Shown one piece after another: positions 1-64,000 of a stretch of 64,000 bases of DNA. The first letter of the stretch is position 1, and each line of letters begins with the position of its first letter. The notes under the pieces were generated by a model. It worked only from the letters and a program-made list of their open reading frames with translations, did not search any database and had not been told where the DNA came from. A program made the translations under genes and the position numbers. The stretch comes from Styela clava (lineage: Eukaryota). The stretch spans positions 4,650,001 through 4,714,000 of the forward strand of contig NC_135264.1 of assembly GCF_964204865.1 (NCBI RefSeq). Direction: 5' to 3'.

Positions 1-1443
1 CTCTGCAGTACCATAAGTCCCATACTCTGTAAACTCTTCAATTACTCTGTGCTTTATGGTGTATTTCCAGACCATCTTAAAGTTGCCAGAGTTGTTCCTG
101 TATATAAATCTGGAAAAAAGGACGAGGTATCCAATTATCGACCCATTTCCATACTGTCATGTCTCTCTATTGTTTTTGAAAAGTTGATGCTGAGTCGCCT
201 TCAAAATTTTCTAAATAAACATTGTATTATTAATAGCGATCAATTTGGCTTTCGAAATCAACATTCAACATCACATGCAATTCTAGATATTATCAGTAAA
301 TATTATGAAATCATAGATAAGGGCTTGGTTGGCTGTAGTATATTTTTGGACTTAAAAAAAGCATTCGACACAGTTGATCACAAAATACTTATTAGCAAAT
401 TGCAACATTATGGAATTCGCGGCACTGTCAGTAAATTGTTTTCTAGTTACCTGCGCAATCGCTATCAATTTGTCTCATTCTCTGCCAATGAATCACCTCA
501 TGAACTTGTTTCTGTCGGCGTGCCCCAGGGCTCAGTTCTTGGCCCGACTCTGTTCCTTGTTTACATTAATGATGTGGTGAACACTACTTCAGCAATTGTC
601 AAACTTTTTGCTGACGACACGAGCACAACGTCAATATCCTCCAGTGTTATTGATTTGACCAGTCAAGTTGAACAAAACCTACTAAATGTCTCCCAGTGGA
701 TGAAATCTAATAAATTAACTATAAATCCTGAGAAAACACAAGTTCTATTAATTAATCATCCTTGTAATATAAATAAACATGCACCTGGTCCTAATTTCAC
801 TCTAAATGGTGTCAGTTTGAAAGTACGCGACTCTATTAAATACCTTGGTATATTCATTGATAATAGGCTTAAATGGGATGACCACATCAACTCCCTTAAA
901 CTAAAACTGTCTAGAGCTGTTGGAGTAATGACAAGACTAAAAAGGTTGATTCCTAAAAAAATCATGCGCACTGTTTATTTCTCTCTCTTTTTTTCTCACT
1001 TACAGTATGGAATAGTGGCATGGGGTTCCGCAAATAAGATTAGACTTAATGCTCTTTCTGTTCTACAAAATAGAGCTCTTCGAGTTATGACTAATACTCC
1101 CTTGCGTCATAGTATGAGCCCCATTTACAAGAGTTTGTATATTCTAAAAATAAACGATGTATTTATTTATGAAGTTGCTAAATTGATGTACCAATTCAGA
1201 CATAATATGTTACCAGAGGCATTTATCTCGTATTTTACCGACTGCAGTTCTGTGCATTCTTATAACACGCGCTCTGCTTCTAAGGGTGCATTTTTTATTA
1301 CTCGAACAAATTCTAAATTTGCTCAAAATTCAATCAGAATCATGGGACCCAAAATTTGGAATGACATTCCTGACATTTTCAAAACATTTTCATATAGAAA
1401 ATTTAAAACTGAGTTCATGAAACACATCATATCCAAATATTAA
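1..1443 (+). mobile_element. Non-LTR retrotransposon (CR1/L2/Crack group) ORF2, reverse transcriptase and C-terminal part; 5' part lies outside the window
   Basis: Frame is open from base 1 to TAA at 1441-1443. RT motifs NYRPISILS, QFGFR, FLDLKKAFDTVDH, GVPQGSVLGP, FADD and KYLG are present, plus a typical HSYNTR...GPKIWN C-terminus. Confidence 0.95.
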
Positions 1444-3840
1444 CTGTAAAGCCAATAAGTACCATTTTAAATTGGATACTGATGTGGATATGTGTATAAA
1501 TTGTTATTTATACCTGGTTCACACACTTTGCAAATACTTGTGCTTTTTTACCTACATTTTCATTTTTTATCAAAATTCTGAAGCCCACATACCTAAACTG
1601 TGAACAATAACTTACCACATATTCTCGTTTATACGACGGTCGTGTATATAAGCCGACTCCATGAAAAACTGTTTTGAAACTGCGATTTTATAAAAATCAC
1701 ATATAAGCCGACCCTACGATTCACAGTTAAGTTCGCCCTCATCGCGGTGTTGTTGTTTTCTCAAGAGAAATATTCAAACGAATTTTAGCGCTTTGCCACG
1801 TGTTGAAATGACGTCGATAAATAAATTGGCACTTTGATTGTTTATCTTCTGTGCGACCCTGTGCCTCAAACTGCTGCGACACATTTGCATGGTTCATGGT
1901 GGACTTTGCCGCCATTCTCTTGCAAGGCTTCTTATTTTATATTTATTTTCCATCACGTCGCAAAATTTGAAATTATGTTGTTATAAGTTGTATCTCTATC
2001 CCATAGAATGTAATAAGCCATTTCATGTATTGTCATGACTGAACAATATTATCGGTAACAACATTTAAAGTGTGCCTTTTAAAGTTTACACCAGGAGAAA
2101 ACGGCAGAAAATGCTAGTTGTATAAATAGAATCGAGTTGTATATCTGTCAGTAGAATGTAATAAGCCATTTCATGTATAGTATATTCACAGTTTTCTTTT
2201 CAACATTTATTTTCTTATTATTGCATGTTTACCAATTATGGTGTTAACATAGTGACTACCTCACATATGACTTTCACTTGTATTATATACATGTGTATGT
2301 TTGCAACCTTGTAATTATACTGCTTTGAATTGTGCCTTAAAATTAGTAGATCAAGCACTCCCATTGTGTACATTCAAATATTTGTTTTATTATGCTTATA
2401 AACTATTCTAACCGGGTTATTTTAATGTATAGGCTAAATCTTTTCATTTTACAATTGATCTTTGTAATTACTTCATTCTAATAATTCTAAGTAATCATAT
2501 GCTATCGTCGCTCTTTATTTAATATGAATCATACTGTTGGAGTATACTAATAACATGTACATTTGTAATATATATTCTTTGGTTGATTCTTATGAAAATG
2601 ATATACAAAATATGTGAAAGGTGCTAATCTTATTGTAGTCTTAAATATAGTACATATTTAGCTACAATGTGATATATCATATCACCCATTTCATATCATC
2701 CAATTGTGGTTCATACTACAATGGCTTGAAACTAGACTGCCCTGGGTCATAATTTTAGTTTATATTATAATGTAGTTGTGTACATTATGTTCTTCTGATT
2801 GTGACATACAATAGTTTGACTATTCCCTCCCTTAGTTTGCCATATATGTATAACTAATAACCCATAATTGCTCATCTTAATTGCAATTTAGATACAAAGG
2901 ATAGGAGGGCCTTGATCTAATATATATCGTATTATACTCTGTATTGAATTTAATGTGATCAATATTCTTTTAATTAATGTGCAATAGTGATATAGACAAA
3001 TTTGCTAATTGTTCAGAATCTCTAATAGTTTAAACCTCGTGTATGCAATAATTACTACAAGGCGAAATATATTTTGGGCTATCGTGATTTAATTTGACCC
3101 AGCCTTGTCAAAATTTATTTAATATCACATATCTATTTCAACTCATAGACATATTTGTCTATTTCTAAATTATTTGTAAAGTGTTGCAATACCAATCTGA
3201 TTGTTTCCCATCCTAATACCTGTTTTGCGTAGTAATGTGTAAATCTCGCAGAAGTTCCATATGCATCCTGCTTTTTTTCTTCACCCTAATGAATTGAAAA
3301 TATAAAATTGTACTACTGTTATGCCTATATTTCATATCTCAATCTATGGTTTTCTTCACACAACACATTATTGTCACTCATAGAACCTTCAATTTCCCTG
3401 TGATCATATCCCTCATATTTTATCATGTGTAAGCACAAAAGATTCAGAACAGATTGAAAGTGTAAATTAATATAATAAATAATAATAAATTTGGTATGGA
3501 ATTCTTATTTTTTGCTCCTCTCTATTTAAAATTTATTTAATAACTTCCTAATCCCGATTAGAAATTTTTCTCATCTCTAATTAGATATCATTTTTTTTTC
3601 CATAGTGTATATAGTTTTTTTTTCCATATGTATATCCTGAGAGTGTAATATTACAGAACCTGTGTTATTAATTTATTTATTCATGTGCTTGCTTTGGGTG
3701 GTAACCGACTCAGATGACTGTTAATGGTCGTATCGTTACCACCCTGTCATCTACCGAAATCTAATTTTTCTCATTTTGCTATCATATATATATTGTATGT
3801 GTTTTCTGGTTTGACGAAACAATAAAAATTCTCTCTCAAT
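1444..3840 (+). mobile_element. Probable long AT-rich 3' UTR of the LINE, ending in a stem-loop and AATAAA
   Basis: Perfect 10-bp stem GGGTGGTAAC (3696-3705) / GTTACCACCC (3735-3744), followed by aataaaaattctctctc at ~3821-3837. Assignment to the LINE is inferred from position. Confidence 0.5.
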
Positions 3841-3975
3841 ATAACTAATCCCATGCCCGACTTGGAATGGTAACCGGACGAGAGGCCGTGGTTCGCCATA
3901 TGGATAAGTCGTCTTATCGGCTTTCCTTTCCCCTGGGATAAATATGTAAATCCTTATCCTTATCCTCATTATCCT
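3841..3975 (+). mobile_element. 5'-truncated SINE copy
   Basis: Closely matches the 3' half of the SINE at 12542-12825 (ataactaatcccat..cttggaatggtaaccggacg..gggataaatatgta) and has a (tatcct)n tail. Confidence 0.8.
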
Positions 3976-5973
3976 AATAAATACATAAATAACCGCACCC
4001 CACTGGGCGACTGGTTCATATTCTGTACTGTAGCTACGTTTTCTGTCTAATAGATATGCATTCCCAATAAGCATATGCTCATAGTTGTATGCTTTCAGCG
4101 TACCATACTTCGAAACCCAAAACCAAATATGTATTGAAGAATTAAAGACCTCAATACGGCCAATTTCGCACCCGACTCGGCTGAAGCAAGGGATTTTGGC
4201 AGCGAGCAATGCGTTTTCTTAATATGCAACGAACCATTTAGCCGGACGACGTAAAAAATGCAGGGAACAATACCAAAATGAGCAAATCTTTGCAAGTTTC
4301 CACTCATTGTATATATGCTCATTGACTACGGTAAGTTTCCAACAAGAACAACAACAGCATAATAACAAAGCGATTCATAGATAGGCTTACCGTACGTCCC
4401 GGTTTAGCCGGGACAGTCTCGTTTTTATCATGTTTTCCCGCCTAAATGTCCCGGTTTTCAAAATTCCGAAAACAAATTGCGAGTTTTGTTCAAAGAGTTG
4501 AACGATTTCAATTATATGAAGATAAGCCCAATATAGGATAGTTTACTAGGATACACAGCATATTTTGATGCCATTAAAGTTAATCTAATGGTATGGAAAA
4601 CGTTTAAACAAGCCTCCGGAATAATATCAAGTGTGGCTTGTCCAATCCTCACCATCCCGGTTGAATGGTTCAGATATATGGTGGCCCGATTCATAGATCC
4701 ATTTCGTGTCCAATAAAAATATATATAGGTTCATACTGTTTTCATCAAAGACGACCCATAAAACCATTTTGTGTCCAATCAATGATTAATGTCATTGGTC
4801 CAATACAGTTCATGCTTCCATGTATTTTATCATACCAGGTGGTCATAACGGGGAATTCCCCGGAAAAAAGAGGAACCTATCGGACTTGCTTCTTCTTCTT
4901 GTGCTTCAGTTTATTGTGGGACAATATTACGGTGAATTTCATACTCTATGACACTCATTTTAGACACTCAATGTTTGTCATTTTAGTTTTAATCAATTTC
5001 TGGCGTAAGATGAAACGTTAGTTGAATGAATTATCAGTAAAGAAAATCAGTACCGTACCGTAGGCGTAGGCCTCACTGAGTTTCTCTGTATCTTGTTTCC
5101 GTTTTTATGCTGATTGTATCAAGTGAACTCAGTATAACCCACGACTCAAAACCACATAATCGTGGAACGTGTGGCTTGTTTGAATGACAAACTTCCCACT
5201 GTCTGTGTCTCATATAATTGAATCCATTCGTTGCTAATATTCTGACATTAGACCGCAGAGGCTGAGAGGAGTGAATAAACAAAATGAGTATTTAATAAAA
5301 GAGTTCTCATAATTTGACTTGCATAGTCTAGTTTTATCAAATGTATTTTCGTTGTTCGTTAATTTATTTATTATTGCAGTATTGAGAGTTATTATGTATT
5401 AAATTTTGTTCAAAATTTGAACATATATTTGAAGAAGGCGTGTGCAATCTGCAGCTCGTGGGCCAAATGCGACCCAAGAAAAAAAATTGGGGGGCCCGCG
5501 TGCAAGTAGTGTCAATTTTGAATAGTGTGCAGACCCTAAAACGGGTTTTTGATTTAGTTTATCTGATATGTGTAAGTAATTACAATCCCTTTGTGCAAGG
5601 CCTATACCTGGGTCCAATTTTTTGTCTATGCGTATAACATTACAATGATCTAACAGCTGGGTTTGTACGAAACGAACAACGCATGTCATAAGATCAATAA
5701 CCAAATATTTTAACTACTAGAAAGCCGATGTTAAATAAAGGTGCGGTCCGCGGTTCACCCAGTTATTCGTGTATGGACCTCTTGTATTAGAGGTTGAACA
5801 CTCCTTTTTAAAGAAATCTGGCAATGCTAATAGCTCAGAAGTCATTACACTAACTGCTTAGTCAGTGTCCATTACCTGTTTTTGTATTTTTCTAGATTTA
5901 TGTAATTCTTCTCCAAATGCAGTCATGATTTTCTTTTTTTGATGAGGCAATTGTGAAAGTTAGTGTCATAAAA

Positions 5974-8900
5974 ATGTCAGCCTTTTACCCAAGCCAACAA
6001 AATAAAGCTATTCTTGTGAAGAATATCCCACCGAAGGTACACAGTGACAAAATAATAATTCATTTTCAAAGAAGAAGTAATGGTGGTTGTGGAGATGTGA
6101 AGTCTGTTACTCATCCAAGATCAAAATATGACTTGAATGAAGCTGTTGTTGAGTTTGAAAATCATGAAAGTAAGTGAATATTTAAAAGTTAATTAATTGT
6201 ATATTTAATTAAATTAAGAATGTTGTTGGGCTTGATCAATAATTTATATAATATATCAAGTTGACTTCCGGAATCATTTCACACCTGTGAATTTTGCTAA
6301 AAGTAATTCTGTTTATATTTTCTATATTTATATTTAGCATTTGTGAAGAAATAGTGCTGTGATTGGTTTTTAGGTATGAAAGCAGTTCTTCAACATCCAG
6401 TACATATGTTGAATGAAAATCGTATTGTTGTGACTGAATTTCCATATCAGGTGATCATATGAAAATATTGACATTGATATCCTAAAAAAATATTGAAATA
6501 TTGCCATAAATATGTTTGATGCTGAGCATAAACTCGTTGTTACTGGATTCTATTTTTGATTACCTTACTGAGTGTGCAATGCTTTATATTGTCAGTTTAT
6601 AACATATCTGCTCAGTTTTCCAACCCATTTTTTTTTTCAACACCATCTGTGGCATTTGTCTGATGTTTTCTTAATTTATGAAGTTTCTTTTGCCATTTAA
6701 GTCATTTGATAATAATTGTCACTTTTTTATATAACTAAAGTTTTACAAAACTTGTGCTGATGCATGATATCAATTCAGGATAAGGCAATCATCATAGTAA
6801 TAAAAAGAAAAAATGTAATTTTACTATTTTCCAGTTACTGGGTGAGACTGAAGTAGAATTATCTGAATCAACAATGTCAAAACTGTCACGTAAAACAGAT
6901 GTATTCCTAATTATAAAAGATAACACTGGAGTCTCATTTGTCGAGAAAAATGGGAAGCATTTCATGACAGGTTGTATTTTGTTATAGGGTTTTTTCTTTG
7001 ATTGATGAGATATATGGAGTGATCATAAATCGTGACCCAATCATTTATTCATGGGGGCTATGTTGTTGAGTGTGGCCCATTTTTTTACACTTCAAATCTG
7101 TCAATACTCATGTTGCAGCAGTAAAACCAATTTAGCTTACCGGTATGTCACATTTTAAGGTCAGATTTTTGTAATTTTCAGATATTTAATTAATGAGTGA
7201 TATCATATGGCATTGCGTGTTTGAGGATGGATGAAACACAAATGTCTTACACCACTCGTTATATGCCAAGCTATCAAATCGTGAAATAGAAAACAGGTCC
7301 ATAATGGTAGAAAATTAAAAACAGTTCATCTCTGAAAAAAAAGTAAATCTACTTTGGCTTTTCTGTGGCTATATGTTCTTCAGTTTGTAATAGTAATTGC
7401 TTAGTAGTAATTGAACAAACTAGCTTATGATAAAAAAAGTAGAAATAAGCTAGTTTGGTTTTAACAGCCAACTTCAATAATGTACATTAGGTACTACCCA
7501 ACATCCAAGCGAAAACAAGTACAGCGGTGACACTGGTCCATACTACAGGTGATCAAAAAGTCCACATCTGAAAGATATTACATAAGCTATTTTGGTTTTA
7601 CTGTTGTGATGCGATTCTACATATGTATTTATAAATATATGGAAACATATAGTAATAGCAAATATTGCTCAGGTCAATTGTATCAAGTTATGGCAGCAGC
7701 AGATAGAATTGAAATGTTGATCGAAGAGAGAAATTCACCAAACATCTCAAGTACCAAATTGCATGATGGTTCAGATGTTACCACTGACAACTCTAGTGAC
7801 AGTGACCAAACTACTGTTGACGTAGATAAGAATGTTTTCTCTTTCATGAAAATTCTCAAGCCGAAGAAAATACAAAATATATCGTGAGTTTGAATATTAT
7901 GCATTTTAATGGATTTCCACCTTTTTAAAATTACCTTATTGTTAGTATGGTGTAAGATTTATATTATTCTATTCTTTTGTTGTTTGTTTTATTGAATATG
8001 ATTCTATGATAAAGAAGTTTTGTTTGTATGTGTATGAATTACGATATTAGGAATTATATAAATATAATTTTTTCAACTAATGGAAAAATTTGATTTTTTG
8101 AAAAGCCATCAGTTATTATTATTAAAGAACTCACACATTTGCTATATCAATTGAGTACAGTGGTACAGTCAACTATTTCAGTGTTATCGAGTATTTTGCA
8201 AATATTCTTATTATGTACTCTGGTGTTTCTATGGAACTTATTGATTGAATTTGTTCCAATGTTTATTGGAAATTAGCTAGAAATGGCAGTTTAACTTATT
8301 TGCAATGAGGTATTATACATGTTTCTGAAATGATAAAATATTTTCATCACAGAAAAAAGTACAAAGTTTGCATCGAAGAATCGGGATCAAAAATTTCATT
8401 TATACCTAACCAATCAAAAAGTCTGACAGGCAACCCAGATATAACTGGTGCGGCTAAAAGTTTTAACAATCTTTATTTTCGGTTTTCATCCGATATTCAA
8501 AGAAAATCTATTGAAACCAAATTTATATCGAATTCTACTCCCAGTAAAATAAATGAAGCTGTTGATTTCATTATGAAGAAAAATCCAAAAGTGTACATAA
8601 GTAAGGCAGTCTCAGAGCAAGACGAGAAGCTCATTATTTTAGCAACTTCAGAATCCGAAGCAGATCAAGAAATTAAAACCTTACTACAAATGTTTCCACT
8701 TACACAAAACGAGGAATTGGCTTGTTATTGGTTTGGAAATGTTAAGATTGTTGTCATTCGTGGGGATTTTCGAAACGAACGTACAGATGCTATATTATCA
8801 GAAGTCGATTTTATGGGTGCTGGGAAAGTCGTTGCGGCATGCAATGATAGTGTGAAAGCTGAAATAAATGACTGGAAACAATCAAAAGATATTCTCTTTA

Positions 8901-11900
8901 CAGTTGGAGGTGGTGATCTTCAGTGTAAAAGGTGGGATTTTCAGTTTAAATTTATCTGGAGCAATATCATGTGTGGTCATATAAATGTTAACTTCATAGC
9001 CACCACACAAAATGTTCAATTTGCGAACTTAAATTTAGCAAAAAACCTACTGGCTGTGCCTGTGAGTCAATTTGGTACTCCCGTAGTATGTGTACCAGGT
9101 TAGGCCATAATTTTATTCTGTTTTTCCTTATTTTAGCTCTATTACGAGTTCGGAGACTGTCTGTGCTAGCCAAGTGAATATACCCTCTGCCCATAGGTTC
9201 AGTCCCTTTACACAACTTGATGTGAAGTAGGCAAAAAAAGAAGTTACCACCATATTGGTACACATACTTCTGGAGCATTGTCAATTTTACTGTATATCTG
9301 TTGCTGTTATTTACATAGTCAAAATTCACTATTTGGACGCAATACAAATATAACTAGTAGTGAACCAGTATTTTTTTTCATTTTAGAGTGATTCACTATA
9401 CCATTCATAGGCCAATTTCTGAGTTGAAATTGGAAGAACAAATTCACAAGGGAATTGAGAAAGCCAATGATATGAAAATGAAAACTATTTCTGTACCAGT
9501 GGATTGTATAGGTGGGTTTACCCTTCTTCGACATAAATTAGACCACATAAAAACAGATGGTTGATGACTCGAATTCATTCATGTTTCATCTTGTTTTGAA
9601 AAAGATTTTTGTGCCTTATTTAGCATTCTGTGATGTAACAAAACATGTTGAATTCGGCTTGTTTAGGTGAAGGTCTCGAAAGTAAAGCTATCATACTAGC
9701 TGTGTTGAATGGGATTTCATCGTTTTTGTCTGAATGCCGAGTGATTAGCAAAAAGGTTTATATATCTGATATTCATTTTGTGGTTGCTAGTCGATCCGAA
9801 CTTCAAGATGTCATTAGTACCATTTCAGCAAGGCTCGGGGAAATGGATACGTCAAGTTCAGGTATGATGTTTCAATCCTTTTTCTATCTCAGTTTTGTTT
9901 TGTTGGGGGTAAAATTTTACTGACATGTTATTTTGACTCAATATAGTATATGAAAGGAAAAACAAGCTCACAGATGTGCCAACTTATATAGATAAGATAT
10001 GATAACTATTTGATATTATTATTTATTGCGATTCATGTGATCAGATTTTCATATTTATCCTGAGGGAATAAGTGGCGATTATATGGCTCTATAATTGCAG
10101 TTCATTTTCGTATATAAATAGCTAACCAGTTATTTTAATTCATGCATAGACAACAACAAAGCGATTCCTCTGACAATAATTTCACCAGGAAGGTGGTGTT
10201 ATGGATAAAGCAAGCGTGTTTTTAATGCTTGGCAATTGGTATGATGCACCAATACTCGAAGACAATGAGACTTTACATTTGCCATGTCCTCAACTGTCAT
10301 CTGCAATATATTCATTTTTTGTATCTTAAATTAACAATTTTCTTCAAAGTCTCATCTGCATCTTCGATGCAAAGTATCAGCGCATCAAGCTCAAGTGATA
10401 CATCATCAGAATGTTGTCCCATATGTCTTGATGAAATGTCTGGTGCTGTAGCATTGAAGACATTAGATTGCAAACATGCCTTCCATCAATCTTGTATAGA
10501 TAAGGCATTCACAGTAAGTTGAATTAGACTAATAGTTTTCGCTGTTTTAGGTTTGAATTATAGCATTTTCCTAAATTGTGGGTCTGATAGCCAGCCTAGT
10601 GTAAGGATGGAGAACCACGACCTGGAGGTAACAAAGTAACACACCATGTTTTTCTTTGACCCGACGACTCGCGATTATGAATGAATGCAACACTAACATT
10701 TCAGTGATAAAAATAGAATCAGCTTTAGTACAATATAACAATAAAAAACTACTGCAGTATACTGGAGTGCATTTTTTGCAATCATTTCTGTCTTGTTCTG
10801 GCATAACGTGATTTGTGGTATATCGACTTTAAAAAGTAGTAGCTTCATATTTAAGTGACTACATGAGCAGACCCTTATTTTTGGTTGGAAGGGAAGACAT
10901 GATAAAACGATGTATAAAAATATTAATATGGACAGGTATCAAAGAAATGTCCGATGTGCATGAGAAATTATGGAAAAGTTGAAGGTACTCAACCCAGGAA
11001 TGCGACCATGCATTCAACGGTCATTAGAAGCTCATTACCTGGGTATAGATGCGATACTATTCAGATCGACTACCGCATTCCATCTGGCATACAGGGGGTG
11101 AGTTTTTTAATCAAGCAGGTAATTAGAATTTTAATTGAGATGCCACCAGTCGTTTGTCCAGGAGTGGTGTGATTGGAAGCGGTTTCGAATTTGATCTTTG
11201 TGCACGAAGTGCACTTAGTAATTTTTTCCCATGTCCGGCATGGAGTATTTTATTATTGAATTACCTGAGTGATGAAAAGGTTTTCATGACAGGCAGAGCA
11301 TCCTAACCCAGGAGCAAGTTATCATGGGACTTCCAGAACAGCTTATCTGCCTGATAACAAAGAAGGGAGGGAGTTGTTTCTTTTGCTCAGAAAAGCTTTT
11401 GATGCCAGACTGACATTTACCATAGGAAGATCGGTTACAACAGGACGTGATAATTGCGTAACTTGGAATGATATTCATCACAAGACGAACATGTATGGTG
11501 GTGCACAGGGGTAGGTATATTGTCACCACAAATTGTAAATTTGTTAATGTGTGGAAAATTATGCTGACTAGCTGTCGATGGCACATTTATTGGCACACTC
11601 ACAACCACATTGTTGATTGGCCAGTTCACTGCACACAAGTTTGAATTCCATGAGGATTTGGGGAATGATTTCCTATTCATTTTCGTATTGAGTGAAGGTG
11701 GTATATCTTGACGTTTGGTACACAAGAGCCGATAATTAGGAAGACTATTTCAACCCCATTAAGGGTCTCCCAACATTGTTTTGTAGGTTTGAGTCCAGTT
11801 GGGGATGATTATTTTATCACTGGACTTCAGGTTCTCATACCACTGGTTGATTATGGATTCCATAATATGGGATCTATTTACGAGACCTAAGCTTTATCAT

Positions 11901-12235
11901 TTAATCGAGCAAACTTATATTCTTTATTTGAAAACGTGGAAATCTTATTATCAGGGTACAGAAGTGCATCTTTGTCTGTGATAAAATGCATATTTGCATA
12001 TTTACTCATTCCTGTGAGAAAAAAGATGACAAGGTGGTTCAATCATCTTGCCAAGCATGCCCAAACTGTGAATTCTACCATCGCTGTAAGACCACTGTAG
12101 CTATTTTTATTAACTTCTGACAACTAACCTTTAAGATCGTCTTGATGGCATTTGTTTTTCAGTTTTGGATATCCAGACCCAACGTATTTGACCAGACTGA
12201 GGCAAGAACTGGCAGATAAAGGAATAACAAAGTGA
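5974..12235 (+). CDS. DTX3L: DTX3L-like Deltex E3 ubiquitin ligase (RRM-like, KH-like, macrodomain-like, RING, DTC), ~711 aa; exons 5974-6169, 6374-6450, 6835-6970, 7673-7883, 8353-8931, 9387-9511, 9667-9861, 10350-10513, 10936-11097, 11293-11510, 12163-12235
   Basis: All 10 introns are GT-AG with matching phases (2136 nt total). N-terminus [18 protein letters not shown] resembles the DTX3L/PARP14/NMI RRM-like motif. RING: [23 protein letters not shown]: [70 protein letters not shown]. The symbol means DTX3L-like, not proven orthology. Confidence 0.88.
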
Positions 12236-12541
12236 TTTGTGTTTTGTACCATAACCATGTGTGTATTTATTGTATTTGTTAAAATGTACCTTATTACTTG
12301 CTTCTGATAAATTAACTCTATCTCTCTCTTTTCGCTAATCATTATAATTAAAATGTTTACATAAACCAGTGCTCTTCAACAGGGGTTCCGCAACACAGTC
12401 AGTGGGGTCAGAGGCGGATTAAGCCCCTCTGGTGCCCTAAGCACTGAAGACTTTTGTGCCCCCTCATGTGTAATCTTATTATAAAAACTACATAAGTGTA
12501 TTATCCATTAAAAATAATCACAACCAACAGTAAACAGTGCC

Positions 12542-12825
12542 GCGGCAGTGTGGCTCAACGGGCAAAGCGTTAGGAATACGCTCGCCACCGCACCTCTAAT
12601 AACTCTGCGTGGGTTCGCAGGTTTGAATCCCATGCAGGGATCGTTCGTCGTTGGGTGGTTCACGGCTTCCTCCATCACCAATTCCATGCTTTCGAAAACA
12701 AACAATATAACTAATCCCATACCCGACTTGGAATGGTAACCGGACGGGAGACCGTGGTTGGCCATATGGATAAGCCGTCTTATCGGCTTTCCTCTCCACC
12801 GGGATAAATATGTATATCCTATCCT
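12542..12825 (+). mobile_element. tRNA-derived SINE, near full length
   Basis: A-box-like TGGCTCAACGG (12551-12561), B-box-like GGTTTGAATCCC (12620-12631) and an ATCCT-repeat tail. Related copies occur elsewhere in the window. Confidence 0.8.
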
Positions 12826-13078
12826 AAATGAAACAACTTTTACGAACATTTTTAGGTTTTTTAACTGTTATATATAGCCGATATTTATTTCGGCCGTTTA
12901 CTGCCGATATGATATATCGGCAAATACGCAATATCGGGACGATATATCAGTTGAGCTCTAATACTGAGGGAGTGTGACAATGAAAATTCATGCCTCCAGT
13001 CTCAACGTGAATCGAAATATCAAAGGATACAAGTCACAACTGTAGTTTTAAATTTTACCGGTACCTAGTAGTCTACCT

Positions 13079-13842
13079 CAGGGTGGCTCGAGGTTGGAAG
13101 ACCGCAAAAACTTTTGACGAGGTCTCGCGGGCCGCAAGTCGGAGAAAACCGAAAAGTGATCGAAATATCGCGAGTTTACTTACTTTAAATTTAATAAACA
13201 ACGAGAGTTTACTGTTCTAATGAGACTATTATTATGTTGCATGGGTGGCGCCCTTTTAAACGCGAGATGAGGAAAATACAATGTTAATTCTCGGGAATTA
13301 CATTTAAGATGACTGAAGGCTTTATGTATTCTCTTTAATGTCGCTTCAAATTATATTCTTTCGTGACATTACTTGAAATCAAACCAGACACTGGGTGATT
13401 GGCGAGGAAATACGTTTCCGCTGTGTTTTCCTAATACCACCTTTCTTGCGACACTCATTTTATTACGAATTGTTATATATATTGAATAATTTAAAAACTT
13501 GCAGCGTGAGCAAGCTTAGTGCCATCGTCAAATTCCAAACAAGTCCGTCTAAGTTGGTATTTCGGGACCTCGCTCAAAAAAAAACTGAATTGCGCGGCGT
13601 TAAGTTGGCTCTGCGTTTCGTCACTACTGTCACATGGCCGACGCTTGAAAACGGAGGAGTGTTTTTACTAAAATAAAGGCACAAAGCGATAGAAAAAGGG
13701 ATTGAATTTCGGGATCGGAAGTTGGAATAGCTAAAAAACTCAAAAACGTTCCTCTATTGAGTGTATTAGATACAAATATACGCTAAAATTGTTCTGTGAG
13801 CCGCACGGAATGTATCAGCATGACAGGGTTTGGACCACCCTG
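13079..13842. mobile_element. hAT-type MITE
   Basis: Termini CAGGGTGG...CCACCCTG with a perfect 8-bp TSD GTCTACCT (13071-13078 and 13843-13850). A related end lies at ~36383. Confidence 0.85.
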
Positions 13843-16800
13843 GTCTACCTTATCATAAAACTCCGACTTCGCTGACCACTAGATCGTTGAAATGCGATTG
13901 TGGAACCGCCACATAAAGTAAATAGTTCATTGGTCCAATTGTTGAAGAGAAAAGAATTTTTTTTTAAAACAAAAATGCAGCAACAAGGAGAATACTAAAA
14001 AGAAAAAACAACAACAATTAAGGAAAAGGACTCATAGCCCCATTTCGTGTCCAATAAATAAGTTTCAGTGTTTATTTGTTTAATAAAGAAAGTTAATATG
14101 ACACTTGAAGAACATTTTGAGGTTTGAGTCGTCTGGTGAACTCGTAATATTGTATTTAAAAAACACCGATGAACTATATGAAACTCTGCTCTAAAATTTC
14201 CGTGTTACCCCTCTTTGCTTGCTCATATTGTTTAATGGTTAATCCGGCGCTGAGTGGGGTTCCGTTAGTTTCTCGGGGGGTTCCGCGTTTTTTTTTTTTC
14301 AACGGAAATCATTTCAAGGTTCAGCATGTTGATGCGTCATTATAAATATTCTTAGACCACCGTGTCTCGTTCAAACTCCAAGTAGGCCAGTTCGTTAAAC
14401 AAGAGGTTTAGTCACAGTTCAGTTGATAGACAAAAAATAAATATTTTCGGTTGTTGCGTAACTTTAGTCATTGTTATGCAACTAACAACAACGCAATTGT
14501 TCCACCATGGTTGCATGATGTTCAAAGTATGTAGATATTGCTCGAGACTAGAGAGAGTATAATACTACAAACTAGAGTTGTTGTTCAGCTTTTGTTGGAA
14601 TATAGTAAATAAAGTGTGAAACCCAAATTTTCAATATTCAGTCAATACAGTTGAAGCAAAATAGTGTATTTTCTTATGTGAAGCGAAATAATAACAGCGG
14701 TGAAGCTCAGGACGCGATGAGCAAAGTAGTTCAAATGCAAAAAGAGGCATCTGCTCCTTTTCCGAAGCGAACCAAATGTAGTTCAATTGCCAAAATTGGA
14801 AAATGAGATGAAACATATTTGAAATACGGCTTCTTTTTGCCCGATGACAAGAATCTGAATGCAGTTCCACAGCCCGAATGTCTGATTTGCTGTAAGATAC
14901 TTTCTAATTCTGCACTAGCTGCAGCTAACTTACAAAGGCACTTGGAAGCCAGGCATTCTTCGTACATGACAAGGACTATATCATACTTTAAACATATGAA
15001 AAGCGGCGCATGCAAGCAAAAGATTCTTTCCTAAGAGAAGTAAATACTGATCAAGATTTGTTAGTGACTTCATATCGACGTTCGCATCATATTCTCAAAA
15101 CAAAGAAACCGTTGATAATTCGGTGTCAATTTCCCAATACCTACCTATTTGTGTGAATCAAATCAGCATTTCTCTGTTTTAACAACTTGAAAAAAAAATG
15201 TTTTAAGACTGTAGACATGAGTACTGTGAGTATGAGAATTGCACTGAGCGCCGTGGAGCCACGATTCAAGAAGATTGCAAAGGAAATGCAAATACAACCT
15301 AGTCATTCAATTTCACGCTTGTTACCTTTTTTCTGTTTTGTTGTTGAAGTAGAAATATTTGAATTACAAATAAAAACGAGTATTTCATGTTTTTTTTTTA
15401 ATTTTGATAATTGGGGTTCCAAATAAAACGAAAAATTATATCAGGGGTTCCACAATAACAAAAAGGTTGAAGAGCACTGTTTAGTTCCACAATACTGATT
15501 AAGTCTAGCCTTCCTTGAAGTTACCGCGTCGTACCTATTTAAAAATGTTATATCAGTTTGTGCTCAACTAAACATGCTATCTATGGTAAGGATCTACAAA
15601 TTTTTAATAGCTTACTTATAACTTTTAACACCGTCTTAGCCTAACTTAACTAGTAATAACTAAAAAAGACAATGGAAATCAAGAAGCGACGCAAGAGCGA
15701 GAAGTACAAACTTAGATTCATCCGCCCGCCCACAGCTGATAAAATTTTACGTCATGCAGAAGTCTGGCCAATGTTGCCGAAATGGCAGAGATTTGGGACA
15801 GACGGTAGCACATATTTCTTGTAGTAAAAGCGTATTTTTCGTAAAACGTGTAACTTTTGGGAATGGGAACAAGGTATTATTTGTTACTTAATTTCTGAGA
15901 AACATTTTAAAATTACTTCCAATTAGTTCTCTATGTGCGCTACTAAACTGAAATATAACAGCCTCGTCTCGCGGCCTAATTCCTGGGAAAAATATTCGCA
16001 ATTTTTTTGTGTTATCGCGGGCCGGATGAAAGGACGCCACGGGCCGTAGTTTGGCGAAGAACAAGCATCACAATTGTGCGTAGGTGTAAAAAAAAATATG
16101 CTTGCCATCGCACCCCTGGGTGGGTTACCCGGAATAAATTAGCAAATCCTATCCTAACAGTGATCTGAATTGAAATGGTCACCAAGCGCAGGAAGGAACC
16201 ACGTGTCACATCTCTTGTCTTTGTGAAGCTTGTCTGGGCACCAAAACCATATGGAAGGTTACTCAATCTACTTTGTTTTATTTAATGTATTTCGGCGCAC
16301 ATTGATTAAGTTCAGTGGTAAGTATAATTATTGCAGATCACGTAATTTCAAGCATCGCTTTAGCAGCAAGGTCGATTTGGACTATTCTGTGACGCCACTA
16401 ATCTCTACAGTTCACATAATGAACTTGATATATATATATATATTGTTTATGTTTAATAGTTCGACACCGGGTATTGACCGTGTGTCCCATTTGGAAGAAC
16501 GATCTGGTATCAATAAAATGCGATCACGATCTGTGTTAGAAATGAAAAATAAATAAATAGTAACGAGATAAAACCACCCACACGGCATTGTATGAGAAGC
16601 GTTCTTAACCAGGAAGACTCGAAAAAAGTGAGTCATTGATCAACATTATATTTGTTCACAAATCGGCCTTCTGACTATGGATTCATTTATTTAATAGAAA
16701 ATAAGGATGAATGAAAAAAAATCAGGACATAAACAAATTGATTCTAAAATTACAAATTCGAAATATGAATGCAGCGCTGTTGCGTATTAACTCTGTGGTA

Positions 16801-18740
16801 TCTCAATATAGTAGAAATGAGCCCAACTCAGATTATTGCTGAACGCTGCAAAATATATTGTTTTCGTCCTTAAAATATATTTAAATCAATCAACATTTTC
16901 CACAACATGCATTCTTTTGTCTTAATATTATTTGTGGGATAATGACTCGGCATGGATTGCAGATAAACACTCTTTTATACTTCATTAAATACGATTTGAC
17001 GAATTATATCTCGGAGAAATGGTACTTTAAGTTGTTTTCGATTAGCCAAATTTGCTGATGTTATGAAAGATTACCAATTTCTTTGTAGACTTGGCATAAA
17101 ATGAAAATATGTTATTGAATGCTGAAAATTTGCAACAATTGAAGCGAACTTGTTTGAACTTGTGCAAAATAGCTTTACATAGGAAACAAATTAAATAACA
17201 GTAATGAAGGCACGCAACATCATTATGGCTCACTACGTTACTGTACAACACCAGAGTTGCAATATTGTAATCAAAAAAATCAACCACTTCCTAAATTGGT
17301 TTCTAATGAAATTTTGAACATTTTAATGTATATTGATAATTAATATATACGCAGAAAGACTTTGTTAACTATGATTGTAGTATAAGAAAAAAAATCAAAG
17401 TCTGTTCACTTTTTGTCACCAACATTAACGTTATGTTACCCCGTGTTTATTTTGTGAAAATATCGTGATATAAGAAACAGTATAATAAGGTGTGATGAAG
17501 TTTGTTAGTCATTTCTCTGAAATCAACTATATGGTGGGATTAAATGAAACACTATGATGTTTCATCATGACGTGTCTTGTGTATTTCATCATGTTCCGTC
17601 ATACTATTGTTTATTTTCTGAAAACAAAAAAATTAGTCTCGACAATGAGTCAAATCATTTTCACATAACTACATACTGAGCAAAATTGTATCAGAATATC
17701 TTTACGCCATCAAGTTTTGAGAAATGTGGAATAATGAATTACCCTGATCATGAAACAAGGAAAGTAAGGAAGCTGCGATCCGTTCCTTCGACATTTGTAT
17801 AAAAATTAATTACACAGATGCTGATCAAACGTTTTGTTTCAGTCCAAAACACGACCTCGGGGGACCTTGATGTTGCAACGTCTTTCGTCATTACCTTTCT
17901 GGCCGAAAGTCGTAGTATGTACAACTAATGGCGTAACTATATTCCTACTAAAATCCAACACCCTTTTTTATACATAATTATACAAAAGGTACAAAACAAG
18001 TAATTATGATATAAAATATATCTCATTGATCTATATTTAACCTTAAAGTGTGGATTGAGTTGTATTTTGAGATTCTACGAGATTGACGTAGAACCATAAA
18101 TGGTGTCAAAAACAGCCAGCACCCATTTGAATTAAGGCTGTTTTTAAAATATCTTAAAAATTCTTTTGAGGTAAATTTGTATTGGAGATTTTTTTCGTTT
18201 CCAATACATGATAATTTTAATTTGATTCGATCAAAACGGTCGCTGTGATAATATTTCAATTGAATTCCATATTTGAAAAACATCATGCGAAAACTGAAAT
18301 TACGCGTTTTTCGTATGCTCGGCATGTGTCATAAGCTGCGATTTGAAACTACGGTTTCCTCGTTCCAACTAGCATGAAATGATGAAATACAAAAATTAAC
18401 ACCCATATTGGGAGATTGTGATATTGTCGTCAAAGATGCGGCTTCTGTATGACTGGCGCCATGTAAATATGGAACGTCAAATATTTTTACTCTGTTTTGC
18501 CACAAAGTTTGATAATATCCCAGAAAATGCTCATGAATTTACAATAACGTAGAAATATCCACATACTTTCTGGATTTGTCAACGTACCTTGTCGCGACAC
18601 CAAATCAACTAGGTAAGGAGAAGCAAGTATTAAAATGCCATCAGCGTAACATGTGGATTATGATAAATTTTTTTGTTTCGAATCAATAAAAAGTACTGAC
18701 ATTCATCGCAAGAAAATTCTTTGAGGAATGCTTGAAAACG

Positions 18741-18748
18741 TATAAATA
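18741..18748 (+). promoter_or_regulatory. Putative TATA box of the secreted Cys-rich gene
   Basis: TATAAATA lies upstream of a plausible non-coding exon ending at AAG|GTAAAA (18913/18914), with acceptor ttttcag at 19059 just before the ATG. Confidence 0.4.
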
Positions 18749-19062
18749 GATGGAAAAGTCGTGATCATGATTAACACCGACGAAGCAGAGAAGCAAAGAG
18801 GAACTGACAAAGGTATACTACTCCAACGATTATTATCGCATGGTACTAATCGACAAAAAAAAAACAATTTCAAACAACTTAATCTCTTACGCATTTAAAG
18901 CTCCAGCTGAAAGGTAAAAAAATTTTCCATTGATGTAATTAACAAATAAAGCTAGGTTAATTATAGTGTCAGTATGAACACAAAGCGAACTATAGGTACT
19001 GGGAAAAGATGATTTTTAAAATTTCGATTACCATAACTATATTCTCTGTAATTTTTCAGATT

Positions 19063-20392
19063 ATGATGATGAAAATATCTTTCCTCCTGGTGATACTTTT
19101 TGCAGCAGAATTTGGAACGTCTGCCAAATTGAAATGTTTTCAATTACGTTTCAAATTAGGAAAACAACAGTGTTCCCCAAGTAAGTTTTAACATACTACG
19201 CACATGTTAACGCATATTCATCAGCGCTAATGTGGTTTGTTATGTCTATAATATCGTTGCATCACAAACGAAATAATGCCTCCTGAGGCTACAGATTTGT
19301 TTACGCAGTAGCGGGAATTCAATCTTATTTCAAACCACGTATTGAAAAACTTGCTATTTTCTCCGATCAGGCATCATCAGACTTTGTGCTCACAATTTGA
19401 GAAACTATACTAAAACCGGATGGTCCAAATATTATGGTCACAGTGTATGAGAATTTCAAAACTTAATTTTATAGAGACAGCAACAAGTACCATTTGCCCA
19501 TATCGTGAAGTATGCCCTTTTCGCTTATCTTATTCATTTTTATATTTTCTTTACAGAGAAAGGTTTTGAAGGTGACATGGTACCATGCTACAACTTATGC
19601 ACGAAAAAATTGGTCAAAGTTGAAGACTGCAATAATCATCCAAAAAATCAACATTGCTGTATTCACGACTGCAGATGTGTTATGAGAGGAAGTGAGCTCT
19701 AGCATTTCATATTATGAATCTTGCGTGGAGTTCTTGTAAGCGATCAAATTTGGCATAATATTTGTGTATATATTTTGTTTTACGTTTCCACTTAAATTGA
19801 ACAATAACATGATAAATTTAATATATATCGTAAATTGTAATGTTTATCAATTTGAACACCACCATACGATTTCGTAAAACATACATACAATAGTGACGTT
19901 AGGAATAACCGCTTGTAAACAATAATTATATATCAATTTATAACAAATACACATTTTATTTTAGCTGGTAACGTACTTATTCCACCGGAATATAAACTCC
20001 CGATGACATTGAAAAAGAAGTCTGCCTTTATGAAATCAGAAGTCCAAAAGGGTTGTACTCCGAAAACTAAAGTTCGTTCTGCTCGAAGACGTAGACCTTC
20101 ATTAGGAAACACAAGACCCAGTATTGCCCCAACACCTCAAAAAAGACGAAATCCGATGAAGGCAGCCAAACCAAAACCTGCCCGTGAGTTAATAAAAGCA
20201 TCTACTCCGTTTCCATCGACCAGTACACCCAATTCTAAAAATGTAATCTCTACTACTACAACAACGCCGTGTACCGCTACACAAAAAGTTCCGAAGATAG
20301 CAATCAAATTTGCGACAAAAATGTCAGTCATTTTTCAGCAAATGGGTCTGGGATGGCAATTGGACGTTATTGGCCCATGTTCAGATGTATAG
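19063..20392 (+). CDS. Orphan secreted cysteine-rich basic protein, ~226 aa; coding exons 19063-19180, 19557-19691, 19965-20392
   Basis: Signal-peptide-like MMMKISFLLVILFAAEFGTSA. Two phase-1 GT-AG introns join in frame (681 nt). Ten Cys in the N-terminal half, then RSARRRRP and a K/P/T-rich tail. AATAAA at ~20589. Confidence 0.7.
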
Positions 20393-21499
20393 CACATCGT
20401 CAGTTTACTCTGGTATATATCGGTTTCTGTGACGAAGACTGCACATTGATAAACTGTTCCACCATTCAGTATTATTGAATATGTGTATTCACTGGTTTTC
20501 TGTATATATATTGAATAATTTCATTGTTTATATTTTTTGTTTGTACTATGCGAAATATGTTTATATTTACATATATATACCACGTATAAATAAATTTCAT
20601 CTGTTACTACCAATTTCAATTTGCATTGATTTATTGAAATTGGTTAACGTTCGATTCAAATACAATATATTACTATTCTCCAATACTTTTGGACTCATCC
20701 ATTTAAATGAGGAAATATAAGACGTGGTGTGGTGCTCGAAATCTTTAAAAGCGAAAATCTGAACAACAAAAAACCCTGAAATTATTGGCTAAAATTTATT
20801 CCGACAGATAGAGGTGGTTTGGGTGTACGAAAGTCTCAAATATGAAAAGACGAAGAATAGGTGATATGTCGGTTGGGAAAAAAGATATTACTATAACGAT
20901 TCTGATTCTGATTCTGAAAATAAAAGCTAATGGATTTTATCCCGTTGTATCGGGAATAACTATAAGATTAAATCTAAAGCGAAAGAAGTTGCCGATATTC
21001 TTCTGAATGTGCAGAGAGGTTAAGTCAATAAACATTTTTAAAACTAAATGTAATTCATTAAGAACGTAACCATTTTGTTACGTGTGTATACTGTATATAC
21101 CAGTCATTGCGCCGAATCCAATCATCTACCTTGTTTCGATTTCATCGCCAGCACGTAAAAATAAAACCGACAATAAATACAAAGTTGATTGAAAATAAGT
21201 GTGACGAAGAAGTCATGGAAACGCGACAAAACATAAAATAAATTCTTAAATACTGAATCATATAAATATTCAAATATGTTGGATTACTACACGTGAAATA
21301 CAAATAACACAAGACAATTTAATATTAATAACACTCACGAAATCATATATACCATATTGTACGGACTATAAAGCGCACTGTCAATAAATTGGTTAGATTG
21401 GTTTTTATTCATACTATTAGGCGCAACGGGTACTATTTTTAGTATGAACAAAAAAGCATAACGCACTATACCTGATCCATACCTTTGGCAGCGCCAACT

Positions 21500-21950
21500 G
21501 AATATGCATATACAACCAATGTCATATGCATATACCACCAATTAATATACAAATACAGCCATTTTGGCGATGCACTTGCAAAAATCATTATAATATGCAT
21601 TTACAGATAAATTAATATACATAAACGGCCAATCGAGTAATGTACATATCCAGCTTATTCAATATGCTCATATGGACTACGCAATATAGCTGTAAAGCTA
21701 ACCACTCAAGTAATGTACACAATCAGCCAGTGTCATATATATATGTGTATAGGTAACCTTATGTACTTCTTCTGAATGCATTTCAGAAATATCATACAAT
21801 TTTATATGCATATACTACCAATTTAATATACATATGATTCATGTAATGTACATATACAACCAATGTCATATGTACTTATAGTCAACTCAATATACATATA
21901 CAGCCATTTAAGTGATGTACAAACACCGCCAATCCATTTCATATCTATGC
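21500..21950. repeat. Degenerate tandem repeat (tacacatacagcca / tgtcatatgcata-like subunits)
   Basis: Recurring ~20-nt motifs. A related inverted stretch lies at ~41245-41385. Confidence 0.5.
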
Positions 21951-24341
21951 ACTCACTATTGTGTACCAATACGCTCACATCTACAAGTCGCAAGCTTGGA
22001 AGTCATAAGTGCGTTAAAAATGACTCTCAACAATCAATGAGCTCCAAATAACGAATAGTAAGGCAAAAGTTTTTTTTTTTTCAAAAAACACGTGGGAAAT
22101 ACGTGGGTGGAATGGTTAATAAATATACAAGCGCAACAGCTCCCTGCATTCTCTGAACAAATGTAAATATCCAAAATAAGGCGGACAAAATCAAATGTAA
22201 AATTTATTTTTATTTAGATGCACGCCCCCTCAAACAAATGTCTACACCGGACCTTGTGAAGCGCGCCTCATCGTTTGAGTGGCTAGTTTGTTCAACCTGA
22301 AGGACGTAAACCAACAATCTCTCTCGATTGCAGCATACATTTTCTCAAACCCACCAACGACCATAAGCTCTTTTAATGAAAACTGCGACCATTTCCAGAT
22401 CACAATGCAAGATTGAACAACTTCTATCCAATTGACTGATTTCATTCCTCCCTATTCCTCCCTTCCCCCCTAACACAACGCATATAGATAGTATTATAGT
22501 ATTATGCGCGTTGAAAAGGAAAATAATTTGTTTGAATCGACAAAACAGCAGAAACTCTAGAATTAAAAAAGGTAATATGAAAAGTTTCAAATACAAAGCA
22601 CTGTTGCAAATAAATATATTTAAAACCTTTTTTTATTTAGTTCGACGTAAAATTGTATACCTACCAGCATTGTATACAATGTACATGTGAATGATACTTA
22701 TGAATGATACAATGTATACAATGTATATTGAATTGATACTCCACTCAATTGGTAAAGGAGTCATAGGCACAAAGTTTAGAGTCAAGACAGGCATATACAG
22801 AACAAATCAGCTGAAAAATATAAATGTAGTTAGGCATTTGAGTGTTCAAATTATTATTTCCTGAGAGTAGTGAAAAAAGAACATTCGCATGTGAACCTTG
22901 TTTGGCAACTTATGGAGCAAAGTCTGTAGTTCATACATGTATAGATTTTTAGACAAAAATTTAGCGCATTTTTGCAAAGCGTCCTAGAATTTTTAAACAT
23001 TCGCGTACAAAATGAAGTTCAAGCGCAACAAATCAAATATTATATTTCATTTTTGTAAAAGTAAGTAATTAGGAATATTATGGATTCAATTTTTTTTTCA
23101 ATTATTGTGTAAGTGTGCAGCAATACCCTTGAATTGAATGAATAGTCATTTTCACTCTTGCTACAGCATCATTGCGTTATACACATAGGCCTACGGATCC
23201 ACCAGCACAAAGGCATATAAAGCAAGTAAAGGTAGTGAGTTTCACGTTAAACCAACTGTTAGTTCTATTTTTTTTGGTTACTCTTAGAATATTTTCAATT
23301 TTAATTGGGGTTCCCCTTTACTGAGATTGCAATGTGGTGATTCCCATACACGCCGGAATGTAAATGCAAAATTCTGTTGAGGAAGAACTCAATGAGAACA
23401 TAAATAAGATTGCCAAAACGCTTTTGATACAAGATTGTTCATATAGTTACCAAGCGAATTTTTGAATTGAAATAAACATTCATTCTAATTACATTGTGCA
23501 CTCGTGCAAAATATTTCAACTGTTGGATAAAACGAATGTTTTCGCTTTTACAAAATATGTTATTTCATTTTTCATTCGGATGGGGTGTAAATTGAAGATT
23601 TTGGCGTTGAAACAAAATTTAGTTCTGAACCTACGGATTTTATTTCCTCATATAACATTAAAATATGAATTCATTTGAATTGTTCAATCATTCAATGTTT
23701 CAATATTTTCCGAGGTTGGCAGATTGAGATAATGGCATCTACGGAAAGAAAGTGATTTATAGCCTTGGACCAGCGGTTCTCAAACTTTTAAATACAATAT
23801 ATTATGTAAAATATTAACTACGTTTCCATATACGTTGATGCTTGACATACAGATAAACTTTACGCGTAATCACTGCGTTTCAGTCTGGTAAATAGGTACA
23901 CGACAATATTTTGTTAATATGTTTTGTATTCGAGTACATATTGTACATTTTGTGGAAAATCAACCATGTGAAACGGAATTTATGTTCAAAACAGTATCCA
24001 ATGATTCAATACAGTTGCTTGGCAGTTCTCATCGTAATTTTTGGAGTATTGAGTTAGTTGGCTCAGCCTAAAATTTGGAAGTATGTGTTATGTGTTATGT
24101 GAGGAAGAGCATGTTATGCGTGTTAGCGAGAGCAATGAACAAATATATAGACACAATAGTTCAAGAACTGATACCGGTAGCCAATGCAACTCGCGAGGAA
24201 ATGTAACTGAGCACTGAGTTCGCAACCTATTTCAAATAGCCATGATTCAATATTTATGTTATTCAAAGAAATCAAATGTCATAACAACTGTTTGTTTCAT
24301 GGTAACAGAACAATTGTTTTACAACACATTTTAACTAAGAT

Positions 24342-26154
24342 ATGACATTATTAAATGATATAACATACAAAGTTATTGACTGCAGCAATTTGTGCTCAGT
24401 TCGAACCTTGATCGAAGAACATTACACGTCAGATTTAGCTTTGGGAAAGTATTTGAATTGCACTAAAGAAGATTTAATACCGACATATTATACTCTAATA
24501 GAGGTTGGCTAATTTAATTATCAGATTTGGAATATATTATATACACATAAGTGTATATAACAAGTCGATTGTCTTGTTTGGTTTATTAATTGTAGACTGG
24601 TGGTCAAAATTCAATTTCTCTTCTTTAGGTTTGAGTCTAAGTTATGTAAATCATATTGTAGCAGTTGTTACAGTCTGTTATCATTGTTGTGTAAAAACCA
24701 AAGTTTTAATTTTAAGTTTGTTTAGTATATATGGTATTTACAGCGATGTACAAATGGCTCTTCGTTTTACTCATGAAGCCAGTCGTGGTAATTACTGATA
24801 TATTTAAATTTAATTCCAGCCTTTTTTAAGCCAAGGAAATTCAATCGGAGCTTTTCATGGTAAAGATGATGATTTATGCGGAGTAGCTATCAACGTAAAA
24901 CCTAATCGTAATGATGAGATGAAATACTTAAACACGCTTCATTTAAACGAAAAGAATGCAGCTATCGAACGGGTAAGATATATCAAAACGTCTTAAATAT
25001 TTAGAAAATTCAAATATGAACCCAATATTAGTCACGAAATATGTTTTACTCAAACCTTCAAAAAATAGAATACTTACAAAAGCAGAATTTTTGTCACAAA
25101 GTTTATGGATAAGACAATAATAAAACTATGAATAAGTTCCGTGAAGTTTTATTACACCGCAGTTTTTTTCAAACCCAATCCAATCGTTTCACGAAATTAA
25201 GACTGCAACCAAGTTAGTCGATCGTTACTATTACAAATACGAGTCCAAATATGACAACGATATGCGCGTCGGAGACTTATTCAATAGTCGTCGCTGACCA
25301 GGATATATTTGACCTAACTGGTTTTAAAACCTGTTAATTTTCCGCAGATTTTCGAGAAAAATGTCTTCTCCGTAACAGTTAAGATAAATTTTACATTGTG
25401 ATAATTGGAGGCAAGTGTGTACATTGTCTCTTTTTTGATTAGCTCATGACATCGGTGAGCGGTGATGACATGCCAAATACTCTTGGAACTGACCGCTACT
25501 GGGAAATAAAAATGGTAACTGTGCATCCGAAATACAGAGGAAGAGGTTTAATGACTGAACTTGTCAAAAGGTATGAATATCCAGGTGACATTCAATAAAA
25601 ATTACTAGAATTATTGTTTTAACTACGTTGCTAGCACCAGCTGAAAGCCACTCTAGATTTTTCGTTGTTCAAGTGTTCATTACTGCCATTGTTCTGCTTC
25701 GTGTCAACGAAATATAAAAAACGGCAAGAATTTATCATACCAATACCACTTCAACCAAATTTTAGGTTTATTAAAAGCATTCCTGGCAACAAATCACAAA
25801 AAATTTATATCAAATAACATTTTTGCTCATTAATGTAATAAATATTTCGTTATAATAACATCATTCTGGGCATAGCAAAAAATAATTCAATATTTTTTGC
25901 ATCATATGCGAATCATTTGAAAACTCATTTTCTTAAGGTCCACAATCTTGGCCAAACAAAGAGGAATAGAAAAACTAGTGATGTTTCAAACATACGACCA
26001 AAGCTTGAAATCTCCGGAAAAAATGGATGGCTTTGAAATTATTAAACAATTAGATTTAAGAGAATACGTTGATTCAGTCACGAGAAAGAAAGAGTTTTCA
26101 GGAATGAAGCCGCCATACCACTTACAAGTCATTATTGTCAAAAAAGTTTTTTAG
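24342..26154 (+). CDS. GNAT N-acetyltransferase, insect-type AANAT-like, copy A, 219 aa; exons 24342-24503, 24820-24972, 25443-25570, 25938-26154
   Basis: GT-AG introns in phases 0/0/2 give a 660-nt open CDS. GNAT motif A is VTVHPKYRGRGL. C-terminus EKMDGFEIIKQLDLREY..F..MKPPYHLQVIIVKK resembles insect dopamine N-acetyltransferase as I recall it; no search was run. Confidence 0.88.
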
Positions 26155-26443
26155 AGTATACAAAGAACAATGACAGATGGAAAGCATGGTGTTGAAACCA
26201 ATTTATAAGTTTTTTTTATGTAAATGCATGAACCAGGGTTGCTCGAAACGAATCGAATACCATCGAATACTTTTTCAGCTTGTTTTAGAATAATTCCAAA
26301 TGATGATCACTTTTGGGCCACATCAAAACGATTTTCTGCGATTTGTCAAGTGTTGTTACGGTGATGAAATATAATCGGCAATTTTATTGTTTGTTATCTT
26401 CTGTGAGAGCGCGACGCATATTGTTGCGACATCTTTGTACGAT

Positions 26444-26659
26444 TAGGAATTACATATTTAACCCGGAGGAGAAGAAAACCCTAATCATATGACAAACGAC
26501 GCTCTCTCGTCCGGTTATCTGTCCATGTCGGGTACGGGATTAATTAGCCAGTTATTTTGGTTCAGATGCGTGGACTTAATGGTAGATGAATCCGTAACCG
26601 ACCAGCGGAGTCCGTGAATCCTCTTGCACATTATTATTACTCACGGAATTCGAACCTGG
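26444..26659 (-). mobile_element. Diverged SINE copy 3' of copy A
   Basis: The reverse complement contains B-box GGTTCGAATTCC plus taatcccgtacccgac and taaccggacga, which are shared with the 12542 SINE. Confidence 0.65.
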
Positions 26660-27149
26660 TTGCAGACACAATTCAGCATATTTCCTGAAAAAGTTTGGAT
26701 AAATTAATGGGGAGTAATATTAAACATGGAGGCGGTTCACACGTCTCGCGTTGATCCGACCAATAGCAGAACGTAAATAAGTTGTGTTCACGCGCTTTTT
26801 TACCATAAATATTAACTTGTCGCAAGTCCGAAACAAGTTGATTTATTCGGAAGAGTATGGAAAAATAATTTATACTTTTTGGCAAATAATTTTGATAAGA
26901 ATAAATAGAAGAATCGACGTTTCCAAAAGATGATTTTCCTCGCGCTTACTAATCAATCCATGGCTGATACCTGCATTTAAAATACTTTGCCGTATAAATT
27001 TAATCCTGTTCAACGTAACATAAATTTGAGTCGACTTTAAATACCACGGCAAACTATGGACATAGAAGATGTGGTAAACTGCATGATTGTATTTAATTTT
27101 TGATGTGTATTTTCGTACTTGAGAAAAAATAAAAATTATTACTCTGAAA

Positions 27150-27942
27150 TGCAAAATATTCCAACTGTTGGATAAAACGAATGTTTTCACTTTCACAAAA
27201 TATGTTAATCCATTTTTCATTCGGATGGGGTGTATATTGAAGATTTTGGCGTTGAAACAAAATTTAGTTCTGAACCTACGGTTTTTATTCCACTATATAA
27301 CATTAAAATATGAATTCATCTGAATTGTTCAATCATTCAATGTTTCAATATTTTCCAAGGTTGGCATATTGAGATAATAGCATCTAAGGAAAGAAAGTGA
27401 TTTATATTCTTAGACCAGCGGTTCTCAAACTTTTAAATACAATATATGTGAAATCTTAACTACGTTTCCATATACGTTGATGCTTGACATACAGATAAAC
27501 TTTACGCCTAATTACTGCGTTTCAGTCTGGTAAATAAGTACACGACATTATTTTGTTAATATGTTTTGTATTCGAGTAAATGCTGTACTTTTTGTGGAAA
27601 ATCAACCATGTGAAACGATATTTATGTTCAAAACAGTATCCAATAATTTATTACTGTTGCTTGGCAGTTCTCATCGTAATTTTTGGAGTATTGAGTTAGT
27701 TGGCTCAGCCTTAAAATTTGGAAGTATGTGTTATGTGTTATACAATGAAGAGCATGTTATGCGTGTTAGCGAGAGCAATGAACGAATATATAGACACAAA
27801 GGTTCAAGAACTGATACCGGTAGCCAATGCAACTCGCGCGGAAATGTAACTAAGCACTGAGTTCGCAACATATTTCAAATACCCATGATTCAATATTTAT
27901 GGTATTCAAAGAAATCAAATGTCATAACAACTGTTTGTTTCA
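27150..27942 (+). repeat. Orphan duplicate of the copy-A upstream region (23505-24299) with no gene attached
   Basis: Highly similar sequence that stops at ...ctgtttgtttca, 42 nt before the point equivalent to the copy-A ATG. Confidence 0.85.
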
Positions 27943-29418
27943 GGATACCAAATACCACGGAAATCTGCGGACATAAAATGTGTGATAAACTCTACGATTA
28001 TAATTATTTTTTGATTCGTATTTTTGCAAGCTTGCAAAGTCTTCATCGCCTTTTAAAATACTGAGGTTAACTAAAGAATTCCAAAGAATACTTCCTATTA
28101 TAGTATAATGATAAATTGATCGAATATACTTAATATTGGTCAGCTTATATTTATCATAATTCGGGAAAAAATCGGATGCGGTCTAACGGTAATTTAAGAA
28201 TATAGATAAGAAGGTACATCGTGAAAATGATTGACTGTTTCAACTTCAAGGACCATTAAAAATATTTTAAAATTTTTCAATGTGTGTGCCAAAAACACAC
28301 GAAAGTTTACGATTTACAATGTCTAAAAAATTGCGGATGAGGAAATCTATGACCTGGTGATTATTTGAAAACTTGATTAATTTAAAATATAACGATTCCA
28401 TGAAAGATAGTAGAGAATTTTTCAAGTTTAGTAATGAGCGAAAAATTCTATGAAAATCATGACAATGGTGACATAGTTCGTTACAAGCGAGAGTTAATCA
28501 GCTTATACAAATGATATTTATATATCAAAGGACATGTCAAATTCCCGATTAATTTATTTTGTACAGATGCATAAGTAATCTTCAATATTCGTCCGAAAAG
28601 GCTACGATTACAGCCACGGTTAACCAAAGGGTCGCGTGTTTGAATTCGCCACAAAAATAAGATGTTCATATCTTATTTTTTGAATGGGAAGAGCTCCGAA
28701 AGCTCCTATTTCAAAAAGTATAGAAATGCTTTGACAAGAGCCATGCATGAATCTTTTATTACCCAAGGGATGCAAATGAATATTTATAGTTTTTTATTTA
28801 TTTATTGAGCTGTAAAGTTGTCTACTTACCAACGTTGTATACAATGTACATGTGAATGATACTTATGAATGATACAAAGTATACAATGCATTTTGAATTG
28901 ATAACCCACTCCATTGGTAAAGGAGTCATAGGCACAGCGTTCAGAGTCAAGGCAGGCATATACAGAACAAATGAGCTGAAAAATATAAATGTAGTTAGGC
29001 GTTTGAGTGTTCGAAATATTATTTCCTGAGAGCAGTGAGAGAAGAACATTCCTTATTTGGCAACTTATGAAGCGAAGTCCGAAGGTTATACGTTTATAGA
29101 TTTTTAGACAACAATTCAGCACCTTTTTACAGAGCGTCCTAGTAAGACCCTTGAATTGCATAGAATAGTCATTTTCACACTTGCTAAAACATCCTTGCGT
29201 TATGCGCATACGGATCCACCAGCACAGAATTATATAGAGCAAGGGAATGAAGTCAGTCCCACGTAACCCCAACCGTTAGTTCTATTTTTTGATTACCCTT
29301 TGAATATTTTAAAAAGTCATGATTAAATATTTATGTTATCAAAAAAAATCAAATGTTATAACAAGTGTTTGTTTCAAGGTAAAAGAACAATTGTTCTATA
29401 ACACAATTTAACTAAGTT

Positions 29419-31513
29419 ATGACATTATTAAATGATATAACATACAAAGTTATTAACTGCGACAATTTGTGCTCAGTTCGAGCTTTGATCGAAGAACATT
29501 ACACGCCAGATATCGCGCTTGGAAAGTATTTGAAATGTACCAAAGAAGATTTGATACCGACTTATTATACTCTACTAGAGGTTGGCTAATTCAACACCAG
29601 ATTTGGAATAGATATAATATATTTATATATAGGAAAATATGACAAGTCGATTGACTTCTTTGTTTTATTATTAATTGTAGACTGGTAGTTTAATTCAATA
29701 GACATCCTCTCAGATTGAGTCAAAGTTATGTAAATCATATTGCAGAAGTTGTTACAGTCGATATCCCTGTTGTGTAGAAACCCAATTTATAGTTAGGTAT
29801 GAAAATTACTGTGGTGCTAAAATATTGTACAAATATTGCCCAAGCGATTCAGTATTCTTTACATGTATAAATTGTTTTTGTTTTACACGTGGAGCTAGTC
29901 TTAGTAATAATTGATATATTCATATATTTAATTCCAGTCCTTTTTAAGTCGAGGAAATTCAATCGGAGCTTTTTGTGGTAAAGATGATGAGTTGTGTGGA
30001 GTAGCGATTAACGTAAAACCTAACCGTACTGATGAGATGAAATACTTGAAAACGTTTCATTTAAACGAAAGGTATGCAGCTATGTACCGGGTAAGATATA
30101 TCACAAAGTCTAAAAATATACAAAAAATCAAATATGAATTCAATAGAAGTCACGAAATATGTTTTTAAAACAAAAATCAACAAGAATCTCTCCTTTTGTC
30201 TTAAAGTTTATGGATACGACTAAATTAGAATTATGAATGAGTTTCTTTCGTCATGCTATATATTTGCTGGGGAAGTTTCATTACACTGCAGTTTTTTTCA
30301 ACCAAGTAAGTCAATCGTTACGTTTAAAAATACGAATTCGAATATGACAACGATATACCTATTGATGAAGTATCCAATTGAACGTTATTGCAGACCAGGA
30401 TATACTTGACTTGATCTGAGCGGTTTTGAAAAATGGTAATTCTCCGCATAATTGTCGAGAAAAACCTCTTTTCCATAACAGTTAGGATAATTTATATATC
30501 GTTATAACTGAAGGCAATTGTGTACATTCTCTCGTCTGTTTCGATTAGCTCATGGCATCGATTAGCGGTAGTGACATGCCAAATATTCTTGGAACTGACC
30601 GCTACTGGGAAATAAAAATGGTAACTGTGCATCCAAAATACAGAGAAAGAAGTTTGATGACTGAACTTGTTAAAAGGTATGAATATCCAGAAGCATGGTG
30701 GTGAGTTTCTGTTAAAATTAATAAAAACATTGTTGTGACTACGTTGCTAGCACATGCTGAAAGATCTGAATCGATGCTTAAAGAGCTGATGGACACTCTC
30801 AACACACTTTAGTGACGACAAAAAGGCCAACTTATAACAAGATTGTTCATTTGGAACAATAACTGAATTAGCTACAGGACCTAATTTGGTAACGTCGACC
30901 TAACGTGGTTCTTATGAGGTCGACCAAAGACGACGTCGTGTATAATAATAATTCATAGAAAGTTGTCATTCAAATACATAAATTTAGTGTCACTCCCATT
31001 CACATTTTTTATTATTCAATCCTCCATCACTGCCATTGTTGTACATAGTGTCAACTAAAGATAACGAAAGTCAAGGAGTTATCATACCAATAACCACTTC
31101 AACCAAATTTCCTGTTGATTATGGCATTCCAGGAAACAAATAAAAAAAAATTAATATCATTCTCCTAAAAAATTTTGCTTGTTGATGTAATATATATTTT
31201 GTTAAAATAACATTGTTTCGTGCCTAGAAAAATTTATTTCAATAGATTTTGCTTCATATTCGAATCAATTGGAGATTCATTTTATAGGTCTAATATCTTG
31301 GCGAAACAAAGGGGAACAGAAAAACTGGTGATGTTTCAAACATACGACCAAAGCTTGAAGTCTCCGGAAAAAATAGATGGCTTTGAAATTATTAAACAAT
31401 TAGATTTGAGAGAATACGTTGATTCAGTCACGGGAAAGAAAGAGTTTTTAGGAATGAAGCCGCCATACCACTTACAAGTCATTATTGTCAAAAAAGTATG
31501 CTGGAGTATATAA
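29419..31513 (+). CDS. AANAT-like GNAT copy B, 222 aa, altered acetyl-CoA loop; exons 29419-29580, 29938-30090, 30549-30676, 31288-31513
   Basis: Same exon structure with an open frame. Motif A reads HPKYRERSL instead of HPKYRGRGL. The stop TAG has become TGG, extending the C-terminus to KKVCWSI. Confidence 0.8.
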
Positions 31514-31809
31514 AGAGAAATTACGGATGGCAAGCATGGTGTTGAAAATATAAATATCTCAATCTTTAAAAAATGTAGATGCATGAACCAGGATTGTCCA
31601 AAACAACCGAATATTTGAATTTCAAAGAATTCGATTTTCTTATTTAGCTTATTTTAGAATAATTTCCAATATTGGTCCTTTTTCTGCCTCAGCAAAACGA
31701 TTTTCTGTGATTTGTCACGTGTTGCTATGGCGTTGAAATAGAATCGGCCTCGATTATCCGTTATCTTATGTGGGAGCGTGCGACGCATATTGTTACATCT
31801 GTGAACAGT

Positions 31810-32045
31810 TAGGATTTTCATACTTGTACCGGAGGAGAAGAAAACCTTGATCATGTTGTGAACGACTGCTTGTCGTCCGGTTATCAGTCCATGTCCGGTG
31901 TTGGATCAGGTAGGCTTATTTCGTATTCAGATGCGTGGACCTGATGGTGGAGGAACTAACCAGCGGTTACGTAAACCACCCTTACGACGACGAGGAGTCA
32001 AGGAATTCTCTCGCACATTATTATTACCCACGGGATTCGAACCGG
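31810..32045 (-). mobile_element. SINE copy 3' of copy B, at the same position as the one after copy A
   Basis: Aligns by eye with 26444-26659 (ccggaggagaagaaaacc..cgtccggttatc..ttcagatgcgtggac..attcgaacc). Confidence 0.65.
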
Positions 32046-32489
32046 ACCTATGGATCATTAATATGTTGTTGCTGTTGTTCTTGTTTTTGCGTGACTTCTT
32101 ATCGTTGTGAAAAATTGATTGCTTTGAAATTTTCAGTGCTCGGAGATTGATTTTTTTGATAGAAGGCTATTACTTTTATTTATTTCAAATATTTTTGTGG
32201 GCTCCATAAGATTTATTTTTCGTGTGATATGACGTCATAAAAATTTGCCACCTTGTGGCTACTCCGCGCACGCATATCAGCGAGTCTTGTGCGCTGCGCT
32301 ACATCGCCGACTTGGAACAGTTATTATTTGAACTGAATCATGAAGAATGGATCCTTGTCACAGAACTTGGGAAAGCTACGACAGAACCTGTACGTCACAG
32401 GTACCCTGGGTAGTCGAGTTATCTCGAAGGTTTGTCCGTTTAGTCGAGTTGTCCATGTGGTGCAGTCGAGTTGTTCGTCTTCCGTAAGT

Positions 32490-32930
32490 TATCGCATATG
32501 ATTTCCGGGGAATTGATGATTTAGTTTTGCCTCCGAGTCCACATATTTGAGCATAGATCTCTTGTTGCAAGCAATCCTTGATTTTTCTTCATTTGCAGCC
32601 TTGAGCTCACCAATTGTTTGAGAACTTTTTTGATACACACATTGTCCTTCGAATTCTCCCACAGAAAAAAATCTGGGAGTTTCAAGTATACTGAAAATGT
32701 TGCACACGCAAGCAACATCACTGCTGATCATCTTTTTCTGAAATCGCCCTCTCAGCTATTCTAGGGTATATTTTGATGTTTAGAGGTTCGTCTCGACTTG
32801 CTGGAACCTCTGGCCACTTCGATCAATCCTTCTACATCGTTTACTAGATGTCCAGAACTTCTTTGTAATACTTTCTTCGGAGATGATGGGCTGCATTAAT
32901 CATTGTTTTTATTGTTGACATGACCGCAAA
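32490..32930 (-). mobile_element. Decayed Tc1/mariner-family transposase C-terminal fragment
   Basis: Frameshifted minus-strand pieces PDFFLWENSKDNV and VYQKSSQTIGELKAANEE..GNH match the DFFLWGxLKxxVY..T..ELK pattern. Confidence 0.55.
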
Positions 32931-33384
32931 AAAGTGCGCTTCAGCAGAAAATTACGTGAGTGATCTTCGCAACTGATGCAAGTTGGTCTCCAATGTTAAG
33001 AAGGTTAGTTGGAACATATAATAGAGAAAACATAATTTTTTTTACAAAGCGTTCTAGATTTCTCCAAAACTTTCGGGTACAAAAAGGAGTTCAATTTAAT
33101 TTTTGTAAAAGTAAGTAATTAAGAAATTTTATGGGTTCTGTTTTTTGGTTACCCTTAAAACATAATCAATTTATTGGGGGGTCCATTATACTAGAAGGTT
33201 GATAACTACCGATTTATGCTATTTATCCATGTCCTAGCTAGAATATAAGTCCATGAGTTAAGCATTGAAAAGAGTATTTGATGAAAGAGAATCAACATCT
33301 TCTGTAGAAAATATGGCATTTTTCTTAAATATGTTTTTGGATTCCGTAACCGCCGTGACAGACGAGTGGGTGGCTCCAAAATGT

Positions 33385-33460
33385 CCTGTCCCACTTGTTC
33401 CACATGTCCCACATACCCCACTTGTACCACGTGTCTCACTTGTTCCACGTGTCCCACACA
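33385..33460. repeat. 9-bp-period tandem repeat (ccacttgtt / ccacrtgtc)
   Basis: Translates as PLV PHV PHT PLV PRV SLV PRV PHT. Absent from the homologous segment near 47110. Confidence 0.7.
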
Positions 33461-33791
33461 CGACATTTTGGAGACACCGCAGACGAGGCACTAATCCACG
33501 GAGAAAAAAGATGAATTTGTGAAGGTGCTATTTGTGAGTCAACTCACCCTTGGGAAAAAATTGATTGGAAAAATTTGGCTTGCTGATTATTTGTAAAACT
33601 GGATCAATCTAAAATAGAAATGCTCCAATGCAAGATAGTGGAGAAATTTGGTAATTGGCGAAAAAGTGATAATGGTGACATAGTTTATCAAAAGCGAGAA
33701 TAGCCTATTCGAGAAAATGAAGAGCTGCAGCAAAAGTTATTGGTGCTGATGGATTGGTATATTGTTGGCATGGTGAACTGGTAGTACAGAC

Positions 33792-34297
33792 CAGCGTTTC
33801 CCAAACTTTTTCGGCCACGAAACACACTTTTTATCTCGCCTCGCGGAACACCAAAAAATGAAAGGATAAAATTAATAAAGAAGAACGGTGTAATGTAGCT
33901 GTTCCCAATGAATTCGCCGTGGCGAATTCCCGAAGGCACCGCGAAAACTAACAGAATTGTGTTAAACATACATAAAATATGGTTGAATATTTTACATATT
34001 GCATTTATTATCAATGTTTTATTGTTTCTTAATTTAAATGCTGTGTATATGAGTCAATGAATTTATGTTACCTTTCTATGTCGTTTACTTTCCATTACGT
34101 AGTGTTTACCTCTAATGTTACGTCTGATGGAGATACCTGCTGTAATTTCGTGAGCTGCAGACGCAATATTGAACGGTCAGTTGGGCGACAACTTCACGTT
34201 CCATAGATCTCCATGTCGACCAGTTTAGACGTATTTTTGATTCCTTTTCCACGGAACACTTCGAAGATGTTCGCGGAACACAGTTTGGGAAACGCTG
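33792..34297. mobile_element. hAT-type MITE
   Basis: TIRs CAGCGTTTCCCAAACT / AGTTTGGGAAACGCTG with 8-bp TSD GTACAGAC on both sides. Confidence 0.9.
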
Positions 34298-36182
34298 GTA
34301 CAGACTAATGAACAGCATGATGAGCAGATAACTGATAAACTGAAGAGATGATTACGAGCGTAGTTCTAAACAAACTTATAGAAGAAGCGAATCATCAGAA
34401 TAAAGCGACGAAGTTTCGGATTCACTTGCTGTAGCGAAAGGTAAAACGATAACTGGTGAAAAGAAAGCTGCAAAAGATGTCTGAGAATAATCAGTGAGGT
34501 CATCAGTTACAGTTGTTGGAACATTCCACATTGAGCATTAAAACCCGATTGGATCGGGGTCCTTATAATCAGGTAGACAACTGACCCTAGGTCAGGGTGG
34601 TTCAAGGTTGTCGGCATCGCGGGCCACACTATAATATTTGTATTGTTCGCGGGCCAGAATATTGCCAAGAATAGATAAACAGTGCAATACAAAACAAACA
34701 TTTCTATTGTCACTCCAAACACATTGGCGCTTTTTGATCTCTCGGTTCCAGCTGCTGCAGCGAGAATTCCTGAACGTGGTCAAATTGTCGAGTTCAAGGT
34801 TGATGTAACTCGCGAAAAGGAAGTTGCAAAAGATGTCTGGGAATAATCAGTGAGGTCATCATTACAGTAGACAGATCGTGACTTGCCTATCAATTGTGTC
34901 AGCGCTGATCGATATTGGCACTGAGTGGTCTCCTCTGTCGCATGTACTTGCTTTGAATTGTTTTTATGTTGTGTCTGTTATGTTGTGTGAGACTTCCTTG
35001 AGCATGGTTGTAAGTATTGGCTCAGTTCGTATTCATAGTTTTGAGAGCAATTTATAGAATTTTAATTACGTTCAGAAATTCAGATCAAAACTCAATGGTC
35101 ATTTCATCCGGTCGAGTTTTATTTCAGTTAGTCCTGAAAAAATGCGATTGACAAAAGTACATACATATCTGTGTTTCAAAATGATAAACGGTAAGGTATT
35201 TAAATCAAACTAGCGGTTATAAGATGTAAGTAAGTTTTTAGAAAGAACTCACGAAATGTATAGATAGATTTGAAGAGGATAACTGCCATGCGGTGACTTC
35301 AATATACCATGTAAGTGCAAGCTGATCAATAAAGTCAATTTTTTTTAATAAATATTCATCCTATAATAACATTGTGAATTTGCGCAAACTATATCAACTG
35401 ATTGATAAAACGAATGTTTTCGATTTAGGAAATATGTTATTTAAATTAAACTTCAATTTTACGTTTTTGTTTGTTTGTGTGAACTATGAATTTTGAACTG
35501 AAGAGTTCAATTAAGAGTATTTAATGTTACAAAATTATTCGAGGTAGACAGATTGAGATAATTGCATCTACGGTAAGTATCTAATTTATATCATTGGGAC
35601 CAGCGGTTCCCAAAGTTTTAAAAACAATATGTAAAACATTAAGTACGTTTCAGTATGGTTTAATGCTTGTCATAAGGACAAACCTCCAGAGTAATAACTG
35701 CGTTTCAGTCAGGGAAAAAAGTACACAACATTATTTTGTTCCTTAATTTTGTATTTGAGTAAATGCTGTACATTTTAAGAAAAATCAGCTATGTGAAACG
35801 GAATTCATGGTCAAAACAGCTCACAACAATATTCAATCATTCAATACAGTTGCTTGGCAATTCTCATCGTAATTTTTGTATTGGGTATTGAGTTAGATGG
35901 CTCAGCCTCAAATTCAAAAAGTATGTGTTATATAATGAAGAGCAGTTTATGCGTGTAAGCGTGTTCGCGAAAGCAATGATCGAATATATGGAAACAAAGG
36001 TCCAAGAACTAGTACCGTTATTCTATGCAACCCACGTGGAAATGTATCTGAGCATTGAGTTCGCAACATATGTCAGATAGCTATGATTCAATATGTATGT
36101 TATTCAAAGAAATCGAATGTTATAACAAATGTTTGTTTTAAGGTAACAGAACAATTGTTTTACAATACAATTTAACTAAGGT

Positions 36183-39100
36183 ATGACATTATTAAATGAT
36201 ATAACATACAAAGTTATTGACTGCGGCAAATTTTGCTCAGTTCGAGCTTTGATCGAAGAACATTACACGCAAGATATCGCTCTGGGGAAGTATTTGAAAT
36301 GTACTAAAGAAGATTTGATACCGACATATTATACTCTACTAGAGGTGGGCTTATTTCATCATCAGATTTTGAATACATTATATCAGGGTGGTCCAAGTTT
36401 GCGAGGTTGGGCCGCAAAAACTTTTGAGGAGGTTTTGCGGGAAACAGTCGGAGAAAACCCAAGAGGGATCAAAACATCGCGAATTTAACAACTTTAAATA
36501 TATTTATCAAGCATGAGAAATATTTTTGAAGCAAATTTGATTCTATAGGACTTTTTAAGATTTTTGGCGTTCACCGTTTGCAAAACGTTGACTTCGTTTG
36601 CGAGACTCGAAGTTTTAGAAGTCAACCCTGCCGAATTCGCACGGAAATTAGTATGCCCCGTTGATGACATAGAAGTGAGAACTCGTCGGTGGGTGTAATT
36701 TTGCCATAGATCAAAGTCGATAATAGCGATCCGTGTATTAATTTTGAACCGTATGCTAGTTCTATTGGGCGGTGTATTTGGAAAACGCTTTAATAGTTTA
36801 AGTACATACCAATATCTTCAAAATATTATTGCATTACAGCAATAATATTGATATTACAGTCAACAAATCGAGGTCAAGAGGTACTCGAGTTCTGTGCTGG
36901 ACCTTTTGCTGCAACATATTTCCCAGTAAAATAACGCAAACCAGGCTATTTTTTGTCTCAAATCATCTAGATTTTATAATTTATGTAAGTTTATTCTGCT
37001 TTTCTGATCCTGTAATTAGTCCTCTTGTTATATTGTCGATATATATAAACGTTGTCAGAATTAGCATACCGGTATATGTACTCTAAAAAAGACCTCTAAT
37101 TTGAAAGATCGTTTTAGCCTCAATATTATGTTAGAATAAATGCAAACTCCTGCTCATAACTCGAAACAACAATACCAAATACAACCAACACAACACAACC
37201 AAATACTCCAAACAAAACGACAATCATACAATAAAGCGACAAGTACCAGCCAGGCAATGCAAGAAAACATAATATACACAATAAAAACACTTTGAACAGT
37301 ACTGATGATAGATATTTCTCTGACAACAACCAAAAATACAACGCTAAAATAACTGCAATGGCACTGCACTGAAACAATAATATCAGCTTACTGTCTAGCA
37401 TAAAAACATCCAACAAATTCCCCCCGCAATCACAAAACCACAAACAAACATCCCTGATAACCCACCGGAGACCAGAGGCACTCCCATATACACTCATGAC
37501 CAGAATCTAACCGAAAACCAACCACACTGTACCGGTACCAACCGCATCACACTAAACCACACGCTAACAGCCACACCAAAAAGAACAGAACCGACAGTGT
37601 CACAGCGCCCCCAGTGTCCCTAAAGCCGAAATATCAAATAAGGCAATAATATCAAATGACAGCATTTAACAGATAAAACAAGGGTCGTCACACAAGTTTT
37701 CATCATATGCAATTCAAACGTTTTCTCACGAATCTCCCTTGGTTGATCTATAACAGCTGAGCTGTGTTGTTACAGGAGTGTAAACTGGAAAAATTAAAGT
37801 ATACAAATAAAATTGATAGAACTGGCATAAAGAAATTAGAATATTATCACCAGACAGATTAGTAACGTTCAGCATGCAACAGAAATAATGTGAAATGAAT
37901 AAAAAACTAAATCCTTTCTGGTTATTTTATGTTTACCTGGTAGACTTTCACTCTCTAGGTAAATGTATCAATTTGTACTGTTCAGACACTCAAGTTGCAA
38001 TTTAAACCATGTGCAAAATTGGTTTATATAACAGTTTAACTTGCTAGCAATATACATTAACTGATTATCACGTCATACAGCCGAAAAACGGAGTAAAGTG
38101 GTTAAAACTTACTCTAGAATCAGTTTTCCAAGGCCCATTGACGGCCATTCAGTTCCACTACGTTCACTACATAAAACGCCATTACTTTATCTACTTTCAG
38201 TCAGAGCTTTATATACATCAGCATTTCTGTTTTTTTGTTACATTATTGTTTCACTTTTTATGAAACTACGCAATGAGAAACTAATATTAAACGCCAAAAC
38301 AGAGGTTAAACAATCTACTCGCGAAAGCACGATGAGAGCAAGTTCTGGAATGAGTTCTCACTACTTCGTCATTTCCAAAAAGCTGTCGACTTTCGTTCAA
38401 GCGGTTTTTAAAAATTCATAAGTACGAAACTAAGTCAAAAGTTCTGAAAATATATAAAGATTCGAATTCCTCAAAAACATTTTCCATGGGGCTTAATTAA
38501 CATAAAAAAATATTGCCCGAGCGATAAACGATTCAGTATTTTTTACATGTATATTTATTTTTGTTTCTTGTTTTACACAAAAAGCTATTTCTAGTAATTA
38601 TTGATATATTCATATTCATTTCCAGCCTTTTTTAAGTCGAGGAAATTCAATCGGAGCTTTTTATGGTAAAGATGATGAATTATGTGGAGTAACTATCAAT
38701 GTGAAACCCAATCGTACTGATAAGATGAAATACTTGAACTCGCTTCATTTAAGCGAAAAGGACGCGACTATGTACCGGGTAAGATATATCACAAAGTCTA
38801 AAAATATACAAAAAATCAGATATGAATTCAATAATAGTCACGAAATATGTTTTTGAAAGATAAATCAACTAGAATCAAATCTCTTTTTGTCACAAAGATT
38901 ATGCATACGACTATATTGGAATTATGAATGAGTTTCTTGGTCATGGTATATATTTGCTGGGGAAGTTTCATTACACTGCAGTTTTTTTTTCAACCCAATC
39001 CAATCGTTTCACGAAATTAAGACCGCAACCAAGTAAGTCAATCGTTGCGATTACAAATACGAATTCAAATATGACAACGATATACTTATCGGAGACGTAT

Positions 39101-40601
39101 TTAATTAAAAGCCATTGCTGACCAGGATATACTTGACTTGACCTGAGCGGTTTTGAAAAATGTTAATTTTTTACAGAATTGTCGAGAAAAACCTCTTCTC
39201 CATAACAGTTAAAATAATTTATATATCGTTATAACTGAAAGCAATTGTGTACATTCTCTCGTCTTTTTCGATTAGCTCATGGCATCGATTAGCGGTAATG
39301 ACATGACAAATATTCTTGAAACTGACCACTACTGGGAAATGAAAATGATAACTGTGCATCCAAAATACAGAGGAAGAGGTTTGATGACTGAACTTGTCAA
39401 AAGGTATGAATATTCAGATGCATGGTGGTGACTTCCAGTAAAAGTTACTAGAAACATTGTTGTAGCTACATTGCTAGAACCAGCTGGCCGACGCCGACGT
39501 TATTGCCGACGCTATGTGAAGCAATTCTCGGAGAACAAAATACACGGTCGATACAATTTAATGGGAACAAATATAGGCCATTTTATTGTTTTCAATTTCA
39601 GCTTACAAGCTCGTTCGACTGGAGCAATACCTGGATTAGCTATTACCATATGGGATCAAATTTGATAATACTAATCGACATCAAACTATTATAAATATTA
39701 TATTCTAATATTTTGATATTAGTCATGGTTCGTATGAAAATCGACCAAAGATGACTTCATGTATGTTAATAATTTATCAATTACAAAAAACGAGAATATC
39801 GGTCAGAGACCGAAGATTTAACGATCGAAAGTTAGGGGATCCCCCAAAACAGCGCTCTTACTTCATAGTGACACCTTGCGTCCCATCACTAATTAATTAA
39901 TAACTCGCTAATTATACAACATAATTCGCCCAAAATCAATAGGCTTCTGGTCCGAGATAAGATGAATGCACATGCAAAATCTGGAGCAGATTCAATCTCG
40001 CTTTCGTGAGATATCGCGTGAATCTAACAGACAAATACCTAACAACATACTTACCGATTAAAATCGATAAGTAATTAGTGTCACTCTGATTTAGCTTTTT
40101 ATTATTTACGCTTTCATCACTGCCTTTGTTGTGCATGGTGCCAAGTAAAGATAAAGAACGGCAACAATTTATCGTAATCTTACTATTTTAACCAAATTGC
40201 ATGTTGATTATGGCATTCCAGGAAACAAATCACGAGAAATTTATAATGAATCTTATTTTCTTGGATAATCTTGCCCATTCATGTAACATATATTTTGTTA
40301 ACCTAACATCGTTTTGGGCCTAGATAAAATAATTCAATATATTTTGCATCATATGCAAGTCAACTGAAAACTCATTTTGTTAAGGTCCACAATCTCGGCC
40401 AAACAAAGGGGAATAGAAAAACTGGTGATGTTTCAAACATACGACCAAAGCTTGAAGTCTCCGGAAAAAATGGATGGCTTTGAAATAATTAAACAGTTGG
40501 ATTTGAGAGAATACGTTGATTCAGTAACGGGAAAGAAAGAGTTTTCAGGAATGAAGCCGCCATACCACTTACAAGTCATTATTGTCAAAAAAGTATGCTA
40601 G
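36183..40601 (+). CDS. AANAT-like GNAT copy C, 219 aa; exons 36183-36344, 38626-38778, 39276-39403, 40385-40601
   Basis: Same exon lengths, GT-AG introns and an open frame. Motif A is ITVHPKYRGRGL. Intron 1 is enlarged to ~2.3 kb by insertions. Confidence 0.85.
39790..40072. mobile_element. Non-autonomous Helentron/DINE-1-like element in intron 3 of copy C
   Basis: Absent at the homologous site of copy D (caattacaataaattagtgtc, ~45781). Palindrome TCGGTCagaGACCGA at one end and ttaccgattaaaatcgataagtaa at the other. No long TSD. Confidence 0.6.
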
Positions 40602-40765
40602 AGTATATAAAGAGAAGTTACGGATGGCAAACATGGTGTTGAACATACAAATTTGTCTTACTGTGCGCAATCACCATGTAAAGCCTTACCTGTAAATGCT
40701 AATACCGTTTCGATCACTACCCGCTTTGGAGTTTTTTACGCTTTTGAAGCACTAATTATGCAAAT

Positions 40766-41072
40766 GAGAATATCGGTCAGAGACCGAAGACTTATCGATC
40801 GAAAGTTAGGGGATCCCCCAAAACAGCGTTCTTACTCCATAGTGACACCTTGTGTCCCATCACTAATTAATTAATAACTCGCTAATTATACGACATAATT
40901 CGCCCAAAATCAATAGGCTACTGGTACGAGATATGATGAATGCACATGCAAAATCTGCAGCAGATCCAATCTCACTTTCGTGAGATATCGCGTGCATCTA
41001 ACAGACAAACAGACAGACAGACAAACAGACAAATACCTATCAACATATTTACCGATTAAAATCGATTAGTAA
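40766..41072. mobile_element. Second copy of the Helentron/DINE-1-like element with an expanded (ACAG)n tract
   Basis: Direct repeat of 39790-40072 with an acagacaaacagacagacag microsatellite. CTTATCGAT near the left end is inverted relative to the ATCGAT(A/T)AG right-end motif. Confidence 0.6.
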
Positions 41073-42723
41073 CAACCAGCTAGCTGTTGTAGGCTATTAT
41101 GCCATTGAATTGTGACTTTCCATATATCTGTCCAACTACTTTGATCTGTGGTCTTTTATGTATCGTAATGTGCATAGGACTCGTAGATGCAACCACATAT
41201 ACCTAAATTTTGTTCTTAAGAAGTGATCTGGCAGTATTTGTACACCACCTAAATGGCTGTATTTGTATTTTGAGTTGGCTATATATGCATATGACTTTGA
41301 CAGTAAATGTATATCTTGTTGGCTGTATATGTGTAAATGAGTTGGCGATATATGAATATTTTTGGCAGTATATGTATGACACCAGTTAATATTTATGTAT
41401 ACCGCAGCCGTTCGTTCACGCCTACAGTAAGTAAGGCAATTTTTTCACAACAAGTAGAAAAGAAAGAAATTCTATTCGAAAGAGGATCATGATGAAATAA
41501 ATAGCCAACTACCACGCAATATTTCAGAACACTTCGGGTAATTGAGAACACAGTCAATTGTTTTTGCGAGTTTTTCGACATATAGTCACATACTTTCCTA
41601 AAATAAAAGAATGTTTATCTCTTGAATGCGGGTTACCTCGGAAAATTTATTTTGATGAATTTGATTCCATATATTTTTCAAAATTGTTGACGTTTACTTT
41701 TTAAATAAAGTCAACTCGTTTTTTACTTTTTGAAAACCACATTAAAAATCGACTGCAGTTAGGAAACGGTCTTTTATGGAGTTTGATCTGTTTTCTAATT
41801 CCTCGTCACGCAGCTTTATAAAGATTGAAACAGTATTGTAATGTCAAACAGAAATGCAAATTCACAGGAAACTCAGACAGTCAAGCAATGATCGGTACCG
41901 GTATGGACGGGACAGTCCGGTAATAGGATTTGAAGATCTGAATCTACAGTCATTTTCACCACTTTCTGGAATGACAAAACCGATCTATCAGGGCTAGCGA
42001 AATTTGTAAGATAGGCACCAAACAATGGAGAAACTTTTATTGACATAAATTAATTACACATGATAAAATTTGTAATCTCTTGGTAAAATTTCAAAGACCA
42101 GATTATGGAAAAAATATAAAAAATTAATTCAATAACGGCGGAATTGTTGTTTTTGGCTATAGAGCAGGGGTATGCATGGGCTACAACATAATTTGTTAGA
42201 CTGGAATGGTCTCTGCAAATTAGAAGACTTAATTTGATGGGGCCATCAGAACGGGTTAGTAGAACAAATTTGATCCACAGTTTTCTTCTTATTTTATGTG
42301 TAGGGAATTCATAAGTACAAAGCATCCCTTTGAATTCTGCAGTAAACCCCAATTACACTTCGACCAGGCATTGAAATATTCTTAATGCCTATATCAAAAA
42401 TATTCAAATGGAGTGGAAATCATGACACTTATGATTAATTTAACAACGACTTTGCCTGTTCTTTTACAAGTTAGTTTGAAATCTTTACATAATCCTGCGT
42501 CTCCATTCCAATGCCTCCCAAACTCACGAAAAATCCGCCTACAATAATATCACCAATCGAAAGACGCGATATAATGCCACAGTCTAATCTAAAAAAAAGT
42601 TCAAAAATAAAATATATATACGTAGAAAGAACAAAGTAGAAGATATGGACGAATGAGATGTGGAGAGATGGATTCGAATTTATATGACGCTGTATACAGT
42701 ACGAAAAATGGGACATGTTAGTT

Positions 42724-43030
42724 CAGTAGTTCTCAAACTTTGTAAGCCTCGCCCTCTTTTTAACATTTGTCAAGTCTCGCGCCCCATCTTAAAAATATCT
42801 AACAATTAATAGGCTCCAAATAACGGGTAGTAAGGCTGAAGAATGTTTTTTTTTTCAAAAAACACGTAGCTCTCTGCAATCTCTAAACAATAAAGAAATG
42901 TAAATATCCAAAAAATGGCCGACAAAATCAAATGTAAAAATTATTTTTATTTTTAATTAACTTCACGCCCTCTTAAAAAATTGTCTACGCCCAGATTTGT
43001 GAAGCGCGCCCCACCGTTTGAGAAACACTG
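42724..43030. mobile_element. hAT-type MITE
   Basis: Termini CAGTAGTTCTCAAAC / GTTTGAGAAACACTG with 8-bp TSD TGTTAGTT. A decayed paralogous copy lies at ~22040-22285. Confidence 0.8.
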
Positions 43031-44090
43031 TGTTAGTTCGTTTAACCTGAAAGACGTGAACCAACAAACTCTCTTGATTGCGGCATACATTTTTTCAAAC
43101 CCACCAGCGACCATGAGCCTTTTTAATGAAAACTGCGACCATTTCCAGTATCACAATGCAAGATTGAATAACTTCTATCTAAATGACTGATTTCATTCCT
43201 CCCTATTAAAAAACACAATCTTATAGATAGTATTATGCGGGTTGAAAGAGGAATTACCTTGTTTGATACGACAAAACAGCAGAAATTCTAGAATTATAGA
43301 AGGTAATATGAAAAGTTTCAAATACACTGTTGCAAATGAATATTTAAAACCTTTTTTATTTAGAGCGTTGTATAAAATGTACATGTGAATGATACTTATG
43401 AATGATACAAAGTATGTAATGTATATTGAATTGATACTTCACTCCATTGGTAAAGGAGTCATATGCATAGCGTTCAGAGTCAAAGCAGGCATATTCACAA
43501 CAAATCAGCTGGGAAATATAAATGTAGTTAGGCATTTGAGTGTTCAAATTATTATTTCCTGAGAGTAGTGAGAGAAGAACATTCGCATGTGAACCTTGTT
43601 TGGCAACTTATGAAGCAAAGTCTGAAGTTCATACATTTATAGATTTTTAGACAAGAATTTAGCGCATTTTTGCAAAGCGTCCTAGATTTTTTAAACTTTC
43701 ACGTACAAAATGAAGTTTAAGCGCAACAAATCAAATATCATTTTTGTAGAAGTCAGTGATTAAGAAATTTATGGTTTATATTTTTTGTTCAATTTTGGTG
43801 TAAGTGTGCAGTAAGACCCTTGAATTGCATAAAATAATCAATTGTCACACTTGCTACAACATCCTTGCGTTATACGCATACAGATCCACCAGCACAGAGG
43901 TATATAGAGCAAAGGAATGAATTCAGTCTCACGTAACCCCAACCGTTAGTTCTATTTTTTGATTACTCTTTGAATATTTTAAAAAGCCATGATTAAATAT
44001 TTATGGTATCCAAAAAAATCAAATGTTATAACAAGTGTTTTTGTTTCATGGTAACAGAACAATTGTTTTATAGCACAATTTAACTAAGTT

Positions 44091-46302
44091 ATGACCTTAT
44101 TAAATGATATAACATACAAAGTTATTGACTGTAGCAATTTGTACTCAGTTCGGACCTTGATCGAAGAACATTACACGCCACATATCCCGCTGGGAAAGTA
44201 TTTGAAATGTACTAAAGAAGATTGGATACCGACATATTATACTCTAATAGAGGTTGGTTTATTTTATCACCAGATTTTAAATATAATATATATATATATA
44301 TATAAGTGTTTATGATAAGTCGCTTGACTTGTTTTGTTTATTAATTGTAGACTGGCAGTCATATTTCAATAACCACCCTTTCAGTTTAAGTCAAAGTTAT
44401 GTAAATCATATTATAAAAGTTGTTTCAGTTAGTTATCTTTGTTGTGTAAAAACCCAAGTCTAAGTATTATATTCGTTAGGTATGATATTTACAGTGCTGC
44501 TGAAATGATATCAAAAATATTTCCAAGCGACGAGCGATTTAGTATTTTCAACATGTATATATATAAATTGTTTTTGTTTTGCACGTGAAGCTAGTCTTAA
44601 TAGTATTTGATATATTCATATTTAATTCCAGCCTTTTTTAAGTCGAGGAAATTCAATCGGAGCTTTTTATGGTAAAGATGATGATTTGTGTGGAGTAGCT
44701 ATTAATGTAAAACCTGATCGTACTGATGAAATGAAATACTTGAACACGCTTCATTTAAACGAAAAGTATGCAGCTGTTTATCGAGTAAGATACTCTTATA
44801 TGAATTAACCATAAATTTTCCGGAAAGTTAACCGATATCAAAACTTGAAAAAAAAATCGAATATGAATTCAATAATAGTCACGAAATGTGTTTTTTTATA
44901 GGAAAAATCAACGAGACTATAGTAGAATTATGAATAAGTTTCTTGACCATGCTATATATTTGCTCTGGAAGTTTTACTACATAATATTTACAATTTTCCA
45001 AGCCAATCTCCAAACGTTTTACAAAACGTAGACCGCAATCAAGTAGGTCAACCGTGAATATTACAAATACGAATTAAAATATGACAACGATATACGCGTC
45101 GGAGACCTATTCAATTGAACGTCAGTCATTGCTGTCCTGAATATCTGAGCGGTTTTTAAACATGTTAATTTTTCGCAGCTTTTTCGAGAAAAACTACTTT
45201 TTCACAATAGTTAAGATAAGTTGTATATCGGTATGAATGAAGTCAATTGTATAAAATCTTTCGTTTTTTTTCGATTAGCTCATGTCATCGATGAGCGGTA
45301 ATGACATGCCAAATACTCTTGGAACTGACCGCTACTGGGAAATAAAAATGGTAACTGTGCATCCGAAATACAGAGGAAGAGGTTTGATGACTGAACTTGT
45401 CAAAAGGTATGAATATCCAGTAGCATGGTAGTGACTTTCAGTAAAAATTAATGAAAACATTGTTGTAAGTACATTGCTAGCACCAGCTGAAAGTTTGTTG
45501 CCGACGCTATGTGAAGCGATTCTCGGATTATAAAATTCACGGTCTATACAATTTAATGACGACAAAAGGCCAATTTATTGTTTTCAATTTCAGCTTACTC
45601 GTTCGACTGGAGCAATAACTGGATTAGCTATTACTATATGAGACCTAATTTGATAATACTAATCGACATCAAATTAATATATATATATTATATTCTAAGA
45701 TTTTGATATTAGCCTTGTTTCTTATGAAATCAACTAAAGATGACATCGCGTTTATAAATAATTCATAGACCGTTTTCCATCAATTACAATAAATTAGTGT
45801 CACTCTGATTTAGTTTTTATTATTTACGCCTTCATCACTGCCATTGTTTTGCATGGTGTCAAGTAAAGATAAAGGACGGCAACAATTTGTCGTACTCATA
45901 CTAGTCAACCAAATTGCATGTTGATTATGGCATTCCAGGAAACAAATCACGAGAAATTTATAATAAATAATATTTTCTTGGATAATTTTGCTCATTCATG
46001 TGTTAACAATCGTTTTGGGCCTAGAAAAAATAATTCAATATATTTTGCATCATATGCGAGTCAAATGAAAACTCATTTTGTTAAGGTCCACAATCTTGGC
46101 CAAACAAAGGGGAATAGAAAAACTGGTGATGTTTCAAACATACGACCAAAGCTTGAAGTCTCCGGAAAAAATGGATGGCTTTGAAATTATTAGACAGTTG
46201 GATTTGAGGGAATACGTTGATTCAGTCACGGGCAAGAAAGAGTTTTCAGGAATGAAGCCGCCATACCACTTACAAGTCATTATTGTCAAAAAAGTATGCT
46301 AG
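44091..46302 (+). CDS. AANAT-like GNAT copy D, 219 aa; exons 44091-44252, 44632-44784, 45279-45406, 46086-46302
   Basis: Same exon lengths, GT-AG introns and an open frame. Motif A is VTVHPKYRGRGL. Confidence 0.88.
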
Positions 46303-47249
46303 AGTATATAAAGAGAAATTACGGATGGCAAGCATTGTTGAAAGTACATATTTGGTAATCTTTTAAAAAAATGTGGATGCATGGAACAGGGTTATCCAAA
46401 TCTACTGAATATTCGAATATCAAAGGACTCGAATACTCATTTAGCTTATTTTCGAATAATGGTCCCTTTTCCGCCACAGCAAAACAATTTTCTGCGATTT
46501 GTCATGTGTTGTTACGGCGATAAAATAGAATCGGCACCTTGAATATATGTTAACTTCTGTGAGAGCGTGCGGCCATGTTGTTACGACATTTTTGCACGGT
46601 TAGGATTTACATATTTATCCCTACATATTACTTAAATTTAGGCGGGATGCTATAGTTCTGGGTTTATATATATGGTTTCTAATTTTATTGGTTAGTAAGA
46701 GTTGATCATTCACCCTACATCTTATCGTGGACGTCGGTTGCAAACAAAAGCAATAAAACACTTTGCGTCGTACTTAACCATGATCCATGTATCATGCGAG
46801 TGTTCATATTCAAGTTTAGACCTTCATGATTTTTGCTATATTGAAGAAATAATGAACACCTATAGACTGAAGTAATTAATTAAGAAATTTTATTGGTTCT
46901 GTTTTTTGGGGTTACAATTAAAAATATAATTATTTTCAATTGAGATTCCAGTCTAGTGAAAAGTTTGATACCTACTGGTCAATGCTATCTACCTATGCCC
47001 TGGAATATAGTTCCACGAGTTCAGCATTGGAAAGAGTATTTGGTGAAAAAAAATCAAATCTTCTGTAAAAGAATCATTTTTCTTGAATAAGTGTTTATTA
47101 AATAGCCCGTCCCCATCGTGACAAGCGAGGAGGCACCAATTTACGGAGGGAAAAGGTTGCATCGGTCAATGTGATATTTGTGAGTCAACTTACCATTGGA
47201 AAAAAACTGTGGTATGAAGAAGAGTTTGGCTTGCTGACTATTTGTAAAA

Positions 47250-48900
47250 TTTGATCAATCTAAAATAGAATTGATTCCATGAAATATATATAGTAGATAA
47301 TTTTTCAAGTTCAGTAATGAGCGAAAAGTCCTATACAAATCATGACACTGGTGTAATAGTTTATTAGAAACGAGAGTAAACCAGCTCATACAAATGATAT
47401 TTAAATATCCAGGGCATGTCAAAATTTACGATTGATTGCTTTCGTACAGTTGCACAAGTAATTTTCAAAAGGCTACGGTGAAAGTAATGGCTAACCAAAG
47501 GGTTGCGTGCTGGTATTCGCCACAAAAATAAAATGTTCAATTCCCACATTTTGAAAAGAAGTATAAGTACTTTTCTACAAATGGAAGACAGGAAGGCAAG
47601 TTGGTCCAAACAACCTTCCAGCACGCTTTCTTAAATCAGTTGCTGATCTCCCTGCGCCATGTTTAGTTGAATGTTTCAATTTCGTTCGAAATCTTTCCTG
47701 CGTGTCTCAAAATTACTCGGGTGATTCCCCTTTTCAAATCTGGCAATAAAAAACGGGTGTCCAATTACAGACCAAGTTCGATACTTTCATTGATAAATAA
47801 AATATTCGAGCGTTTGATTTATAAGCGGCTCACTAATGTTTTTATAAAACATGATGTAATAAATATATCTCAAATTGGTTTTAAAATAATCTATCTACAT
47901 CGCATGCTATTTTGGATTCAATATCATATATCTATGATAAACTAGAACGGATAATGTTTGAAAGTGCAACATTTTGAGATCTAAGGAAGGCCTTCGATAC
48001 CGTAAATCATGACATCCCAGTTTACAAGTTGAGACACTTCGGTATTAGGGGTATAGCAAACAAATTCATTTATTTATAGTTATTTAGGTAATATATTTCA
48101 ATATGTTCAAGTCGGGTCGTATTCTTCCTCTCTTTTACCAGTGACTCACGGAGTTCTTCAAGGTAGTTGTTTGGATCCACTGCTTATTTTAGTATATATT
48201 AACGACATATCTTATCTCTCTTCATTCTTTTCCAAATTGATTACTGAAGATACTAATCTCCTTTACAGCGACAAATCTTGAAGTGAATTCTGAAATTGCG
48301 AAAATATCTAATTGGATGAGGTTCAATAACCACACCAACGCAAATCTAAAAATGGTATCGCGATCCAAATTAATGATAAAAAACTTGAAAATGTTTTTTC
48401 CTATAAATATCTTGGCGTATACATAGGTAGCAAAATGAAATGAGATGTTCACGTATCCAAATTGGCCGTTAAATTATCTAAGTCGGTTCGAATACTATAC
48501 AAGCTTAAAATTTACATTGCCATTGACACTACGGATGATTTACTGCTCCTTATTTCAGAGCCATATCCAATATGGCACAATCAGTGGCGTATCTACATAA
48601 AATTGCGCCCATGACAAAATTTGAAGAGATGCGCTCCCCTAGAGAGTTAGTTCACAATTTATAATGACTCTCATGGGAATGAGTTAATTGTACGTTAATA
48701 TTTAAGTAAAACTACGAGTTTCAGGTATTACCAATTTGAAATTATTTTATTGAAACATTCAACGAATGAAACTTTTCTCTTTTTTTGCGCCCTGTCCAAA
48801 CGGCGCCCATGGCACGAGCCATGGCTGCCACACCCTAGATACGCCACTGGGCACAATTGCCTAGGGTTCAGCTGATGAAACCCTGTTACATCGCCGAGCA
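47250..48900 (+). mobile_element. Decayed CR1/L2-group LINE ORF2 (RT) fragment
   Basis: IFPACLKITRVIPLFKSG..NYRPSSIL, DLRKAFDTVNH and GV.QGS.L.P motifs, interrupted by stops and frameshifts. Shorter related pieces lie at ~28340-28760 and ~33500-33730. Confidence 0.8.
48582..48849. mobile_element. hAT-type MITE inserted in the decayed LINE
   Basis: 14-bp TIRs CAGTGGCGTATCTA / TAGATACGCCACTG with 8-bp TSD GGCACAAT. Confidence 0.9.
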
Positions 48901-50030
48901 ATCCGTGCGATGTCTGCTGGCAGACATTTTAGTGCCTTTTTTCACTTGATTATGATTTATCGTAACGAATGACAAGTCTTAGCAAAGCTTTATTGTTATC
49001 AACCCTTCTTTGTATCGAGCAACTTGTCACAAATTTTAGATCGTCATTTGGGAGTTGAGAATATGGAGTTTTTCATGATTTTTGCATTATTATTGCTTAT
49101 TGAAAGAGTGCAAATCAACGTTCCACTCCGTTAACGTGTGTTTTATAACACGGTGGGAACACGCAGAGTAGGGTCGATTACCCCTATAATGTAACTGGTG
49201 AAATAGAAGTTGCACAAGATGTATGAGCATGATCGATGCTGTCGTCAGTTACAGTTGACAGATCGTGACTTTGCAGTTCTCGTGACTTTGGACTTCTCAG
49301 TTGTGTCACCGCAGATCAATATTGGCATCATTTCCTTTATCTCGTGTACTTGCTTCGGAATATTATTATCATGTGCCCGTTATGTTGTGTAAGGCTTTTT
49401 AAGCATGGTTGTAAACATTGGATCGGTTCGTATTTATGGTTTTGAGTGCCATTTATAGGTTTTTAATTATGTTTCAAAATTCAGACAACTCAATGGTCAT
49501 TTCGTCTGATCGACTTTTGTTTTAGTTTTCGTAATCCAAAATTAGTTCTAGAAAAACTCCGATAAACAAAAGTAGATACCAGTTTTATTTTTAAATTATA
49601 AGCGGTTAGGTATTCGAATCAAAGTAGAGCCCCAGACTTCGGTTCGGGGAAATCTGACAGCAGCATGTCTTGTCTCTTTATCAGAAAAAACTAAACAAAA
49701 ATGCCTTTCACATCAGACAGGGGTTGTGCAACATAGGCTATCGTACTGACTGATATCCCTAAGCTGATATTTTGCAGGTGTGCTTGGCCCTTTTAGCGAA
49801 TATTAGAGTGCAGATATGTTTTGTTAGAGTGTACTGTAAAATTAGCTTGAGAAAGTTATTACATAATATCATTATTGAAAATAACATATATATATATATA
49901 TATTTGATTTTTATTGCATATGCATATTATCCTTGGTAGACTGTTATATCATCCATTTCATCCAAATTTTCAAATGAAGACAAATTTTAGCAATTGTTTG
50001 TAACTTGTTACTTTATGATAAATCTATATT

Positions 50031-51673
50031 ATGGCGTCAATAACAAATCTCACTTACAAAATTCTGAGCGTAAAACATCTATGCGCTGTTAGGAATTTGG
50101 TCGAAGAACATTTCACATCTACGTACTTATTGGGAGTATACTTAAATTGGACGAAAGAAGATCTGATTCCTGCATATTATTCTCGGATAGAGGTAATGGA
50201 GTGTAGCCTATACTTGACCTTATACGTATGGGACTATGAGCATGAGGCAAAAATAAACTCCCAAGTTTTAATTTTTGATAAAATAAGCAAGAAAAACTTT
50301 TGGTAAATTTCTATTACATACACAACAAGGCATTTGATCGCCATTTTGCGTAAACTACGTAATTGCTACTCGCTTGTTATGATATCTTTTATGTAGATAT
50401 CTAGGGTCTCTTTCTGTCCAATACCGAATTGTTTGTCTATTGACCCAAACTTATAAATAAAAGTGATCGTCATCACTGGTAATTAGAATATCATTCGCAA
50501 GAACAGTTACCTATTTTTTGTTAGTGAGAAAACATTCCACAGTAAATGCGGGGTCTTTACTTTACCTGCCCAAGCCTCATGTTTGCTCCAAAGAATTTCA
50601 TAGAGTTTATATCAAATCACTTGTTATTGTAATCTTTAGAAAACTAGAGACTGAATAGTAGTTCTGTTCAAATAAATTTACTTAAACTAGGTGAGCATCA
50701 AACTGCAAGAGCAATAGCCATGACAAAAATTTCTATTATTCTCTTATTATTCTATTATAGGTTAATTACACAATTAATCCATAGTAAATAATGGAATATA
50801 TATATACTACATAAGGATATTGCTAATTTATCGACTACGTTGTTAATACCGGTATCAATAAAATAAAATACTCTGTATTTATTTTACCAAATCAGTTCAA
50901 TGAATTGATCTCTTAAATATTTTCGTCTTGAGAACATTGAGTGCTTTTATATAAATATAATACTCTATTTCATTTCAGTCTTTCTTAAGGCAAGGAAATT
51001 CACTCGGGGCATTCAGTGATAAAGATGCTAAATTACGTGGAGTTGTCATCAAAGTGGAACACGACGATAATGAAAAAATAAAATATGAAAAAGCACTACA
51101 TATCAGTGAAAAGACAGATACTATAAATCGGGTAGAAAATATATTTTTGACTTCAATTTACTTTGAATATTCTTTTGCGATATTGCCCGTAAATGTATTA
51201 AATTAAACAATACATATGTTTATATGTGTAAAGCTCATGGTGGCAATTGGAGTAAATCAATTATCTGACATTCTTGGAACCAAAAAATTTTGGGAGATGA
51301 GAATGGGAACTGTGCATCCAAGTTACAGAAGGAAAGGACTATTGCCTGAACTTACAAAAAGGTAAGATCAGTGAATGTATTTATAGTGATACAACTTTTT
51401 CTGAACTTATTATCATCATATCGATATTAAAACTTTACTATTTTCTTGAAATTTAGATCTACAGTTCTTGCCAAACAAAGGGGAATTGAGAAACTTGTAG
51501 CATGTCAAACATATAATAAAGCTCTGGTAGAACCTTCGAAAATGGACGGATTTGAAGTAATCAGACACATTGAATTGAAAAACTATCTTGACCCCGTCAC
51601 AGGGCACAAAGTTTTTTCGGGGATGAAACCACCAAATGACGTGCAAGTTTTAATCGCTAAAACTTTGACTTAG
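50031..51673 (+). CDS. AANAT-like GNAT copy E (divergent subfamily II), 219 aa; exons 50031-50192, 50979-51131, 51234-51361, 51457-51673
   Basis: Exon lengths and phases identical to copies A, C and D. Motif A is GTVHPSYRRKGL. Introns 2 and 3 are short (102 and 95 nt). Confidence 0.88.
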
Positions 51674-51694
51674 TGAGATCCTGTGCTCTCATAT

Positions 51695-53448
51695 CAGGGG
51701 TCGGCAAACTGTGTCACGCGAGCTAATTTGTTGCGGCCCTCGAACGACCTGACATTTAATACATACAACAAAAAATTGATCCTAAATTTATTATTCTACT
51801 ACACTAGTCATTACACGGATATATGTGTTAACAAGTGCAGCTGTACGGTACTTGTTTTGTAATAAGTAGCATCAGTTGTATGTCGCTCGAGATGAATTTG
51901 ATTTTTAAAAGAAAAGGTAAAAATGTCTTGGAAACGGAGGGAAGTTTGCGACGAGAGTCGAACATTTTTTTGGTAAACATTTTGTAAAATTCTAAGAGAA
52001 TACATTTGCTCCATGCGATGGTATGGCATTCCTCCAGTTGTATTCAAGGTCGTATACTTCGATGAAGTTTGATTCAAATTGATCAATATGGCTTTTGAAT
52101 TTATTAAGAACCTTATTTTGTATTTCCTGTATATCCCATGCATTTATGAAACTATTGTTCCTATCTAGACGAATTTTTAGGTTTATTATCTCCAGTATTA
52201 AATTGCGAAGATTTCCATAACCACTGTATTGTTATGGCCCTCGTATGTATTTAAAAAAATATTTTGTCGTTCAATGTTTAGCAAGTTTCCGGTTATGGCT
52301 TGTACACTTCGGGTGATGGAATTATGAATTTTTATATACGTAGGACACGAGAGAAAGATGTGCGGAGTTGCATCGACGGCTCTTTTACAGAAATTGCATG
52401 CTGGTGTTTGGAGCTGCGGGGTTCCGAAGTTTCTCAGCAGGCCGTAAATCCATTTGCGATGTCTCAACAAATATGCGTCGCGTTTAATTCTATACGACAC
52501 TTCGCGTTCTTGGTTTGTGAAAAGTGACTTTAAACTGGGTTCTAAATAGTTTAAATTCAAATAGTTTTTCTTAACCAATCAGTATTATCTTGATTGTTTT
52601 CATACAATCTATCTTGTAGTTTATGATAGATTGATGTCAATGTCAAATCTTGCCAATCGTCGGGTTCTAAATTCAATATCTGGTTAATGTTCAAAATGTG
52701 TTGCCAGTGGGCGTCGATTTGAATCGCATGAGGAAAAGAGTTGCTGTATATAGATTTTTTTATTGTTTCAAGCCTCGAACCGAGAGTGTAAAAACCCTCG
52801 AAATGCCAGAATTTGCTTGGTTCTTTAATATTGTAGATGGTTGCTAATTTCTGGAATAGGCATGCATATGACTTTAGCTTCATGTCGACCATACCTATTC
52901 CGCCCTTCCTTATGGGTAGGAGCATTCCAAAGTGCTTGGACGCGAGAACATTTTTCGTTCTTGCGCATTCCAAAACCAGTTTGCTCGATTTGCCCGGTCA
53001 GCATCGCAGGTACTAATTAAGGGAATTAATGTTAAACTCGTTATGAAACGTGTCATCAAAAATTCGTCATCTGAGCGACAGTGCAAAACGTGTAATCTGC
53101 ACGTTCGGAAGCTCAATATGCTTTATCTAAAACGCATTACACTTAGAATAAATTTCGTACTCGCTTGTCAGATCGTCATTTGGACGACCGCGGGCAATGT
53201 GCCATAGAAACATCATCCTTTACATTGATAATAAGTAAACAAAAACGATGCATTGTTTGATAAGATATGATAAAAGGCCACATATACGTCTCATTCTTGC
53301 CGGCTTTTAACACAGCAATAGAAGGTGCGAATGCACTATTATTTGAAGTTTAATGTAGTGATTGTTCGAAGGCGGAAATATTGCGGCCCGCGCGCTACCG
53401 GAAATGTGTATATTTGGCCCGCAAGTACATAAAGTTTGCTGACCACTG
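51695..53448. mobile_element. hAT-type MITE carrying a Tx1/L1 insertion, 21 nt after the copy-E stop
   Basis: Termini CAGGGGTCGGCAAACT / AGTTTGCTGACCACTG. Same family as the empty element at 56270-57047, in the opposite orientation. Confidence 0.8.
51967..52919 (-). mobile_element. 5'-truncated Tx1/L1-clade LINE (ORF2 C-terminus)
   Basis: LPIRKGGIGMVD.. and PACNFCKRAVDATPHIFLSCP (C-terminal CxxC..H..C). Short poly(A) on the minus strand and approximate TSD GAACATT/GAGCATT. Confidence 0.8.
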
Positions 53449-55414
53449 CTCTATATGGAGAACGGCATAACCACGCTAACTCGTGATTTTGCCCAGTCCG
53501 CGTGCGACTTAATAATGCATTAGAAAATATAGCCTACGTATTTGTCTCATTCCCGCCTCAAAAGTGAACATTGTGTTTTTAATTATGCTTACTGCATTTC
53601 GATAATTAAAAAAAAAAAAACATTTACGTTGAATTATCTTTATGTTTTAGAATAAACCCAATGCCTCGTCCATTGTCAAATATTTTTGAAAACATTTTCA
53701 TTAATATATGTAAATTGAATTGAATATTTACAAGAATTTGTTACTATATAGCCTACTGACAGTGAGAAAAGATTAATTTCTTTATCTTCCAGATGCTGTG
53801 AAATTTCCTAATAGTTTTCAATCTCAGCATTCATACAGGTTAAATATTATACAATATTTTACAATATTTAACTCCCTTCTAATCTATAAGTTTCCGCTTA
53901 CCAAGTATTACTTATATATTTAATGATATTAAAAAACATTACAAAAATTGGTGATATTTTAAAAATTTGTAGTTCTATGTTGCAGTTAGTATAATAAATA
54001 AATTACGCAGCTTCTGATTGCTCGTCGATGGTTTTCATAGTCTTCACTGTCGTGACATTGAGTTATTATTGGACTTGGAATGGGTCGATTTTCTAAATTG
54101 TTGGTATTTTTGTAAGAAAAAAGCTCCTGACTGTAAGCAAATGACCAAGCAAGTTTCTATTTTTCGTACGTCAAGATGGTTATTACTTTTATTTGTTCAA
54201 ATTTTCTCATGTGGGTCTTTGGGACACGATATTTCACCCCTAATGGGACACAGGGAATTGGAGGGGGCGGAGAGAATTTGGAGGGAAACCACAATACTAA
54301 GCGCAAAATCGTTTTTAATGCGAATTCGTTTGCATACTTTTCCAATTATAAGAAAATTGTTTTTCTTAGTTTCACTATAACTGAAGGGCTATTACCAGTC
54401 ACATGGTGTTTTCACTTGTGTATAAATTATTTGATCATAATGTGATTTCTACCTACTAAAATACCACTACAAGTAGGCTATCTCTGTGCTCTGCGAAAAC
54501 TAACTTTTGTAGTAGGTTGACAGGCCGTCTAACGTTCAGAAAAGGGTTGATCTATTATACTTTCGGCAGTTTCACGAGACTGCGAGTCGTCGTAAAAATG
54601 TTATAGACACAGAAAAATAAATTTTCAAATATTCCCAGGAGAAGCCAATTGGATGACAGTTACGTTGTCTTCAGTTTTACCAAATTAAATCAAAATGGAC
54701 TAGATTTCGAATGCGCAGAATGTGTACCTTGCTCGTATTTTTGGATTGATGAACAGTGGGGAGCCACGAGTGCTAAAAGCCTCCGAAAGGGTGCCACGGA
54801 CCATGAAAGGTTTGAGAACCACTGATCTGGAGTTCGTAAGGTTTTATCGTACCGGTTAAACATGTAATTGATAATTGCTCTCTTGTTTTATTGTCATATA
54901 CTCATATGACATTTTATTAAATTTTGCCGAGAATTCATTGATTCATAATTTATTCAAACCTGTATTCTTGATTGCAAGATCTGGATTGTGTATCATAGGC
55001 TTAAGCATTTGTTAAATCGTTCGATTGAACTTTTCCACTTGTCCATCAGAACGAGGGTAATATGGTGGGGTAATTTCGAAGTTTTAGAAACAATTAGAGT
55101 AATAAAAAATAGTAGATAATACATAAATATTAATACATAATGAAGGAAATTAATCATCAAATATGCTTTTGTTTTAGGTATAGGATTTATATATACCAGT
55201 ACCGGTATATGCGAGTTGCAGTGCTACAGCAAAGAAATAACCATGCAAAGGACTGAATGCTCATGATATTCAAGATTATACATCAACGAATAGTGATATT
55301 GACAATGCCGTTCGCATTGCAGCATGGTAGACAATACAATGCAAGTCAATATAGGGGTTTTGCAGTATTCATCTTTTCACAAATCTGACACAGTTAGTCC
55401 TAACAAAAGCCAAA

Positions 55415-55590
55415 TTACTGACATAAACAAGCATCAAGGTAAAGATTTTTTAATGCTTGTTTGAATAGAATATAATTTATGGAACTGATTGAATCAGGAA
55501 GCGTATTCCATACTTTCACACCCACAAATTTTATAGTGTTTTGTGTAAATTTAGCAGAGTAACGAGTTACATAATAAGAGCTGCTGGTAG
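55415..55590 (-). mobile_element. CR1/L2-group LINE ORF2 extreme C-terminal fragment
   Basis: YYVTRYSAKFTQNTIKFVGVKVWNTLPDSI resembles FFITRTNSKFAQNSIRIMGPKIWNDIPD of the 1-1443 element. Confidence 0.65.
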
Positions 55591-55638
55591 AGTTACATAA
55601 TAAGAGCTGCTGGTAGTCAACCCACGTTTTACGTTCTT

Positions 55639-56155
55639 TCAAGTCAAACGAACTAAAGACGATGCTATGGTGGCATAACCAGGCACATAACGCCTATAAT
55701 AGTTGGTAGTTTCCAAGAAACTTCTAACATCTGATACTCCTTGAGGCGTTTTCCAATCCGCTATTGTTGCGACATTGTGAGGATCACAGCAAACTCTTTC
55801 GAAAGAAATTTTGTATCCAAGGTAGGTTACTGATCGATGGAACAACTGACATTTTGTCGATTTAAGTTTCAAACCAGCACCGCGAAATTGAATGAGAACT
55901 TTCTTCAAACTGCTCAACGGCGCGTCAATATCTGATCCGAGGGCTGAAACATCATCCAAATAATTTGAACAACCTATCCCGACTTTTCCGCCCATCACTC
56001 GGTCCATCATCCGCTCAAACGTTGCAAGCGCATTGGACAGGCCAAACGGCATGACTACAAATTGGTAGTGTCCTTTTTCAGGGAGACTGAGAACACATTT
56101 CTCTCTGTCAGACGGATCTAATTCTACCTGCCAGTATACACTGGCCAAGTCAAGC
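55639..56155 (-). mobile_element. Ty3/Gypsy LTR-retrotransposon RT fragment
   Basis: LDLASVYWQV..MPFGLSNALATFERMM..YLDDV..KCQLF..VTYLG..VRSFL..YYRRYVPGYA. Confidence 0.88.
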
Positions 56156-56269
56156 GCGAGTTTACCACCCAGACCAACAAAAATGTCCTTAAAGTCTCAC
56201 AGCAAAAAAAAAATTGTTAATACTGGTGAGCCGAAAGTACCTCAGTCGAGGTAATCAAATCTTGTAGAT

Positions 56270-57047
56270 CAGTGGTCGGCAAACTTCATGTACTTGCGGG
56301 CCAAATATCAACTTATTTGGTTGCGCGCGGGCCGTATAATTCCGCCTTCGAAGAATCGCCACAATGAACTTCAAATTACGGCGCATTCGCACCTTCTATT
56401 ATTGCGTTAAAAGCCTGCCGCAGTGAGATTTGTATGTGGCCTCTTTTGATATACTAACCAACAATACATTGTTTTTATTCACTCATTATTATCAATGTGA
56501 AGGATGGTGTTTTTATGGCAACTTTAATGTCAAAATCCCCTAATATCTAGGATGCTGACTCGGCATATTTATTATAACTTCCAAGTGTAATTCATTTAAG
56601 ATAAAGGTGCTCCCAGCACAATGAGCTTCCGAACGTGCAGATAACACGTTTTGTACTGTTTCGTAACGAGATTAACATTAAATTCCCTAATATCTGCGAT
56701 GCAGACTGGGCATATCGAGCAAACTGGTTTTGAAATGTGCAAAAAAAAAAATATTTTTCGCCCAAGCACTTTGGAATGTTCGACCTTTGTCGCGAACTTC
56801 CCTCCGTTTCCCAGACAATTTTACATTTTATAAATTGACATTAACTCGAATGACATACAACTGACCCTACTTATTACGAAACAAGCGCCGTACACCAGCA
56901 CTTGTTAAAACATAAATCCGTGTAAAAACAATAATAAATTTAGGAATAATTTTTGTTTTATGTATTAAATGTTGGGTCGTTCGAGGGCCGCAATAAATTA
57001 GCTCGCGGGCCGCATTTAGCCCGCTGGCCGCAGTTTGCCGACCCCTG
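56270..57047. mobile_element. hAT-type MITE (uninterrupted family member)
   Basis: TIRs CAGTGGTCGGCAAACT / AGTTTGCCGACCCCTG with perfect 8-bp TSD TTGTAGAT. Confidence 0.9.
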
Positions 57048-57099
57048 TTGTAGATGATCAGGTAAACCATCAGGTTCACCAGTCTTACAGAAAGTAAAA

Positions 57100-58760
57100 T
57101 TTGATCAATCTAAAATAGAAATGATTCCATGAAATATAGTAGAGAATTTTTCAAGTTCAGTAATGAGCAAAAAGTCCTATCAAAAATCATGACACTGTTG
57201 TAATAGTTAATTAGAAACGAGAGTCAACCAGCTCATTCAAATGATATTTAAATATCCAGGGACATGTCAAAATTTACGATTGATTGCTTTCGTACAGTTG
57301 CACAAGTAATTTTCAAAAGGCTACGATGAAAGTAATGGCTAACCAAAGGGTTGCGTGCTGGTATTCGCCTAAAAAATAAAATGTTCAAATCCCACTTTTT
57401 GAAAGGGAGTATAAGTACTTTTCTACAAAGGGAAGACAGGAAGGCAAGTTGGTCCAAACAACATTCCAGCACGCTTTCTTAAATCAGTTGCTGATCTGCC
57501 TGTGCCATGTTCAGTTGAATTTTTCAATTGTTCAATTTTGTTCGAAATTTTTCCTGCATGTGTGATTGCACACCTTGCTCTCGGGTGATTCCCCTTTTCA
57601 AATCTGGCAATAAAAAACTTCTGTCAAATTACAGACCAAATTCGATACTTTTAACGAATAGGAAAAATATTTGAGCGTTTGATTTATAAGCGGCTTACTA
57701 ATGTTTTTATAAAACATGATGTAATAAATATATCTCAAATTGGTTTAATAAGTAATCTGTCTACATCGCATGCTATTTTGGGTTCAATATCATATATCTA
57801 TGATAAACTAGAAAGGATAATGTTTGAAACTGCAACATTTTGAGATCTAAGGAAGGCCTTCGATACCGTAAATCATGACATCCCAGTTTACAAGTTGAGA
57901 CACTTCGGTATTAGGGGTATAGCGAACAAATTAATTTATAGTTATTTAAGTAATATATTTCAGTATGTTCAAGTGGGGTCGTATTCTTCCTCTCCCTTAC
58001 CAGTGACTCACGGAGTTCCTCAAGGTAGTTGTTTGGATCCACTGCTTATTTTAGTATATATTAACGACATATCTTATCTCTCTTCATTCTTTTCCAAATT
58101 GATTACTGAAGATACTAATCTCTTTTACAGCGACAAATCTTGTGCAGCCATCCTATTTAGAGTGAATTCTGAAATTGCGAAAATATCTAATTGGATGAGG
58201 TTCAATAACCACACCAACGCAAATCTGAAAATGGTATCGCAATCCAAATTAATGATAAAAAACTCGAAAATGTTTATTCCTATAAATATCTTGGCGTATA
58301 CATAGGTAGCAAAATGAAATGAGATGTTCACTTATCCAAATTGGTCGTTAAATTATCCAAGTCGGTTCGAATACTATACAAGCTTAAAATTTACATCGCT
58401 AATAACACTACGGATGATTTACTGCTCCTTATTTCAGAGCCATATCCAATATGGCACAATCAGTGGCGTATCTACATAAAATTGCGCCCATGGCAAAATT
58501 TGAAGATGCGCCCCCCTTGATAGTTAGTTCACAATTTATAATGACTCTCATAGGAATGAGTTAATTGTACGTTATTATTTGAGTAAAACTACGAGTTTCA
58601 GGTATTACCAATTCGAAATTATTTTATTGAAATATTTAACGATTGAAACTTTTCTCCTTTTTAGCGCCCCTGTCCAAACGGCGTCCATGGCACGAGCCAT
58701 GGCTGCCACACCCTAGATACGCCCCTGGGCACAATTGCCTGGGGTTCAGCTGATAAAACC
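57100..58760 (+). mobile_element. Decayed CR1/L2-group LINE fragment (duplicate of 47250-48900), with the MITE at 58461-58727
   Basis: HFGIRGIANKL..GVPQGSCLDPL. The same MITE is present with TSD GGCACAAT. Confidence 0.8.
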
Positions 58761-59755
58761 CTTTATTGTTATCGACCCTTCTTTGTATCGAGTAATTTGT
58801 CACGGATTTTTGACCCTCATTTGGGAGTTGAGAATATGGTGTTTTTCATAATTTTTGCATTATTACCGATTTGGATTTTAACCGTATATAAATGGTAGTA
58901 AGGTTTCAGTGTATATATATTTCAATATATATATTTTTTTGGATTCAATTCGATCTGACAAGAATTTGGCAATACAATCCATTGTGTGCTTATTGAAGGA
59001 GTGCAAATCAGCGATTCACTCCGTATAATGTAACTGGTGAAATAGAAGTTGCACAAGATGTATGAGCATGATTGATGCTGTCGTCAGTTAAAGTTGACAG
59101 ATCGTGACTTTGCAGTTCTCGTGACTTTTCACTTCTCAGTTGTGTCACAGCAGATCAATATTTGCATCATTTCCTTTATCTCGTGTACTTGCTTCGCAAT
59201 ATTATTATCATGTGCCCGTTATGTTGTGTAAGGCTTTTCAAGCATGGTTGTAAACATTGAATCGGTTCGTATTCATGGTTTTGAGTGCCATTTATAGGTT
59301 TTTAATTATATTTCAAAATTCAGAGAACTCAATGGTCATTTCGTCTGATCGACTTTTGTTTTAGTTTTCGTAATCCAAAATTAGTTCTAGAAAAACTCCG
59401 ATAGACAAAAGTAGATACCAGTTTTATTTTTAAATTATAAGCGGTTAGGTATTCGAATCAAAGTAGAGCCCCAGACTGCGGTTAGTTCACCGGTATGTAG
59501 CCAACTAATAGCCTCCAGCAAGTTGTTTACATAACGAACGAGCGTATACCACTCAATTGCGAGGTCGGGGAAATCTGACAGCAGCATGTCTTGTTGACCA
59601 AGCAGTTTGCAAGTGTGCTTGCTGGCCGACTACAAATAGAATTTATCAGAAAAAAACTAAACAAAAATGCCTTTCACATCAGACAGGGGTTGTGCAACAT
59701 AGGCCATCGTACTACGTTATATCCCTAAGCTGACATTTTGCAAGTGTGCTTGGCC

Positions 59756-59797
<42 letters not shown>

Positions 59798-59921
59798 ATA
59801 TTTATTATATATGCATATTATTGTTGACAGACTGTTATATTATCCATTTCATCCAAATTTTCTAATGAAGACAAATTTTAGCAATTGTTTGTAACTTTTT
59901 ACTTTATGATAAATCTATATT

Positions 59922-61567
59922 ATGGCGTCAATAACAAATCTCACTTACAAACTTCTAAGCGTAAAGCATCTATGCGCTGTCAGGAATTTGATCGAAGAAC
60001 ATTTCACATCTACATTCTCATTGGGAGTATATTCAAATTGGACGAAGGAAGACTCGATTCCTGCATATTATCCTCGGATAGAGGTAGCCTACTTGACAAA
60101 GATGCAAATGTTATTTTCCTCAAATAACGCATATTTGCTCCTTCATTTATATTATACGTATAGTACTACTATAGGCATGAGGCAAAAATAACTCCCAAGT
60201 TTTATTTTTTGATAAAATAGGCAAGGAAAACCTTTGGTAAATTTCTATTACATACACCACAAGGCATTTGATTGCCATTTTGCGTAAACTACGTAACTGC
60301 TACTCGCTTGACTGCTACTCGCTTGTTATGATATATTTTATGTAGATATCTAGGGTCTCTTTCTGTCCAATACCGAATTGTTTGTCTATTGACCCAAACT
60401 TATAAATAAAAGTGATCGTCATCACTGGTAATTAGTATATTATCATTAGCAAGAACAGTTACCTATTTTCTGTTTGTGAGAAAACATTCCATAATAAATG
60501 CGGGGTCTTTACTTTACCTGTCCAAGCCTCCTTTTTGCTCCAAAGAATTTCATAGAGTTTATAATAAATCACTTGTTATTGTAATCTTTAGAATACTAGA
60601 GACTAAATAAGAATTTCAACTAATCAATATTAATACTTTTATTTATTATTCTATTATAGGTTAATTACACAATAAATCCATGGTAAACATGGAATATATA
60701 CTACATAAAGATATTGCTAATTTATCGACTACGTTGTTAATACCAGTATCAGTAATATAAAATATTCCGTATTTATTTTACCAAATCAGTTCAAGAAATT
60801 GATCTCTTAAATATTTTCGTTATGAGAACATTGATTGCATTTATATAAATATAATAATCTATTTTATTTCAGTCTTTCTTAAAGCAAGGAAATTCACTCG
60901 GGGCATTCAGTGACAAAGATGCTAAATTACGTGGAGTTGCCATCAATGTGGAACACGACGATAATGAAAGAATAAAATATGATGAAACACTACATATCAG
61001 TGAAAAGACAGATACTATAAATCGGGTAGAAAATATATTTTTGACTTCAATTTACTTTTAATCTTCTTTTGCGATATTGCCCGTAAATGTATTAAATTAA
61101 ACAATACATATGTTTTATATGTGTAAAGCTCATGGTGGCAATTGGAGTAAATCAATTATCTGACATTCTTGAAACCAAAAATTTTTGGGAGATGAGAATG
61201 GGAACTGTGCATCCAAGTTACAGAAGGAAAGGACTAATGCCTGAACTTATGAAAAGGTAAGATCAGTAAATGTATTTATAGTGATACAACTTTTTTGAAC
61301 CTATTATCATCATATCGATATTAAAACTTTACTATTTTCTTGAAATTTAGATCTACAGTTCTTGCCAAACAAAGGGGAATTGAGAAACTTGTAGCATGTC
61401 AAACATATAATAAAGCTCCGGAAGAACCTTCGAAAATGGACGGATTTAAAGTAATCAAACACATTGAATTGAAAAACTATCTTGACCCCGTCACAGGGCA
61501 AAAAGTGTTTTCGGGGATGAAACCACCAAATGACGTGCAAGTTTTAATCGCTAAAACTTTGACTTAG
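59922..61567 (+). CDS. AANAT-like GNAT copy F (subfamily II), 219 aa; exons 59922-60083, 60873-61025, 61129-61256, 61351-61567
   Basis: Identical exon lengths and an open frame. Motif A is GTVHPSYRRKGL. Confidence 0.88.
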
Positions 61568-61588
61568 TGACATCCTGTGCTATTATAT

Positions 61589-63325
61589 CAGGGGTCGGCA
61601 AACTGTGGCACGCGAGCTAATTTGTTGCGGCCCTCGAACGACCTGACATTCAATACATAATACATACAACAAAAAATTGATCCTAAATTTATTATTCTAC
61701 TACACTAGTCTTTACACAGATTTATGTGTTAACAAGTGCAGCTGTACGGCACTTGTTTTGTAATAAGTAGCATCAGTTGTATGTCGCTCGAGATGAATTT
61801 GATTTTTAAAAGAAAAGTTAAAAATGTCCTGGAAACGGAGGGAAGTTTTCGACGAGAGTGGAACATTTTTTTGGTAAACATTTGGTAAAATTCTAAGATA
61901 ATACATTTGTTCCATGCGATGGTATGGCATTCCTCCAGTTGTATTTAAGGTCGTATACTTCGATGAAGTTTGGTTCAAATTGTTCAATATGGCTTTTGAA
62001 TTTATTAAGAACTTTATTTTGTATTTTCTGTATATCCTATGCATTTATGAAACTATTGTTCCCAGTATTATTATCTCCAGTATTAAATTGCGAAGATTTC
62101 CATCACCACTGTATTGTTATGGCCCTCGTATGTATTTAAAAAAATATTTTGTCGTTCAATGTTTAGCAAGTTTCTGGTTATGGCTTGTACACTTCGGGTG
62201 ATGGAATTATGAATTTCTATATACGTAGGACACGAGAGAAAATTGTGCGGAGTTGTATCGACGGCTCTTATACAGAGTTTGCATGCTGGTGTTTGGAGCT
62301 GCGGGGTTCCGAAGTTTCTCAGCAGGCCGTATCTCCATTTGCGATGTCCCAACAAATATGCGTCGCGTTTAATTCTATACGACACTTCCCGTTCTTGGTT
62401 TGTAAAAAGTGGTTTTGAACTGGGTTCTAAATAGTTTAAATTCAAATAGTTTATTCTTAACCAATCAGCATTATCTTGATTGTTTTCATACAATCTATCT
62501 TGTAGTTTATGATAGATTGATCTCAATGTCAAATCTTGCCAATCTTCGGGTTCTAAATTAAATATCTGGTTAATGTTCAAAATGTGTTGCCAGTGGGTGT
62601 CGATTTGAATCGCACGGAGAAAAGAGTTGCTGTATATAGATTTTTTTATTGTTTCAAGCCTCGAACCGAGATTGTAAAAACCCTCGAAATGCCAGAATTT
62701 GCTTGGTTCTTCAATATAGTAGATGGTTGCTAATTTCTGGAATAGGCATGCATATGACTTTAGCTTCATGTCGACCATACCGATTCCGCCCTTCTTTATG
62801 GGTAGGTAGGAGCATTCCAAAGTGCTTGGACGCGAGAACATTTTTCGTTTTTGCGCATTCCAAAACCAGTTTGCTCGATATGCCCGGTCAGCATCGCAGG
62901 TATTAATGTTAAACTCGTTATGAAACGTGTAATCAAAAATTCGTCATCTGTGCGACAGTGCAAAACGTGTAATCTGCACGTTCGGAAGCTCGTAATGCTT
63001 TATCTAAAACGCATTACACTTAGAATAAATTTCATACTCGCATGTCAGATCGTCATTTGGACGACCGCGGGCAATGTGCCATAGAAACATCATCTTTCAC
63101 ATTGATAATAAGTAAACAAAAACGATGTATTGTTTGATAAGATATGATAAAAGGCCACATATACGCCTCATTCTTGCAGGCTTTTAACACAGCAATAGAA
63201 GGTGCGAATGCGCTATTATTTTAAGTTTAATGTAGTGATTGTTCGAACGCGGAAATATTGAGGCCCGCGCGCTACCGGAAATGTGTATATTTGGCCCGCA
63301 AATACATAAAGTTTGCTGACGACTG
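61589..63325. mobile_element. Duplicate hAT MITE with Tx1/L1 insertion (61868-62809, minus strand)
   Basis: Paralog of 51695-53448. ORF 62083-62841 carries LPIKKGGIGMVD and PACKLC..HNFLSCP. Confidence 0.8.
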
Positions 63326-64000
63326 CTCTACATGGAGAACGGCATAACTACGCTAACTCGTGATTTTGCCCAGTCCGCGTGTGACTTAATAATGCATTAG
63401 AAAATATAGCCTACGTATTTTTCTCATTCCCGCCTCAAGAGAGAACATTGTGTTTTTATTTATGCTTACTGCATTTCGATAATTGAAAAAAAAAACAGTT
63501 ACGTTGAATTATCTTTATGTTTTAGAATAAACCTAATGCCCCGTCCATTGTCAAATATTTTTGAAAACATTTTTATTAATTTGAAAAATTAATTGAATTT
63601 TTACAAGAATTTGTTACTATATAGCCTACTTTGACAGAGAGAAAAGATTAATTTCTTCCAGATGTTGTGAAGTTTCCTAATAGTTTTCAATCTCAGCATT
63701 CATACAGGTTAAATATTATACAATATTTTACAATATTTAACTCCCTTCTAATCATTAAGTTTCCGCTTATCAAGTATTACTTAAATATTTAATGATATTA
63801 ACAAACATCACAAAACTTGCTGATATTTTAAATATTTGTAGTTCTAAGTTGTAGTTGGTATAATAAATAAATTACGCAGCCTCTGATTGCCCCTCGATGA
63901 TTTTCACAGTCTTCACTGTCGTGACATTGAGTTATTATTGGACTTGGAATAGTAATATGGGTCGATTTTCTAAATTGTTGGTGTTTTGTAAAGAAAAATG

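What the first reader, a model, noticed from the sequence alone, without database searches (positions are those of the whole stretch)
24342..61567. Hidden six-gene tandem array of insect-type AANAT-like acetyltransferases
Seen: six same-strand genes, visible only after splicing, all with open frames, canonical splice sites and conserved exon lengths (162/153/128/217 nt, with copy B exon 4 nine nt longer). A GNAT motif A lies in exon 3. Knowledge: size (~220 aa), layout and C-terminal pattern match my recollection of insect dopamine/arylalkylamine N-acetyltransferases rather than vertebrate AANAT. Inference: a locally expanding, diversifying small-molecule acylation system in a probable non-insect invertebrate. 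Possible roles are amine inactivation, catecholamine-based tanning, or defensive-metabolite synthesis or detoxification. It may be undescribed.
Basis: partly seen in the sequence, partly recalled or inferred. Interest (0 to 1): 0.82.

Follow-up and report, generated by a model that had tools for sequence, protein, structure and literature searches.

The report
Tunicate array of insect-type AANAT-like genes
The six spliced genes are real and at least one is expressed; they are the first six of about 24 tandem copies, in the sea squirt Styela clava, of an insect-type amine acetyltransferase family, and every copy examined lacks the family's usual catalytic glutamate.

Summary
Six + strand genes each have four exons of 162/153/128/217 nt (copy B exon 4 is 226 nt), GT..AG at all 18 introns, and an open 219 or 222 aa frame.

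The genome is Styela clava, a tunicate. RefSeq already holds identical models for copies A, B and C, named "uncharacterized protein". Contigs of three public runs skip copy A's introns at the predicted sites.

The window holds only the start of the array. A profile of exon 4 finds 24 hits, all on the + strand, over about 267 kb of the same contig, and 39 in the genome.

Sequence and fold both place the proteins with insect-type AANATs (Aedes aaNAT2, Tribolium AANAT, Drosophila Dat) and not with vertebrate AANAT. Insect-type AANATs were already reported in Ciona in 2015.

Two things appear new. One is the scale of the expansion. The other is that the array belongs to a clade, so far seen only in Styela, in which the DEPLN general-base Glu is replaced by a hydrophobic residue. 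Other Styela paralogs keep Glu-Pro (one has Asp-Pro).

dN/dS is 0.13-0.65, which indicates constraint relaxed in the young copies and not clear positive selection.

The most likely function is acyl-CoA-dependent N-acylation of small amines with altered catalytic chemistry. The substrate is unknown.

The parts
24342..26154 (+). Copy A (type I), 219 aa. Exons 24342-24503, 24820-24972, 25443-25570, 25938-26154.
   Evidence: Model. It is 100% identical to P0001, RefSeq LOC120334600 isoform X3. Contigs of runs X1-X3 show the exon 2-3 joint, X2 shows the exon 3-4 joint, and 17 loose letters before exon 2 match the end of exon 1.
24429..24443 (+). Copy A residues 30-34 (S-D-L-A-L). Residues 31-35 (D-L-A-L-G) are the equivalent of the insect DEPLN motif; Leu32 stands where the general-base Glu would be.
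   Evidence: Four alignments agree on this register: MAFFT, hhalign, HMMER of P0001 against 4fd5, and HMMER of profile A7 against 4fd5.
25524..25562 (+). Copy A motif A core (HPKYRGRGLMTEL, residues 133-145), the acyl-CoA pyrophosphate-binding loop, in exon 3.
   Evidence: Pfam Acetyltransf_1 hit on exon 3 and on P0001 (33.2 bits). It aligns with YRGLGIAG of Dat and FRGKGLAK of aaNAT2.
27150..27950 (+). Orphan duplicate of copy A's upstream region (23505-24307), 93% identical, with no exon 1 after it.
   Evidence: blastn. Low-depth contigs of the runs lie on it.
29419..31513 (+). Copy B (type I), 222 aa. Exons 29419-29580, 29938-30090, 30549-30676, 31288-31513. Motif A is degenerate (RERS for RGRG) and the C-terminus is 3 aa longer.
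   Evidence: It is 100% identical to P0014, RefSeq LOC120334600 isoform X2.
36183..40601 (+). Copy C (type I), 219 aa. Exons 36183-36344, 38626-38778, 39276-39403, 40385-40601. Intron 1 is 2281 nt.
   Evidence: It is 100% identical to P0013, RefSeq LOC120334430.
44091..46302 (+). Copy D (type I), 219 aa. Exons 44091-44252, 44632-44784, 45279-45406, 46086-46302.
   Evidence: It is 91% identical to A in protein, with dN/dS 0.18.
50031..51673 (+). Copy E (type II), 219 aa. Exons 50031-50192, 50979-51131, 51234-51361, 51457-51673. Introns 2 and 3 are short (102 and 95 nt).
   Evidence: It is 53% identical to A in protein and is the first of the roughly 10 kb type II units.
59922..61567 (+). Copy F (type II), 219 aa. 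Exons 59922-60083, 60873-61025, 61129-61256, 61351-61567.
   Evidence: It is 97.7% identical to P0018, RefSeq LOC120334267.
55642..58302 (.). Decayed reverse-transcriptase fragments inside the type II repeat unit (55642-56148 on the - strand, 57519-58302 on the + strand). An older copy lies at 47667-48423.
   Evidence: Pfam RVT_1, 59.7 and 35.7 bits; paralogy seen.

Best explanation
The window (Styela clava, contig C19, 4.650-4.714 Mb) holds the first six members of a tandem array of about 24 genes spread over about 267 kb. Each gene encodes a single-domain GNAT protein of about 25 kDa, with no extra domain, that is homologous to insect-type arylalkylamine N-acyltransferases (iAANAT/AANATL: Drosophila Dat, Aedes aaNAT2 and aaNAT5b, Tribolium AANAT).

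Shown here:
- The gene models.
- Spliced transcripts of copy A.
- Family and fold assignment.
- Two subtypes: type I is copies A-D and type II is E, F and the rest. They are 50-56% identical to each other.
- Selective constraint on the coding sequence.
- Membership of a clade, so far found only in Styela, in which the DEPLN general-base Glu is replaced by Leu, Ile, Tyr or Phe. The acyl-CoA-binding motif A (Y-R-G-R-G), the residue aligned with Dat Ser182 (Thr166) and an invariant acidic residue at the Dat Asp142 tunnel position (Glu126) are kept.

Inferred:
- The proteins still bind acyl-CoA in the beta4/beta5 cleft and transfer the acyl group directly to a small amine in a ternary complex.
- Deprotonation is done by a different residue or by water, or is not needed for the substrates in question. 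Candidates are Glu126, or His133, which is invariant in the six window copies.
- The array grew by unequal crossing-over of units of about 5-10 kb that carry retroelement debris, and later by duplication of larger blocks.

The substrate is unknown. Possibilities include monoamines, catecholamines, polyamines and xenobiotic amines.
For: Gene models:
- Searches give the models.
- They are identical to the RefSeq proteins P0001, P0013 and P0014.

Expression:
- Intron-skipping contigs occur in three runs of one study: 24971>25442 (skip 470) in X1-X3, and 25567>25935 (skip 367) in X2.
- Depth is zero inside introns 2 and 3.

Family:
- Pfam PF00583 scores 33.2 bits on P0001.
- phmmer of P0001 against the PDB gives 6v3t at 1.8e-7, 4fd5 at 1.1e-5 and 4fd4 at 5.8e-4.
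- The profile of the array clade alone (A7) gives 4fd5 at 9e-10, 4fd4 at 1e-7, 6v3t at 2e-6 and Dat at 0.005; its ten best hits are all insect-type AANATs.
- The mixed profile A5 gives 4fd5 at 5e-23 and Dat at 3e-14, with no vertebrate AANAT at E<=1.
- The AF2 model has pLDDT 87 and pTM 0.84.
- The listed Foldseek hits down to rank 23 are all the iAANAT group (TM 0.67-0.81); sheep AANAT 1cjw is at rank 28 with TMq 0.55.
- The nearest Atlas clusters are arthropod GNAT and aralkylamine N-acetyltransferase clusters.

Extent of the array:
- There are 24 exon-4 hits on C19 between 4675939 and 4941559, all on the + strand, and 39 genome-wide.
- There are 18 intact models in the 264 kb I could read.

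Constraint:
- dN/dS is 0.18-0.34 within type I, 0.13-0.24 between types and 0.65 for E/F.

Loss of the Glu:
- Searches show it.
- The tree splits the paralogs that keep the motif from the Glu-less clade with 100/100 support.

Role of the Glu in characterised enzymes:
- Dat E47A lowers kcat 168-fold (PMC3429931).
- The DEPLN motif is highly conserved among insect AANATs, but in Dm-AANATL2 the Glu is not the general base (PMC6070697).
Against: - No enzymatic data exist for any member.
- The general-base Glu is missing. In type II the residue aligned with Ser186 is Ala and the one aligned with Asp46 is Thr, so catalysis could be weak or absent.
- Copy B has lost both glycines of motif A.
- RNA support comes from contigs of runs whose RNA label is only a guess. 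It covers copy A and one mosaic type I transcript, not copies E and F.
- 'Styela-specific' rests on searches of limited reach.
Confidence: 0.72

Rival explanations
1. The array encodes pseudoenzymes. On this reading the proteins keep the insect-type AANAT fold but have lost acyl transfer and act as binding or buffering proteins for CoA esters or amines, or as regulators.
For: All copies lack the DEPLN Glu, whose mutation nearly abolishes activity in four characterised insect AANATs (PMC6070697, PMC3429931). Type II also lacks the residues aligned with Ser186 and Asp46. Copy B has a degenerate motif A. dN/dS is about 0.6 among the young type II copies.
Against: Motif A, the beta4 Lys128, Thr166 and Glu126 are conserved across a clade with saturated dS, which is what a working cofactor site would produce. 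Many GNATs work without a dedicated general base, and in Dm-AANATL2 the Glu is not the base (PMC6070697). Amplifying a gene 24-fold is more typical of metabolic or detoxifying enzymes.
Confidence: 0.18
2. The array is mostly decaying duplicates, that is, pseudogenes kept open by chance or by gene conversion.
For: One copy outside the window has a premature stop (g19). There is one truncated copy, some exon-1 fragments and an orphan upstream region at 27150-27950. Two outside copies have GG in place of the intron-1 acceptor AG.
Against: 18 of 19 full-length copies have intact 219/222 aa frames. dN/dS is well below 1 across dS of 0.2 to more than 1.4. Spliced transcripts exist. All six window copies have canonical splice sites.
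Confidence: 0.05
3. The copy number is an assembly artefact, with haplotigs or false tandem duplicates.
For: Outside the window, a block of about 50 kb recurs at 99.4-99.9% identity about 95-102 kb away, and a second block of about 21 kb recurs at 98.5%. The first could be assembly redundancy.
Against: The six window copies differ by 7-37% in CDS and have different intron lengths and flanks. RefSeq predicts separate proteins for A, B and C. Even if the near-identical block were collapsed, about 19 loci would remain.
Confidence: 0.03

Closest known systems
Insect-type arylalkylamine N-acyltransferases (iAANAT/AANATL): Drosophila Dat/AANAT1 (3TE4), Aedes aaNAT2 (4FD5), aaNAT5b (4FD4), Tribolium AANAT (6V3T), Dm AgmNAT (5K9N)
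   Same: They share length (about 215-220 aa) and full-length co-linear alignment. The AF2 model superposes on them with TM 0.67-0.81. They share motif A (Y-R-G-x-G), the beta4 Lys, a Thr or Ser at the Dat Ser182 position, an acidic residue at the Dat Asp142 position, and the C-terminal Y-x-D-x-x-G-x-x-x-F...P-P pattern.
   Different: The DEPLN motif reads D-L-A-L-G, D-I-A-L-G, H-I-P-L-G, T-Y-L-L-G or T-F-S-L-G, so the general-base Glu and the Pro are gone. Type II also has Ala at the Ser186 position. Identity to the insect enzymes is only 17-24%. The host is a chordate. The genes sit in a tandem array of about 24.
Insect-type AANAT homologues reported in deuterostomes (2 in Ciona intestinalis, 4 in Saccoglossus kowalevskii; Hiragaki et al. 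2015, PMC4394704)
   Same: They are the same enzyme family in a urochordate, so the presence of the family there is already known. Styela also has paralogs that keep Glu-Pro or Asp-Pro at the motif (P0008, now named 'arylalkylamine N-acetyltransferase 1-like' by NCBI, plus P0012, P0023 and the L014 and L015 ORFs).
   Different: There are at least 39 exon-4 matches in Styela clava against 2 genes reported for Ciona. The expanded clade has lost the catalytic Glu. I could not retrieve the Ciona sequences to test orthology.
Vertebrate and non-vertebrate type AANAT (sheep serotonin N-acetyltransferase 1CJW; the amphioxus NV-AANAT expansion, Pavlicek 2010)
   Same: They share the GNAT fold and, presumably, an amine substrate class. 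Amphioxus also shows a lineage-specific expansion of an AANAT-type family (as cited in PMC4394704).
   Different: This is a different GNAT subfamily. No sequence hit appears at E<=1, and Foldseek puts 1cjw at rank 28 with TMq 0.55. According to PMC4394704, VT- and NV-AANATs have not been found in urochordates.

Membership tests
GNAT superfamily (Pfam PF00583 Acetyltransf_1) | Profile match above the curated cut-off, covering motif A | tested here: met
   P0001 (identical to copy A) scores 33.2 bits against a cut-off of 20.7, over residues 117-168. Exon 3 of copy A alone scores 25 bits.
Insect-type AANAT/AANATL | The closest relatives among characterised or solved proteins are insect-type AANATs, aligned over the full length | tested here: met
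   For P0001 alone: 6v3t at 1.8e-7 and 4fd5 at 1.1e-5. For the array-clade profile A7: 4fd5 at 9e-10 over residues 3-215, and all ten best hits are insect-type AANATs.
Insect-type AANAT/AANATL | The insect-type AANAT fold, a GNAT core with the extra helices, fits better than other GNAT subfamilies do | tested here: met
   AF2 gives pLDDT 87. The listed Foldseek hits down to rank 23 are all insect-type AANATs, PBCV A654L or the Ebony C-terminal domain, with TM 0.67-0.81. Other GNATs reach TMq 0.57 or less.
Insect-type AANAT/AANATL | DEPLN motif with the general-base Glu (Dat Glu47) | tested here: not met
   The aligned residue is L, I, I, I, Y, F in copies A-F. Four alignments agree, and tabulates it. 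Six other Styela paralogs keep E-P and one (P0012) has D-P.
Insect-type AANAT/AANATL | Asp46-Arg153 salt-bridge pair (the cofactor-sensing switch) | tested here: inconclusive
   The Arg (R137) is invariant in all six copies. The Asp position is D in A-C, H in D and T in E and F. The geometry was not examined.
Insect-type AANAT/AANATL | Motif A, R-G-x-G, which binds the pyrophosphate | tested here: met
   It reads YRGRG in A, C and D and YRRKG in E and F. Copy B reads YRERS, so the feature is not met there.
Insect-type AANAT/AANATL | Residues aligned with Ser182 and Ser186 | tested here: inconclusive
   They are Thr166 and Ser170 in type I and Thr166 and Ala170 in type II. This is by alignment anchored on the G-I-x-K beta5 segment. 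One pairwise alignment, to 6v3t, shifts by one residue.
Insect-type AANAT/AANATL | Acyl-CoA-dependent N-acylation of arylalkylamines or other amines | not testable with these tools
   This needs recombinant protein assays.
Vertebrate-type AANAT (timezyme) | Sequence and fold kinship with serotonin N-acetyltransferase | tested here: not met
   No AANAT/SNAT chain appears at E<=1 with the A5 profile. 1cjw is at Foldseek rank 28 with TMq 0.55 and 12% identity. The vertebrate catalytic residues and regulatory flanks were not checked.

The most novel reading that the evidence does not exclude
A chordate lineage has independently built a battery of more than 30 insect-type AANAT-like enzymes that work without the canonical glutamate base. 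They would use a different catalytic residue or a different class of acceptor to make N-acylated catecholamines or other amines for tunic hardening, blood-cell chemistry or chemical defence. That would be a biochemical parallel to insect cuticle sclerotisation in the 'leathery' sea squirt.
Probability: 0.12. Interest if true: 0.7.

Novelty: new variant of a known kind. Interest (0 to 1): 0.45.

Why it matters
Insect-type AANATs make N-acetyldopamine for cuticle tanning, inactivate monoamines and make fatty-acid amides. Finding them at all in deuterostomes was called unexpected in 2015. This locus shows that one tunicate has amplified a derived branch of the family to dozens of copies and changed its catalytic centre.

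If the proteins are active, they offer a natural experiment on how the insect-type AANAT mechanism works without its general base. They are also a candidate source of N-acyl amine metabolites in ascidians, whose tunic and blood-cell catechol chemistry (tunichromes, DOPA peptides) still lacks assigned enzymes.

If they are inactive, this is a large family of pseudoenzymes under selection. In both cases the finding is a lineage-specific gene-family expansion, not a new kind of system.

Tried and rejected
- Exon-by-exon searches of the PDB gave nothing significant. The best was exon 3 against Aedes aaNAT7 at E 0.18. Exons 1, 2 and 4 alone gave no Pfam hit.
I used the public proteins P0001, P0013 and P0014, which turned out to be identical to models A, C and B, by id. 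Full-length copies D, E and F were analysed only in local scripts and were never searched as joined proteins.
- The exon-4 profile search of 1.84 billion representative proteins found full-length relatives only in Styela clava. It also found one 89 aa fragment of unknown origin, and some multi-repeat bacterial or metagenomic proteins that look unrelated.
- Word searches with P0001 and with profile A5 returned only Styela proteins and one unnamed Logan protein. These tools have limited reach, so this is weak evidence that the clade is absent elsewhere.
The last three array copies (one partly seen in L012) and the C16, C5, C3 and C9 clusters were therefore not modelled.
- A phylogeny with Dat, AANATL, Ciona and vertebrate sequences could not be built, because no tool gave me those sequences by reference.
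- Literature searches for Styela clava with acetyltransferase, and for ascidian with AANAT, found nothing on this family.
- Two rivals were rejected for the window: haplotig collapse and chance ORFs.


Full report

Yes. A tblastn search with the first ATG-led ORF (24342-24503) finds exactly six + strand copies in the window, at 24342, 29419, 36183, 44091, 50031 and 59922, with E-values from 1e-17 to 1e-32. An all-against-all comparison of + strand open frames shows three further conserved blocks after each of them.

I enumerated every GT/AG combination that gives an open frame. The only model common to all six copies has exons of 162, 153, 128 and 217 nt, with 226 nt for copy B exon 4. It runs from ATG to a stop and encodes 219 aa (222 aa in B). 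All 18 introns are GT..AG.

**2. Independent support for the models.**

The exon-4 profile search returned a 219 aa public protein, P0001. It is identical, residue for residue, to my joined model of copy A. P0014 (222 aa) is identical to copy B and P0013 to copy C. All three are NCBI RefSeq predictions for Styela clava, named "uncharacterized protein LOC120334600 isoform X3", "isoform X2" and "LOC120334430".

So the organism is a tunicate, and the genes are already annotated although not characterised.

Exons were searched by reference, and the full-length work used these database proteins by id. Full-length copies D, E and F were handled only in local scripts.

**3. Expression.**

Three runs of one study (X1-X3; the tool only guesses that they are RNA) hold contigs that skip copy A's introns exactly where predicted.
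- The joint 24971>25442 skips 470 nt, is GT..AG, and is seen in all three runs with no mismatch in exon 2.
- The joint 25567>25935 skips 367 nt and is seen in X2.
- Depth is zero inside introns 2 and 3.
- Seventeen loose letters in front of exon 2 equal the end of exon 1.
- A contig of about 1.3 kb continues past the stop codon and is presumably the 3' UTR.

A second type I transcript appears as a mosaic: exon 1 is A-like, exon 2 is B/D-like and exon 3 is A-like. It matches no reference copy exactly. It may be an allele or an unassembled copy, or a chimera made by the contig builder. This is unexplained.

**4. The array is much larger than six.**

The window is G000:C19:4650001-4714000. The exon-4 profile finds 24 matches on C19 between 4675939 and 4941559, all on the + strand. 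It finds 39 in the whole 377 Mb genome, including a five-copy cluster on C16 and single or paired loci on C3, C5, C9, C10, C13 and C16.

In the 264 kb that I could read (the window plus L018-L037) I found:
- 18 intact 219/222 aa models;
- one copy with a premature stop;
- one truncated copy;
- several exon-1 fragments.

There are two subtypes.
- Type I is copies A-D. They are 85-91% identical in protein and spaced 5-8 kb apart.
- Type II is E, F and at least 12 more. They are 88-100% identical to one another, with units of about 10 kb and short introns 2 and 3.
- The two types are 50-56% identical to each other.

The type II unit carries decayed reverse-transcriptase pieces. It also carries a minus-strand ORF that resembles the C-terminal zinc-binding part of a retroelement ORF, and this ORF is frameshifted in most units.

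Outside the window, a block of about 50 kb recurs at 99.4-99.9% identity. It is either a very recent segmental duplication or assembly redundancy. The six window copies are far too diverged to be haplotigs.

**5. Selection.**

Nei-Gojobori estimates of dN/dS:

| Comparison | dN/dS | dS |
|---|---|---|
| Within type I | 0.18-0.34 | 0.17-0.23 |
| Between types | 0.13-0.24 | saturated, above 1.4 |
| E against F | 0.65 | 0.075 |
| Type II pairs | median about 0.6; 5 of 85 pairs above 1 | low |

This is purifying selection that is relaxed in the youngest copies. It gives no evidence of pervasive diversifying selection, and gene conversion may blur the picture.

**6. What family?**

- **Pfam.** P0001 is placed in PF00583 at 33.2 bits.
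- **PDB by sequence, P0001 alone.** The significant hits are Tribolium AANAT (6v3t, 1.8e-7), Aedes aaNAT2 (4fd5, 1.1e-5) and aaNAT5b (4fd4, 5.8e-4). aaNAT7 follows at 0.009.
- **PDB by sequence, array clade only (A7).** The profile gives 4fd5 at 9e-10 over residues 3-215, and its ten best hits are all insect-type AANATs.
- **PDB by sequence, all Styela paralogs (A5).** The profile gives 4fd5 at 5e-23 and Dat at 3e-14. No vertebrate AANAT appears at E<=1.
- **Fold.** The AF2 model is confident (pLDDT 87, pTM 0.84). The listed Foldseek hits down to rank 23 are all insect-type AANATs and their known structural kin (PBCV A654L, the Ebony C-terminal domain), with TM 0.67-0.81. Sheep serotonin N-acetyltransferase is at rank 28 with TMq 0.55.
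- **Protein atlas.** The nearest clusters are arthropod GNAT and aralkylamine N-acetyltransferase clusters.

It is not new that urochordates have this family. Hiragaki et al. [quoted passage not shown] NCBI now names one Styela paralog "arylalkylamine N-acetyltransferase 1-like".

**7. What is different.**

Characterised insect AANATs share a DEPLN motif whose Glu is the general base. In Dat, E47A lowers kcat 168-fold (PMC3429931). The equivalent Glu-to-Ala mutants of AANATL7, AgmNAT and Bm-iAANAT3 are almost inactive, whereas AANATL2 is an exception (PMC6070697).

Four alignments agree that in the array this motif reads as follows:

| Copy | Motif in place of DEPLN |
|---|---|
| A | D-L-A-L-G |
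| B, C | D-I-A-L-G |
| D | H-I-P-L-G |
| E | T-Y-L-L-G |
| F | T-F-S-L-G |

Seven other Styela family members keep the motif. Six have Glu-Pro (P0008, P0023, P0026, the two L014 ORFs and the L015 ORF) and P0012 has Asp-Pro.

A maximum-likelihood tree separates these seven from a Glu-less clade of 25 sequences with 100/100 support. The Glu-less clade contains both array types together with P0003, P0004, P0015, P0016, P0017, P0024 and P0025. The root is unknown. The two clades are clearly homologous (hhalign probability 100%, E 7e-41).

Features kept in the array:
- motif A, Y-R-G-R-G or Y-R-R-K-G. Copy B is the exception, with R-E-R-S;
- the beta4 Lys128;
- Thr166 at the Dat Ser182 position;
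- an invariant Glu126 at the Dat Asp142 position, which lines the bottleneck of the reaction tunnel in Dat (PMC7427786);
- the C-terminal Y-x-D-x-V-T-G-x-K-x-F-S-G-M-K-P-P segment.

Type II has Ala where Dat has Ser186, and Thr where Dat has Asp46.

**8. Most likely mechanism.**

The inference is that these are acyl-CoA-dependent N-acyltransferases for small amines. They would keep the cofactor site and the tunnel architecture but deprotonate the acceptor in another way. That could be through Glu126 or His133 by way of water, or by acting on amines of low pKa.

The main rival is a family of pseudoenzymes. Neither reading can be settled without an assay. The substrate class and the physiological role (amine inactivation, tunic or blood-cell catechol chemistry, detoxification) remain open.

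**9. Verdict.**

- The finding is a large lineage-specific tandem expansion of a catalytically derived branch of a known enzyme family in a chordate.
- That makes it a new variant of a known kind, of moderate interest.

**10. Limits.**

- No insect, Ciona or vertebrate sequences were available by reference, so no joint tree could be built.
- Coordinates of the model were not available for active-site geometry.

Noticed in passing
window 1-1440 (+): An open frame running off the window start encodes a reverse transcriptase (Pfam RVT_1, 123 bits), so it is a retroelement. Decayed relatives lie between array copies at 47667-48423, 57519-58302 (+) and 55642-56148 (-).
   Followed up: partly
window 62086-62841 (-); also 52201-52951 (-): A 252 aa ORF lies just downstream of copy F. 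It has no Pfam hit, and its nearest Atlas clusters carry zf-RVT, the C-terminal part of a retroelement ORF. It recurs after most type II copies and is usually frameshifted, so it is probably TE debris amplified along with the unit.
   Followed up: partly
window 27150-27950 (+): This is an orphan copy, 93% identical, of the 800 bp upstream of copy A (23505-24307). It sits between A and B with no exon 1 behind it, and low-depth contigs of the runs lie on it. It may be the remnant of a deleted copy or an alternative 5' exon or promoter.
   Followed up: partly
window 24399-24503, 29941-30081, 25443- (contigs of runs X1-X3): Contigs join an A-like exon 1 (2 differences) to a B/D-like exon 2 (starting CCT, ending GTTTATCGA as in D) and then to an A-like exon 3. 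This matches no reference copy. It could be an allele or unassembled type I copy made by gene conversion, or a contig chimera.
   Followed up: partly
window 30549-30676 and 31505-31513 (copy B): Copy B has lost both glycines of motif A (RERS for RGRG) and reads three codons past the usual stop. Its dN/dS (about 0.3) is like that of its neighbours.
   Followed up: no
C19 about 4738472-4788192 against 4833547-4890208 (outside the window; L020-L035): A block of about 50 kb holding several type II copies recurs at 99.4-99.9% identity about 95-102 kb downstream. A second block of about 21 kb recurs at 98.5%. These are recent segmental duplications or assembly redundancy.
   Followed up: partly
C19 4746034 and 4841100 copies (g09, g16; outside the window): Two otherwise intact type II copies have GG instead of AG at the intron-1 acceptor. 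They may use another acceptor or be newly disabled.
   Followed up: no
L013:846-1499, L014:1194-1862 and 3491-4141, L015:1281-1949: Several family members elsewhere in the genome are intronless full-length ORFs. The Glu-less P0003 on C13 may be a retrocopy. The paralogs on C5 and C10, which keep Glu-Pro, are also intronless, whereas the array genes have three introns.
   Followed up: partly
proteins P0002, P0005, P0006, P0009-P0011: The exon-4 profile also hit long bacterial or metagenomic proteins, with 1-8 matched stretches each, over profile positions within about 5-56. One is an 'MBG domain-containing protein' of a Verrucomicrobiota MAG. These are probably chance likeness to a repeat and not kinship.
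   Followed up: no
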